Assembly: GCA_900763355.1 (NCBI GenBank) | Contig: CAAFJY010000108.1 | Span: 1 to 35,195 of the forward strand | Source: Clostridia bacterium | GTDB taxonomy: Bacteria > Bacillota > Clostridia > Oscillospirales > Butyricicoccaceae | Direction of reading: 5' to 3' | Length of the DNA: 35,195 nucleotides | In this document: positions 1 to 35,195 of the stretch, piece by piece | How positions within the stretch are numbered: position 1 is the first letter of the stretch | Layout of the letters: the number at the start of each line of letters is the position of its first letter | Notes under the pieces: model-generated | What the model saw: the letters and a program-made list of their open reading frames with translations, nothing else | Database searches by the model: none | Told to the model about the DNA's origin: nothing | Position numbers and translations under genes: made by a program

Positions 1-120
1 AGAGGAGGGGGCTCCCCCTTGCTTCCCTTTCGTTCTAATGATAATATAAATCTGAGAGAATGACAAGTGCAGCCAGATAGGAAACGCACGATTTTTGTGA
101 TTTTTTGGGAGGATGCAAGC

Positions 121-1212
121 ATGAACTACCAGCGCGTTTACAACTTTTCCGCCGGTCCGGCCATGATGCCGGAGGCTGTTCTGGAGGAGATCCGGGACGA
201 GATGATGAACTACCGGGGCACCGGCATGTGCGTCATGGAGATGAGCCACCGCTCCAAGCCCTTTATGCAGATCGCCCAGGAGGCCGAGCAGGATCTCCGG
301 GATCTGATGGGGATCCCCGACAACTACAAGGTGCTCTTTGTCCAGGGCGGCGGCACGCTGCAGTTCGCCATGGTGGCCATGAACCTGATGAAAAACGGCA
401 AGGCTGTCTATGTGGACACCGGCGCCTGGTCCAACAAGGCCATCAAGGAGGCCAAGAAATACGGTGAGGTCATCGTGGCCGCTTCCTCCAAGGACAAGAA
501 TTATACCTATGTCCCCGACTGCTCCAACCTGGACATCCCCGAGGACGCGGACTATGTTTATATCTGTGAAAACGAGACCATCCACGGCGTCACCTGGAAC
601 AAGCTGCCCAATACCCGCGGCCATGTCCTGGTCTCCGACCAGAGCTCCATGTTCCTGTCCCGCCCCTGCAATGTCTCTGACTACGGCCTCATCTGGGCCG
701 GTGTCCAGAAAAACGTGGGCCCCGCCGGGATGGCCATCGTCATCGTGCGGGAGGATCTTCTCCGGGACGATCTCGATCCCAAGGTCCCCGTCTACATGAA
801 CTACAAGATCCATGCCGACAACGACAGCATGTACAACACCCCCAACTGCTGGGCCATCTACTGCTGCGGCAAGGTCTTCAAGTACCTGAAGAAGATGGGC
901 GGGCTGGAGGCCATGGCTCAGCGCAACGAGGAGAAGGCCAAGGTCCTCTATGACTTCCTGGATCAGTCCAAGCTCTTCACCGCCACCGTCCGCAAGGAAG
1001 ACCGCAGCCTGATGAACGTGCCCTTCGTCACCCCCTCTGCCGAGGAGGACGCTGCCGTGGTCGCCGCCACCAAGGCCGCCGGGTTCGACAACCTGAAGGG
1101 CCACCGCTCTGTGGGCGGCCTGCGCGCTTCCATCTACAACGCCATGCCCAAAGAGGGCGTGGAGGCCCTGGTGGACTTCCTCCGGGACTACGAGGCCAAG
1201 CACGGCTGCTGA
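121..1212 (+). CDS. serC: Phosphoserine aminotransferase (SerC)
   Basis: ORF 67..1212 trimmed to the ATG at 121, which is preceded by GGGAGGA (107-113). The product starts MNYQRVYNFSAGPAMMPEAVLEEI and reads as a class-V aminotransferase of SerC type over its full ~363 aa. It is followed directly by a serA-like gene. Confidence 0.93.
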   Translation: MNYQRVYNFSAGPAMMPEAVLEEIRDEMMNYRGTGMCVMEMSHRSKPFMQIAQEAEQDLRDLMGIPDNYKVLFVQGGGTLQFAMVAMNLMKNGKAVYVDTGAWSNKAIKEAKKYGEVIVAASSKDKNYTYVPDCSNLDIPEDADYVYICENETIHGVTWNKLPNTRGHVLVSDQSSMFLSRPCNVSDYGLIWAGVQKNVGPAGMAIVIVREDLLRDDLDPKVPVYMNYKIHADNDSMYNTPNCWAIYCCGKVFKYLKKMGGLEAMAQRNEEKAKVLYDFLDQSKLFTATVRKEDRSLMNVPFVTPSAEEDAAVVAATKAAGFDNLKGHRSVGGLRASIYNAMPKEGVEALVDFLRDYEAKHGC

Positions 1213-1252
1213 GCCAGGATCATCTGAAATCAGGAAAGGACGAGAGTCTGTT

Positions 1253-2164
1253 ATGAATCGTATCTTAGTCACCGACGGCATGGACAAGGCCGCCATGGAG
1301 ACCCTGCGCCAGGCGGGGTTCGAGGTCATCGAACAGTTTTATGAGCCCGATGCGCTGGGCGCGGCGCTGCGGGAAGTGGACGCGGTCATCATCCGCTCGG
1401 CCACCAAGATCAAGCAGCCCCAGATCGACGCGGCCCGGGGCGGCCGCCTCAAGCTGATCATCCGCGCCGGTGTGGGTATGGACAACATCGACATCCCCTA
1501 TGCCGAGGCCGCGGGCATCGCCTGCCGCAACACGCCCTGCGCCTCTTCCAACGCCGTGGCCGAGCTGGCCATCGCCCTGCTCTTCTCCTGCGCCCGGTAT
1601 ATTTCCGTGGCCGGCCACACCATGCGGGAGGAAAAGTGGGAGAAGAAGGCCTATTCCAAGGGCTTTGAGCTCTCCGGCAAGACCGCCGGCATCTTCGGCT
1701 ATGGCCGCATCGGCCGCCTGGTGGGCGAAAAGTGCCAGGCTCTGGGCATGAATGTCCTGTCCACCGTCCACCGCAAAAAGCCCGAGGGCTGCGAAGGCGA
1801 GCACATGCACTTCGTCTCCCGGGACGAGATGCTGGTCCAGTCCGACATCATCATCCTCTGCGCTCCCGGCGGCGACAAGCCCCTGGTGGACGGCGAGAGC
1901 CTGAGCAAGATGAAGGACGGCGTGGTCATCGTCAACGTCTCCCGCGGGAGCAACGTGGACGAGCAGGCTCTGCTGGATGCCCTCAACAGCGGCAAGGTCC
2001 AGGCCGCCGGTCTGGACGTGTGGCTGAGCGAAAAGGAGCCCAACTGGGCCCTGGCCGGTCATCCTGCCGTCAGCGGCACCCCCCACATCGGCGCCGGTAC
2101 CAAGGAAGCCCAGAAGCGCATCGGCGGCGAGATCGTGGAGATCGTCACTCACTTCGCGTTTTAA
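1253..2164 (+). CDS. serA: D-3-phosphoglycerate dehydrogenase-like D-2-hydroxyacid dehydrogenase, short form without ACT domain
   Basis: NAD-binding GxGxxG motif GIFGYGRIGRLVG. D-isomer-specific dehydrogenase catalytic-type residues are present (VSRGSNVDE, TPHIGAGT). The protein is 303 aa, so there is no C-terminal regulatory domain. Its position lies between serC and DUF1015. Confidence 0.85.
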   Translation: MNRILVTDGMDKAAMETLRQAGFEVIEQFYEPDALGAALREVDAVIIRSATKIKQPQIDAARGGRLKLIIRAGVGMDNIDIPYAEAAGIACRNTPCASSNAVAELAIALLFSCARYISVAGHTMREEKWEKKAYSKGFELSGKTAGIFGYGRIGRLVGEKCQALGMNVLSTVHRKKPEGCEGEHMHFVSRDEMLVQSDIIILCAPGGDKPLVDGESLSKMKDGVVIVNVSRGSNVDEQALLDALNSGKVQAAGLDVWLSEKEPNWALAGHPAVSGTPHIGAGTKEAQKRIGGEIVEIVTHFAF

Positions 2165-2247
2165 CGGAAAAAATGGCGCGGCAGGGCGGATGAAACCGCT
2201 CTGCCGTGCTTCTGTTTCTCAAATCTCACAGAAAGAGGGGAAAACCC

Positions 2248-3495
2248 ATGAACAACAACGTATTTCTGCCCGCAGACATCCTCCTGCCCAAAGACGCCGA
2301 CATGAGCAAGTGGGCCGTCATCGCCTGCGATCAGTTCACCTCGGACCAGGAATACTGGAACCGGGTCCGCAAGACCGCCGAGGGGGCCGTCTCCACCATC
2401 AACCTCATCCTGCCGGAGGCCGAGCTGGGCACCGAGCGGGAAGCCGCCCACACCGCCCTCATCAACAAGACCATGAAGGAATATCTGGACCAGGGCGTGT
2501 TCGAGACCTATGAAAACAGCCTGATCTATGTGGAGCGCACCCTGGAAAACGGGTCCGTCCGTCCCGGTCTGGTGGGTATGGTGGATCTGGAGGCCTATGA
2601 CTACAACGCCGGGGCCACCTCCCCCATCCGCGCTACCGAGCGCACCGTCACCGAGCGCATCCCGCCTCGTCAGCGGGTCCGCCGGGACGCTCCCATCGAG
2701 CTGCCCCACATCCTTCTTCTGTGCGACGACCACGAAAAGGTCCTCATCGAGCCCATCGCCGCCAAGAAGGACGGGATGAAGAAGCTCTATGACTTCGATC
2801 TCATGGAGCAGGGCGGCCACATCACCGGCTGGCTGGTCCCCGCGGCAGAGGTGGAAGCCTTCAACGCCCGCCTGACCGAATACGCTGCCAACGTGGGCAA
2901 GAAGTACGAGGGTCTCAAGGGCACCCCCGTGGTCTTTGCCGTGGGCGACGGCAACCACTCCCTGGCCACCGCCAAGAGCTGCTATGAGGAGCTCAAGAAG
3001 AACCACCCCGGCGAGGATCTTTCCCACCATCCCGCCCGCTATGCCCTGGTGGAGCTGGAAAACATCCACGACCCCGCCCAGGCCTTTGAGCCCATCCATC
3101 GGGTCATCTTCCACACCGACCCCGAGGCGCTGCTGAAAGCGGTGGAGGACAACATCTGCGCCGAGGGCGGCTACCCTGTCCGCTGGTTCATCGGGGATAA
3201 GTCCGGGACAGTGTATCTGGACCGCAGCAAGAGCGAGCTGGCCGTGGGCGTTCTTCAGGCCTTCCTGGACAGCTATCTCAAGGAACACGCCGGCGAGATC
3301 GACTACATCCACGACGACGACGCCCTCATCGCCCTGGCCGCCAAGGACAAGGCCATCGGCTTTTTGGTCCCCGGGATGGAGAAGAGCCAGCTCTTCCGCG
3401 GCGTGGTGTCCGACGGCGTTCTCCCCCGCAAGACCTTCTCCATGGGCCACAGCCGGGAAAAGCGCTATTATCTGGAGAGCCGCAAGATCAAATAA
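2248..3495 (+). CDS. DUF1015 family protein (function unknown)
   Basis: ORF 2206..3495 trimmed to the ATG at 2248 behind AGAGGGG. The product starts MNNNVFLPADILLPKDADMSKWAVIACDQFTS, which I recognise as DUF1015-like. It lies immediately downstream of serC and serA. Confidence 0.75.
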   Translation: MNNNVFLPADILLPKDADMSKWAVIACDQFTSDQEYWNRVRKTAEGAVSTINLILPEAELGTEREAAHTALINKTMKEYLDQGVFETYENSLIYVERTLENGSVRPGLVGMVDLEAYDYNAGATSPIRATERTVTERIPPRQRVRRDAPIELPHILLLCDDHEKVLIEPIAAKKDGMKKLYDFDLMEQGGHITGWLVPAAEVEAFNARLTEYAANVGKKYEGLKGTPVVFAVGDGNHSLATAKSCYEELKKNHPGEDLSHHPARYALVELENIHDPAQAFEPIHRVIFHTDPEALLKAVEDNICAEGGYPVRWFIGDKSGTVYLDRSKSELAVGVLQAFLDSYLKEHAGEIDYIHDDDALIALAAKDKAIGFLVPGMEKSQLFRGVVSDGVLPRKTFSMGHSREKRYYLESRKIK

Positions 3496-3510
3496 AAATA
3501 AAGAATTCTC

Positions 3511-3540
3511 AAAAAAGCCGCCCGAAAGGGCGGCTTTTTA
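3511..3540. terminator. Rho-independent terminator hairpin after the DUF1015 gene (A-run / GC stem / T-run, looks bidirectional)
   Basis: The sequence is aaaaaAGCCGCCCgaaaGGGCGGCTtttt. It forms an 8-bp GC stem (3516-3523 / 3528-3535) with a GAAA loop and a following T-run. Confidence 0.85.
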
Positions 3541-3658
3541 CGGCCCTTCTGGGCCGCGCCGCGAGTGCGGCGTGGGGCGCAGGGAGCTTGTGTGTCAAGC
3601 GACCGGAGTCTATTGAATAAAAAGGGGCCCCCACAAAAACGCTGTTTTTGTGGAGAAG

Positions 3659-3686
3659 AAAAGCCGCCCGAAAGGGCGGCTTTTTT
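3659..3686 (-). terminator. Rho-independent terminator for the minus-strand operon ending at 3693 (exact copy of the 3513-3539 hairpin)
   Basis: The AGCCGCCC gaaa GGGCGGCT stem-loop (3662-3681) is flanked by an A-run and a T-run. It lies 7 nt beyond the stop codon of CDS 3693..5345 on the minus strand. Confidence 0.8.
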
Positions 3687-3692
3687 ATCATT

Positions 3693-5345
3693 TTACTGCC
3701 ACGAGAGCTCAATGCCCCGCATATCGTCCAGATAGATGGCGGGGAAATCCTCCGCGGCGAAGGGCTGGACCAGGTCGCAGCCATAGCGCCGGGTGAAGGC
3801 CAGGCCGGTCTCGTTGAGGACGGCGACCTCCATCACCGGATCCTCGCTCTGGTCAGTGACTTCCATGGAATACCACCGGCCCTGGGCCACGGCCAGGGTC
3901 CGGGTCTCCCCGTTCCAGGCGATATTGGGATCGTACAGTCGGATCGGGTAACTATAGTCGTGCAGGTTATACAGCGAGGGGCTCTCCTGCGCGGAGAGGG
4001 TGAGGGCCAGGGCGGGGGCATAGAGCCCGTTTGCCCCCCGGTCCAGGACGGTGACATAGCGTCCCCCGTCCGCCGGGGCCCATTCCGTGACGCCGTCCAC
4101 CGCTTCCCCGCCCCAGCTCTGGGAGAAGAAGACCATGGCCCCGCCGGAGAGGATGGGCTCGATGTTGTCGGGGGTCTCGTCAAAGAGGGGGATCACCTGG
4201 AGCAGCGTCCCGGTGTTGTCAAAGAGGAGCACCCGGCCGCCGGTCTCCTCCCCCGCCCGGCTCTGGGTGAGGACCAGGCGCTGCCCGTCTTCGATATAGG
4301 TGAGGGCGCGGCTCTCCCACCCGGGCTCGCTCTCCCAGCAGAGGACGGGCTCCCCGGCCTTCAGGGTCTTGACCCGGTAGCTGCCGGTGGAAAAGGATTC
4401 GTCGCCTTCCCCCAGGGTATAGTCGATGCGGTAGAGCCCCGGGGCCGCCCCGGAGGAAAAGGGCAGCCGGGTCCCGTCTTCGCTGTCGGCCTCCGCTGCC
4501 AGCCAGAGGGTGTGGTTGTCGGCGATGGAGCAGGCCATGACGTTTGTGGCCGCCCCGGGCAAGCGCGTCCCGCTCTCCAGGCGGGCTCGCAGTTCGCCGG
4601 GGATGGTGCTCCCGTCCTCTGCCAACCAGGAAGCCGGGTCTCCGGACACCAGGTCATAGTCCACCGAGCAGGGGGCGCCCACGCCGTTGAGCTCCACCTT
4701 CACCCGGGCCCAGGCCCCCGCGGGGAGAGCCAGGGAGAACATCCCGGAAAGGGTCCCGTAAAGGTCCGCCACCCGGTTTTCGTCCCGGTCAAAGTCATAG
4801 CTTTCGTGGACCCACAGGTCCCCCAGATCCAGCCCCAGGGTCATGGGCAGCGCGTCGTAATAGTCCGCCAGCGGGAAATAGCGCACCACGGTGTCCCCCG
4901 GGGCGGCGTCCTTCGCCGCTTCCTCCACCAGGGGCCAGATGATGCCCAAAAAGGAGGAGGACGTCAGCTGATCTTTGGTAAAGCTGGTGTTGGTGGCCGA
5001 GCCGAAGCTGGACAGCAGGGGATAGCTCAGTTCCAGCCCGGAGGAATAGGGCGAGGGCTCGCTGGGATAGGCCCGGCCCCCGGCCTCGTAGCGGAGGGCG
5101 GTCTCGGCATCCACATTTTCCGCCGGGCGGCCGGAGACGTCCCAGCCCAGCTCGCCGTTGGTGCTGCCCAGGATCATCCCCAGGGAAAAGCGCAGCCCCC
5201 GGGCGGCTTCCGGGTCGCCGCTCTCCCCGGTGGAATAAAACCGGGGATGATCCTCCCGGGCGGAGAGGACGATCTGCCCTCCCGCCAGGGCTCCCGCCCC
5301 CAGGAGCGTCAGGGCCAGGCACAGGGCGAGACATTTTTTCAGCAT
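3693..5345 (-). CDS. Secreted hypothetical protein (550 aa), last gene of the GntR/ABC operon
   Basis: N-terminal signal peptide MLKKCLALCLALTLLGAGALAGG. A GGAGGAG RBS lies upstream of the ATG at 5345. The amino-acid composition is balanced. I recognise no family. Confidence 0.7.
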   Translation of the reverse strand: MLKKCLALCLALTLLGAGALAGGQIVLSAREDHPRFYSTGESGDPEAARGLRFSLGMILGSTNGELGWDVSGRPAENVDAETALRYEAGGRAYPSEPSPYSSGLELSYPLLSSFGSATNTSFTKDQLTSSSFLGIIWPLVEEAAKDAAPGDTVVRYFPLADYYDALPMTLGLDLGDLWVHESYDFDRDENRVADLYGTLSGMFSLALPAGAWARVKVELNGVGAPCSVDYDLVSGDPASWLAEDGSTIPGELRARLESGTRLPGAATNVMACSIADNHTLWLAAEADSEDGTRLPFSSGAAPGLYRIDYTLGEGDESFSTGSYRVKTLKAGEPVLCWESEPGWESRALTYIEDGQRLVLTQSRAGEETGGRVLLFDNTGTLLQVIPLFDETPDNIEPILSGGAMVFFSQSWGGEAVDGVTEWAPADGGRYVTVLDRGANGLYAPALALTLSAQESPSLYNLHDYSYPIRLYDPNIAWNGETRTLAVAQGRWYSMEVTDQSEDPVMEVAVLNETGLAFTRRYGCDLVQPFAAEDFPAIYLDDMRGIELSWQ

Positions 5346-5348
5346 GGC

Positions 5349-6083
5349 TCAGCCCTCCTCCCCGTCCAGGGCGTCCAGGGCCCGGGCCACCCGGTCGGGG
5401 CGGTAGTTGTAGGTCTCCCGCACATAGTCCATGAGGGTGCGGCCCTGGGTCTCCAGGGCTTCGGCCTGCACATCCCCCAGCACCCGGCCGTGGTGCAGCA
5501 GCACCGCCCGGCTGAGGAAGCCGGAGACCTCCTCGATCAGGTGGGTGGATAACAAAATGGTCTCCCGGGGCTCCAAAAGCCCCACCAGGACCTTGTAAAA
5601 ATCCTCCCGGTTAAAGATGTCGTTGCCGGCAAAGGGCTCGTCCATGAGGATATAATCCGCCCCCTGGCACAGAGCCAGGATGACCTCGAACTGGTTGCGC
5701 TGGCCGGTGGAAAAGCTCCGCAGCGCCTTGTGCCGGGGGAGAGCAAAAAAGTCCATGAGGGTCTCGAACCGCTTGCCGTCAAAGCGGGGGAAATGCTGGG
5801 CATAGAACTCCCGGTGGCCCGTGGGGCTGAGAGCCGGGAAAAAGGAATGCTCGCTGGTGGCGAAGGACAGGCGGTCGATGGTCTTCCGGGTGATGGGCGC
5901 GCCGTCCAGGGTGATGGTCCCGCGGACGGGGATCAGGCCCAGGATGGCCTTGAGCAGGGTGGTCTTGCCCGCGCCGTTTTCGCCGAAGAGACCCACGATC
6001 TCCCCCTGGGGGAGGGTGAGGGAAACGTCGTCCAGGGCCCGGGTGGAGCCATAGGTTTTTGTGAGATGTTCCAGCTGGATCAT
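5349..6083 (-). CDS. ABC transporter ATP-binding protein
   Basis: ORF 5349..6317 trimmed to MIQLEHLTKTYG (ATG at 6083-6081). Walker A is GENGAGKTT, the signature-like motif is FSTGQRNQ, and Walker B is ILMDEPFAG. The start forms an ATGA overlap with the stop of the upstream gene. Confidence 0.88.
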   Translation of the reverse strand: MIQLEHLTKTYGSTRALDDVSLTLPQGEIVGLFGENGAGKTTLLKAILGLIPVRGTITLDGAPITRKTIDRLSFATSEHSFFPALSPTGHREFYAQHFPRFDGKRFETLMDFFALPRHKALRSFSTGQRNQFEVILALCQGADYILMDEPFAGNDIFNREDFYKVLVGLLEPRETILLSTHLIEEVSGFLSRAVLLHHGRVLGDVQAEALETQGRTLMDYVRETYNYRPDRVARALDALDGEEG

Positions 6084-6643
6084 AGCAGCACACTCCAAAT
6101 CATGGTCTGGGGCGCGGCGGGGAGGGTCCCCGCCGGCGCCGTCTTGAGATAGATGACAAAATAGATCAGGGCCAGCAGGCTCCGCAGCACCAGCGCGCCC
6201 GCCGCCAGGAGGAGGGGCACCGTCAGGCACTGCCGGGACAGGAGCCCCCGCTGGGGGAGGCGGCGCATGAGATAGTCCGCCCGGCTCCCGCCCATCCGGT
6301 AGGAGAGGAAATACCACACCGCCAGCCCCGCCGCCGCCAGGGGCAGCAGGCTCAGGGGGGCGAGACAGGCCCCCATCACCTGGTCAAAAAAGGGCATCAT
6401 CGCCCCGGGGCGGAGCAGATCGGTGGGCCGGCCCATATCGTCGGGGTAAAAGAGTCCCGCCCGGGCCGTGCGCAGCCGGGCCAGGAACCAGAGGGAAAAG
6501 ACCGCGCCGAGGGCCATGGCCGCGAAAAACAGGGTCAGCTGGTCCTTCAGTCCCGTCCCCGGCGGGGCCAGGGGGGCCAGACGGTCATGCAGCCGCTTCC
6601 GGCCGGTCTTCTTCGGCGGGTGGGTCGAAGCGCTCGCTTTCAT
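6080..6643 (-). CDS. Integral membrane protein (hypothetical), operon partner of the ABC ATPase
   Basis: A basic N-terminus (KKTGRKRLHDR) is followed by about 4 hydrophobic segments. The start is uncertain: 6643 overlaps the upstream gene by 59 nt, and an internal Met at about 6517 is the alternative. Confidence 0.55.
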   Translation of the reverse strand: MKASASTHPPKKTGRKRLHDRLAPLAPPGTGLKDQLTLFFAAMALGAVFSLWFLARLRTARAGLFYPDDMGRPTDLLRPGAMMPFFDQVMGACLAPLSLLPLAAAGLAVWYFLSYRMGGSRADYLMRRLPQRGLLSRQCLTVPLLLAAGALVLRSLLALIYFVIYLKTAPAGTLPAAPQTMIWSVLL

Positions 6644-7409
6644 CGTCGGACACCCCCTTTCCCAGGAAGAAATAGCCGTAGTAGAGGATGCTCAGCACCC
6701 CGGTGAAGATCATGGCCGCGTCCAGCACATCCATCCCCATCCCGGAGGAAAATCCCCCGCAGGTGAGTGCCGCCAGAAACAGCGGCCCCACCGCCAGCTT
6801 GCCCTGGCGCTGCCGCCGGGGGAAGGCCGCCGTGGCCAGGCTCAGGGACAGGAGCATCAGCAGGTTCCGCACCCAGAGAGGCCATTCCGCCAGGGGGAGC
6901 AGGCCGTGGAGCAGCCCGTCCCGCCAAAAGGCCAGGGGGATGGTCAGGGCGTTGGCCCCCGGCTGTCCCGCGCACCACCGGGCGCACAAAAGCCAGAAGA
7001 GCGCTGTCTCAAAGCCCCAGAGAGCCAGATAGCACGCCCCGTTGTACAGAGCCTGGAGCAGCCCCTGGGCCCGGGACGAGACCCGCAGCCGGTCCAGGGT
7101 ATAGCCGCAGCGGCTGCCAAAGGCGCAGCCGGTCCGGCACAGCACCGCCGTCACCAGCAAAAAGGCCGGGAGCAGCGCCCACCGGGCCCCGCTGACCTGG
7201 AGGATGGTCTCCAGCCCCGGGTCGGCCCCATAGAGCCAGTCCTCTGTGCCGTCGGGCTGGACCACATAGGCATAGGCCACCGGAGCGGCCTGCTGCGTCC
7301 CCCGGTAAAAGAGCGCCGCCTGTACGCCCCCCAGGAGCAAAAGGATGACCAGCAGCCACAGTGCGCTCTGCCGGGCATAGAGCATCAGGAGAGAGCCGTA
7401 TTTCTTCAT
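6585..7409 (-). CDS. Integral membrane protein (hypothetical, multi-pass)
   Basis: ORF 6585..7427 trimmed to MKKYGSLLMLYARQSALWLLVILLLL (ATG at 7409-7407). This start forms an ATGA overlap with the GntR stop (7406-7408). There are several hydrophobic helices. Confidence 0.6.
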   Translation of the reverse strand: MKKYGSLLMLYARQSALWLLVILLLLGGVQAALFYRGTQQAAPVAYAYVVQPDGTEDWLYGADPGLETILQVSGARWALLPAFLLVTAVLCRTGCAFGSRCGYTLDRLRVSSRAQGLLQALYNGACYLALWGFETALFWLLCARWCAGQPGANALTIPLAFWRDGLLHGLLPLAEWPLWVRNLLMLLSLSLATAAFPRRQRQGKLAVGPLFLAALTCGGFSSGMGMDVLDAAMIFTGVLSILYYGYFFLGKGVSDDESERFDPPAEEDRPEAAA

Positions 7410-7795
7410 TCTTCCACCTCGTTCCAATATCGGTCCAACAGAGCGTGGGCCTGGTCCAATGTCAGCCCCAGGGAGCGCAGCGACTGAACGGCGGACCGGG
7501 CGTCCTCTGCCAGAAGCTGGGCCCGGATGCGCTCCATGGCCCCATCCTCCAGCACCATGACGCTTTTTGCCCCCGGGTGGGAGCGCATGAGGCCGGTCTC
7601 CTCCAGCAGGCGATAGGCCTTCTGCACGGTGTTGGGATTGACGGCCAGCCGGGCGGACAGCACCCGGCGGGAGGGGAGCTCGTCCCCGTCCCGGATGCGG
7701 CCCGCCGCCGCCTCCCGCTGGAGATAGGAGACGATCTGAAGATAAATGGGCGCCCCTTCCCGCAGGACAAAGGCGTCAAAGGAGATCATGGGCAT
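7406..7795 (-). CDS. GntR-family transcriptional regulator, short YtrA-like subtype
   Basis: ORF 7406..7993 trimmed to MPMISFDAFVLREGAPIYLQIVSYL (ATG at 7795-7793) behind AAGGGGG. The winged-HTH stretch is LPSRRVLSARLAVNPNTVQKAYRLLEETGL. The ~129-aa size and the linked ABC ATPase are typical of the YtrA subfamily. Confidence 0.85.
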   Translation of the reverse strand: MPMISFDAFVLREGAPIYLQIVSYLQREAAAGRIRDGDELPSRRVLSARLAVNPNTVQKAYRLLEETGLMRSHPGAKSVMVLEDGAMERIRAQLLAEDARSAVQSLRSLGLTLDQAHALLDRYWNEVEE

Positions 7796-7813
7796 CCCGC
7801 CCCCTTTCCGCAA

Positions 7814-7866
7814 AACTGTGTTAGCCGAATAATACGGTTTGGCTGTATTATACGAGTAACACAGTT
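7814..7866. promoter_or_regulatory. 53-bp imperfect palindrome overlapping the -10 box; candidate YtrA-type operator
   Basis: The arms AACTGTGTTAgccgAATAATACgg and ctGTATTATAcgagTAACACAGTT match at 20 of 24 positions when one is reverse-complemented. They are separated by 5 nt. Confidence 0.6.
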
Positions 7867-7875
7867 GCCTGTCAA
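7847..7875 (-). promoter_or_regulatory. Sigma-70-type promoter of the GntR operon (TTGACA-17 nt-TATAAT)
   Basis: Read on the minus strand: TTGACA (plus-strand 7870-7875), a 17-nt spacer, then TATAAT (plus-strand 7847-7852). It lies ~50 nt upstream of the GntR start. Both hexamers match consensus exactly. Confidence 0.75.
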
Positions 7876-7937
7876 GGGCTTTTGGGAAAAATATTTTTCG
7901 CCCCCCGGGGCAGGGAGGCAAAATCCGCGGAAAGGGG

Positions 7938-7966
7938 TTGCGCGGGGAGCGGGAATGTAGTATACT
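7938..7966 (+). promoter_or_regulatory. Candidate promoter for the riboswitch-led giant gene (TTGCGC-17 nt-TATACT)
   Basis: TTGCGC at 7938-7943, a 17-nt spacer, then TATACT at 7961-7966. It is divergent from the GntR promoter and lies ~45 nt upstream of the riboswitch core. Confidence 0.4.
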
Positions 7967-8009
7967 TAGTCCGTCAAAAACTGAACAGGGCATGATCCGT
8001 CATCGGCGT

Positions 8010-8200
8010 CCGTTGAAAAGCGGGCGCTCAAAAGGAATCCGGTGAGAATCCGGAGCTTAGTTCCGTTAGCTGTATGTATTGGAGCCCGCATCCCGCGGCG
8101 AAAGCCGGCCATTGTGCCCCTCTGGGCGCGAGAAGGTGGGGGTGCGTGCGCGGAGAAGGATTTCTCCATAGGATACGAGCCAGAAGACTTGGTGGTGGGG
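8010..8200 (+). promoter_or_regulatory. Cobalamin riboswitch aptamer (long form with peripheral extension)
   Basis: Core sequence AAAAGGAATCCGGTGAGAATCCGGAGC..TTCCGTTAGCTGTA at 8030-8074. Extension elements are GCCATTG (8109-8115) and GCGAGAAGG (8128-8136). A B12-box-like GAGCCAGAAGACTTGG lies at 8177-8192. The order and spacing match my memory of the Rfam Cobalamin consensus. The boundaries are approximate. Confidence 0.8.
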
Positions 8201-8292
8201 CAGAAACCGCATTTTCCGGGCAGTTTTCCGGCCATGCGGTGCGCGCGGAGAGCGATCATGCACCAAAACACAGAGAACGCGGAAAAAACACG

Positions 8293-8326
8293 GCTGCGGC
8301 GAGAGTGATCTCGCCGCAGCTTTTTG
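8293..8326 (+). terminator. Intrinsic terminator (expression platform of riboswitch 1)
   Basis: GCTGCGGCGAGA gtga TCTCGCCGCAGC forms a perfect 12-bp stem (8293-8304 / 8309-8320), followed by TTTTTGTTTT. It lies 58 nt upstream of the ATG at 8384. Confidence 0.85.
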
Positions 8327-8383
8327 TTTTCCACCGATCGGGAGTGCCCGCTCAGTCAAATCAGACAAGGAAAGGAAATCAGT

Positions 8384-11300
8384 ATGAAACGGAAGATCAT
8401 AAGTCTGATCCTGGCCCTGGCCATGCTCCTGAGCATGATGCCGGCGGCCAGCCTGAGCGTCTTCGCCGCGGATGGGCATACCATCACGGTGAACACAAGC
8501 GCCCAAACGACGTTTGAGACGAAACAGGGCAAACAGGAGACGATCCCCCTGGCGGGTTATTTCACCGACAGTGCGGGACACGATCTCACCTACACTTTGG
8601 AAACGACGGGCCTGGGCCTGCACACCAAGGTCAAGGAGGACACGCTGTACTTTACAGGGTCCGATGCGAAGACCTATTCGGTGGAGGTCAAGGCGGCCTG
8701 CGCCGAGGAAGCGAGCGCCAGCGTCACCTTCACCTTCAAGGTCGCTGAGGCCGACGCCGGGGATGCGCGCCAGTATGGGTACGACGAGACCCCGGCGGAC
8801 AGCGTGACGGTCTATGTCACTGTTTCCAACGACGGCATCCCGCTGCTGGGTAATGACAACACAGTCCTCTCTCACCTGAAGGTTGAGGTCCCCTATTTCG
8901 ACCTGAACAATCAGGGACTGTCGCAGTTTTACCGGTACCATACAGAGAATGGCAGCGGTTCTTATGTAGATAATGTGGTCGTGGAGCGGCCCACCGCTCT
9001 GCACCTCTATCTCTATCTCATCGGGAAATACTATCTGGGCCTGACGGACAAAGAGATCACGCAGGGTTCCGCACAGATCGACGGTGCGGAGGGAAATCAG
9101 GGTGTGTTCTATTTTGATGGCCGCGAGACTGTTCCCTATGAGGACAAAGGCCTGGCGCTCAACGTCACCGGGAGCGCCACGCACATGTATATGAAGGCTT
9201 TCTGGGGCCACGACGAGAACCTGATGTACTACCGCAACCATGTCTATCCTCTCATGAGTCCGGGTACCGGCTCCACGGCGGACTATGTCCTCTTGAGCGA
9301 CGGGGACACCATCGATGTGGCTATGTTCTCCAACTGGAGCTTCTGGCAGAGCGGTGCCTTTGCCTGCTTTGATAAGGATGATTATTCGCTCGAACCGGGC
9401 GGAACGCTGCAATTCACCACGCAGAAATACGATACAAAAAATGTCGCCGACGGCGGCAGCGAGACCATCGAGTCCATCACCGGCCTGGATGTCTTCGTCT
9501 ATGACGAAAACTGGAGGCAGCTGGACAAGGTCTCTCCCGACGAAACCGGCGGCAGCGATTATAGCTATACCTTTGACAAAGCCGGGACCTACTACCTCCT
9601 GGCCATGGATCCCAAAGCGGGGACCAATGATTCCTGCTATGCCCCTGCCACCGCAAAGGTAAAGGTGGCCGTCAACCACACCGTCACCTTCTCCTTCCCC
9701 GAGTGCTTCGAGGGCGAAGCCACCGTGGCGCACGGCGAGGACTACACCTTCAAGCTGGCGGAGCCCTATTTCTCCGACCGGGCGAATTATGAGCTCAGTG
9801 TGAAGCAGATCGGAACGATGGCGCCCAGCACCAGCGCCAACAAGGATGCCATCGACAACGGTGACGGCACCTATACCATCCAGAACGTCACCGGCGATCT
9901 GAAGATCACGCGGAAGCCCAAGGGGAGAAAGCTGGGCTTTACTGTGACCGCCAACAAAGACAAGAAGGACTTGGTCTGCAGCCTGCCCACGGACGAGCCG
10001 GAGTACAAGACGGAGTATGCCTTTAATCTCCAGGATATCGACAGCGACAGCATCTACACCGTGACCGTCAAGGTCAACGGCAAGCCGGTCCCCGTGGAGG
10101 TGGATGACTCCTTGGCCGATATTGGATTCCTGTCCTACACCGTCGATGCCAAGCACATGACCGGCGACGTGGAAATCTATGTGGAGGAGCTGGATAAGAG
10201 CGCCACCATCTCCGTCACCGGCGTGACCCTGGACAAGAGCGCGTTGCGGCTCTTCGTCCCGGGCGGGGAAGCGACCCTGACCGCCACCGTCATCCCCAGT
10301 AACGCCGCCAACCAGACCGTCACCTGGACCTCTTCCGACACCACGGTCGCCGCGGTGGCTGACGGCAAGGTCACCGCTGTTGGCGCGGGCAAAGCCACCA
10401 TCACCGTCACCACCGAGGATGGCGGGCACACCGCCTCCTGCGCCGTCACGGTGCAGGAGGGCGAAGAGCTGACACTTTATGGCCGCATCTACGGCAGTTC
10501 CGTCAACAGCGCCTTTGCCGATCTGACCGGCGATGGCAACGGTGTGGAATACACCTGCCTGGATGTGGAAAAGAAGAGCGGCCTGGATGTGGTGAAGGGC
10601 GTTCTGGACGCCAAAGGCTACACCTATACCGTCACGGCAAACGCAGTCACCAGCATCACCTCCCCCGACGGCGTGACGCTGGCCAACGGCGACGAGACCT
10701 ATGGTCCCGAGTCCGTTTGGGTCGGCACCGTCAACGGGGTCGGCCTGGGAGAGATGGGCATGACCTCTCTGGCTGAGTATATTGTGGACAACGAGTTGAC
10801 CGGCTTTGACGGCGATGAGTTCGTCCTCACATTCACGGAATGCCCGCGTGGGGCGGATGGAGAGCACCATGACACCAACGCTGACAGCAAGTGCGACACC
10901 TGCGGCAAGGTGCTGGTGGCAGAACCCCCCGTCCCCACCCGGAAGGCGGACTACCCCGCCGAGACTGTGGCTACCGTCCAGACCGGGAAGGCCTATCTCC
11001 TTTCCGATCTCCAGACCGGCAAGGTCTTTGACCCCGTGGAGGGCCAGAAGCTGGACTACACGAACTATTACTACCAGCGTTCCACCGACGGCGGTCAGAC
11101 CTGGAGCAACAAGATCGGTTTCCCTGCGGCCACCTTTGGCGGCACCACCATCCAGCTCACCGAGACGGCGGAGGGGACCTACATTTACCGGTTCTATGCC
11201 TCCCACGACGGGAAGAACTTCTCCAAGGACACCTGGACCCTCACCCTCACGGTGCTGGACAATCCGCCCATGGACTTTTCCTTCTTTGTGGGGAAGGACT

Positions 11301-14300
11301 ATACCGGCGGCTATCCCGTCATCAAGCTCTATCCCGTCACCGCCGACAGCGAGGGGAATGAGACCCTGGGGGGCGAGCTGACGGTCACCCAGGGCGAGAT
11401 CGAGAGCAACTACCAGAAGTTCTCTGCCGATCTCATCGCCGGGCGCTATGCCTACCGGGCCTTTGCCAAAAACGCCGAAACCGGGGCCTATGACGTGGCG
11501 CTGGGCGGCATGACACTGGATCTCCCCGCCGACACCAACGTGGACGGCGGCACCGGCGGCGGAAACAGCGTCTATCTCCAGTGCAATTCCTTCTACGTCA
11601 CTTCGAAGAAAACGGATAACACCTATTTCACCGCGGACGAGTACTATGTGGAAGTGGTCTGCCCCATCATGAAGACCTCCTGCGTCATGGGCGACGCCTA
11701 TGTGAAGGGGAATTACACCTATTATCCCACCGTCCTCTATGCCGCGGGTAACGCCTGCCTGTATAACCTCTATGCCTATCCCGACATCGAGGGCTATATG
11801 TTCACCCAGACCATCAACCAGACCTTCCGGGCCGGGTATTCCGCGAACGCCAAGAGCCTGAGCCTCAACACGGCGGTCACGCTCACGGTCACCGTGCCGG
11901 AAAGCGCCGATTTCGGCCTGTATTTCCAGTGGAACAACTTCAACACCACAAAAGTGGAGCCCCTCGGCAGCTGGACGGTCAACGGCGACGGCACCAAGAC
12001 CGCGTCTTATCAGATCTCCAAGACCAACGGCAACTACACCTGGCGCATGAGCGACAGCACCCATGTCACCCAGGCCGGCTGGCTGGCCAGCCAGAGCGGC
12101 GATGCCAGTCTGGCCTTTGCCTTCGCGGAGGATGCGGCCACCGACCGGGTGTCCCACGATTTCTCCCAGCTGGGGAGCCAGACCGCACTCCGGGACGAGG
12201 CCGATCTCCAGGTCAATCTGGACCCCACCGGGTACAAGGCTCTCACCGGCACCACCCGCGTCCGGGCCTATCGCCACTGGCAGCTCATCAACTCCGACGC
12301 CGGGAACATCATGGTGGAGCCCGACTTCCACTGGAACGTCCTCTCCGGCAACGCGTCCTTTGAGACCGTCAACGGCGGCAACACCAAGGCCAACTGGGCC
12401 GACGTCACCCCCGGGACGGAGGATTCCATCCTCACCGTCTATTATGACAGCGTGGATGTGAACCATGGCAGCTACGGCACCCACGGCGGGCTCTATCCCG
12501 CCACCCAGCCCAACCGTCTGGGCGTTATCGTAGTGGGCGGCAGCGGCGTGTCCCACGGTACCGCCGACGCCCATGTGAAATACAACATGGCCGCCGGGGC
12601 CACCACCACCCGCTCCGCCGAATGGGATTACAACTACGATACCTGGTTCTATGAAGCCAGTGAGACCGCGCCCGCCCTCACCTTCACCGTGACGGGCACC
12701 GGCGACACCACGGTGGAATATGCCTTTGTCACCGCCAATGCCGACATGACGGCGGTCAAGACCGATTTCACCGCTGTTTCCGCCGAAAATGGGACCTATA
12801 CCGTTCCTCTGGCGGGCTTCCGCACCCTGGGGGCCGGGAAGGGCGGCACGGTCGTCATCAAGATGACTGACAGCACCGGTGTTTCCTACCGCCTGGTGCG
12901 CGTGGCCGAGGTCACCATCACTGCGGAAAACCTCTCCAACCCCGGGGAGGTCATCATGCCCGGCGACCAGGTCAAGCTCACCTGGACGGGGATGTACCGC
13001 GCCGTGAACAAGATCTCCGGCATCTTTAACCCGCTGCAGTTCAAGCCCACCTATTATCAGGGCGAGACCAAGTATGAGGGCGCGCTGGGCCAGTATCAGA
13101 AGATGAACAACGCCAGCGTCACCGTCGCCATCCCCAAGGATGTGACCTTCGCCGAGGGCGAGGACAGCGTGAAGCTGACCTTCACCGGCGGCTATACCTA
13201 TGGCAGCATGTATTCTGCCTCCAACCCCTTTGCCTTCCTTTACACCATGACCGACACCGGCGTGGGGACCAACTTCAACGCCGTCACCGTCAATTATTAC
13301 ATGAACCACTATGCCGACGCGGTGGTGACGGTCTCCCGCAAGGTGCTCTATGATACCGCGCTCCGCGTCACCGACGAGAGCGGCGCGGCGCTGGAGGGCG
13401 CTGCCGTCGCCCTCACCGGGCCCGAGGGGGATGTGGAAGCCGGGGCCAACGGCCGCTACAGCCTGGGCTACGGGAAATATTCCTATGTCCTGCGCAAAGA
13501 CGGCTATGTGGTCACCCGGGGCAGCTTTGCCCTGGGCTCTGCCGACGCGGACAAGCTGGTGGAGGGCGTTCTCACCATCTCCGCCTCTATGGCCAAGGCC
13601 GGGGAAAATGCCTGGGACGGCACGACCCTCACCGAGCCCACGAAGGATACCGATGGGGCCTGGCTCATCGGCACCGCCGCCGAGCTGGCCTGGTTTGCCA
13701 AGAATGGCGACAAGGGCAGCGCCAAGCTCACCGCCGACATCGACCTGGCGGGCTATGACTGGACCCCCATGAACAAGCTCTACGGCACCTTTGACGGTCA
13801 GGGCCATGTCATCCGCAACCTGTATATCAACAGCAGCAGCTACCCCGTGGGCCTGTTCGGGTATCTCCAGGGCGGGGCCAGCGTCACCCGGCTGGGTGTC
13901 ACCGGCGATGTGACGACCACGAACAAGAGTTACGGTCAGGCCGGCGGCATCGCGGGCTATATGGAAGATAACAGCTCCATCACCCAGTGCTTCAGCGCGG
14001 TCAATGTTACCAGCGGGAAGCACGGCGGCGGCATCGCGGGGTATACCAACACAACCAATGTGGTCATCTCCGACTGCTATGCCACCGGAAACATCACCAC
14101 CGTGTCCGCCAACGAGTGCTATCTGGGCGGCATCTGCGGCAGCTTCTACAACCAGCATGCCGGCGCGAAGCTGACGAACTGCTACTTCAGCGGCACAGTC
14201 AAGGGCTCCGGTGGAAACGCTTCTTATGTGGGCGGCCTGTCTCCCATTCCGAATGAGACATACTTCAGTAACTGCTATTATTTGACTGGCTGCGTCTCCG

Positions 14301-15601
14301 GCGAGAGCCCCAAATACGGCATCACCGGCCTGGGCACCGCCAAGACCGCCGAAGAGCTCAAGGCTCTGGCTCCCACCCTGGGCGGCTGGTTCACCGCCGA
14401 TGCGGGCGGGATCAACAGCGGCTATCCCATCCTCAAGTGGCAGATCGGGCTGAGCTACACCCCCGTGGAGTCGGTCACCCTGGACCAGACCGAGCTGGAG
14501 CTCATCGTGGGCAAGGAAGCGACTCTGACGGCCGCTGCCGCGCCTGCGGATGCCAGCGAGCAGAGCGTCACCTGGACCTCCTCGGCTCCCGAGATCGCCC
14601 GGGTGGAAAACGGCAAGATCACCGCCCTGGCCGAGGGCACTGCCACCATCACCGTCACCACCGTTGACGGCGGTAAGACCGCCCAGTGCCAGGTGACCGT
14701 CAAGCCGATCCCCACCTATTCCGTCACCCTCCCCGCCGACTTCACCGGCGAGAGCACCGTGCAAGACGGCGCGGACTACACCTTCACCGCCAAGGATCCT
14801 GCGAAGTACATCTACACCGTCACTGCCGCGGTGGACGGCGAGACCGTCAGCGTCACCGACAACGGCGACGGGACCTATACGGTCAAAAATGTCACCGGCG
14901 ACCTGGTGATCGAAGCCACCAAGGTCCGCCGGAGCGAGCCCATCACCCCCGTCGGCCCCGCCAAGCCGGACAAGCCCGCCGAGCCCGAAAAGCCCGAACT
15001 CACGGCGCACGCTGCCTTTGTCACCGGGTATGCCGACGGGACGGTGCGTCCCCTGAACAACATCACGCGCAGCGAGGTCGCCGCTATGCTGTGCCGTCTC
15101 CTGACGGAAAGCCAGAAGCAGAATGTGCCGCAGGCGGGCAAGACCTTCTCCGATGTACCTGCGGACGCCTGGTATCGTGAAAACGTTTTGATCCTCGCGG
15201 GGATGGGCGTTATCACCGGGCGGACAGACGGAACCTTTGCCCCCGCACAGAACATCACCCGGGCAGAGTTTGCCGTCATGCTCGTCCGCTTTGCCGGTCT
15301 CACTGGGGAGATGGACAGCGAGGTCACCTTCTCTGACATTTCCGGTCACTGGGCCGAAAGCGCCATCCGCGCCGCCGCTGCCCAGGGCTGGGTCAAGGGC
15401 ATGCGCGACGGGACCTTCCGTCCCGACGACAGCATCACCCGGGCGGAGGCCATGGCCATGCTCTGCCGGATGCTGGGCTGCGAGCCCGCCTCCGCTGCCG
15501 AACTGCCGGAGAATATGCCGGTCTTTGCCGACAATGCCGACACCGGGGCCTGGTATTACCTCTATGTTCAGGAGGCTGCCTGCGCCCGAAACGGGGAATA
15601 A
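8384..15601 (+). CDS. Giant (2405 aa) secreted, SLH-anchored multidomain surface protein
   Basis: ORF 8324..15601 trimmed to the ATG at 8384 behind AAGGAAAGGAAA. Domains in order:
- Signal peptide MKRKIISLILALAMLLSMMPAASLSVFA.
- DUF4430-like segments at ~8798-9330 (ends LMYYRNHVYPLMSPGTGSTADYVLLSDGDTIDVAMF) and ~10469-10845.
- Big_2 domains at ~10209-10455 and ~14465-14705 (..TWTSSD/A..A.V..GK.TA...G.ATITVTT.DGG).
- CarboxypepD_reg-like segment at ~13365-13535.
- GLUG/beta-helix-type block at ~13610-14443 (GLFGY.., GGIAGY.. x2, GGICGS.., ends GYPILKWQ).
- Three SLH repeats at ~15000-15480. Confidence 0.9.
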   Translation: MKRKIISLILALAMLLSMMPAASLSVFAADGHTITVNTSAQTTFETKQGKQETIPLAGYFTDSAGHDLTYTLETTGLGLHTKVKEDTLYFTGSDAKTYSVEVKAACAEEASASVTFTFKVAEADAGDARQYGYDETPADSVTVYVTVSNDGIPLLGNDNTVLSHLKVEVPYFDLNNQGLSQFYRYHTENGSGSYVDNVVVERPTALHLYLYLIGKYYLGLTDKEITQGSAQIDGAEGNQGVFYFDGRETVPYEDKGLALNVTGSATHMYMKAFWGHDENLMYYRNHVYPLMSPGTGSTADYVLLSDGDTIDVAMFSNWSFWQSGAFACFDKDDYSLEPGGTLQFTTQKYDTKNVADGGSETIESITGLDVFVYDENWRQLDKVSPDETGGSDYSYTFDKAGTYYLLAMDPKAGTNDSCYAPATAKVKVAVNHTVTFSFPECFEGEATVAHGEDYTFKLAEPYFSDRANYELSVKQIGTMAPSTSANKDAIDNGDGTYTIQNVTGDLKITRKPKGRKLGFTVTANKDKKDLVCSLPTDEPEYKTEYAFNLQDIDSDSIYTVTVKVNGKPVPVEVDDSLADIGFLSYTVDAKHMTGDVEIYVEELDKSATISVTGVTLDKSALRLFVPGGEATLTATVIPSNAANQTVTWTSSDTTVAAVADGKVTAVGAGKATITVTTEDGGHTASCAVTVQEGEELTLYGRIYGSSVNSAFADLTGDGNGVEYTCLDVEKKSGLDVVKGVLDAKGYTYTVTANAVTSITSPDGVTLANGDETYGPESVWVGTVNGVGLGEMGMTSLAEYIVDNELTGFDGDEFVLTFTECPRGADGEHHDTNADSKCDTCGKVLVAEPPVPTRKADYPAETVATVQTGKAYLLSDLQTGKVFDPVEGQKLDYTNYYYQRSTDGGQTWSNKIGFPAATFGGTTIQLTETAEGTYIYRFYASHDGKNFSKDTWTLTLTVLDNPPMDFSFFVGKDYTGGYPVIKLYPVTADSEGNETLGGELTVTQGEIESNYQKFSADLIAGRYAYRAFAKNAETGAYDVALGGMTLDLPADTNVDGGTGGGNSVYLQCNSFYVTSKKTDNTYFTADEYYVEVVCPIMKTSCVMGDAYVKGNYTYYPTVLYAAGNACLYNLYAYPDIEGYMFTQTINQTFRAGYSANAKSLSLNTAVTLTVTVPESADFGLYFQWNNFNTTKVEPLGSWTVNGDGTKTASYQISKTNGNYTWRMSDSTHVTQAGWLASQSGDASLAFAFAEDAATDRVSHDFSQLGSQTALRDEADLQVNLDPTGYKALTGTTRVRAYRHWQLINSDAGNIMVEPDFHWNVLSGNASFETVNGGNTKANWADVTPGTEDSILTVYYDSVDVNHGSYGTHGGLYPATQPNRLGVIVVGGSGVSHGTADAHVKYNMAAGATTTRSAEWDYNYDTWFYEASETAPALTFTVTGTGDTTVEYAFVTANADMTAVKTDFTAVSAENGTYTVPLAGFRTLGAGKGGTVVIKMTDSTGVSYRLVRVAEVTITAENLSNPGEVIMPGDQVKLTWTGMYRAVNKISGIFNPLQFKPTYYQGETKYEGALGQYQKMNNASVTVAIPKDVTFAEGEDSVKLTFTGGYTYGSMYSASNPFAFLYTMTDTGVGTNFNAVTVNYYMNHYADAVVTVSRKVLYDTALRVTDESGAALEGAAVALTGPEGDVEAGANGRYSLGYGKYSYVLRKDGYVVTRGSFALGSADADKLVEGVLTISASMAKAGENAWDGTTLTEPTKDTDGAWLIGTAAELAWFAKNGDKGSAKLTADIDLAGYDWTPMNKLYGTFDGQGHVIRNLYINSSSYPVGLFGYLQGGASVTRLGVTGDVTTTNKSYGQAGGIAGYMEDNSSITQCFSAVNVTSGKHGGGIAGYTNTTNVVISDCYATGNITTVSANECYLGGICGSFYNQHAGAKLTNCYFSGTVKGSGGNASYVGGLSPIPNETYFSNCYYLTGCVSGESPKYGITGLGTAKTAEELKALAPTLGGWFTADAGGINSGYPILKWQIGLSYTPVESVTLDQTELELIVGKEATLTAAAAPADASEQSVTWTSSAPEIARVENGKITALAEGTATITVTTVDGGKTAQCQVTVKPIPTYSVTLPADFTGESTVQDGADYTFTAKDPAKYIYTVTAAVDGETVSVTDNGDGTYTVKNVTGDLVIEATKVRRSEPITPVGPAKPDKPAEPEKPELTAHAAFVTGYADGTVRPLNNITRSEVAAMLCRLLTESQKQNVPQAGKTFSDVPADAWYRENVLILAGMGVITGRTDGTFAPAQNITRAEFAVMLVRFAGLTGEMDSEVTFSDISGHWAESAIRAAAAQGWVKGMRDGTFRPDDSITRAEAMAMLCRMLGCEPASAAELPENMPVFADNADTGAWYYLYVQEAACARNGE

Positions 15602-15646
15602 ACAGATTTCAGCAAAACGGATGATTTTTTAGATCAAACGGATGCA

Positions 15647-15690
15647 GCGAGGTGCGCCGAGCGGGCGCACCTCGCCTCCGTATCTTTTTA
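15647..15690 (+). terminator. Hairpin pair after the giant gene (possible partial terminator)
   Basis: GCGAGGTGCGCC gagcg GGCGCACCTCGC forms a 12-bp stem at 15647-15675. It is followed by a second small hairpin, CTCCGTA tctttt TACGGAG. The T-run is short and offset from the first stem, so termination may be leaky. Confidence 0.5.
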
Positions 15691-15835
15691 CGGAGCACCG
15701 CGCGGCGCCGCGGTGAAGGGACCGGAAGCGGCAGAGCTCCTTCCGGGCCTTTCAGGACGACGCCGAAGCCCTTTTTCGGGGGCAGGTCATCGTGTTTTTA
15801 CCTTTTTACGCAAAAAATCACCACAGGGAGCGTTT

Positions 15836-18800
15836 ATGAACGGATTTTGGAAAAACAAATGGATCCAGCGGGGGGCCTGTGCCCTTTTGTGTATCGGGAT
15901 GCTCCTGGCGGCCTTTTTGGCCGGCGGGGGAGAAAGCCTGGGGCCCAAGGCCCCTCAGCCCGGGGAACAGCAGAGTCTGGAGCTCCTCACCGGGGGCGAG
16001 TCCGCTGCACAGACGACCGGGACCGGCGGCACCTCTGCCAGTGACAGCGCCGGCCCCGGCAGCGGCGGAGAGGGGGACGATCCCGCTCCCGACACTCCGC
16101 CCGACCCGGACGGGACTCAGGATCCCGCCCCCGTGACGCCCGAGCCCGACAACACCCAGACGCCCGGCGACGCCCCCGACCCCGACAGCGGGGACGCGCC
16201 CCAGCCCTCCGCCTCCGACGCCCGGGATCCCGGCCAGACCAACGGCACCACCGTGGACACCGATGAGCCCGGTTCCCTGGACACCCCGGACGACACCGGG
16301 ACCCAGGGGGGCGACGACAGCACGCTGGACCTGGGGGCCGTCTTCACCTGGCAGAAATATGGCCGGGAGGACAGCACCATCGTCTGCGACCCCGGAGGAC
16401 GGGTGCGGCGGACGGTTTTGTGGAACCAGGTCCCCGGCGGGCGGCTGGAATATGAGGTCGCCCTCTTCGGCGACGACGCCATCTATGCGGAACTCGAGTC
16501 CCTCCGCTTTTCCGAGGGGAACGGCCGGGCCCAGGAGCTGGACCCCTTTGGCCGGGTCACCCTGGAGCGCCGGGAGGACGGCGCGCGCAATTATATCTTC
16601 ACCGTTACCGCCCGGGTGGAAAAGCCCGGGGAAAATGACCAGAGCCGGACGGAGACCGTCACCTTTACCTTTGTCATCCGCTACCAGGATGGACTGGATC
16701 TGGAGCTGGAGCTGGACTGGACCCGCAGCGGGAGCCTTTCCACCATCCGGGTGGCCGCCGACGGGGCGGCCCGGCGGACGGTGCTGGGCAGCGAGCTGAC
16801 TGAGGGGGCCTTCCGCTATTCCCTCTCCCTCACGGGGGAGAGCGCGACCGACGGGGAGATCCTCTCGGCGGAATATTCCGCCGACGGGGGAGAAGGCGGC
16901 GCGCTGGATACGGAGAGCGGCACCCTGACTCTCACCCCCGGGGCCGACGGGACCCGGGAATACACCCTCCTCATCACCGCCCTGGTGGATGACGGGGGCG
17001 AGGAGCGCACCGTCACCTTCACCGTCACCCTGGACTACCAGGCCGGAGTGGATCTTCGGCTCATTCTCACCTGGCAATACCGGGGCATCACTCCCCGCAC
17101 GGCGGAGTGCCAGCCCGATAGCCGCGCTGCCCTCACCATCAAGCAGAATCAGCTCAGCCGGGGCGAGCTGCTTTATGCGCTGGATCTGGAGGGCGAAAGC
17201 GCGCCCCGGGCGCATCTGCTGTCCGCCAGCCTGGAGGGCCCCGGCGGCAGCCAGGATCTCTCCGACCGGGGGAGCGCCACCCTCTCTCTGCCAGAGGGGC
17301 AGACCGAGAGCGCCTATGTCCTCCGGGCCCGGGCGCTCCTGGAGGATACCGGGCGGGAGGTCTCCTTCGCCTTCCGCCTGACCTACACCGCCGACGCGGC
17401 CATGACCATGGAATATACCCTCCTGGCGGAGGGGCAGCCCCAGACCGTCACCCTATCCTGTGAAAACGGGCGGACGGTCACCGCCGAGCGCATCTATTCC
17501 GACCAGCTGACCGAGGACACCCTCCCGGTCTCCTTCCTCCTGACGGGGGAGGGGATGACCATCGAGCGCATCACCCTCTACCAGAGCGGCAGCGGGCGGG
17601 AGCGCACCCTGGCCCAGAGCCCCGGCAGCCTGTGGAACGGGGAAGCCCTCCTTCTCACCGACGGGGAGCGGGAGGGGGAGAACCGCTTCACCGTCTCGGC
17701 CCGGGATGGGGAGGGAACAGCCTATACCTTCACCTTCCATCTCCCCTTTATCCGCCGGGGAAACAAGACCATCGACATCGAGACCAATCTCCCGGAGGAT
17801 CGCACCATCCGCAACGAGACCGATTATGACCTCCGCATCCGCGCCCGGACGATGGAGGCCGATGGAAGCGTCTTTGCCGTCATCCGCGCCAACGGCGTGA
17901 CCCTCACCCTGGACGGGGAAAAGCTGGAATATACCGGCGCTTCCGGCGAATGGCTGCAATACAAGCTCTATGCCAAAAATCCCCCGGAGGGGGACGACAA
18001 TACCCACATCCTGGTCATCCACGCCCGGGATGACTACGGCAACGAAAAGACCGAGACCTATGAGCTCCTGGGTCAGCGCACCGAGGATGGGCAGAAGATC
18101 GGCACGGCCCATATCTACATCGACATGAGCGCCCTGGGCTTGGGGACCACCTCCCGCATCGCCTATGACGTGCTCTCCGGGGAGCCCATCTCCTATGTGG
18201 TGGCCAAGGCCGTCTGGGGCTATGACGCCGGGGAGCCCTACGGCACCGCCCGGGAGACCTTTGGCTGGGACGAGAGCGACTGCTCCTATGGCGGAAAGCT
18301 GGACCAGGGCTTCTACCTGGCCGCCATGGGGGACGGCTCGGACCTGAGCACCCGGGCCAAGGCCCTCTCCGGCGACTGGCGGGACTTTGGCAGCACCGAG
18401 GAGGAGATCCTGGCCGCCATCGACCGGCGCTTCGGCGCGGGCAGCGGCATGGCCGCCCTCTGGCGGTGCATCTACCGCAACGGCATCGAGCTGCGCAGCT
18501 GGGACGATCCCCACACCGTGGGGGAGTTTGACTTCACCAACGGCTCCGGCTGGCTCTATCAGCTGGACGGGGAGTTTTATCCCGGCTCATCCATGTCGGA
18601 CTACACCCTCCAGGATGGGTCGGTCCTGGTGCTGCGCTACACCCTGGCCTATGGCTGGGACGTGAGCGAGGGGCTGGACGGAAATCAGGGAAACACGGTG
18701 GGCTACTGCGCCCGGGCCATCAACGGCCGCATCCAGGTGAATCATCGGGTGGAGGACGGCGTCTGCGTCTCCTGCGGTCTCCGCATGGGGGACTGCACCC

Positions 18801-19459
18801 ACGACAATGCCTTCTATCGGGACAACGGCGACGGCACCTGCGGCCTCTATTGTCCCGACTGCGGGGAGTATATTCAGGATCTGGAGCCCCACGACTGGGC
18901 CTATTCCTGGGAGCCCGGCAGCGAGAAGCACACCATGACCTGCCAGAACTGCGGCGCGGTGGAGCATGAGAAGCATCTGCTGCTCGACAAAAACAATACC
19001 GCCACCTGTACCGAGCCCGGTACGGCCATCTTCTCCTGCCACATCTGCGGTATGGAAGAGGAGCGGGAGACCCCGGCCCTGGGGCATGAGACGGGAGACA
19101 GCTGGCAGATCTCCGGCCAGCAGCACTGGAAGCAGTGCGATCGCTGCCACGAGGAGCTGGAAGGCACCCGTGCCGACCATGATTATCAGTACAACGCCCA
19201 TTCCGGGACCTGGATCTGCGCCGAATGCCTTGCAGTCCACGCCTGGGAATGCGGCGACGGCGCGCTGGAGCTGGTCCCCGAAGAAAGCAGCAGTACGTGC
19301 CGCGTCTGGCGCTGCCCCCACTGCGGCCTGACGCTGGAGCAGGAGGGGGATTTCTCTCCGGAGGAGCCCGATCTCCCGCCCCCGGATCCCGATCCCGGCC
19401 CGGAGGGCCCGGAGGATCCCGACGCTTCCGGCGGCGACCCGCCGGAAGATGGGGAATGA
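15836..19459 (+). CDS. Membrane-tethered (N-terminal TM) extracellular repeat protein with DUF4430-like module and Cys-rich CxxC-repeat tail (1207 aa)
   Basis: ORF 15713..19459 trimmed to MNGFWKNKWIQRGACALLCIGMLLAAFLAGGG (ATG at 15836 behind AGGGAG). Segments in order:
- D/P/T/G-rich linker at ~16000-16320.
- About five tandem ~115-aa beta-sandwich-like modules at ~16325-18070.
- DUF4430-like segment at ~18107-18662, ending GWLYQLDGEFYPGSSMSDYTLQDGSVLVLRYT.
- Seven CxxC motifs at ~18740-19350.
- Acidic, Pro-rich C-terminus. Confidence 0.85.
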   Translation: MNGFWKNKWIQRGACALLCIGMLLAAFLAGGGESLGPKAPQPGEQQSLELLTGGESAAQTTGTGGTSASDSAGPGSGGEGDDPAPDTPPDPDGTQDPAPVTPEPDNTQTPGDAPDPDSGDAPQPSASDARDPGQTNGTTVDTDEPGSLDTPDDTGTQGGDDSTLDLGAVFTWQKYGREDSTIVCDPGGRVRRTVLWNQVPGGRLEYEVALFGDDAIYAELESLRFSEGNGRAQELDPFGRVTLERREDGARNYIFTVTARVEKPGENDQSRTETVTFTFVIRYQDGLDLELELDWTRSGSLSTIRVAADGAARRTVLGSELTEGAFRYSLSLTGESATDGEILSAEYSADGGEGGALDTESGTLTLTPGADGTREYTLLITALVDDGGEERTVTFTVTLDYQAGVDLRLILTWQYRGITPRTAECQPDSRAALTIKQNQLSRGELLYALDLEGESAPRAHLLSASLEGPGGSQDLSDRGSATLSLPEGQTESAYVLRARALLEDTGREVSFAFRLTYTADAAMTMEYTLLAEGQPQTVTLSCENGRTVTAERIYSDQLTEDTLPVSFLLTGEGMTIERITLYQSGSGRERTLAQSPGSLWNGEALLLTDGEREGENRFTVSARDGEGTAYTFTFHLPFIRRGNKTIDIETNLPEDRTIRNETDYDLRIRARTMEADGSVFAVIRANGVTLTLDGEKLEYTGASGEWLQYKLYAKNPPEGDDNTHILVIHARDDYGNEKTETYELLGQRTEDGQKIGTAHIYIDMSALGLGTTSRIAYDVLSGEPISYVVAKAVWGYDAGEPYGTARETFGWDESDCSYGGKLDQGFYLAAMGDGSDLSTRAKALSGDWRDFGSTEEEILAAIDRRFGAGSGMAALWRCIYRNGIELRSWDDPHTVGEFDFTNGSGWLYQLDGEFYPGSSMSDYTLQDGSVLVLRYTLAYGWDVSEGLDGNQGNTVGYCARAINGRIQVNHRVEDGVCVSCGLRMGDCTHDNAFYRDNGDGTCGLYCPDCGEYIQDLEPHDWAYSWEPGSEKHTMTCQNCGAVEHEKHLLLDKNNTATCTEPGTAIFSCHICGMEEERETPALGHETGDSWQISGQQHWKQCDRCHEELEGTRADHDYQYNAHSGTWICAECLAVHAWECGDGALELVPEESSSTCRVWRCPHCGLTLEQEGDFSPEEPDLPPPDPDPGPEGPEDPDASGGDPPEDGE

Positions 19460-19550
19460 GTCCCTTTTTCCTGAAATATCCGGAAATAAACCGAGAAAAT
19501 ACTGAAAAATACCGAACCCGCCCGCATTTCCGGGCAGAAGGAGCACCCTT

Positions 19551-20504
19551 ATGAGCGAAAACAGCAAAACCGCCCAGCGCATCCTGGACGAGATCCAAAA
19601 GGTGGTGGTGGGCAAGACCGAAACGGTGGAAAAGATCCTCATGGCCATCCTGGCCGGGGGACATATCCTGATGGAAGATGTCCCTGGCGTGGGAAAGACC
19701 ACCACGGCCATGACCTTTGCCAAGGTCCTGGGGCTGGAGACCCGGAGAGTCCAGTTCACCTCCGACACCGTCCCCTCGGACATCATCGGCTTTTCGGTCT
19801 ATGACAAGGACAGCGGGAAGTTCGTCTACAAGCCCGGCGCGGTGATGACCAACCTCCTGCTGGCCGACGAGATCAACCGCACCTCCAGCAAGACCCAGTC
19901 GGCCCTTTTGGAGGCCATGGAGGAGCGCCGGGTCTCGGTGGACGGGGAGACCTATCCTCTGCCCGCTCCCTTTGTGGTGCTGGCCACCCAGAACCCCGTG
20001 GGCTCGGCGGGCACCACCCGCCTGCCCGAGTCCCAGCTGGACCGCTTTCTCATCCGGGTAAGCATGGGGTATCCCGATTTCCGCTCCCAGGTGAATATCC
20101 TCCGGGACCGGCACGACAAAAATCCCCTGGATGACATCCGCCCCGTGGTGGACAAGGGCGGGCTGATGGACCTCATCGCCGCCGTCACCGCCGTGGAGAT
20201 CCGGGACAGCATCTATGAATACGTCACCACCCTGGCCGAGGCCACCCGCACGCACCCCCTGGTGGAGCTGGGGCTCAGTCCCCGGGGCGCCCTGGCGCTG
20301 TGCCGCATGGCCAAGGCCCACGCCTTCCTTCGCGGGCGGGATTTCGTCACGCCGGAGGATGTTTCCCAGGTCTTCCCCGATGTGGCGGCCCACCGCCTGG
20401 TGTTGTCCTCCAAGGCACGGATGATGGAGAGCGACCCTGGGGAGATCACCCGGGAGATCCTTCAAACCGTATCCATGCCCGCCCTGGGCGGCGCGGGGAA
20501 ATGA
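19551..20504 (+). CDS. MoxR-family AAA+ ATPase
   Basis: Walker A is DVPGVGKTT and Walker B is LLLADEINR. Further motifs LLEAMEERRVSV and VLATQNP..LPESQLDRF are typical of the MoxR/RavA-like clade. The protein is 317 aa. Confidence 0.9.
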   Translation: MSENSKTAQRILDEIQKVVVGKTETVEKILMAILAGGHILMEDVPGVGKTTTAMTFAKVLGLETRRVQFTSDTVPSDIIGFSVYDKDSGKFVYKPGAVMTNLLLADEINRTSSKTQSALLEAMEERRVSVDGETYPLPAPFVVLATQNPVGSAGTTRLPESQLDRFLIRVSMGYPDFRSQVNILRDRHDKNPLDDIRPVVDKGGLMDLIAAVTAVEIRDSIYEYVTTLAEATRTHPLVELGLSPRGALALCRMAKAHAFLRGRDFVTPEDVSQVFPDVAAHRLVLSSKARMMESDPGEITREILQTVSMPALGGAGK

Positions 20505-21646
20505 TGGGGACTGCAAGAGCCCTCTGGGCTCTGTTTACGCTCCTGTGCGCCGGGATGACGGCCCTCTGGGGCAGCGTGGGGACGCTGGCCCTGCTGTGCG
20601 TGCTTCTGCTTTTGCCTCTTTTGCAGCTGGCGGGCGGTCTGCTTTGCCGGAAAAACCTCTCGCTCACGGTGGAGTGTCCTGTCAGCGGCTGGCAGGGGGA
20701 GCCTCTTTCGGTGACAGTGGCGGCGGAAAACGGGAGCGTCCTCCCCATTTGGGGCCTGTCTCTCTCCGTGACAGCGGAAAACGCTCTCACCGGGGAGAAC
20801 GAAAAGACACCCCTGCGGCTGACGCTCCCGCCCGGGGGGCGGCGGCAGGTGACCCTCACCCTGGACGGACAATATGCCGGCCTTCTGCGCATCACCGCCG
20901 CCCGGGCGCGGCTCTATGACAGCTTTTGGCTCATCCCCCTCCCCGCACCGGCGGAGAGCGTGGGAAAATGTGCGCTCCTTCCCCGGTGCTTCCCCATGGA
21001 GACCCTGGTGGGGGCCGACGCTTCCCGCCTGGAGGAGAGCGAGGTCTTTTCCCCGGACAAGCCCGGGGCCGACCCCAGCGAGACCTTCCAGCTGCGGGAA
21101 TATGTCCCCGGGGACAGCCCCCGGCAGATCCACTGGAAGCTCACCGAAAAGCTGGGCCGCCTGACGGTGAAGGATTTTTCATTGCCGGTGGATCGCTCGA
21201 TCCTCCTGATCTGGGAGCGGCGCGAGACCCGGCCCACCCCTGCGGCGGAGGATGCCCAGGCCGCCGTGCTCTTCTCTCTCGGGCAGAGCCTTTTGGAGCA
21301 GGCGGGCGCTTTCACCCTCCTGTGGAACGAGAAAGACAGCCCCTGCTGTCGCCTGGCGGTGGGGGATCTGGACGATCTGGTGGGGCTCACACCCCGTCTG
21401 CTGGCGGCCCGGCCCCTGACCCAGGGGCCCACGGCAGCGCTGGCTCTGTGCCAGACGGCGGGGGAGGAGACTTTTGCCCATATCATCTATCTGGGGGAGC
21501 GGGCCCCCGACTGTCTGCCCCGTCTGCGGGAGCTGGGCCGGGTGACCCTGATCCTTTCCCAGCCAGAGGGCGCACCGGGAGATGTGCCCTGCTATCCCTT
21601 TGACCCCCAGCACAAGGCCCAGCAGCTGCGGGAAGTGCGAATCTGA
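20501..21646 (+). CDS. DUF58 family protein (MoxR-associated, vWA-like fold), two N-terminal TM helices
   Basis: ORF 20300..21646 trimmed to MMGTARALW (ATG at 20501), giving an ATGA overlap with the moxR stop. The DUF58 hallmark REYVPGDSPRQIHWKLTEKLGRLTVKDF is present. Confidence 0.8.
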   Translation: MMGTARALWALFTLLCAGMTALWGSVGTLALLCVLLLLPLLQLAGGLLCRKNLSLTVECPVSGWQGEPLSVTVAAENGSVLPIWGLSLSVTAENALTGENEKTPLRLTLPPGGRRQVTLTLDGQYAGLLRITAARARLYDSFWLIPLPAPAESVGKCALLPRCFPMETLVGADASRLEESEVFSPDKPGADPSETFQLREYVPGDSPRQIHWKLTEKLGRLTVKDFSLPVDRSILLIWERRETRPTPAAEDAQAAVLFSLGQSLLEQAGAFTLLWNEKDSPCCRLAVGDLDDLVGLTPRLLAARPLTQGPTAALALCQTAGEETFAHIIYLGERAPDCLPRLRELGRVTLILSQPEGAPGDVPCYPFDPQHKAQQLREVRI

Positions 21647-21657
21647 GGAGGAAGCAA

Positions 21658-23985
21658 ATGAAACGATCATCCACCCTGACCCTCGCTCCGGCGGCCCTCC
21701 CTGCCCCTTCCCGGCAGGACCGGCTGGTCCGGGCGGGGCTGGCGCTGCTCCTGCTGGGGAGCCTGTGGGCCCTCTGGCTGCAATATGCCGCCCCGGCGGA
21801 GGCCCCCTGGGCTCTTCCGGCGACAGTGAGCGGGCTCCTTTGCCTGGCCAGCGCCCTTCTCCCGGAAAAGGGCTGGGCCCCTTGGGCCCGGCTGGGGACG
21901 CTGGCCCTCCTGCTCCTGGCCGCGCTGGTGGGCAGAAGTGATGTTTCCGCCGGCCTGACCCTCTGCCGCAATGCCTGGCGGGCGGGACGGACGGCGGCCT
22001 CCGGTGTGCTCCACCCGGCGCTGGAAGCGGCGGGAACGGGCAGCGGACTGGTGTTTTACCTGGTGCTGGGCGGGGCGATGGCTCTCCTGTGCCGGGCGAT
22101 CGCGGAAAAGGCCCCCTGTCTGGGGGCGGCGGGCTGCCTGGGCGGCAGTCTGGCGGTGCTCCTTTTGCAGGAAACGGCGGGGGCCCCCTGGGCCGTAGCC
22201 GCCCTTTTGGGGACGGGCGTTTTGCTCCTGGTCTCCGGAACGGGGACCGGGCGGGACCGGCTTTTGCCGGGACTGGCGGCGCTGCTGGCGGTCTTCCTGG
22301 CGGCGGGCGCGGTCCTCATCATTCCCTCGGCCCGGAGCGGAGCCCTCTTTTCCGCCTGGCGGGCAGACAGCAAGCAGGCGCTCCACGCCTTCCGTTACGA
22401 GACCGGGGCGGACCCCCTCCCGGAGGGGGATCTGTCCAACATCACGCCCCGCACCGAGACCGGCCGGGTCATGCTCACTGTGACGCTGGACCAGCCCGAG
22501 CCGCTTTATTTCCGCGGCTTTGCGGGGGAGATCTACACCGGGACCGGCTGGGCGTCCCCCACCGGAGCCGACCTGGCCCGGGAAGGGGAGACCCTCTGGT
22601 GGCTCCATGACCAGGACTTTTATCCCGCACACCAGATGGCTCTGGCTGCCCGGGCGGCGGGAGCGGAGGCGGCGACGGCAGCCTTTACCGTGACCAATCA
22701 GGCCGCCTGTACGGCCTATGCCTATCTCCCCGTCTCGGCGGCGGCGGACAGCCTGATCCGGAACCCCCTCCGCCTGCTGGCGGAGGAAGGATGCCGGGAG
22801 ACGATTTCCGGGACCGTTCTCGTGCATGGAGCGGAGCAGGGGGCGGCCTGGCTGGCCGCCCTTCAGGGGGAAAATGACCCCGCTGCTGCGGCGTTTTTAG
22901 AGGAAGAAAGCGCTTACCGCACCCTGGTAGAGAACGATGCCCTGGAAGTCCCGGACAGCGTCCGGGCCCTCCTTCTTCCCCGGCTGCGGGAGGCGGGCTG
23001 GAGCGAAAGCAGTACCTCCGGCGAGAGCATCCTGGCCGTCCGGTGCTTTTTGGAGGAGAGCTTTTCCTACAGTGACGGGGGCCTCACTCTGGAGGCGGGG
23101 AGCGACCTCATCGAGACTCTCCTGGCCCGGGGCACGGGCAGCGACGTGCATTACGCATCCCTCGCGGTGATGGCCCTGCGCTGCTGCGGCATCCCCGCCC
23201 GCTATGCCGAGGGCTATGTCCTCACGGCCCAGGACGCTTCCCAGGCCGGGGAGGGCGGCATCCCTCTCCGGGACGGCAGCGCCCACGCCTGGGCGGAGGT
23301 CTATCAGCCCGGTCTCGGGTGGCTCCCCCTGGAGCTCACCCCCGGTTATGCCGCCCAGATGGGCACAGCAGGCCAGGCCGGGGGCCTGGCGGGCATGGTC
23401 CCCGGGGAGGACGGAGAAGCCATCGGCGGCTCCGGCACCGGCGAGACCAAGGAGGGGGAGGAATACGAGCCCGAGCCCGATCAGAATGCCGACACCTCAC
23501 CCGACCCCGGCGAGGTCCCCGACGACGGGACCAGCTCCCAGACCCGGCTCCGCCGGGAACGGATTTTGTGGCTGGCGGGAGCGGTCATTTTGCTGCTGCT
23601 TATCCTGTGCGCCGGGGTCTGGCTGCGGCGGAAAAAGATCCTCCGGGCCCGGCAGGCGGCCTTTGACGGGGAAGACCTTTCCCCGGCCCTGGCGGCCCGG
23701 TTCGCTCACTGCGTCCGTCTGCTGGAAGAGCTGGGCTTTGACCGGGCGGGAGGGAGCCTCTATGCTCTCGCCCCGGCCCTGGACGGGCGCTTTGGCCCGG
23801 ACTATGCTTCCCGCTTCCGCCGGATGACGGCGGTGCAGCAGGAGGCCGTCTTCAGCTCCCATCCCCTCTCCCCGGAGCTGCGGGGAGAAATGGCCGGATT
23901 TGACCGGGAGACCACCGCGCTTTTGCAGAAAAACGCGGGCTTTTGGGCAAAACTCCGGCAGAAATGGCTGAAATGTCTCTATTGA
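21658..23985 (+). CDS. TgpA-like polytopic membrane protein with transglutaminase-fold domain (nucleophile Cys apparently replaced) and DUF4129-like C-terminus
   Basis: GGAGGA RBS upstream. The N-terminus is Ala/Leu-rich and multi-TM. The core motifs are GTGSDVHYASLAVMALRCCGIPARYAEGY and GSAHAWAEVYQPGLGWLPLELTPGY. A late TM helix, ILWLAGAVILLLLILCAGVWL, is followed by a helical tail. Confidence 0.8.
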   Translation: MKRSSTLTLAPAALPAPSRQDRLVRAGLALLLLGSLWALWLQYAAPAEAPWALPATVSGLLCLASALLPEKGWAPWARLGTLALLLLAALVGRSDVSAGLTLCRNAWRAGRTAASGVLHPALEAAGTGSGLVFYLVLGGAMALLCRAIAEKAPCLGAAGCLGGSLAVLLLQETAGAPWAVAALLGTGVLLLVSGTGTGRDRLLPGLAALLAVFLAAGAVLIIPSARSGALFSAWRADSKQALHAFRYETGADPLPEGDLSNITPRTETGRVMLTVTLDQPEPLYFRGFAGEIYTGTGWASPTGADLAREGETLWWLHDQDFYPAHQMALAARAAGAEAATAAFTVTNQAACTAYAYLPVSAAADSLIRNPLRLLAEEGCRETISGTVLVHGAEQGAAWLAALQGENDPAAAAFLEEESAYRTLVENDALEVPDSVRALLLPRLREAGWSESSTSGESILAVRCFLEESFSYSDGGLTLEAGSDLIETLLARGTGSDVHYASLAVMALRCCGIPARYAEGYVLTAQDASQAGEGGIPLRDGSAHAWAEVYQPGLGWLPLELTPGYAAQMGTAGQAGGLAGMVPGEDGEAIGGSGTGETKEGEEYEPEPDQNADTSPDPGEVPDDGTSSQTRLRRERILWLAGAVILLLLILCAGVWLRRKKILRARQAAFDGEDLSPALAARFAHCVRLLEELGFDRAGGSLYALAPALDGRFGPDYASRFRRMTAVQQEAVFSSHPLSPELRGEMAGFDRETTALLQKNAGFWAKLRQKWLKCLY

Positions 23986-24058
23986 TCGGGAAAAACCCGC
24001 GCGCTTGATATGATCTCACCCTGTGATACACGCCCCCTGCGTGGAAAGGAAACCACCC

Positions 24059-27000
24059 ATGAAACACACCTTTGGAAAACGCGCCCTGGCCCTGGCCCTC
24101 AGTCTGGCCCTCTGCCTGGGGCTGTTCCCGGCCCAGGCCCTGGCCGCGGGAGACGGGACCCTCTATTTCGCCGTCACCAACGGGGAGACCCTGGTGGTCC
24201 CACCGGAAAAGCTGTCCTACACCGCCGGGATGACCATCAAGGAGGTCCTCCTGGCCAGCGACCACACCTTCGACGGTCTGGGAGAAACGGAGGAATGGAT
24301 CCGCTCGGTGGACGGCGTCATCGCCAACTATGTCCGCTCCGATGAGCAGGGCGGCTATGACCTGAACGCCCCCGCCGACAGCGTGGAAATGTTCTGCCTG
24401 GATGTGCGGGAGGAGGGCTTCCTCACCCCGGGGCTGCAGACCCTGGTCCGGGCCATGGCCGACCTGATGGAAGAGGAGGCCGACGTGCGCGCCGCGGCGA
24501 AGAACGAGTATCAGGCGGCGCTGGAGGCCTATCCCACCGCCGGCAGCGACCGGGCCCGGGAGCTGGCCGCGGACATCACCGACGCGGTGGAGGAGTATCA
24601 GAAAAAGCTTGAAAATACCGCCCCCATCACCTTCACGACGGAAGACGGAACGCCCTATGGCGGCGAGGTCACGGCGGTGAACACTTATGGCCGCGTCTTT
24701 GCCGACGACGACGGCGACGGCACGCTGGAGCTCCCCTGGGGGGAGACCTATGCCTTCACCATCCGCCGGGACTTTGCCCGGGTGGACGGCTCGGTGCGGG
24801 TCACCGGGGCCCAGACCATCACGGCCGATCTCCCCACGGGGGACTGGATGGCCGGGGGCGCACGGCTCTCCCTGTCCGGCGGCAGAGACTTTGAGGACAG
24901 CGTGCTGGAGCTGACCCAGGAGGGTCACACGCTCACCGCCCAGGTCCCCGATACCTATGCCACGGGGAGCGTCTATCTCTGCGCGCAGTATGACCCGGTG
25001 CTCTTCTCCGGCGCCGGGCCCAAGCTCTATGCTTGCTATACCAACACCGATGGGAAGGTCATCTCTCCGGAGACCGACAAGGCGGCCTCCAACCAGACGT
25101 GGAACTCCAAATACACCTCCACGACGGGGGCTCTGTCCGCCGGGAGCGCGGGGACGGAGATCGTCTACCGGGTCACGGTGGAAATGGGAGGCTACACCTA
25201 TTCCCAGGAATATACCCTGGTGCTGGAGCGGAGCCTGTCCCTGTCGGCCCTCCGGGTGACCGACCAGGACGGGACCGGCCAGGCCCCCACCGTGTCCTTT
25301 GACCCGGAGACGCGGGAATACACCTACCGGGTGCTGGACACGGTCACTGCGGTGAAGCTCGAACCCACGGCCTTTCAGAAAAACTATGCCATCCGGGTGA
25401 ATGGGACGCTCCTGAGCGACCTTTCCCCCATCCCCCTCACCGGGGATTCCACCACCGTCACCCTCACCCTGGAGCAGGGAAAGGCCCGGGGGGAATACAC
25501 CCTCACCTTTGTCCGGGCAAAGGGGCAGAATATCACCTTCACCACAGTGGACAGCGACACCGAGCTCCAGGTCTATAACCAAAACGGCGAAGAGCTCAAG
25601 ACCTATCGGGAGCTGGACACCGGCGGAGGATGGGTCTACCGCTACACCCTGGTCCCTGGGGAGACCTATCATTATGTGGCCTCCAAGGGCGAGTTTTATC
25701 ACACCGCCCGGACCTTTACCCTGGAAGAGGCTTCGGGCACCAGCGCCCGGATCTCTGTCCCCACCGTGGACGCCCTCACCGCCCTCTCTCTGGGGCAGGA
25801 GGCCACGCTCAACAGCCCCTATCCCCTGAAAGAGGCCGTGGCCCCGGGGACGCACCGGTATACCCTCACCGTGGGCGACCGGAACGCCGCTCTGTTTGTC
25901 AAGGCCGCGGGGACGGCGGGGATGACCGTCCAGGCCCTGTATACCTCCATCGCGGCCACGGCTGCTTTTCACGGCAAGGCCCGGACGGTGACGGTGCCCA
26001 ACGGCGGTTCCCGGGGACAGAGCCTCGCCAATGCCCTCCTGGGCAACGCCCAGGGGAACGAGATCACCCTCCGCTTCTCCCGGGAGGAGGACGGCATCAC
26101 TCAATATCAGGACTACGTCATCCAGGTGGAGCGGGCGCTCTCCCTGAGGGATCTTCAGGCCGAATGCGGCGGCATCACCTGCAGGCTGGAGCCGGCCTAC
26201 AGCCCTGCCGTCACCGAATATGAGGTGACGGTGCCCATGGCGGCGGCCTCTCTGGACGTTACCGCCCTTCTGCGGGAGGGGGTCTCCCTCCCCTTCGGCG
26301 GAGAGAGCGACGGCTATTGGGTGGAGATCAACGGACAGCGCGCCGCGGGGAAGACCGCGGTCCCCCTCACCGGTACGGAGCAGACAGAGACGGTGGCCAT
26401 CACCGTGGGCAGCGATGTCCAGGACCCCAGCGCGCCCACTCAGATCACTCTGACGGTCCGCAAGGCCGCCCCCGTCCTGGTGACGGCGGCGGTCACGCCG
26501 GAGGCGGGGCTTTTGGTCCTCACCGACCGGGGGACGGGCGCCCGTGTCTGGCCCGGGAGCGACGGCCGCTTTGCACTCAGCGAGGGCTTCTCCTATGACT
26601 GGCGGCTGACGGCCCGGGGCTTTGTGGGCCGGGGCGGCACCCTCTCGGTGGACAAGACCGAGGCGGGGGAGGTCGTCCTCAAGCTCTCCTCCGGGGAGAG
26701 CATCCCCACCCAGGTGGGGGACGACGGCAGCCGCAGGGCTTCCTGGATCCTTTCTCTGGAAAAGGCGGCGGACAACACCACTCTGGACCCCAATTTAGAG
26801 GCGGAATGGGCCGATTTCCGCGGCACAAGCTATACCTATGACGCGGACTCCGGCACCGTCGCCGCCGGCGGGTCCCGGTACACCAACAACGGCGTCACCT
26901 CCGCTCCCATCCCCGTGGAGAGCCTGAACACCGAGCTCTCCTGGGCCACCAAGCTGGGGGACGGCTACAGCAGCGGTGCCGTGGGCTGCCCCATCCTGGT

Positions 27001-28744
27001 GGACGGGGACCTGGTCACCTATTCGGGGAAGAGCATCTACCGGGTGGACACCGTCTCCGGCGAGGTCCTGGCCCAGGGGACCATGGCCGAGACCACCAGC
27101 TTCGGCATCAACAACGCCACCTATTACGGCGGGATGATCTTTGTGGGTCTGGCCGGGGGGCGCATCCAGGCCTTTGACGCCAAGACCCTGGAATCCCTCT
27201 GGCTCTTCCAGGACGACCTGGGGGGCCAGCCCAACTGCCCCATCACCGTCTATGACGGGTATCTCTACACCGGCTTCTGGCTGGCCGAGGACCGGGACGC
27301 CCACTTTGTCTGCCTCTCCGTCACCGACGAGGATCCCGCCCAGACCCTGGAGCAAAAGCTCCCCACCTGGACGGTCACCCGCCGGGGCGGCTTCTATTGG
27401 GCGGGGGCCTATGTGAACGACGACTTTGTCCTGGTGGGCACCGACGACGGCCAGAGCGGCTGCATCGACAGCACCGGCGCGCCCAACCGCTCTTCCGCTC
27501 TCCTGATGCTGGACCCCCGCACCGGAGCCCTCCTGGACAGCCGGGAAGGGCTTCCCGGCGACATCCGCAGCGCCGTGAGCTATGATTCGAGCACCGACGC
27601 CTATTATTTCGCCACCAAGGGCGGCTATTTCTGCCGGGCCAGGGTGGGGAAGGACGAAGGCGGCAGCTGGAAGATCACCCAGCTGCGGGAACTGGCTCTG
27701 AGCAACGGCAGCGACAGCAAGAAAAACCCCGCCATGAGCACCTGCACCCCCGTCGTGTACAACGGGCGGGCCTATCTGGGCGTCTCCGGCGTGGGACAGT
27801 TCACCGCCTGGTCGGGGCATAATATCACCGTCATCGATCTGGCCTCCTGGTCCATGTCCATCGCCTATCGCGTCCCCACCCAGGGCTATCCCCAGACCAG
27901 CGGCCTGCTCACCACGGCCTATGACAGCACCGGGTATGTGTATGTCTATTTCTTTGACAACTACACCCCTGGGACCCTCCGGGTCCTCCGGGATCATCCC
28001 GGGCAGACGGCTCCGGAGCACACCACCACGGAAAAATACACCAACAAGGGTCAGACCACGGTGTATGACAGCGCCTATGCCCTCTTCACCCCCAGCGGGA
28101 ATCAGGCCCAGTACGCCATCTGCAGCCCCATCACCGACCGGTATGGGACCATCTATTTCAAAAACGACTCGGCCTATCTCATGGCTTTTGGCAGCGCCAT
28201 CGAAAAGCTGGAGGTGACCCAGGCTCCCGCCAAAACGGAATATGTGGTGGGAGAGACCTTTGACCCCGCGGGGATGGTGGTCATAGCCCATTATGCCAAC
28301 GGAATGAGCCGGGATGTGACGAACTATCTTTCCTATTCCCAGGAGGCGCTCACTCCGGAGGACAACAGCGTGACGCTCGCCTTCCCCTATGTGATGTATC
28401 ACAACGCCGAAAACAGCGACGGCACCGCCCGGACAGGCGTGCCCGGCAGCAAGCCCACGGTAAAGGTGCCCGTCACCGTCACCACCCCCAAGACCGATGT
28501 GAAGGTGGACTGGACCGCCGGCAAGATCCAGATCACCACCGGTTCGGAAAAACAGGCCGAGACCGTCCTCGCCGCCGTCTATGACGAGGCCGGGCGGATG
28601 CTCTCGGTGGTCACCGCCCGGGTAGAGGGGGGCGCCGTCACCCTCACCCCCGCCCAACTGGGGAAGGGCGTCCTGGTCAAGGTCTTCTGGCAGGATGCCG
28701 ACAAGGCGCCTGTGGGCGAGGCCTGGACGGTCACCCGCAGCTGA
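24059..28744 (+). CDS. Giant (1561 aa) secreted multidomain protein: N-terminal DUF4430-like segment, cadherin-like beta-sandwich x3, PQQ/BamB-like beta-propeller, Big_3; no recognisable anchor
   Basis: ORF 24023..28744 trimmed to the ATG at 24059 behind GGAAAGGAAA. Domains in order:
- Signal peptide MKHTFGKRALALALSLALCLGLFPAQALA.
- Cadherin-like modules at ~25240-25520, ~25775-26135 and ~26140-26465 (LSALRVTDQ..EYTYRV.., LSLRDLQAE..EYEVTV..).
- Propeller-type repeats at ~26930-28010 (GCPILVDGDLVTYSG.., GGMIFVGLAGGRIQAFDAKTLESLW..).
- Big_3-like segment IEKLEVTQAPAKTEYVVGETFDPAGMVVIAHYANG at ~28195-28340. Confidence 0.85.
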   Translation: MKHTFGKRALALALSLALCLGLFPAQALAAGDGTLYFAVTNGETLVVPPEKLSYTAGMTIKEVLLASDHTFDGLGETEEWIRSVDGVIANYVRSDEQGGYDLNAPADSVEMFCLDVREEGFLTPGLQTLVRAMADLMEEEADVRAAAKNEYQAALEAYPTAGSDRARELAADITDAVEEYQKKLENTAPITFTTEDGTPYGGEVTAVNTYGRVFADDDGDGTLELPWGETYAFTIRRDFARVDGSVRVTGAQTITADLPTGDWMAGGARLSLSGGRDFEDSVLELTQEGHTLTAQVPDTYATGSVYLCAQYDPVLFSGAGPKLYACYTNTDGKVISPETDKAASNQTWNSKYTSTTGALSAGSAGTEIVYRVTVEMGGYTYSQEYTLVLERSLSLSALRVTDQDGTGQAPTVSFDPETREYTYRVLDTVTAVKLEPTAFQKNYAIRVNGTLLSDLSPIPLTGDSTTVTLTLEQGKARGEYTLTFVRAKGQNITFTTVDSDTELQVYNQNGEELKTYRELDTGGGWVYRYTLVPGETYHYVASKGEFYHTARTFTLEEASGTSARISVPTVDALTALSLGQEATLNSPYPLKEAVAPGTHRYTLTVGDRNAALFVKAAGTAGMTVQALYTSIAATAAFHGKARTVTVPNGGSRGQSLANALLGNAQGNEITLRFSREEDGITQYQDYVIQVERALSLRDLQAECGGITCRLEPAYSPAVTEYEVTVPMAAASLDVTALLREGVSLPFGGESDGYWVEINGQRAAGKTAVPLTGTEQTETVAITVGSDVQDPSAPTQITLTVRKAAPVLVTAAVTPEAGLLVLTDRGTGARVWPGSDGRFALSEGFSYDWRLTARGFVGRGGTLSVDKTEAGEVVLKLSSGESIPTQVGDDGSRRASWILSLEKAADNTTLDPNLEAEWADFRGTSYTYDADSGTVAAGGSRYTNNGVTSAPIPVESLNTELSWATKLGDGYSSGAVGCPILVDGDLVTYSGKSIYRVDTVSGEVLAQGTMAETTSFGINNATYYGGMIFVGLAGGRIQAFDAKTLESLWLFQDDLGGQPNCPITVYDGYLYTGFWLAEDRDAHFVCLSVTDEDPAQTLEQKLPTWTVTRRGGFYWAGAYVNDDFVLVGTDDGQSGCIDSTGAPNRSSALLMLDPRTGALLDSREGLPGDIRSAVSYDSSTDAYYFATKGGYFCRARVGKDEGGSWKITQLRELALSNGSDSKKNPAMSTCTPVVYNGRAYLGVSGVGQFTAWSGHNITVIDLASWSMSIAYRVPTQGYPQTSGLLTTAYDSTGYVYVYFFDNYTPGTLRVLRDHPGQTAPEHTTTEKYTNKGQTTVYDSAYALFTPSGNQAQYAICSPITDRYGTIYFKNDSAYLMAFGSAIEKLEVTQAPAKTEYVVGETFDPAGMVVIAHYANGMSRDVTNYLSYSQEALTPEDNSVTLAFPYVMYHNAENSDGTARTGVPGSKPTVKVPVTVTTPKTDVKVDWTAGKIQITTGSEKQAETVLAAVYDEAGRMLSVVTARVEGGAVTLTPAQLGKGVLVKVFWQDADKAPVGEAWTVTRS

Positions 28745-28757
28745 TTTTTCCCTCAGC

Positions 28758-28792
28758 GCCCCTGCGGCAAAGTGCCGCAGGGGCATTTTTTC
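28758..28792 (+). terminator. Rho-independent terminator ending the 8.4-28.7 kb gene string
   Basis: GCCCCTGCGGCA aagt GCCGCAGGGGC followed by ATTTTTTCT. It lies 14 nt after the stop at 28744. Confidence 0.85.
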
Positions 28793-28834
28793 TCCGGAAA
28801 GGGGCGGGAATGCTGCCAAAACTCGCCATTTTGG

Positions 28835-28863
28835 TTGACAACCGGGCAAAACCGCGATATAGT
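28835..28863 (+). promoter_or_regulatory. Promoter of the riboswitch-2/ECF operon (TTGACA-17 nt-TATAGT)
   Basis: TTGACA at 28835-28840, a 17-nt spacer, then TATAGT at 28858-28863. It sits in a locally AT-richer patch. Confidence 0.65.
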
Positions 28864-28878
28864 AAGATGAATCTTCAG

Positions 28879-28995
28879 GCATATCGCGCCCTGCGGCCCG
28901 GCCGCCGGCGGAATGGGGTGAAAGTCCCCGCGAGTAGGTCACTGTGAAGCCCGGTCCCTCCCGGGATAAGTCAGATACGCCGCGCGCGCGATCCA
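28879..28995 (+). promoter_or_regulatory. Cobalamin riboswitch aptamer (compact form, no long peripheral extension)
   Basis: P1 candidate is ATCGCGC (28884-28890) pairing with GCGCGAT (28987-28993). Core sequence is GGAATGGGGTGAAAGTCCCCGCGAGTAGGTCACTGTGA at 28910-28947. A short hairpin CCCGGtccctcCCGGG follows. A B12-box-like AAGTCAGATACGCC lies at 28968-28981. Confidence 0.8.
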
Positions 28996-29037
28996 GCACT
29001 CCTGCCTGCACCAGGGGGCCCGGCGCACGATCCCAGA

Positions 29038-29071
29038 CCGCGCAAGCCCCCCTCGGGCTGCGCGGTTTTTT
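29038..29071 (+). terminator. Intrinsic terminator (expression platform of riboswitch 2)
   Basis: CCGCGCA(A)GCCC ccctc GGGCTGCGCGG followed by TTTTTT (29066-29071). It lies ~40 nt upstream of the ATG at 29113. Confidence 0.8.
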
Positions 29072-29112
29072 GCGCGCTCCCGGCGGCGGGACATGGGAAA
29101 GGAGCTTTTTTC

Positions 29113-30720
29113 ATGAAAAACAAACTGTGGAGCCGGGGGCTGAGTCTGGTTCTGGCTCTGGCTCTCTGCGCGGGACTGTGGTTCCCTGCCGGGGCCGAGA
29201 CGGCCCCCGTGGACCGGACGGCCCGCTATGTGATGAATACCGTTCAGACCCCCGCGGCGGGGAACATCGGCGGCGAGTGGGCGGCCCTGGGCCTGGCCCG
29301 CTGGGGCGGCGAAGCCCCCTCCGGCTGGTTCGAGACCTATTATCAGGCCGTGGAGGCCCATGTGAAGGAGACCTCCGGTATTCTTCATAAGAAAAAATAC
29401 ACCGAGTATTCGCGGACCGTGGTGGCCCTCACCGCCATGGGCAAGGATCCCCGGAACGTGGCGGGCTATGACCTGCTGCGCCCCCTGGGGGACTATGAAA
29501 AGGTCCTCTGGCAGGGGATCAACGGCCCCATCTGGGCCCTCATCGCCCTGGACAGCGGGGACTATGAGATCCCGGAAAACACCGATGCCGCCACCCAGGC
29601 CACCCGTCAGATGTATGTGGATCACTTGCTGGAAAAGCAGCTTCCCTCCGGGGGCTGGGCCCTCTCCGGCACCGAGCCCGATGCCGACATCACCGCCATG
29701 GCTCTCCAGGCTCTGGCCCGCTACACCGGACAGAGCGCCGTGCAGAGCGCCGTGCAGAGTGCCGTGACCTGGCTTTCCGCCGCCCAGGGCAAGGAGGATG
29801 GGGCCTATCTTTCCTATGGCACCGCCAACGCCGAGAGCTGCGCCCAGGTGGTGGTGGCTCTTTGCGCCCTGGGCATCGACCCCGCAGAGGACGCCCGCTT
29901 TGCCAAAAACGGCAGGACGGTGGAGGACGCCCTCCTTTCCTTCCAGCGGGCCGACGGGAGCTTCCATCACATCCTCACCGACAGCGGCAACCAGATGGCA
30001 ACCGAACAGGGCTTTTATGCCCTGGTGGCGCTTCAGCGTCTGCGGGACGGACGGCCCGCCCTCTATACCATGACCGACCGGCCCGGCGGCCCGGATGTGC
30101 CCAAGGGCCTGGACAACAAGGACCCGGAGGTCCAGGGCCGGCCCCTGGTATCCCCCAAGATCGACTTTTCGGACCTGAGCGGCCACAGTGACCGGGAGGC
30201 CATCCTGGCTCTCGCCCGCCGGGGCATCATCAACGGCACCGGCGACGGCGCCTTCGCGCCGGAGGGGAACATGACCCGGGCGGCCTTTGCCGCCATCATC
30301 ACCCGGGGTCTGGGCCTGAGCGGCAAGGAGACCGGGGACTTCTCCGACGTCCCCGCCGGGAGCTGGTACGCCGCCCCTGTGGGGAAGGCTGCGGAAAAGG
30401 GCATCGTCCAGGGTGTGGGCGGGGGCAAGTTCAACCCCGCCGGCACCATCACCCGGCAGGAAGCCGCCGTCATGCTTTCCCGTGCCGCCGTGCTCTGCGG
30501 CCTGGATACCGGGATGACGGAGGAAGAAGTCTCTGCCGCCCTGGCCCGGTTCAGCGACGGCGGGAGCGTGGCCTCCTGGGCTCGGAGCTCCCTGGCCTGG
30601 TGCGCCGACAACGGGCTCACCCAGGGCTGGGAGACGCTGGAGCCCACCACCCCCATCCTGCGGGCCGAGGTGGCCCGGATGCTGGCCGTTTTGCTGAAAA
30701 ACGCCGCTCTTTTGGGATAA
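29113..30720 (+). CDS. Secreted alpha/alpha-toroid (prenyltransferase / terpene-cyclase-like repeat) protein with three C-terminal SLH repeats
   Basis: GGAAAGGAG RBS upstream. Signal peptide MKNKLWSRGLSLVLALALCAGLWFPAGA. Toroid-type repeats span ~29200-30060 (GGEWAALGLARWG, INGPIWALIALDSG, LPSGGWALSG, DITAMALQALARY, CAQVVVALCALG, ADGSFHH, EQGFYALVAL). SLH repeats span ~30160-30715 (FSDLSGHSDREAILALARRGIINGTGDGAFAP.., FSDVPAGSWYAAPV..). Confidence 0.8.
   Translation: MKNKLWSRGLSLVLALALCAGLWFPAGAETAPVDRTARYVMNTVQTPAAGNIGGEWAALGLARWGGEAPSGWFETYYQAVEAHVKETSGILHKKKYTEYSRTVVALTAMGKDPRNVAGYDLLRPLGDYEKVLWQGINGPIWALIALDSGDYEIPENTDAATQATRQMYVDHLLEKQLPSGGWALSGTEPDADITAMALQALARYTGQSAVQSAVQSAVTWLSAAQGKEDGAYLSYGTANAESCAQVVVALCALGIDPAEDARFAKNGRTVEDALLSFQRADGSFHHILTDSGNQMATEQGFYALVALQRLRDGRPALYTMTDRPGGPDVPKGLDNKDPEVQGRPLVSPKIDFSDLSGHSDREAILALARRGIINGTGDGAFAPEGNMTRAAFAAIITRGLGLSGKETGDFSDVPAGSWYAAPVGKAAEKGIVQGVGGGKFNPAGTITRQEAAVMLSRAAVLCGLDTGMTEEEVSAALARFSDGGSVASWARSSLAWCADNGLTQGWETLEPTTPILRAEVARMLAVLLKNAALLG
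29731..29766 (+). repeat. In-frame 12-bp tandem repeat x3 (CAGAGCGCCGTG), encoding (QSAV)3
   Basis: The DNA reads cagagcgccgtg cagagcgccgtg cagagtgccgtg. The third unit has one mismatch. Confidence 0.9.
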
Positions 30721-30762
30721 AACCGCCCCCGAGGGGCATTTCCCGGGAAATCGGAGGAAATT

Positions 30763-31590
30763 ATGTGGAAAAAATATAAAAAGCCCATCCTGGCCGGGGT
30801 CGTCATCCTGGCAGTGCTGGCTGCGGCCTTTTTCCTGGGGGGGAGCCCCGAAAAAGGGACCACCCAGGGGAATGCCGGGAATCCCCAGAACGAGGTGCAG
30901 GACCCGTCCCTTTCCGGGAATGAACTCCCTTCGGACGATCCTTCCGACCCCGTGACTCCGGACACGCCGGACCCCAGCGGGGAGGAAACGCCCGAAACGC
31001 CCGACGCACCGGAAACACCGGAAACACCGGGAACACCCGAGCCGCCCGCCGTTTCTGATTCGGGCGGGCATCCCGGTGCAGGCCAGGAGGCGCAGGATCC
31101 ATATCACACCGACCCCGTCCCGGCGGGCAAGCCGCAGCCGGTGGAGCCCCAGGATCAGGAGACCGGCGGCAGCATCACCGTCACCGTCTCCATCTCCTGC
31201 GCCACCATTTTGGACAATATGGATCTGTGCGACGCAGACAAAAAAGAGCTTGTCCCGGAGGACGGGTGGATCCTAAAGCCCGTCTCCGTGGAAGCCCAGG
31301 AGGGGGAGAGCGCCTTCTCCCTCCTCCAGCGGGTGTGCAAGGATAAAAAGATCCACATGGAGTTCTCCATGACCCCCATCTACAATTCCGCCTATATCGA
31401 GGGCATAGGGAATCTCTATGAGTTCGATGTGGGCAAGGAATCGGGCTGGATGTTCCGGGTCAACGACTGGTTCCCCAACTATGGGTGCAGCCGTTATGTC
31501 CTGAAGGACGGGGACACGGTGGAGTGGGTCTATACCTGCGACCTGGGCAAGGATGTGGGCGGCGGACAGGCCGTCCAGTCCGAAAGCTGA
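30763..31590 (+). CDS. Membrane-tethered DUF4430 (transcobalamin-like C-terminal domain) protein
   Basis: GGAGGA RBS upstream. N-terminal TM helix MWKKYKKPILAGVVILAVLAAAFFLGG, then a Pro/Thr/Glu linker. The domain starts ITVTVSISCATILDN and ends with the hallmark GWMFRVNDWFPNYGCSRYVLKDGDTVEWVYT. Confidence 0.85.
   Translation: MWKKYKKPILAGVVILAVLAAAFFLGGSPEKGTTQGNAGNPQNEVQDPSLSGNELPSDDPSDPVTPDTPDPSGEETPETPDAPETPETPGTPEPPAVSDSGGHPGAGQEAQDPYHTDPVPAGKPQPVEPQDQETGGSITVTVSISCATILDNMDLCDADKKELVPEDGWILKPVSVEAQEGESAFSLLQRVCKDKKIHMEFSMTPIYNSAYIEGIGNLYEFDVGKESGWMFRVNDWFPNYGCSRYVLKDGDTVEWVYTCDLGKDVGGGQAVQSES
30984..31040 (+). repeat. Degenerate 9-bp tandem repeats encoding the (P-E/D-T/A) linker ETPETPDAPETPETPGTPEP
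   Basis: The DNA reads gaaacgccc gaaacgccc gacgcaccg gaaacaccg gaaacaccg ggaacaccc gag. Confidence 0.8.
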
Positions 31591-31597
31591 GGGCCCC

Positions 31598-32494
31598 ATG
31601 GAGGGAAGAGACAGCTTTTCCGGGTATCATCCCGCCGTCAATCTGCTCTATTACTGCCTGGTGCTGGGGATCACCATGTTCCACCTCCACCCGGCGTTCC
31701 TGGCCGTCTCCCTGGTGGGGGCGGCCAGCTATTGTGTCCGCCTGCGGGGGAAAAAGACCCTGCGGGGGATGCTTTTGGGCGTGGTGCCCATGATGCTCCT
31801 GGCGGCGGTGGTCAACCCCGCCTTCAATCACCAGGGGGTCACCATCCTCACCTATCTCCCCTCCGGCAACCCGCTGACGCTGGAATCCATCCTCTATGGG
31901 CTCACTGCGGCGGAGATGCTGGCGGCGGTCATCCTCTGGTTCGTCACCTTCCAGGAGGTGATGAGCTCCGACAAGTTTGTCTATCTTTTCGGGCGGGCGG
32001 CGCCGGCGCTGTCCCTGGTGCTGTCCATGACCCTGCGCTTTGTCCCCAAGCTGCGGGACCAGGGGAAGCGGGTCATCCTGGCCCAGCGGTGCGCCGGGCG
32101 GGATCTGTCCCAGGGGAGCCTTTTTCAGCGGGCAAAATTGGCGGTGACGGTCTTTTCCATCCTGGTGACCTGGAGCCTGGAAAACGCCATCGAGACCGCC
32201 GACAGCATGAAGAGCCGGGGCTATGGCCTCCCCGGGCGGACGGCCTTTTCCATCTACCGGCTGGACAGCCGGGACCGGGCCATGCTGGGCTGGCTGAGCT
32301 TCTGCGGGGTCTATCTCCTCTCCGGCTGGGCCGTGGGAGGGATGGATTTCCGCTTTTATCCCACCCTCCGGGCTTCTCAGTGGTCGCCCTGGACGGTGAG
32401 CTTTCTTTTGGTGTATCTGGCCCTGTGCCTGACACCGTGTATTCTTGACAGAAGGGAGCGTGCCCTATGGCAGCGATCGAGCTCCGGGACCTGA
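31598..32494 (+). CDS. ecfT: ECF transporter transmembrane (T) component, CbiQ/EcfT family
   Basis: ORF 31553..32494 trimmed to MEGRDSFSGYHPAVNLLYY (ATG at 31598, 8 nt after the DUF4430 stop). The protein is multi-pass with Arg-containing coupling-type motifs (ILAQRCAGRD, ADSMKSRGYG). It is followed by, and overlaps, the ECF-type ATPase gene. Confidence 0.75.
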   Translation: MEGRDSFSGYHPAVNLLYYCLVLGITMFHLHPAFLAVSLVGAASYCVRLRGKKTLRGMLLGVVPMMLLAAVVNPAFNHQGVTILTYLPSGNPLTLESILYGLTAAEMLAAVILWFVTFQEVMSSDKFVYLFGRAAPALSLVLSMTLRFVPKLRDQGKRVILAQRCAGRDLSQGSLFQRAKLAVTVFSILVTWSLENAIETADSMKSRGYGLPGRTAFSIYRLDSRDRAMLGWLSFCGVYLLSGWAVGGMDFRFYPTLRASQWSPWTVSFLLVYLALCLTPCILDRRERALWQRSSSGT

Positions 32495-35103
32495 GCTTCA
32501 CCTATCCCCTCCAGAGCCGACCGGCCCTGGAGCATCTCTCGCTGACGGTAGAACCGGGGGATTTTTTGGTGCTGTGCGGCCCCTCCGGCTGCGGGAAATC
32601 CACCCTTCTCCGTCAGCTCAAGACCGTTCTGGCCCCCCACGGGACCCGCACGGGCGAAATTCTCATCGAGGGCGTTCCCCTGGATTCCCTGGATCTCCGG
32701 GCCCAGAGCGAGACCGTCGGCTTCGTCCAGCAGAGCCCCGACAACCAGCTGGTCACCGACAAGGTTTGGCACGAGCTGGCCTTTGGCCTGGAGAGCCTGG
32801 GCTATGACACCCCCACCATCCGCCGCCGGGTGGCGGAGATGGCCTCCTTTTTCGGCATCCAGACCTGGTTCCACCGGGAGGTGAGCCAGCTCTCCGGGGG
32901 ACAGAAGCAGCTGCTCAACCTGGCGGCGGTGATGGTTATGCAGCCCCGGATCCTGGTGCTGGACGAGCCCACCAGCCAGCTGGACCCCATTGCCGCGGCC
33001 GATTTCCTGGCCACTCTGGGGAAGATCAACCGGGAGCTGGGGACCACCGTGATTTTGACCGAGCACCGGCTGGAGGACGCCCTCCCCCAGGCCACCCGGG
33101 CCGCCGCCATGGACGGCGGACGGCTCATCGCCTGCGGCACTCCCGCCCAGGTGGGGGAGGCCCTTCAGGGGGCCGGACACCGGATGTTTCTCGCCATGCC
33201 CACCCCCATGCGGGTGTGGGCCGCCGCCGGGGGGCAGGGAGACTGCCCCATCACCGTGCGGGAGGGCCGCCGCTGGCTGGAAGCCTTCGCACAAAACAAT
33301 CCCCTGCGCCCTCTCCCTCCCGCGGAGACGCAGCCCCCTGTGGGGGATGCGGTCCTCTCGGCGGAGGAGGTCTGGTTCCGTTATGAGCCGCAGGGACCCG
33401 ATGTGGTCCGTGGCCTGAGTCTGGAGCTCCGGCGGGGGGAGCTTTTGGCGCTTTTGGGGGGCAACGGCACGGGGAAGAGCACCAGTCTCCGTCTCCTGGC
33501 GGGGATCAGCAAGCCCCAGCGGGGAACGATCACCTGCCGGGGGACGGTGGGCGTTCTGCCCCAGGACCCCCAGACACTTTTCGTCAAAAAGACCGTGCGG
33601 GAGGATCTCTTCGAGATGCTTCCCAAACAGACCGACCGGCGGGAGGAACGGGCCGCCCGGGTTGCAGCCCTCTGCCAGCTGGAGGAGCTGCTGGACCGGC
33701 ACCCCTATGACCTCTCCGGCGGGGAGCAGCAGCGGGCCGCTCTGGCGAAAATTCTGCTGCTGGAACCCGATATTTTGCTCCTGGACGAGCCCACCAAGGG
33801 GCTGGACGCCGCCTTTAAGGAGGGCTTTGCCCAAATTCTCCGCCAGCTCCAGGCCGAGGGCCGCGCCATCCTCATGGTGAGCCACGACGTGGAGTTCTGC
33901 GCCCGCAACGCCGGGCGCTGCGCCCTCTTTTTCGATGGGGGTATCGTCACCCAGGGCCCGGCCCGGGCCTTTTTCTCCGGAAACAGCTTTTACACCACCG
34001 CCGCCGACCGGATGGGGCGCAGCGTCTGCCCCGGCGCCGTCACGGCGGAGGATCTCATGACCGTCTGCGGGGGCCAGGTGCCCCCCAGGCCCCCTCTGCG
34101 GGAGGATATCCCGCCCCTGCCCCCGCCGGCTCCCGAGACGGCCGACTGGAAGCCCCGGAAGCTCCCCCTCTGGCGGCGGGCGGTGGCCGCGGTGTCCGGG
34201 GGAGCGGCGCTCGCCATTTTTGCCTATGCCCTCAGCGTCACCGACCTGTCCCAGGTGGTGGGGCCGCAGGGACTGACGGCACTCAGCCGGAGCCAGGCGG
34301 CGCTGTACGGCGGGCTCATCCTGGCCCTCTTTGTCTTTGCCGCGGCGGTGAGCCGCAAAAGCGCCCTGCCCCCCGCGGTGCTCCAGATCCCCAAAGAAAA
34401 GCGGAAGCTGGGCAAGCGCACGGCAGCGGCCATGGGGCTCATTCTGCTGCTCATCCCCCTCACCCTCTTTGTGGGGGTGACCTATCTGGGCGGGCGGAAG
34501 TACTATTTCATCGCGCTGCTGATTTTGCTGGAGGCCATGCTCCCCTTTTTTCTGGTGTTCGAGGGGCGCAAGCCCCAGGCCCGGGAGCTGGTGGTCATCG
34601 CCGTCCTCTGTGCCCTCACCGTGGCGGGACGGGCCATGTTCTTCATGCTGCCGGAGTTCAAGCCGGTGGTTGCCATGACCATCCTGGCCGGGGTGGCCTT
34701 TGGGGGCGAGACGGGATTTTTGGTGGGGGCCATGTCCATGCTGGTGTCCAATATGCTCTTTTCCCAGGGGCCCTGGACCCCGTGGCAGATGTTCGCCATG
34801 GGGATCATCGGCTTCCTGGCCGGGGTGCTCTACCGCCGGGGGCTGCTGCGCCGCAGCCGGGGGAGTTTGTGCATTTTCGGGGCCATCGTCTCGGTGGTGG
34901 TCTATGGGGGGATCATGAACCCCGCCTCGGCCATTATGTGGACGGGGACGCTGGACGGCAAGACCCTGCTGACCTATTACCTCACCGGTGTCCCCGTGGA
35001 CCTGGTGCGGGGAGCGGCCACCGCCCTCTTCCTCTGGATCGGGGGCGAGCCCCTGCTGGAAAAGCTCGACCGCATCAAGGTCAAATACGGGCTGGTGGAA
35101 TAA
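32467..35103 (+). CDS. Fused ECF ATPase: tandem ABC nucleotide-binding domains (EcfA1-EcfA2-like) plus a C-terminal ~9-10-TM, S-component-like membrane domain (878 aa)
   Basis: NBD1 has GPSGCGKST, LSGGQKQ and ILVLDEPTSQLD. NBD2 (from ~33355) has GGNGTGKST, LSGGEQQR and ILLLDEPTKGLD. The membrane domain runs from ~34150; it includes LVVIAVLCALTVAGRAMFFML, MLFSQGPWTPWQMFAMGIIGFLAG, and a C-terminal LVRGAATALFLWIGGEPLL. The gene starts 28 nt inside ecfT. Confidence 0.85.
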   Translation: MAAIELRDLSFTYPLQSRPALEHLSLTVEPGDFLVLCGPSGCGKSTLLRQLKTVLAPHGTRTGEILIEGVPLDSLDLRAQSETVGFVQQSPDNQLVTDKVWHELAFGLESLGYDTPTIRRRVAEMASFFGIQTWFHREVSQLSGGQKQLLNLAAVMVMQPRILVLDEPTSQLDPIAAADFLATLGKINRELGTTVILTEHRLEDALPQATRAAAMDGGRLIACGTPAQVGEALQGAGHRMFLAMPTPMRVWAAAGGQGDCPITVREGRRWLEAFAQNNPLRPLPPAETQPPVGDAVLSAEEVWFRYEPQGPDVVRGLSLELRRGELLALLGGNGTGKSTSLRLLAGISKPQRGTITCRGTVGVLPQDPQTLFVKKTVREDLFEMLPKQTDRREERAARVAALCQLEELLDRHPYDLSGGEQQRAALAKILLLEPDILLLDEPTKGLDAAFKEGFAQILRQLQAEGRAILMVSHDVEFCARNAGRCALFFDGGIVTQGPARAFFSGNSFYTTAADRMGRSVCPGAVTAEDLMTVCGGQVPPRPPLREDIPPLPPPAPETADWKPRKLPLWRRAVAAVSGGAALAIFAYALSVTDLSQVVGPQGLTALSRSQAALYGGLILALFVFAAAVSRKSALPPAVLQIPKEKRKLGKRTAAAMGLILLLIPLTLFVGVTYLGGRKYYFIALLILLEAMLPFFLVFEGRKPQARELVVIAVLCALTVAGRAMFFMLPEFKPVVAMTILAGVAFGGETGFLVGAMSMLVSNMLFSQGPWTPWQMFAMGIIGFLAGVLYRRGLLRRSRGSLCIFGAIVSVVVYGGIMNPASAIMWTGTLDGKTLLTYYLTGVPVDLVRGAATALFLWIGGEPLLEKLDRIKVKYGLVE

Positions 35104-35120
35104 AAAAGAAAAAACAAAAA

Positions 35121-35145
35121 GCGGTCCTTCATGGACCGCTTTTTT
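35121..35145 (+). terminator. Rho-independent terminator after the ECF operon
   Basis: An A-rich run, then GCGGTCC ttcat GGACCGC followed by TTTTTT. Confidence 0.85.
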
Positions 35146-35195
35146 GCGCCGCGCCGCAAGTGCCGGGGTACGAGTGAGGGGGCGGAAATCTCCTG

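Follow-up and report, generated by a model that had tools for sequence, protein, structure and literature searches.

A riboswitch-associated surface protein and ECF transporter cluster as a candidate corrinoid-scavenging regulon in a gut Oscillospiraceae bacterium

We describe a gene cluster that is the best candidate so far for extracellular B12 scavenging in Gram-positive gut bacteria, because its gene set is found again in well over fifty species related to it. It lies in a stretch of 35,195 nucleotides, referred to as the window, from a monoderm gut Oscillospiraceae bacterium. The ten genes, g1 to g10, are located between positions 8384 and 35103 and are all on the + strand, as an earlier note on this DNA had stated. 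With a probability of about 0.6, we read the locus as a regulon for scavenging corrinoids (vitamin B12 / cobamide) that has two B12-repressed transcription units, an outer capture layer and import by ECF-CbrT. A 2026 review reports an analogous multiprotein corrinoid relay in Bacteroides and calls extracellular cobamide capture in Gram-positives "entirely uncharacterized"; in the literature that was searched, no description of such a system was found. The observation made in the earlier note holds in most respects and is partly confirmed, and its interpretation is partly supported.

Riboswitch 1 and the genes of block 1

Riboswitch 1 (7984..8210, + strand) is a bona fide cobalamin riboswitch. 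Its canonical aptamer aligns to the full RF00174 model (1-189) with 56.6 bits and an E-value of 1.2e-11, the gathering score being 31.5, and it scores 109 bits with R1, a cobalamin model built in this analysis. The expression platform is an intrinsic terminator (8292..8331, +), composed of a 13-bp stem (8292-8321), in which 9 pairs are GC, and a loop of 4 nt, followed by a T-tract (TTTTGTTTT). The long-form riboswitch and terminator that had been placed ahead of the 2405-aa SLH protein are both present, with g1 beginning at 8384.

The first gene, g1 (8384..15601, +), starts with an ATG that has a good RBS and encodes a secreted giant protein of 2405 aa with a signal peptide. According to Pfam, it comprises CarboxypepD_reg, GLUG, two Big_2 and three C-terminal SLH domains. 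No recognisable corrinoid-binding domain was found in g1, which is the gene directly behind riboswitch 1. An unclassified domain, g1A (aa 125-345, nt 8756-9418), is also found in g1-like proteins of related clusters, is fused to g6-like proteins in two of the related loci (L070 and L079) and has 495 cluster representatives in a library of 1.84 billion proteins. The intergenic region between g1 and g2 (15602..15835, +) is strongly structured (MFE -99.9 kcal/mol, z -4.0). It has a 12-bp GC hairpin at ~15647-15675, the stem of which is kept and the loop altered in L090, and no canonical terminator was found in this gap.

The 1207-aa protein encoded by g2 (15836..19459, +) is membrane-anchored. 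A TM span at its N-terminus and an acidic/Pro-rich linker are accompanied by a DUF4430-like domain and, in the C-terminal region, by about seven CxxC motifs. Profile comparison identifies residues 828-947 (nt 18317-18676) as clearly DUF4430-like, with an hhalign probability of 98.6% and an E-value of 9.3e-16. Furthermore, g2 was found by phmmer with the g8 domain as query (iE 7.5e-6), and an iterated DUF4430 HMM matches all 65 of the 65 g2-family ORFs from related loci.

Three genes follow that form a MoxR-DUF58-TGase trio. A MoxR-type AAA+ ATPase is encoded by g3 (19551..20504, +; AAA_3 E 1.8e-56, AAA_lid_2 E 1.1e-26, bpMoxR); it has neither a signal peptide nor a TM segment and is thus presumably cytoplasmic. 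DUF58 proteins are the usual partners of MoxR, and g4 (20504..21646, +) encodes a DUF58-like membrane protein, which matches PF01882 with 20.2 bits, short of the gathering score (23.4), and is placed after MoxR in 54 of 58 related loci. The product of g5 (21658..23985, +) is a TgpA-like polytopic membrane protein with TM segments and a transglutaminase-core fold (Transglut_core E 7.3e-19). The position of the canonical Cys is occupied by D496 and is S, D or T across 70 family members, and the fold is apparently non-catalytic.

The last gene of block 1, g6 (24059..28744, +), encodes a secreted protein of 1561 aa, which was analysed with Pfam, AF2, Foldseek and hhalign. An N-terminal transcobalamin-beta-like domain (aa ~39-116, nt 24173-24406) is combined with a helical bundle, Ig domains of the cadherin-like type, an 8-bladed propeller (aa ~960-1385, nt 26936-28213) and Big_3. 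The AF2 model of aa 26-195 has a pLDDT of 90.5, and each of its best 13 Foldseek matches in the PDB is to transcobalamin or to the beta domain of that protein, with modest E-values of 2e-3 to 0.2 and a TM-score of ~0.5 on the beta domain. Together with an hhalign probability of 65-80% against DUF4430, the model suggests that the g6 N-terminus is probably DUF4430-like. The propeller (pLDDT 75.8) is highly conserved in the family alignment A1 and its best structural matches are BamB, YxaL and PQQ-ADH. A BtuG-like assignment of this propeller was rejected, as it is of the generic BamB/PQQ type and no BtuG was among the top 50 matches.

DUF4430-like segments had been proposed for all three large proteins of block 1. 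This stands for g2 and is likely for the N-terminus of g6, but it is unsupported for g1, where the hhalign probability is 0.2-9%. A Pfam search for DUF4430 gave no match in g1, g2 or g6, even at E<=10, and Pfam likewise revealed no protease or other hydrolase domain in these three proteins. Block 1 is closed by a strong intrinsic terminator (28758..28792, +), which has a 12-bp stem with 10 GC pairs followed by ATTTTTT.

Riboswitch 2 and the genes of block 2

The gap 28745-29112 contains the block 1 terminator (28758-28784), a sigma-70-type promoter of block 2 (28835..28863, +; TTGACA-17-TATAGT, 11/12 matches) and the terminator of the leader (~29035-29068). The hairpins that the earlier note had seen in the two largest gaps are strong terminators here, but not in the gap between g1 and g2. 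Riboswitch 2 (28875..28999, +) is a real element, compact, conserved and cobalamin-like, that has a separate promoter and an intrinsic terminator (29035..29074, +; -24.9 kcal/mol, z -4.05) followed by UUUUUU. Its architecture is also found in L062, L070 and L080, so that this R2 family is present in four lineages. Compensatory changes are seen in 10 of 31 pairs; on four of five measures 0/500 shuffles reach the observed value, and on the fifth 1/500. In a relative whose g6 is 81% identical, the segment from the promoter through riboswitch 2 forms an island of near-100% identity between diverged flanks, and the promoter is unchanged in L090 despite the diverging flanks.

The reading of this leader as a second compact cobalamin riboswitch with a terminator holds for the element, its covariation and its terminator, but not for its Rfam score, which is below every threshold. 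No clan match among the Rfam models was found in a 551-nt search, and a 136-nt search returned RF01482 alone, with a sub-threshold 14 bits and an E-value of 1.8. With R1, the score was 18.8 bits (E 0.52). For the L080 member, a global alignment to RF00174 was obtained with 23.5 bits (E 1.8e-4 in a short search), below the gathering score. The ligand of riboswitch 2 would be a corrinoid.

The four genes of block 2 are as previously described, with a weak EcfT match and a fusion protein that ends in an S-component. The first, g7 (29113..30720, +), encodes a secreted alpha/alpha-toroid of the prenyltransferase / squalene-cyclase-like type with three SLH domains (SLH E 9e-37, SQHop_cyclase_C E 1.2e-6). 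Its family profile matches the SQHop_cyclase_C-like 7xq4 in the PDB (E 4e-18); no transcobalamin was among the PDB matches of this profile, which were terpene cyclases and TED domains of thioester proteins. The product of g8 (30763..31590, +) is membrane-tethered and comprises a TM anchor (aa 5-31), a Pro/Glu/Thr linker and, at aa 139-268, a DUF4430 domain for which the sequence match is solid (PF14478 E 7.5e-18). An EcfT-like transmembrane component is weakly indicated for g9 (31598..32494, +) by two sub-cut-off matches, CbiQ (E 0.003) and TIGR02454 (E 3.5e-4); g9 adjoins g10 in ~23 loci. Finally, g10 (32467..35103, +) encodes EcfA-EcfA' joined by additional TM spans to a CbrT-like S-component (aa ~703-875) in one fusion protein. 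It matches ABC_tran twice (E 2.9e-58), ECF-ribofla_trS, ECF_trnsprt, TIGR04520 and TIGR04521. The sole PDB match of its C-terminus is chain A of 6FNP (E 5.6e-8), the ECF-CbrT structure, this chain being CbrT of the B12 transporter. ECF-CbrT transports cobalamin and cobinamide.

Conservation of the cluster in relatives

A comparison with the species genomes of GTDB gave 177 matches to g6, and we inspected 80 loci. A core composed of g2, the alpha-toroid, MoxR, DUF58, the TGase-like protein and g6 is conserved around the g6 homologues of Oscillospiraceae. In 58 loci, the sequence extends 8 kb or more upstream of g6; among these, the MoxR, DUF58 and TGase genes precede g6 in 54, the other 4 being permuted, while g2 is present in 53 and the toroid gene in 55. 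In type B loci, the toroid gene is inside the MoxR block. The core continues unbroken into toroid-DUF4430-EcfT(-EcfAA'S) genes, with 10 nt between the g6 and toroid genes in L007, L008 and L009, and the cluster often leads straight into DUF4430-EcfT-EcfAA'-CbrT. In L029, toroid and DUF4430 share a single ORF and follow each other as the alpha and beta domains do in transcobalamin.

The earlier note had asked whether the gene set co-occurs with B12 riboswitches in related genomes, and it does. In ~20 species-level loci with differing gene orders, a cobalamin riboswitch heads the cluster at its 5' end, and those of ten loci, as well as that of the window, reach the Rfam gathering score. The riboswitch directly precedes g6 in L077, L079 and L083, g1-like genes in L054 and L066, and ecfT in L030. 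In L088, one riboswitch stands ahead of g2-toroid-MoxR-DUF58-TGase-g6-SLH protein-DUF4430-EcfT-EcfAAS. Among the closer type A loci, most have no riboswitch in the fetched flank, but this may be no more than a truncation caused by cohesin or Flg_new genes that lie upstream. Cohesin-dockerin and Flg_new modules are in use among the relatives. Several loci are flanked by cobT, cobS, cobU and cobC-like genes. Block 1 is assigned to the B12 regulon because of the conserved core, the ~20 riboswitches at the 5' end, the contiguity with DUF4430-ECF-CbrT and the cobU/T/S/C neighbours. That blocks 1 and 2 form one functional B12-regulated unit is supported and STRENGTHENED by evidence that the earlier note lacked, namely core synteny, riboswitches, the CbrT match and cob genes.

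Proposed mechanism and alternative readings

The domain content and the regulon membership suggest a multi-tier relay. At low intracellular corrinoid levels, both leaders would be read through. Unit 1 (riboswitch 1 and its terminator, then g1-g2-MoxR-DUF58-TGase-like-g6) would provide an outer layer consisting of SLH-anchored g1, membrane-anchored g2 with its DUF4430-like domain, and secreted g6 with its transcobalamin-beta-like N-terminus and propeller. The MoxR ATPase, the DUF58 protein and the TgpA-like protein may serve in assembly or maturation of this surface complex. Unit 2, with its own promoter, compact cobalamin-like riboswitch and terminator, would provide a wall- and membrane-proximal binder pair, the SLH-toroid and the tethered DUF4430 beta domain, as well as EcfT and the EcfA-A'-CbrT importer, an ECF-CbrT homologue. 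In transcobalamin, cobalamin is sandwiched between the same two fold classes, an alpha/alpha-toroid and a beta domain. Corrinoids bound by g1, g2, g6, g7 and g8 would be handed inward to CbrT and imported, and in several relatives the adjacent cobU/T/S/C products could remodel them. Counting against the model are g1 without a corrinoid-binding domain, the silence of Pfam on DUF4430 in g1, g2 and g6, the modest Foldseek E-values of g6, a toroid unlike transcobalamin in its profile, a propeller that is not BtuG, the sub-threshold riboswitch 2, the riboswitch-free flanks of most type A loci, and the existence of MoxR-DUF58-TGase trios with no B12 link.

One such trio, together with a large secreted FN3 protein, makes the PFNA cluster of Bifidobacterium, and it has been linked to adhesion and host signalling. 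It is conceivable, although unlikely, that only block 2 handles corrinoids, block 1 being a PFNA-type surface/adhesion module co-regulated by B12, for example for attachment to corrinoid-producing neighbours, mucus or particles. The bifidobacterial pairing fits this, as do the adhesin-typical Ig-like, cadherin-like, GLUG and propeller modules that dominate g1 and g6, the cohesin-dockerin and Flg_new modules of relatives, and g1, in which no binding domain could be demonstrated. However, a clear DUF4430-like domain resides in g2, an invariant core member, and the N-terminus of g6 models as transcobalamin-beta-like. The toroid gene within the MoxR block of type B loci, the contiguity of the core with DUF4430-ECF genes at 10-nt gaps, and the riboswitches immediately before g6 in some loci also count against this reading.

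It is improbable that block 1, instead of relaying corrinoids passively, serves for their release or piracy. It would then dock onto corrinoids held by proteins or particles, such as host haptocorrin or intrinsic factor, dietary complexes or the binders of other microbes, and strip or process them, with MoxR and the TGase-fold protein providing a remodelling activity ahead of transfer to DUF4430-toroid-ECF. AAA+/VWA-type MoxR systems remodel protein complexes in general, the TGase-like superfamily includes peptidases, and large multi-domain binders with a conserved propeller face outward; competitive capture has a precedent in the BtuG-type surface binders of Bacteroides. Yet the TGase core has no canonical catalytic Cys across its 70 family members, a presumably cytoplasmic MoxR could not act directly on extracellular substrates, and g1, g2 and g6 have no protease or other hydrolase domain. 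An incidental adjacency, with block 1 as an unrelated envelope operon beside a riboswitch-bearing neighbour and riboswitch 2 as a conserved GC-rich leader, is very improbable. It would accommodate the sub-threshold Rfam scores and the many loci with a riboswitch-free fetched flank, but not the linkage of riboswitch and cluster in ~20 species-level loci of varied gene order (10 at gathering score), the recurrent synteny with DUF4430-ECF and cob salvage genes, or the covariation and the global, though weak, RF00174 alignment of the riboswitch 2 family.

Within block 1, conservation is highest for the MoxR-DUF58-TGase trio, which was unnamed in the model of the earlier note and had no role there.

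Gene content of the cluster and its relatives

The window contains ten co-directional genes, g1 to g10, located on the plus strand between positions 8384 and 35103, which were defined by ORF listing together with inspection of start codons and ribosome-binding sites. They can be described as two blocks, block 1 (g1-g6, 8384-28744) behind riboswitch 1 and block 2 (g7-g10, 29113-35103) behind riboswitch 2. Gene g1 (8384-15601) encodes a protein of 2405 residues with a signal peptide, in which Pfam recognizes CarboxypepD_reg, GLUG, two Big_2 and three C-terminal SLH domains. The product of g2 (15836-19459; 1207 residues) has a transmembrane (TM) anchor at its N-terminus. The next three genes, hereafter referred to as the trio, are g3 (19551-20504; 317 residues), a MoxR AAA+ ATPase (AAA_3, E 1.8e-56), g4 (20504-21646; 380 residues), a DUF58-like protein whose weak Pfam match of 20.2 bits lies just under the gathering score, and g5 (21658-23985; 775 residues), a polytopic transglutaminase (TGase)-like protein (Transglut_core, E 7.3e-19). 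Block 1 ends with g6 (24059-28744), which encodes 1561 residues with a signal peptide, cadherin-like domains, a weak PQQ_2 match and Big_3 in Pfam. Block 2 comprises g7 (29113-30720; 535 residues), which has a signal peptide, a prenyltransferase/squalene-cyclase-like alpha/alpha-toroid and three SLH domains; g8 (30763-31590; 275 residues), with a TM anchor and a DUF4430 domain (PF14478, E 7.5e-18); g9 (31598-32494; 298 residues), an EcfT-like protein with a weak CbiQ/EcfT match; and g10 (32467-35103; 878 residues), an EcfA-A'-S fusion with two ABC ATPase domains and an ECF S-component. No NCBIfam family covers g2, g4, g5, g6 or g8. The genes 5' of the cluster, namely serC-like, 2-hydroxyacid dehydrogenase and DUF1015 genes and, on the minus strand, an ABC ATPase gene, have no relation to it, and the window sequence is matched by a gut metagenome-assembled genome, GCA_964307735.1. 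The g1-g2 intergenic region (15602-15835) is unusually structured (z -4.0), and its 12-bp GC hairpin is kept, with a changed loop, in the related locus L090; attenuation, processing and stabilisation are possible roles of the structure.

For protein g6, about 60 clusters of homologues were found, with identities as low as 39%, and a C-terminal dockerin is present in the more distant of them. When the GTDB species genomes were scanned with a g6 alignment, 177 encoded relatives were found, and 80 loci (L handles) were fetched, nearly all from Oscillospiraceae or Clostridia gut genomes and a few with strain or isolate designations. Maps made with tblastn show two arrangements, type A, g2-MoxR-DUF58-TGase-g6-toroid(-DUF4430-EcfT-EcfAA'S), and type B, g2-toroid-MoxR-DUF58-TGase-g6(-SLH protein/DUF4430-EcfT-EcfAA'S). 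Among the 58 loci that extend 8 kb or more upstream of g6, 54 have the trio upstream, with the MoxR-DUF58-TGase order of the window, 53 contain g2 and 55 contain a toroid gene; the remaining four loci are permuted. Downstream of g6, DUF4430 was found in 26/80 loci and ECF genes in 23-24/80, many loci being truncated. The g6 and toroid genes of L007, L008 and L009 are separated by 10 nt that hold no leader.

The search for riboswitches in these loci used two covariance models of our own, R1, a cobalamin riboswitch model built from this gene neighbourhood, and R2, for the compact riboswitch 2 family. Riboswitches at the Rfam gathering score were found in L050, L058, L061, L066, L076, L078 and L088, and two each in L030, L079 and L083. 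With R1, a riboswitch is located at the 5' end of the cluster in about 20 loci by manual reading of the maps; the automated count, 15/45, is an undercount because its detection of ORF runs is imperfect. Riboswitches also precede g6 (L077, L079, L083), g1-like giants (L054, L066) and ecfT (L030), and in L088 one switch lies 5' of an unbroken run from g2 through the ECF genes. The association of the gene set with B12 riboswitches in related genomes, which the earlier note had proposed as a comparison, was thus observed in about 20 loci, part of them at the Rfam gathering score. Most type A loci have no riboswitch within the fetched flank, which is uninformative since co-directional cohesin or Flg_new genes fill the upstream space, as g1 does in the window. 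Recurrent neighbours include cobT (6 loci), cobS (6), cobU (5) and a cobC-like phosphatase (4), as well as cohesin, dockerin or Flg_new scaffold proteins. In L058 (441-1019), L077 (1820-2442) and L088 (2036-2783), cobalamin riboswitches are found back to back on opposite strands, ahead of divergent operons, and the minus-strand switch of L088 faces a g1-like gene.

A canonical riboswitch and a compact, cobalamin-like candidate

Riboswitch 1 (7984-8210) is a full, canonical member of RF00174. It aligned to model positions 1-189, the full length of the model, with 56.6 bits against a gathering threshold of 31.5. Its expression platform, 3' of the aptamer, is a 13-bp terminator (8292-8321) with a T-tract, 53 nt 5' of the start of g1. 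The first leader is therefore the cobalamin riboswitch that the earlier note had taken it for. A consensus scan showed no plus-strand promoter for riboswitch 1; a perfect TTGACA-17-TATAAT promoter on the minus strand (7847-7875), just 5' of it, points away from the cluster.

As read from its sequence, the region of riboswitch 2 has all the parts that a transcription unit under riboswitch control would have. The strong terminator of block 1 (28758-28784, plus strand) is followed by a sigma-70 promoter (28835-28863, plus strand) with 11/12 consensus matches, then by riboswitch 2 and by a terminator with a U-tract (-24.9 kcal/mol, z -4.05). In a 551-nt search, none of the CL00101 families (RF00174, RF01482, RF01689) matched riboswitch 2, and in a 136-nt search the sole match was RF01482, with 14 bits against a gathering score of 50 (E 1.8). 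With model R1, riboswitch 2 reached 18.8 bits (E 0.52). It retains the motifs of the core, GGAAUGGGGUGAAAGUCCCC, GUCACUG and AGUCAGAUAC, in a P1/P2/P3/P4/P6-like layout. In L090, whose g6 is 81% identical, the intergenic flanks have diverged, yet there is hardly any change between the -35 box and about 29020, and a compensatory extension is seen in the P6-like hairpin.

The same compact architecture was found in three more lineages, L062, L070 and L080. A 5' hairpin comes first, then GGAAUGGGGUG..CCCC and GGUCACUGUGA, then a hairpin that varies and finally AGUCAGAUAC; the P1 that closes the element is unrelated in sequence. Members of this family score 11-23.5 bits against gathering scores of 31.5 and 50. 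The L062 member has 11.2 bits with RF00174, and that of L080 could be aligned with RF00174 over its whole length, with 23.5 bits (E 1.8e-4 in the short search), the peripheral P6 extension being deleted. The core motifs are invariant in five sequences from four lineages. RNAalifold gave 31 pairs, 10 of which have compensatory changes, and by a count 90.9% of cells are paired; the number of sequences behind these values is small, and the same alignment supplied the structure. Among 500 shuffles, none matched the observed values on four of five measures and one did on the fifth, and slid controls had 0-3 compensatory pairs. Model R2 found no members beyond the four lineages and no cross-matches to canonical switches. 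In 4/4 lineages the compact element is an internal second switch, while a canonical switch is located at the 5' end of each cluster. Compared with RF00174, RF01482 and RF01689, riboswitch 2 has one short variable hairpin in place of the peripheral P6 extension. We regard riboswitch 2 as related to the cobalamin riboswitch, though compact, divergent and under the curated thresholds, with a corrinoid as its presumed ligand. The second leader fell short of the Rfam gathering thresholds; its reading as a cobalamin-riboswitch-like element is supported by the core motifs and by a helical layout that covariation supports.

A third kind of weak cobalamin-like leader, distinct from the canonical and compact forms, is found in L007 (19130-19300), L036 (19841-19975) and L038 (19259-19393). 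It has 18-22 bits with R1, under the Rfam thresholds, and is located 5' of a second ecfT-ecfAA'-S set.

Candidate binding domains, importer and trio

The DUF4430 domain, which is transcobalamin beta-domain-like, was called by Pfam in g8 alone (65.2 bits against a gathering score of 23.8) and in none of g1, g2 and g6. According to the earlier note, DUF4430-like segments recur in all three giant or tethered proteins of block 1; this was borne out for g2, is likely for g6, and is not supported for g1. In g2, residues 896-946 were matched by the g8 domain in phmmer (iE 7.5e-6), and hhalign of 27 g8-family domains against 63 g2-family proteins gave, for residues 828-947, a probability of 98.6% (E 9.3e-16) over 106 columns. 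The DUF4430-like domain is found in 65/65 g2-family ORFs of the fetched loci; a g2 homologue search gave four matches, dominated by low-complexity words. The extracytoplasmic C-terminal part of g2 (residues about 975-1160, window 18760-19320) has about seven CxxC motifs and may be a metal-binding or disulfide-rich module. A CDTCG motif similar to these is located in g1 after residue 825.

The N-terminus of g6 is likely, though not proven, to be DUF4430/transcobalamin-beta-like. Residues about 39-116 aligned to DUF4430 with an hhalign probability of 65-80% (E about 1e-5). An AlphaFold2 model of residues 26-195 (pLDDT 90.5) was compared by Foldseek with 350,542 PDB chains, and the best 13 matches were transcobalamin throughout, the isolated beta domain (5no0, 5np4) among them, with TM-scores of 0.49-0.52 on the target and modest E values of 2e-3 to 0.2. 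For g1, hhalign probabilities of residues 125-345 and about 697-825 with DUF4430 were 0.2-9%. Three profile tests, which included a 73-sequence alignment from a search of 1.84 billion protein representatives, were non-significant, and Pfam and PDB sequence searches were negative, so that DUF4430 in g1 was rejected.

The beta-propeller is the most conserved part of g6. The top 50 Foldseek matches of its AlphaFold2 model comprise BamB, YxaL, PQQ-ADH, tetrathionate hydrolase and designed propeller proteins; no BtuG is among them, and a BtuG-like propeller was rejected in favour of a generic BamB/YxaL/PQQ type. The C-terminus of the window g6 (28400-28744) lacks the dockerin that orthologues at 54% identity or less (P0041-P0060) carry. 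Where the window has the SLH giant g1, the loci of dockerin-bearing relatives have cohesin(+SLH) genes, so that the mode of anchoring has been swapped.

Residues 125-345 of g1 (window 8756-9418), named g1A, form an extracellular, unclassified and widespread domain, with 495 cluster representatives in the 1.84-billion-protein library and no Pfam or PDB match. It has the invariant motif FWGHDENLMYYRNH...ADY.LLSDGD, and its usual partners are mostly dockerin, fn3 and Big_2. The domain is also present in L054, L060, L061, L062, L066, L081 and L089, and fusions with g6-like ORFs occur in L070 and L079. Since g1A is often the first coding element 3' of a cobalamin riboswitch in related clusters, it is a candidate for a new corrinoid-related domain.

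The profile of the toroid family matched, in the PDB, SQHop_cyclase_C-like proteins (4e-18), squalene-hopene cyclases and the TED domains of thioester proteins. No transcobalamin was among the matches, so that a sequence-level link was not found and any relation to the transcobalamin alpha domain would be at the level of fold class only. A 425-aa ORF of L029 (14407-15684) has a toroid followed by DUF4430 (PF14478, E 3e-16), the alpha-beta order of transcobalamin; this fusion is one example only, in which an assembly error is possible.

The sole PDB sequence match of the C-terminal S-component of g10 is chain A of 6FNP (E 5.6e-8), and ECF-ribofla_trS and ECF_trnsprt are above their gathering scores. 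Entry 6FNP is ECF-CbrT, the vitamin B12 transporter of Lactobacillus delbrueckii, which transports cobalamin and cobinamide (eLife 2018, PMC5997447). From its length of 182 residues, we infer that chain A is CbrT, to which the S-component of g10 is related. The EcfA domains of g10 matched ABC_tran twice, TIGR04520 with 314.1 bits against a cut-off of 315, TIGR04521 with 284.9 bits, and the cbiO subfamily above its cut-off. For g9, CbiQ (E 0.003) and TIGR02454 (E 3.5e-4) were both under the cut-offs; its topology and conserved adjacency fit EcfT.

In the transglutaminase core of g5 (residues about 494-562, window 23140-23340), D496 occupies the position of the canonical Cys, the Cys-His-Asp positions being placed by what we take to be the transglutaminase core motif. 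Across 70 relatives the Cys position is S, D or T, while the surrounding fold motifs are invariant; the triad His is present in 44/70 and the triad Asp position is E or D. Protein g5 is probably a pseudo-enzyme. Active cross-linking by g5 is disfavoured, because D, S or T replaces the canonical nucleophile throughout the family.

Comparison with known systems and interpretation

The predicted importer of the cluster is like ECF-CbrT in that it has two EcfA-type ATPase domains, an EcfT-like protein and a CbrT-matching S-component. However, EcfA, EcfA' and the S-component form a single chain of 878 aa that has about four additional TM spans, EcfT is matched only weakly, and the transporter belongs to a far larger cluster of surface proteins, with toroid and DUF4430 genes 5' of it. 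In animal transcobalamin, intrinsic factor and haptocorrin, an alpha6/alpha6 barrel is combined with a beta domain, which is DUF4430 in Pfam. The cluster resembles them in the DUF4430 of g8, the DUF4430-like domain of g2 and the N-terminal model of g6, which is closest to the beta domain, as well as in its alpha/alpha-toroid gene (55/58 loci), the toroid being N-terminal to DUF4430 in the L029 fusion. In contrast to transcobalamin, the toroid and DUF4430 halves are separate proteins, whose joint corrinoid clamp is hypothetical, and the toroid family matches terpene-cyclase-like proteins at the level of sequence profiles.

In function, the nearest analogue is the extracellular cobamide relay of Bacteroides thetaiotaomicron, in which BtuG, BtuH, BtuJ and BtuK feed BtuB (review PMC13616437). 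Both the Btu loci and the window cluster are controlled by B12 riboswitches and have several surface-exposed proteins ahead of a transporter, with Ig-like domains joined to binding modules. The domain order of g6, a putative binding domain N-terminal to a beta-propeller, is that of BtuGH. No DUF4465 or other Btu-type Pfam match was found at E<=10, and no PDB sequence match to Btu proteins. The g6 propeller is 8-bladed and of BamB/PQQ type, whereas those of BtuG and BtuK have seven blades; anchoring in this monoderm is by SLH domains, TM tethers or, in relatives, cohesin-dockerin pairs instead of lipoproteins; import is by an ECF rather than a TonB-dependent transporter; and the trio is additional. 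The order of a large surface protein, MoxR AAA+, DUF58 and a polytopic TGase-like protein is like that of the Bifidobacterium PFNA cluster (pkb2, fn3, aaa-atp, duf58, tgm; PMC8430577). Unlike PFNA, the window cluster lacks a Ser/Thr kinase, is controlled by a cobalamin riboswitch and is coupled to toroid, DUF4430 and ECF-CbrT genes; its surface protein has a DUF4430-like domain and its TGase core lacks the canonical Cys. The ECF transporter and the DUF4430 domain are the only components in common with known B12 systems. We regard the cluster as a locus for vitamin scavenging under riboswitch control, with putative surface binders, which is a familiar kind of locus but one of unprecedented composition here.

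The most economical function for the cluster is corrinoid scavenging at the cell surface. The DUF4430/transcobalamin-beta-like domains of g8, g2 and probably g6 would act as binders together with the toroid, ECF-CbrT would be the importer, and the trio would assist the assembly or maturation of a surface complex. Anchoring would differ by lineage, with SLH domains (g1, g7) and TM tethers (g2, g8) in the window and cohesin-dockerin in relatives. Corrinoid binding, the order of hand-over and the role of the trio are here points that we infer.

The strong result of the comparison is that block 1 is part of the B12 regulon and not a bystander: in many species and in several gene orders, cobalamin riboswitches, DUF4430-toroid-ECF-CbrT genes and cob salvage genes are found linked to its core; an incidental adjacency of block 1 and the riboswitch is unlikely. 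Block 1 could be co-regulated and serve in adhesion or cell-surface architecture, an explanation that we consider rather improbable. That it is a machine for the release or piracy of protein-bound B12 is more doubtful still. The most far-reaching reading, to which we give a probability of roughly 0.4, is that Oscillospiraceae carry a dedicated corrinoid-harvesting apparatus on the cell surface, with anchors, split binders, an assembly machine and two switch classes. Jointly, this would involve cellulosome-like anchoring by cohesin-dockerin pairs in relatives and by SLH domains in the window genome; binding by split transcobalamin-type modules (alpha-toroid and DUF4430), the new g1A domain and the conserved propeller; assembly that depends on the MoxR AAA+/DUF58/pseudo-transglutaminase machine; and control by cobalamin riboswitches of two classes, one canonical and at the 5' end, the other compact and internal. 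The two switch classes may sense different corrinoid forms or thresholds.

Oscillospiraceae are a dominant group of gut Firmicutes, and competition for B12 and other cobamides shapes gut communities. To our knowledge, Bacteroidota are the only group in which extracellular machinery for cobamide capture is understood. According to a 2026 review, extracellular cobamide capture in Gram-positive Firmicutes "remains entirely uncharacterized" (PMC13616437), and full-text literature searches returned no earlier description of this gene set. If this far-reaching reading is true, monoderm bacteria would have in the cluster their first extracellular B12 relay, and the widespread MoxR-DUF58-TGase trio would receive its first assigned cellular role and functional context. 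The cluster would also indicate that the architecture of animal B12 carriers has split relatives in bacteria. It adds a compact cobalamin-like riboswitch variant, which present Rfam models do not detect. The cluster supplies defined domains for binding assays and two riboswitches for ligand assays. Named relatives with the same cluster, possibly cultivable, are Faecousia intestinalis CLA-AA-H192, Brotocaccenecus cirricatena CLA-AA-H272, Clostridiaceae bacterium Marseille-Q4145 and a Ruminococcus sp. 5_1_39BFAA isolate.

Anaerobic ribonucleotide reductases of the nrdD type are B12-independent. In L003 (7539-13593) and L092 (21629-24692), in sequence downstream of g10 and past the end of the window, nrdD and another giant protein, of 3362-3372 aa, come after the ECF genes, and the L003 copy of this giant has SLH and Flg_new matches.

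Follow-up and report, generated by a model that had tools for sequence, protein, structure and literature searches.

The locus considered here raises the question of why three very large extracellular proteins are placed behind a cobalamin riboswitch. The window, that is, the whole stretch of 35,195 nt that was analysed, is contig CAAFJY010000108.1 (1-35,195, forward) of Clostridia bacterium GCA_900763355.1 (Butyricicoccaceae), whose MAG is a 77%-complete genome of 1.53 Mb. The cobalamin riboswitch aptamer RF00174 (7984-8210, + strand; score 56.6 bits where the gathering score is 31.5; E 1.2e-11) is the single Rfam match of this family in the whole MAG. It lies 174 nt upstream of the first gene, and a terminator-like hairpin with a T-run is found in between (8292-8321, +; 13-bp stem with nine G-C pairs and a T-rich tail), which is probably the expression platform linking the aptamer to that gene. 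The riboswitch-led operon (8384-28744) encodes the three giants, P0001, P0002 and P0003, and is closed by a strong terminator-like hairpin (28758-28784, +; 12-bp stem, 10 G-C pairs, T-run).

By translation and Pfam analysis, P0001 (8384-15601, +) is an SLH-anchored surface protein of about 2405 aa; its ORF opens at 8324 and the Met at 8384 is the likely start. It comprises two Big_2 domains, GLUG, CarboxypepD_reg and a C-terminal triplet of SLH domains. P0002 (15836-19459, +), with an ORF opening at 15713 and a likely start at the Met at 15836, is a repeat protein without strong matches in the Pfam scan, tethered to the membrane by an N-terminal helix. P0003 (24059-28744, +) is a secreted protein of about 1561 aa with a signal peptide, cadherin-like modules, a propeller-like region and Big_3, in which an anchor is absent. 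Between the giants, Pfam places a MoxR AAA+/DUF58/transglutaminase-like triad (19551-23985, +; AAA_3 190 bits, DUF58 20.2 bits and thus under its cut-off of 23.4, Transglut_core 68.5 bits). The SLH triplet, the membrane helix and the signal peptide, together with a membrane-tethered stand-alone DUF4430 protein encoded downstream, agree, as read from the sequences, with the earlier proposal that the modules are displayed at different distances from the membrane. In Pfam scans of the three giants, neither an alpha/alpha toroid nor cohesin or dockerin was found, while Dockerin_1 is present in the P0003 homologues P0437 and P0154. A DUF4465/BtuJ beta-jellyroll identity was discarded, as PF14717 gave zero matches in the giants at E<=1 and the available models (segments 1 and 4, see below) are beta-grasps.

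The sequence-only reading had placed four DUF4430-like modules in these proteins, and the segments and motifs that it quoted are found in the translations where it put them: segments 1 and 2 correspond to residues 159-335 and 716-841 of P0001, segment 3 to residues 799-983 of P0002 and segment 4 to residues 45-128 of P0003. The AF2-ordered cores of segments 1 and 4 (8801-9325 and 24158-24403) nearly coincide with the boundaries that it drew. Membership of Pfam DUF4430 (PF14478) is defined by a gathering score of 23.8 bits. Segments 1, 2 and 4 gave no match to PF14478 at E<=10, and segment 3 stayed under the cut-off (12.6-13.6 bits, E 0.13-0.19); since none of the four reaches the gathering score, they are filed as diverged DUF4430 relatives. 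Half of the refutation envisaged in the earlier reading therefore came about, in that the PF14478 hmmsearch is not significant, whereas profile-profile and fold comparisons are positive and all four segments gain fold or profile support.

The family profile of each segment was compared with a DUF4430 profile from which these proteins had been left out, using 60 column-shuffled controls each. The scores were 82.4 for segment 3, 36.3 for segment 2, 34.1 for segment 4 and 30.1 for segment 1; the controls reached at most 16-22, so that every segment exceeds 60 out of 60. When 84 windows of 160 aa across the three giants were scanned without bias, segment 3 ranked first overall and segments 2 and 1 best within P0001; segment 4, as a single sequence, did not stand out. 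The resemblance of the segments to DUF4430 is more than chance. Segments 3, 1 and 4 give the DUF4430-like reading strong support; that from segment 2, drawn from hhalign and language-model neighbours, is moderate.

Segment 3 (18107-18662, +), a DUF4430 domain by hhalign, a local HMM and its homologues, is the clearest case. Its hhalign probability is 98.2% (E 6.3e-14), and a local DUF4430 HMM built without P0002 gives 25.8 bits at residues 935-980. The homologue P0048, 60% identical, passes the PF14478 cut-off with 31.2 bits, as does another with 25.9 bits, and a further one comes near it (21 bits); with the local HMM, all 151 of 151 family members are matched at the same place. The demonstrable DUF4430 part is the C-terminal stretch of about 90 residues (approximately 18386-18655, P0002 893-981). 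The N-terminal 70 residues alone give zero signal, and the large insertion that the earlier reading assigned to this segment, together with its N-terminal strand, is thus no more than plausible, unlike the C-terminal part, which holds.

Segment 1 (8798-9330, +) was characterized by AF2 modelling, structure search and hhalign as a transcobalamin-beta-like beta-grasp into which about 90 residues are inserted. The model forms one compact domain (pLDDT 96.1, pTM 0.93). In a Foldseek-independent structure search (VIA) against 48,161 PDB representatives, its top five matches are the beta domains of transcobalamin (TC), intrinsic factor (IF) and haptocorrin (HC), in four entries, and 3U7Z, at Z values (haptocorrin 9.0/8.7, TC 7.9, IF 7.8, 3U7Z 7.0-7.2) that lie in the 7-9 range where a shared common fold is what can be claimed. 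The alignments to these five cover 90-98 residues, that is, whole beta domains. The next match has Z 6.3, and generic beta-grasps (Urm1, SAMP, MoaD) follow close behind. The large insertion proposed for this segment is borne out by the model, in which some 96-98 residues, spread over a span of 186, superpose on an entire beta domain. The hhalign match to DUF4430 is weak (probability 45%, E 2.2e-4). Neither Pfam nor NCBIfam matches segment 1, which founds an unannotated family of about 195 aa with 497 representative clusters and a set of almost invariant polar positions peculiar to it.

Segment 4 (24155-24405, +) is a compact transcobalamin-beta/DUF4430-type beta-grasp right after the signal peptide, according to AF2 (pLDDT 82.3), Foldseek, VIA and hhalign (81.5%, E 1.1e-5, borderline positive). 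Foldseek retrieves TC (E 5.9e-4, probability 1.00) and 3U7Z (probability 1.00). In VIA, the top 15 and top 5 rows are all TC, HC, IF or 3U7Z (Z 7.8-8.8, followed by 6.2), and the same five chains as for segment 1 are matched at Z 8.8-8.0 out of 48,161. A comparison of the models with the transcobalamin beta domain had been suggested beforehand; for segments 1 and 4 it places the TC/IF/HC beta domains and 3U7Z ahead of generic ubiquitin-like folds, as expected of the five-stranded beta-grasp core of the transcobalamin-like SLBB clade (PMC1796856). A ligand-contacting beta-hairpin insert behind the core helix is another trait of that clade. In the models, two strands pair beyond the helix (130-135 and 138-144 in segment 1, 49-52 and 57-62 in segment 4), which might be its counterpart; aligned lengths for the two segments are 86-98 residues to TC-beta versus 65-87 to plain beta-grasps.

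Segment 2 (10454-10867, +), located in a variable cassette of P0001, is probably a DUF4430-like module, judging from hhalign and the ESM Atlas. The hhalign-aligned core (10544-10840) covers 84 of 107 profile columns with a borderline positive probability of 85% (E 5.8e-6), which is soft because the family has little diversity (Neff 1.4). By the ESM Atlas language model, the top match is 0.91 and DUF4430 clusters make up 22 of the 30 neighbours; moreover, scored with the local DUF4430 HMM, 13 members of the family attain 13.8 bits.

The giants are probably the outer antennae of a B12-scavenging system, with corrinoid binding as a prediction, because they stand behind the only detectable B12 riboswitch and carry diverged folds of the B12-carrier type. 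The corrinoid-binding character that had been suggested for the modules finds independent support in the operon riboswitch and in the riboswitch enrichment of the segment-1 and segment-3 families. The segment-1 module was followed in 41 species-level genomes: 13 of the 41 genes start within about 600 nt after a same-strand RF00174 and 18 have RF00174 upstream within 6 kb; the flanks of the other 23 are without a riboswitch, including those of all five small dockerin forms (427-503 aa). Three segment-3-type genes each lie 15-122 nt downstream of their own riboswitch.

The next operon (29113-35103, +; Pfam) encodes an SLH toroid-like protein, a stand-alone DUF4430, a CbiQ-like gene with a weak Pfam match and an ABC-ABC-S-component fusion. 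The SLH protein (29113-30720) has weak toroid-type matches (SQHop_cyclase_C, 28.2 bits), and the stand-alone protein (30763-31590, +) is a canonical, membrane-tethered DUF4430 (PF14478, 65.2 bits). As the toroid is absent from the giants and present as this separate SLH protein, a toroid-beta partnership would be in trans. Regarding regulation, the transporter operon has a promoter-like site of its own (TTGACA-17-TATAGT, 28835-28863, after the terminator hairpin), and no Rfam cobalamin riboswitch was detected ahead of it in 28745-29130, so that giants and transporter may or may not be co-regulated. The MAG encodes B12-binding-domain proteins and CobS, in keeping with the B12 reading; CbiC was not found in the 77%-complete assembly and is present in 7 of 16 congeners.

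It is rather likely that the operon at 8384-28744 displays four diverged transcobalamin-like SLBB (DUF4430-type) beta-grasp modules serving a predicted capture and relay of corrinoids. Under low cobamide, the riboswitch would allow expression of the operon, and the beta modules could act as first corrinoid catchers of low-to-moderate affinity at differing heights in and above the wall: segment 1 near the tip of P0001, segment 2 further in, segment 3 on the membrane-tethered P0002 and segment 4 at the N-terminus of the anchor-less P0003. The corrinoid would be handed inward to the SLH-anchored alpha/alpha-toroid protein and the canonical membrane-tethered DUF4430, which could together close on the ligand like the two domains of transcobalamin, and would finally reach the ECF-type importer encoded next to them. 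In this scheme the binding of ligand, its hand-over and any co-operation of the giants with the operon downstream are inferred.

The modules could also be true DUF4430 beta-grasp relatives that bind no corrinoid, working within large surface assemblies as structural spacers, in adhesion or glycan binding, or as adaptors between proteins, with the riboswitch present for some other B12-linked reason. SLBB and beta-grasp domains have many ligands, and the fold alone gives no function (PMC1796856); the segment-1 family is often a mere dockerin-borne module (23 of 82 short representatives), and the closest relatives of segment 2 sit in cohesin scaffolds whose loci, 14 of 14, are free of riboswitches within 4 kb. 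This alternative is nevertheless unlikely, though it deserves to be kept in mind, since cobalamin riboswitches on secreted proteins suggest uptake, the 13 of 41 directly upstream riboswitches are far above the background of one per 1.5 Mb here, and the four modules adjoin a canonical set of toroid, DUF4430 and ECF importer. Binding of another tetrapyrrole, such as haem feeding an ECF-type haem importer (as has been put forward for Lsa1839/1840, the split transcobalamin-like pair of Lactobacillus sakei), seems improbable. A published TC-like alpha/beta pair with an ECF module has been implicated in haem uptake (bioRxiv 10.1101/864751), and the S-component here matches only generically (ECF-ribofla_trS and ECF_trnsprt); against this, the regulatory RNA ahead of the giants, as of many relatives, is a cobalamin aptamer, and the window showed no haem-related genes.

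That part of the similarity comes from motifs matching by chance in beta-rich sequence, instead of from homology, is very improbable, and would chiefly concern segment 2 and the N-terminal half of segment 3. The negative direct PF14478 scans, the low Neff of the segment-2 family, the signal-less start of segment 3 and the insignificance of all segment-to-segment comparisons (E 0.01-0.4) point that way. However, the observed scores beat all 60 column shuffles by at least 10 units, segment 2 is the best P0001 window and also has DUF4430 clusters as neighbours in a language-model comparison that is independent of it, and for segments 1 and 4 the structural models settle the matter.

Several known systems come close to the favoured reading, that of diverged transcobalamin-like modules capturing corrinoids. 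Concerning the domains themselves, transcobalamin-like SLBB domains in stand-alone and large multidomain extracellular proteins were described by Burroughs, Balaji, Iyer and Aravind in 2007, including fusions to Ig-like domains and a beta-propeller, an alpha/alpha toroid neighbourhood and a predicted role in B12 scavenging (PMC1796856). The modules here are of the same beta-grasp type and occur likewise in secreted or surface proteins of Gram-positive bacteria (the DUF4430 structure 3U7Z is from Ruminococcus gnavus). Unlike those domains, three of the four escape Pfam detection, segment 1 is a distinct subfamily of about 195 aa with some 90 residues inserted, one riboswitch-led operon distributes four diverged modules among its three giants, and relatives carry a dockerin in place of the SLH anchor. 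The structures that segments 1 and 4 match best, over the whole domain of about 100 residues (Z 7.5-9.0), are the mammalian TC, IF and HC beta domains (2BB6, 2PMV, 4KKI/4KKJ, 5NO0/5NP4), but sequence identity is 9-16% and the toroid (PF01122-type) is unfused, with a candidate in the next operon. On its own, the human TC beta domain binds both cyanocobalamin and cobinamide, and assembly of TC alpha and beta is cobalamin-dependent (PMC5599065).

In concept, the system resembles the Bacteroides cobamide relay of BtuG, BtuH and BtuJ/DUF4465 (PMC6143338, PMC8941943, PMC13398666, PMC13616437), where several surface binders from B12-riboswitch-controlled loci capture cobamides ahead of a transporter. 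The folds used there are unrelated (beta-propeller, Ig-like plus globular domain, beta-jellyroll), and the binders are anchored as lipoproteins on an outer membrane and served by a TonB-dependent importer. A split toroid and beta-domain pair beside ECF components is shared with Lsa1836-1840 of Lactobacillus sakei, where an ECF-like importer assigned to haem uptake goes with secreted transcobalamin alpha-like and beta-like proteins that are separate from each other (bioRxiv 10.1101/864751); that system is without giant multi-module proteins, and a cobalamin riboswitch was not reported there. As in cellulosome cohesin-dockerin assemblies, the last domain in relatives of P0001 and P0003 is a type I dockerin and the closest relatives of the segment-2 module sit in cohesin scaffolds, whereas the three giants themselves lack both and glycoside hydrolases are not involved. 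Tentatively, and with rather less than even confidence, gut Oscillospiraceae and relatives may possess a Gram-positive cobamide relay outside the cell that is so far uncharacterised and is controlled by cobalamin riboswitches. It would consist of several deeply diverged transcobalamin-beta modules (including the unannotated, insertion-bearing family of at least 497 clusters) on giant scaffolds, held by SLH domains here and, in relatives, docked through dockerins onto cohesin scaffolds; such an arrangement would be a kind of 'cellulosome' that captures the vitamin.

All the relevant genes of the window lie on the + strand, in a MAG of 1.53 Mb that is 77% complete. The first giant extracellular protein, P0001 (ORF 8324-15601, likely start 8384; 2,405-2,425 aa), gives Big_2, GLUG and CarboxypepD_reg hits and carries three C-terminal SLH domains. 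It is followed by P0002 (15713-19459, likely start 15836), which has a membrane helix at its N-terminus, an acidic linker rich in Pro, repeats and a tail rich in Cys and His, by a MoxR/DUF58/transglutaminase-like triad (19551-23985), and by P0003 (likely 24059-28744), which combines a signal peptide with cadherin-like modules, Big_3 and a propeller hit of the PQQ_2 type. Further downstream lie an SLH protein (29113-30720), which gives weak hits of the alpha/alpha-toroid type, and a bona fide DUF4430 protein (30763-31590; PF14478, 65.2 bits). The window ends with two further genes, one CbiQ-like by a weak Pfam match (E 0.003) and the other an ABC-ABC-S-component fusion.

The sequence-only reading had proposed that DUF4430-like modules recur within the three giants, as segments 1 and 2 in P0001, segment 3 in P0002 and segment 4 in P0003. 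The motifs that it quoted for the four segments agree exactly with the translations, and the recurrence is supported at the level of fold and homology. Direct searches show little of this. DUF4430 was absent from the Pfam lists of whole P0001, P0002 and P0003 (E<=1). When the excised segments were scanned with PF14478, segments 1, 2 and 4 were missed and segment 3 scored only below threshold, through its last 40 residues (E 0.19, 12.6 bits); a six-frame genome scan picked out the same place at 13.6 bits. NCBIfam gave zero hits for all four segments, and a PDB sequence search with the canonical DUF4430 protein returned nothing useful. Taken literally, the PF14478 result goes halfway to refuting the proposal, which named a lack of significant PF14478 or HHpred hits as counter-evidence; more sensitive profile and fold comparisons, which proved positive, were needed to decide.

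The DUF4430 profile used for these comparisons drew solely on close relatives that the stand-alone gene has in 30 related genomes. On iteration it took in P0002 at round 2, so this version was discarded as circular, and the round-1 and P0002-excluded profiles were used. Column shuffling (60 per family alignment) gave scores of at most 22, against 30-82 observed. Of 84 windows scanned across the three proteins, segment 3 was the highest-ranking; within P0001, segments 2 and 1 came out on top, and segment 4 was unremarkable as a single sequence.

Segment 3 provides the clearest sequence signal. The P0002-free profile scores residues 935-980 of P0002 at 25.8 bits, and the segment-3 family (120 homologues) aligns with the DUF4430 alignment over DUF columns 16-107 (hhalign 98.2%, E 6.3e-14). 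The equivalent place in P0048, a 60% identical homologue, lies above Pfam's own PF14478 cut-off (31.2 bits), as does a distant 784-aa relative (25.9 bits), and a local DUF4430 HMM matches all 151 family members at the same position. The first 70 residues of segment 3 gave no signal alone. The DUF4430 assignment stands for the C-terminal part of the segment. For the large insertion ascribed to it, two relatives, in which the N- and C-terminal pieces are collinear with a shorter spacer at marginal E-values, tentatively suggest that segment 3 is one domain with an insertion of variable length; its N-terminal limit is provisional.

Segment 1 is more remote in sequence. An exhaustive HMMER search retrieved 497 representative clusters, 360 of them at E<=1e-10, with matches that almost always span the whole 196-residue query in host proteins of 130 to 2,800 aa. 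By these matches it is a discrete, widespread domain, which no Pfam or NCBIfam model covers; it was found in 5 of 301 order-level genomes. AlphaFold2, with an 83-sequence alignment, predicts one compact domain (pLDDT 96.1, pTM 0.93). Foldseek returned nothing at E<=0.001 with this model, its top nine rows being haptocorrin (HC), transcobalamin (TC), the TC beta domain and the DUF4430 structure 3U7Z. VIA-align matched it to the haptocorrin beta domain over 96 residues (Z 9.0, rmsd 2.2 A), to TC (Z 7.9), to intrinsic factor (IF; Z 7.8) and to 3U7Z (Z 7.2, 91/97 residues aligned). In a Foldseek-independent comparison against 48,161 representatives, the top five were exactly HC/TC/IF/3U7Z chains (8.7, 7.9, 7.8, 7.5 and 7.0), followed by SAMP1/MoaD-type beta-grasps at Z 6.3 and below. 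Against DUF4430, hhalign scores segment 1 weakly (45%, E 2.2e-4), and the alignment places its conserved ...NLMYYRNH...DGD.ID... on the GWMY.VNG...DGD motif of DUF4430. Z-scores alone justify only "beta-grasp", and a TC-like module is the best reading of the modelled domain when ranking, full beta-domain coverage and sequence signal are combined.

The large insertion proposed for segment 1 is borne out: the structural alignments run from model residue 7 to 192 yet pair only ~96-98 residues, so that ~90 residues are insertions. Within the family alignment (window 8771-9358), S19, D21, Y42, D44, R55, H78, W145, N150 and Y153 (196-aa query numbering) are at least 90% conserved, and several near-invariant polar or aromatic positions fall within the inserted parts. 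This conservation hints at a candidate defined ligand site, unlike that of canonical DUF4430. The local HMM found canonical DUF4430 in none of 150 representatives of the segment-1 family, and PF14478 was not among the families listed for 82 short ones; a few proteins encoded near segment-1 genes, and two giants, do have it.

Segment 4 has few homologues, mostly close: P0003-like proteins of other species, plus five proteins with a segment-1-type domain as well. Of the 301 order-level genomes searched, only the window's own was positive for segment 4. Its AF2 model (pLDDT 82.3) matched transcobalamin (Foldseek E 5.9e-4, probability 1.00) and 3U7Z (probability 1.00). With VIA-align, the top 15 rows and the top five representatives were all TC/HC/IF/3U7Z (Z 7.8-8.8, 86-94 residues aligned), with a clear drop to the next Z of 6.2. 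The models of segments 1 and 4 both match TC/HC/IF beta domains and 3U7Z best. For segment 4, hhalign against DUF4430 gave 81.5% (E 1.1e-5), and Atlas neighbours (0.83) a weak lead.

Segment 2 is quite probably a DUF4430-like module, judging from profile and cluster comparisons. It aligns with DUF4430 over 84 columns (hhalign 85%, E 5.8e-6), 22 of its 30 nearest Atlas clusters are DUF4430 (top score 0.91, 196 shared features), and with the local DUF4430 HMM 13 members of the family reach 13.8 bits. The homologues of segment 2, 67-78% identical, are modules of ~840-aa proteins in which cohesin domains occur as well, the module being distinct from the cohesin. In P0125, the closest P0001 ortholog (91% identical over residues 847-2425, 72% upstream of the cassette), the cassette holding segment 2 (residues 449-846; window 9668-10861) is replaced by unrelated sequence. 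This swap, the likeness to cohesin-scaffold modules of other gut bacteria and the failure to find segment 2 in any of 16 congeners suggest domain shuffling or transfer.

The families of the four segments have no detectable mutual similarity (E 0.01-0.4), each being nearer to canonical DUF4430, and therefore represent old, separately diverged lineages rather than recent duplicates.

A cobalamin riboswitch (RF00174) lies at 7984-8210 (56.6 bits), the only one in the window according to Rfam and the sole RF00174 match in the whole MAG. On its 3' side follow a 13-bp terminator-like hairpin (8292-8321) and P0001. A strong terminator-like hairpin (28758-28784) lies 3' of P0003, and 3' of it a near-consensus promoter-like TTGACA-17-TATAGT (28835-28863). 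No cobalamin riboswitch was found ahead of the SLH-toroid, DUF4430 and ECF genes (28745-29130), even at E<=10. With none there, and a hairpin and promoter-like site in between, the riboswitch-led unit appears to be made up of the giants themselves. B12-binding-domain proteins and CobS are also encoded in the genome; a search for CbiC, present in 7 of 16 congeners, was negative in this 77%-complete MAG.

The association extends to related loci, labelled as gut MAGs of Oscillospiraceae, Faecousia and Butyricicoccaceae. Among 41 species-level genomes with a segment-1 module, from a search with a single segment-1 sequence, 13 have a same-strand RF00174 within ~600 nt before the start of the segment-1 gene, and 18 have one in the 6 kb upstream. 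Given one riboswitch per 1.5 Mb as background, the enrichment is very large, in genomes that are related and not independent. In three of these loci, a protein of 617-677 aa containing a segment-3-type DUF4430 is transcribed divergently, 15-122 nt behind a riboswitch of its own. Opposite-strand, back-to-back cobalamin riboswitches (97-105 bits each) occur in loci L068 (4358-5458), L074 (4661-5431) and L073 (631-1746), with a segment-1-type giant one way and, in L068 and L074, a segment-3-type DUF4430 protein the other. In locus L069, a TPP riboswitch (3917-4029, 68.2 bits) precedes a weak cobalamin riboswitch on the same strand by ~0.8 kb, and both lie before a segment-1-type gene. Segment-1 modules with 62-71% identity to the window's also occur in L053, L057 and L078, contigs assigned to Alloprevotella, Bacteroidaceae and Coriobacteriaceae; mis-binning is the probable reason, rather than cross-phylum transfer. 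No riboswitch was found near the segment-2 family in 14 loci, which are cohesin/dockerin/GLUG clusters.

The means of display varies among relatives. Type I dockerins occur in 23 of 82 short segment-1-family representatives and in 23 of 41 genomic segment-1 proteins (L043-L083; single-sequence phmmer screen). Four P0001-like proteins checked with Pfam (L083, L048, L055 and L071) end in a type I dockerin instead of SLH, and lie directly behind a cobalamin riboswitch. Small Ig + segment-1 + dockerin proteins (427-503 aa) had no riboswitch in the available flanks. In the window's genome, the dockerins and cohesins all lie on other contigs (C176, C40). No anchor is recognisable in P0003; its homologues P0437 and P0154, 26-47% identical in the N-terminal module, bear a C-terminal Dockerin_1.

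On its own, the human TC beta domain binds both cyanocobalamin and cobinamide, and alpha/beta assembly is ligand-dependent (PMC5599065); given this, a two-step model would be the most economical. The displayed beta modules would be the first to catch corrinoids, before passing them to the pair of toroid and DUF4430 protein and to the ECF importer. The ligand may be another one, as a related split system, that of L. sakei, has been assigned to haem (bioRxiv 10.1101/864751), or the modules may have a structural role that involves no corrinoid binding. Two-step capture and hand-over of corrinoids is a plausible predicted function for these modules. The locus offers concrete, expressible candidates in the form of four small domains (~85-195 aa), and a large domain family that is absent from current library annotation, yet tied to cobalamin riboswitches in one third of the species examined.

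The BtuG/H/J relay of Bacteroides is well described, while to our knowledge extracellular cobamide competition by Gram-positive gut anaerobes is essentially unstudied. The literature searched gave no case of dockerins or giant Gram-positive surface proteins tied to B12 capture. Should the modules bind corrinoids, this would at last put to the test what was predicted in 2007 for bacterial transcobalamin-like domains, broaden the sequence definition of DUF4430, and demonstrate a non-carbohydrate use of SLH and cohesin-dockerin display.

Burroughs et al. (2007, PMC1796856) described transcobalamin-like SLBB domains that stand alone or form part of large extracellular multidomain proteins, fused to Ig-like, FIVAR, fasciclin or beta-propeller domains and with toroids adjacent, and already predicted B12 scavenging for them. 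The window locus is a variant of the same kind. Three points are new in it: the modules have diverged so deeply that Pfam misses three of the four; one family, of 195 aa, bears an insertion and is associated with riboswitches; and SLH alternates with dockerin.

Follow-up and report, generated by a model that had tools for sequence, protein, structure and literature searches.

A candidate split transcobalamin-like corrinoid capture cassette with a dedicated ECF transporter in a Clostridia-type bacterium

The concept of a bacterial transcobalamin-like capture system is already published, both in general form (Burroughs 2007, PMC1796856) and as a split form in L. sakei (2019, bioRxiv 10.1101/864751). 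Burroughs, Balaji, Iyer and Aravind (2007) predicted that bacterial transcobalamin-like SLBB surface proteins serve as B12 scavengers; these are signal-peptide SLBB proteins, often fused to alpha/alpha toroids and encoded in operons with CbiO/CbiQ-like genes, and some of the operons hold a second paralogous SLBB protein (PMC1796856). In L. sakei, the separate secreted proteins Lsa1839 (transcobalamin beta-like) and Lsa1840 (alpha-like) adjoin the ECF genes Lsa1836-1838, and the authors proposed that the pair scavenges a tetrapyrrole and passes it to the S component (bioRxiv 10.1101/864751). On the importer side, PDB entry 6FNP is the ECF-CbrT B12 transporter, which carries cobalamin as well as cobinamide and for which hemin is no inhibitor (PMC5997447).

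The window studied here, that is, the whole 35,195-nt stretch of DNA that was analysed, harbours a cassette of four genes on the (+) strand (29113-35103). An alpha-like toroid protein and a beta-like SLBB protein, both with export signals, are adjacent and separately encoded in it, and the pair lies in one operon with ECF T, ATPase and S genes (Table 1). We regard it as probable that 29113-35103 constitutes one transcription unit, repressed by B12, with which a Gram-positive Clostridia-type bacterium captures and imports corrinoid.

Table 1 Features of the cassette and of its upstream region in the window
Feature	Coordinates	Strand	Evidence
Classic cobalamin riboswitch	7984..8210	+	RF00174 56.6 bits; terminator 8292-8321
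Intrinsic terminator, end of upstream 20-kb surface-protein operon	28758..28784	+	12-bp stem, 10 G-C pairs, T run
Cassette promoter-like site	28835..28863	+	TTGACA, 17-nt spacer, TATAGT; 11/12 consensus matches
Compact cobalamin-riboswitch-like aptamer	28880..28995	+	RF00174 10.6 bits, below 31.5 cut-off
Leader terminator (putative expression platform)	29038..29071	+	11-bp stem, one bulge, T6; read from sequence
Toroid-SLH protein (protein 1, putative alpha half)	29113..30720	+	Pfam, AF2 model, Foldseek, >5676 homologs
DUF4430 protein (protein 2, putative beta half)	30763..31590	+	Pfam DUF4430 E 7.5e-18
Dedicated ECF T component, CbiQ-like	31598..32494	+	Pfam CbiQ 0.0031, TIGR02454 4e-4 (weak)
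Fused ATPase A, ATPase A', CbrT-like S	32467..35103	+	ABC_tran x2, TIGR04520 7.6e-94

Proteins of the cassette and their relatives

An earlier note on this DNA, made from the sequence alone, had proposed that the first two genes encode the two halves of a transcobalamin. Both open reading frames were confirmed at the positions it gave, with the stop codon of the toroid gene and a 42-nt spacer lying between them in the same frame, and its description of the two products was borne out as well. Protein 1 (535 aa) begins with a signal peptide (aa 1-28, probable cleavage AGA/ET), which is followed by an alpha6/alpha6 toroid (~aa 30-320), a linker and three SLH repeats (~aa 349-535; Pfam SLH E 9.1e-37 over three stretches). 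For residues 1-345, AlphaFold2 gave a model of 12 helices (pLDDT 87.2, pTM 0.83), and on this model the N-terminal part is an alpha6/alpha6 toroid; the SLH repeats are predicted to anchor the protein to the cell wall. Protein 2 (275 aa) carries a hydrophobic N-terminal anchor (aa 8-26) and a Pro/Thr/Glu/Asp-rich linker of ~110 aa, both read from the sequence, together with a conserved motif, DPYHTDPVPAGKPQPVEPQD (aa 112-131, nt 31096-31155), and a DUF4430/SLBB domain (aa 140-270, nt 31180-31572; Pfam match at residues 181-258). Most of its homologs have a lipobox in place of the transmembrane segment (consensus LLxGC; e.g. locus L079); the protein of the window has no lipobox cysteine, so its tethering depends on an uncleaved signal segment. 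The kinship of DUF4430 to the transcobalamin beta domain, on which the proposal drew, is upheld by Burroughs 2007 (PMC1796856) and by the record of Pfam PF14478 (DUF4430) on several mammalian transcobalamin-2 (TCN2) proteins (PMC4350170), where the family matches the C-terminal domain. A PDB search with the DUF4430 protein and its profile gave no meaningful match.

The start codon of the ECF T gene at 31598 is as annotated on the source contigs. The fused A-A'-S protein matched ABC_tran (2.9e-58) and ECF-ribofla_trS (8.6e-13), with the S domain at ~aa 690-878. The sole PDB match of this domain was 6fnp_A (E 2.9e-8; all matches up to E 10), a 182-aa membrane chain that was taken as CbrT from its length and the PDB entry. 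Judged by sequence, this S domain and CbrT, an S component specific for B12, are homologous.

The order toroid-SLH, DUF4430, EcfT and EcfAA'-S is kept across homologous loci. In 58 of the 62 assessable genome loci the DUF4430 gene lies at most 2.2 kb downstream of the toroid gene; of 77 loci, 72 have SLH after the toroid, and the ECF T gene is kept in 46 of 54. The cassette is conserved in Oscillospiraceae, Ruminiclostridium, Paenibacillus, Sedimentibacter, Anaerovorax and Proteocatella, and its family was found in at least 578 species genomes, with cultivable carriers including Flavonifractor plautii, Intestinimonas, Sporobacter and Paenibacillus. Natural fusions of the two domains also occur. 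P0385 (491 aa) unites a toroid and DUF4430 in one lipoprotein chain in the order of transcobalamin; its toroid shares 42% identity with that of the window (E 1e-74), and its gene takes the corresponding place in the operon, behind MoxR, DUF58 and transglutaminase genes. P0399 combines two toroids, four DUF4430 domains and three SLH repeats. At L079 and L019, where the toroid is without SLH, a toroid-DUF4430 fusion was not found and both loci are still split; at L087, the gene next after the fusion protein is no ECF component.

By fold and profile searches, the toroid stands no nearer to transcobalamin than to terpene cyclases of class II. The Foldseek comparison with transcobalamin suggested in the earlier note did yield a match, 4zrp_B (E 5.5e-4), with a query-normalised TM-score of 0.55 that was the highest among the best 25 matches, but class II terpene cyclases were slightly better by E-value (6.9e-5), GH105/UGL enzymes were also among the top matches, and other toroid families scored similarly to transcobalamin. 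Pfam PF01122 (Cobalamin_bind) gave no match with the window toroid and matched two of 36 family members weakly (best E 0.0072). Alignment of the toroid profile by hhalign was not significant with human TCN2 or with a 22-sequence TCN2 alignment (probability <1% for the latter), a comparison of low power since the DUF4430 positive control also failed and the alignments had Neff ~2. PDB searches with the toroid protein and two profiles recovered squalene-hopene and drimenyl-diphosphate cyclases and never transcobalamin. A pseudo-complex chimera was also modelled, joining mature protein 1 to protein 2 after its transmembrane segment with a block-diagonal alignment; a version without the SLH region was set aside because the SLH segments of homologs would have been wrongly aligned with its DUF4430 portion. 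The AF2 chimera reached a pTM of 0.50 with a poorly modelled SLH region, and in Foldseek it ranked transcobalamin first, over ~315 aligned columns in the alpha domain only.

Pfam SQHop_cyclase_C (E 1.2e-6) scores 28.2 bits, just over its 26.1 cut-off, through short repeat matches only; the SQHop_cyclase_N and Prenyltrans matches are weaker and fall below their Pfam cut-offs. The SQHop_cyclase_C score, the class II terpene cyclases at the top of the Foldseek matches and the squalene-hopene cyclase profile matches, which reach down to 5.5e-10, would favour an enzyme. Against this, the similarity amounts to one generic repeat (profile positions 162-257) that weakly matches six SHC repeats. The earlier note had named an intact cyclase or prenyltransferase active site as evidence against its proposal; the catalytic DVDDT aligns with DADIT in protein 1 of the window and with DPDIT in the consensus of the family, the third Asp being replaced by Ile, and there is no DxDD.

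Riboswitches and probable control of the cassette

The pair had been described as lying between a cobalamin riboswitch and ECF transporter genes. The ECF genes are indeed downstream, but the only riboswitch of the window that passes the Rfam threshold (7984-8210) lies 21 kb upstream of the cassette, and the terminator at 28758-28784 separates the cassette from the upstream operon. That riboswitch controls the operon 8324-28744 and not the cassette directly.

The cassette has a leader of its own, with a promoter-like site and a compact aptamer whose core motifs are GGAAUGGGGUGAAAGUCCCC, GGUCACUGUGA and AAGUCAGAUAC. The conserved core is present, with the GGUGAxA loop, CACUG and the B12-box-like AGUCAGAUAC, along with covarying helices and an expression platform. 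Both this aptamer and its homolog at locus L072 (RF01482 12.1 bits against a threshold of 50) are below the Rfam gathering threshold; the L072 leader is also preceded by a comparable promoter. In an alignment of five homologs (the window, L072, two from L034, and L076), nine of 18 consensus pairs show compensatory changes, and at L076 the aptamer homolog stands immediately 5' of the toroid gene and is followed by a terminator. The leader terminator of the window was missed by a simple scan owing to the bulge in its stem. Minimum-free-energy folding of the whole leader gave no excess stability (z = 0.59).

Across the family, a cobalamin riboswitch was found upstream on the same strand in 33 of 80 loci (nhmmer), against only two matches on the other strand or downstream. 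It stands immediately 5' of the toroid gene in six loci, and Rfam-grade cobalamin riboswitches lie upstream in L004, L016, L034, L036, L053, L058, L067 and L072.

Proposed mechanism and alternative readings

In the preferred reading, scarcity of corrinoid would leave the leader aptamer unliganded, the leader terminator would be read through and the cassette would be expressed. Protein 1 would be secreted, held at the wall via its three SLH repeats and display its alpha/alpha toroid; protein 2, kept at the membrane by the anchor at its N-terminus, where most relatives have a lipid anchor, would present its DUF4430/SLBB beta-grasp domain on the flexible ~110-residue linker. The toroid and the DUF4430 domain would correspond to the two halves, alpha and beta, of a binder built like transcobalamin, with one corrinoid sandwiched between them. 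From the tethered beta half the corrinoid would then pass to the CbrT-like S domain, and the dedicated ECF transporter to which this domain belongs (T plus fused A-A'-S) would import it at the expense of ATP. In this scheme the domain assignments, the gene order, the natural fusion, the S-domain homology and the association with riboswitches are observed, while we infer which ligand is bound, that the two proteins pair, that the S component receives the ligand from them and that the leader acts as an OFF switch. The two-halves reading of the earlier note is supported by the 58/62 pairing, the P0385 fusion, the PF14478 record on mammalian TCN2, the CbrT-like S domain and the riboswitches at 33/80 loci, and none of the computational tests able to refute the split-transcobalamin reading did so.

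The isolated transcobalamin beta domain binds cobalamin, which counts for another arrangement in which both proteins bind corrinoid independently and form no clamp. The toroid-SLH protein would then serve as a reservoir at the wall, or else as a receptor to which B12 carriers of the host or of other origin bind, and the DUF4430 protein would resemble a substrate-binding protein serving the ECF transporter. Consistent with such independence, DUF4430 proteins fall into 8871 representative clusters, mostly of anchor-linker-DUF4430 build and many without a neighbouring toroid; the window itself encodes a 1248-aa protein with its own DUF4430-like domain; and the DUF4430 domain (mean column identity of 78% across distant Firmicutes) is far more conserved than the toroid (~55%). 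The tight pairing in 58 of 62 loci and the occurrence of toroid-DUF4430 fusions in transcobalamin order nevertheless make independent binding unlikely.

Alternatively, the same architecture could serve heme or some other tetrapyrrole that is not a corrin. A split relative has been studied experimentally only in L. sakei, and that work points to heme and not B12; a deletion mutant was built for a heme-uptake test and docking accommodated heme (bioRxiv 10.1101/864751), and heme ECF transporters exist, e.g. LhaSTA (PMC7299338). We nonetheless rate this ligand as distinctly improbable for the cassette: its family goes with same-strand cobalamin riboswitches, the only solved relative of the S domain is CbrT, whose transport hemin does not inhibit, and no Fur-type or heme-related genes were found in the window. 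The possibility that protein 1 is an envelope-acting extracellular enzyme of terpene-cyclase, prenyltransferase or (alpha/alpha)6 glycosidase type, whose DUF4430/ECF adjacency would reflect something besides ligand binding, can hardly be given credence in view of its altered catalytic motif, its secretion and SLH anchoring away from isoprenoid diphosphate substrates, and the fusion of the toroid to DUF4430 in P0385 and P0399.

The split-transcobalamin reading may also be part of a wider picture. The ~20-kb operon under the riboswitch at 7984 encodes a 2425-aa SLH-anchored protein and the 1248-aa protein, which bears an SLBB domain of its own; further products are a MoxR ATPase, a DUF58 protein, a transglutaminase-like protein and, with 1573 aa, a cadherin-like/beta-propeller protein. 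When the beta-propeller region of the last of these was searched for sequence similarity to BtuG, it matched only PQQ-type quinoprotein dehydrogenases. It is conceivable, though we hold it doubtful, that the split pair is no more than the final relay in a much larger surface apparatus that is regulated by B12 in the Gram-positive Clostridia of the gut. The operon proteins, the alpha half and the tethered beta half would then form a multi-protein extracellular corrinoid relay, analogous to Bacteroides BtuG/BtuH/BtuJ with unrelated folds, in which corrinoid would be ferried through the wall zone by the tethered beta domain as far as the CbrT-like S domain; animal transcobalamin may even have come from this bacterial lineage.

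Gut communities are shaped by competition for vitamin B12 and related cobamides. Surface capture of B12 is understood in Bacteroides; for the gut-dominating Gram-positive Clostridia it has yet to be worked out. To our knowledge, the toroid/DUF4430 cassette family has no biochemically characterised member, and we know of no characterised extracellular binder for CbrT. A true split transcobalamin would provide a testable model of corrinoid supply to ECF-CbrT-type importers through a thick wall, a way to approach by experiment the bacterial origin that has been proposed for animal transcobalamin, and a natural two-piece B12 binder that could serve as a tool; it would also settle whether B12 or heme is the ligand, a question that arose from the study of L. 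sakei.

Comparison with known systems

Transcobalamin, intrinsic factor and haptocorrin (PF01122 + PF14478) share with the window pair an alpha6/alpha6 toroid and a beta-grasp (SLBB/DUF4430) domain, and their domain order is that of the fused bacterial homolog P0385. They are extracellular and dedicated to corrinoid capture for membrane uptake, a role to which that of the window pair may be likened. In the window, by contrast, each domain is a polypeptide by itself and has an anchor of its own (SLH or membrane), and the toroid is below the PF01122 threshold; transcobalamin delivers to an endocytic receptor, whereas the window pair is predicted to deliver to an ECF transporter.

A functional likeness only, again by analogy, is seen with BtuG/BtuH/BtuJ of Bacteroides, gut bacteria likewise, which are described as riboswitch-linked surface corrinoid binders feeding a membrane transporter, with unrelated folds, a Gram-negative outer membrane and the TonB-dependent BtuB (PMC6143338, PMC10404256, PMC13616437, PMC8941943).

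All the features listed by Burroughs 2007 are present in the window, among them a second SLBB-like domain, which the 1248-aa protein carries. The text of that study is without SLH anchoring ('s-layer', 0 occurrences), riboswitch control and a CbrT-type S component, and it stresses fusions rather than a split alpha/beta gene pair (PMC1796856). Compared by published description, Lsa1839/Lsa1840 are likewise separate alpha-like and beta-like proteins beside ECF S, AA' and T genes, but heme was proposed as their substrate and they were described as soluble; the window differs in its SLH wall anchoring, the long tether of the beta half, the S-ATPase fusion and the association with cobalamin riboswitches. 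With ECF-CbrT of L. delbrueckii (6FNP, PMC5997447) the cassette shares an S component homologous to CbrT together with a T component and two ATPases. CbrT, however, is a free S component using a common ECF module, whereas in the window the module is dedicated, the S domain forms one chain with A-A' and genes for two surface proteins accompany it.

Architecture and conservation of the gene pair

Two adjacent genes had been read in the earlier note as encoding a toroid-type protein with three SLH repeats and a membrane-anchored DUF4430 protein, and both readings were borne out by the open reading frames, the Pfam domains and structure modelling. Protein 1, the toroid-SLH product, opens with a signal peptide of typical form, MKNKLWSRGLSLVLALALCAGLWFPAGA/ET, and carries three SLH stretches (Pfam, E 9.1e-37) along with weaker matches to the alpha/alpha-toroid families SQHop_cyclase_C (1.2e-6), SQHop_cyclase_N and Prenyltrans. 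Since the AlphaFold2 model of residues 1-345 (44 homologs, pLDDT 87.2, pTM 0.83) has 12 helices, its N-terminal fold is predicted to be an alpha6/alpha6 toroid. Invariant residues such as H92, H286, W56, W133, Y99 and R63 would be candidates for lining a ligand cavity.

In protein 2, the basic N-terminus leads into a hydrophobic segment of 19 residues and a linker of ~110 residues rich in Pro, Thr, Glu and Asp, and the DUF4430 domain closes the chain (Pfam, E 7.5e-18). Mean column identity across the sampled taxa is 78% for this domain vs ~55% for the toroid. One of its cysteines is invariant (alignment position 7) and two are nearly so (103 and 120); disulfides or cobalt ligation are possible roles for them. 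The motif D-x-Y-x-T-D-P-V-P-E/A-G-K-P-x-P-V-E-P stands directly before DUF4430 in split and fused proteins alike (aa 112-131 of protein 2; aa 337-356 of P0385, a protein of the representative library), and its retention within an otherwise variable linker suggests a putative contact site, for which the toroid, ligand and S component are possible partners.

Relatives in the protein collection number more than 5676 for the toroid-SLH protein and more than 2000 for the DUF4430 protein, and at least 578 species-level genomes encode one. Carriers include Intestinimonas, Flavonifractor plautii and Sporobacter termitidis within Oscillospiraceae, and also Ruminiclostridium, Paenibacillus, Sedimentibacter, Anaerovorax and Proteocatella. 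Among 80 genome loci with toroid homologs, counted over those assessable for each feature, SLH follows the toroid in 72/77, a DUF4430 gene lies within 2.2 kb downstream in 58/62, an ECF T gene follows in 46/54 and an ECF ATPase gene in 37/44. Gene tables showed an identical order in Sporobacter and three metagenomic contigs. The toroid proteins of L079 and L019 are without SLH, the DUF4430 protein of L079 is a lipoprotein, and a lipobox is present in the consensus of the DUF4430 protein family.

Features of the window and related loci (positions in the window unless a locus is named)
Feature	Position	Strand	Remark
Cobalamin riboswitch	7984-8210		56.6 bits
Riboswitch terminator	8292-8321		belongs to the 7984-8210 element
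20-kb operon	8324-28744		under the 7984-8210 riboswitch
1248-aa protein	15713-19459
Strong terminator	28758-28784		closes the 20-kb operon
Promoter-like site of cassette	28835-28863		11/12 matches
Compact riboswitch-like RNA, ~110 nt	28880-28995
Compact RNA, L072	1350-1460
Compact RNA, L034	4160-4275; 4405-4520
Compact RNA, L076	4955-5062
Leader terminator	29038-29071		11-bp stem with bulge, T6 tail
Protein 1, 535 aa	29113-30720	+	ORF read from sequence
Protein 2, 275 aa	30763-31590	+	ORF read from sequence
Linker motif	31096-31155
DUF4430 domain	31180-31572
EcfT, CbiQ-like	31598 (start)	+	start as called on source contigs
Terminator-like hairpin	35116-35144		palindromic, bidirectional
Riboswitch, Sporobacter termitidis L001/L013	16505-16808		immediately 3' of cassette

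Transcobalamin likeness and the two-halves reading

The relation of DUF4430 to the transcobalamin beta domain, which the earlier note had taken as established, agrees with Pfam, where DUF4430 is recorded on mammalian transcobalamin-2 proteins, and with the literature, in which it is taken as the transcobalamin C-terminal domain (PMC4350170; PMC1796856). The proposed structural check did not place the toroid closer to transcobalamin than to terpene cyclases. In a Foldseek search against PDB, transcobalamin had the best query-normalised TM-score (TMq 0.55) of the top 25 and stood 12th by rank (E 5.5e-4), but class II terpene cyclases stood on top by E-value (6.9e-5, TMq 0.47-0.51); prenyltransferase beta subunits and GH105/UGL enzymes ranked below transcobalamin. 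Toroid sequence profiles reach squalene-hopene cyclase at 5.5e-10, a signal made up of one generic query repeat aligning to six different cyclase repeats, and gave no match to transcobalamin. Opposite the catalytic DVDDT the window has DADIT and the family consensus DPDIT, so the DxDD motif is not intact. As the earlier note would have abandoned its reading on an intact catalytic site and absent transcobalamin similarity together, that objection does not apply to this toroid. Pfam Cobalamin_bind matched weakly, in only 2/36 toroid family members. An hhalign comparison with human TCN2 (transcobalamin-2) and a 22-sequence TCN2 alignment returned nothing significant and was short of power, because its DUF4430 positive control also failed; the human query agrees with PDB 7qbf_A across all 409 aligned residues.

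The suggestion that the adjacent genes encode two halves of one binder gained support from comparative evidence, namely pair conservation and natural fusion. When 1.84 billion representative proteins were searched with a profile of the DUF4430 alignment, 8871 clusters matched, 2145 with E no higher than 1e-30. P0385 (491 aa) has a lipoprotein signal ahead of a toroid (42% identity to that of the window, E 1e-74), after which come the conserved linker motif DRYQTDPVPEGKPQPVEPEN and then DUF4430, so that it shares the domain order of transcobalamin; its gene occupies the same operon place as the Sporobacter toroid gene, with MoxR, DUF58 and transglutaminase genes immediately before it. This fusion is the strongest new evidence for the two-halves reading. 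P0399 (1804 aa) carries toroids in two copies, DUF4430 in four and SLH repeats in three, and would be a wall-anchored, concatenated form of the putative binder with multiple sites.

The toroid and DUF4430 genes of the window share a common reading frame. For modelling, mature protein 1 was joined to protein 2 after its hydrophobic anchor in one AF2 chain with a block-diagonal alignment. This chimeric model (m4101f20cb771) gave pLDDT >90 for the toroid, 80-95 for DUF4430 and an overall pTM of 0.50; residues ~320-507, the three SLH repeats, reached only 30-50 despite 42 aligned homologs, a weakness that the chimeric input may itself have caused. Transcobalamin came first in Foldseek for this model (E 2.4e-4), over ~315 columns only and with TMt 0.47. 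The gene pair and its domains are real and the split-binder interpretation is supported by the comparative evidence; corrinoid binding, a heterodimer and hand-over to the transporter are putative.

Probable cobalamin control and the ECF importer

The earlier note had placed the genes between a cobalamin riboswitch and ECF genes. The ECF genes do lie downstream, but the only riboswitch in the window above the Rfam threshold (7984-8210) heads another, terminated operon. The products of that operon are a 2425-aa SLH/Big_2 surface protein, a 1248-aa protein, a MoxR AAA ATPase, DUF58-like and transglutaminase-like proteins and a 1573-aa cadherin-like/PQQ-type beta-propeller protein. The 1248-aa protein has no Pfam match, and its residues ~920-985 form a second DUF4430/SLBB-like domain in the window (E 1e-8 against the family profile). 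Giant upstream proteins with DUF4430 and SLH were also seen elsewhere (1355 aa in L019, 2505 aa in L003). The MoxR, DUF58 and transglutaminase trio lies directly 5' of the Sporobacter toroid gene (L001) and, in L087, of the fusion gene; the window differs in having the 1573-aa gene between the transglutaminase and toroid genes.

The cassette has its own 250-nt leader at 28866-29112, which scores only 10.6 bits against RF00174 and is not a riboswitch family member by Rfam score. It contains the cobalamin core motifs GGAAUGGGGUGAAAGUCCCC, GGUCACUGUGA and AAGUCAGAUAC, and is probably a compact cobalamin-riboswitch variant, possibly class-II-like. Homologous elements, all far under Rfam thresholds, occur in L072 in tandem with a classic riboswitch, in L034 as a tandem of two, and in L076 directly before the toroid gene and followed by a terminator. 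Alignment of the five gave 18 consensus pairs with compensatory changes in 9. The compact RNA may represent a variant cobalamin aptamer that current models capture poorly.

Same-strand cobalamin riboswitches of Rfam grade are present upstream in L004, L016, L034, L036, L053 (two), L058, L067 and L072. An nhmmer profile of ten such riboswitches, scanned over the 80 loci, placed a riboswitch upstream of the toroid gene in 33/80, and in 22/37 of those with at least 9 kb of upstream sequence; the distance was 109-294 nt in six loci, and only two matches fell on the other strand or downstream. In Sporobacter termitidis, another cobalamin riboswitch 3' of the cassette heads an operon with a 1666-aa aBig_2/SLH surface protein, and therefore several consecutive B12-regulated surface operons are suggested there.

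Downstream of EcfT is encoded an 878-aa protein in which two ECF ATPases are fused with an S component; a hairpin right after this gene sets the 3' boundary of the cassette. [quoted passage not shown] The S domain, the Rfam-grade riboswitches and the nhmmer counts agree and point to a corrinoid as the ligand. Heme is the rival ligand, its sole support being a study of L. sakei.

Comparison with known systems

In that preprint, Verplaetse et al. (2019) described lsa1836-1840 as ECF S, AA' and T genes with transcobalamin homologs, the beta-like and alpha-like ones being separate, secreted and proposed as heme scavengers (bioRxiv 10.1101/864751). Bacteroides BtuG, BtuH and BtuJ are unrelated surface lipoproteins with the same purpose (PMC6143338, PMC10404256, PMC13616437, PMC8941943). 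Our literature search found no paper that connects DUF4430 and toroid proteins with SLH or with control by riboswitches. Secreted bacterial transcobalamin-like SLBB domains were described by Burroughs, Balaji, Iyer and Aravind (2007); these frequently have an alpha/alpha toroid fused on one side or the other, and their operons often include a second SLBB paralog and CbiO/CbiQ-like genes (PMC1796856). Overall, the window cassette is an instance of the published prediction. It differs in that its alpha half is anchored through SLH repeats, its beta half is carried on a long tether, its S domain is part of the same chain as the ATPases, and its control is dual and putatively cobalamin-responsive.
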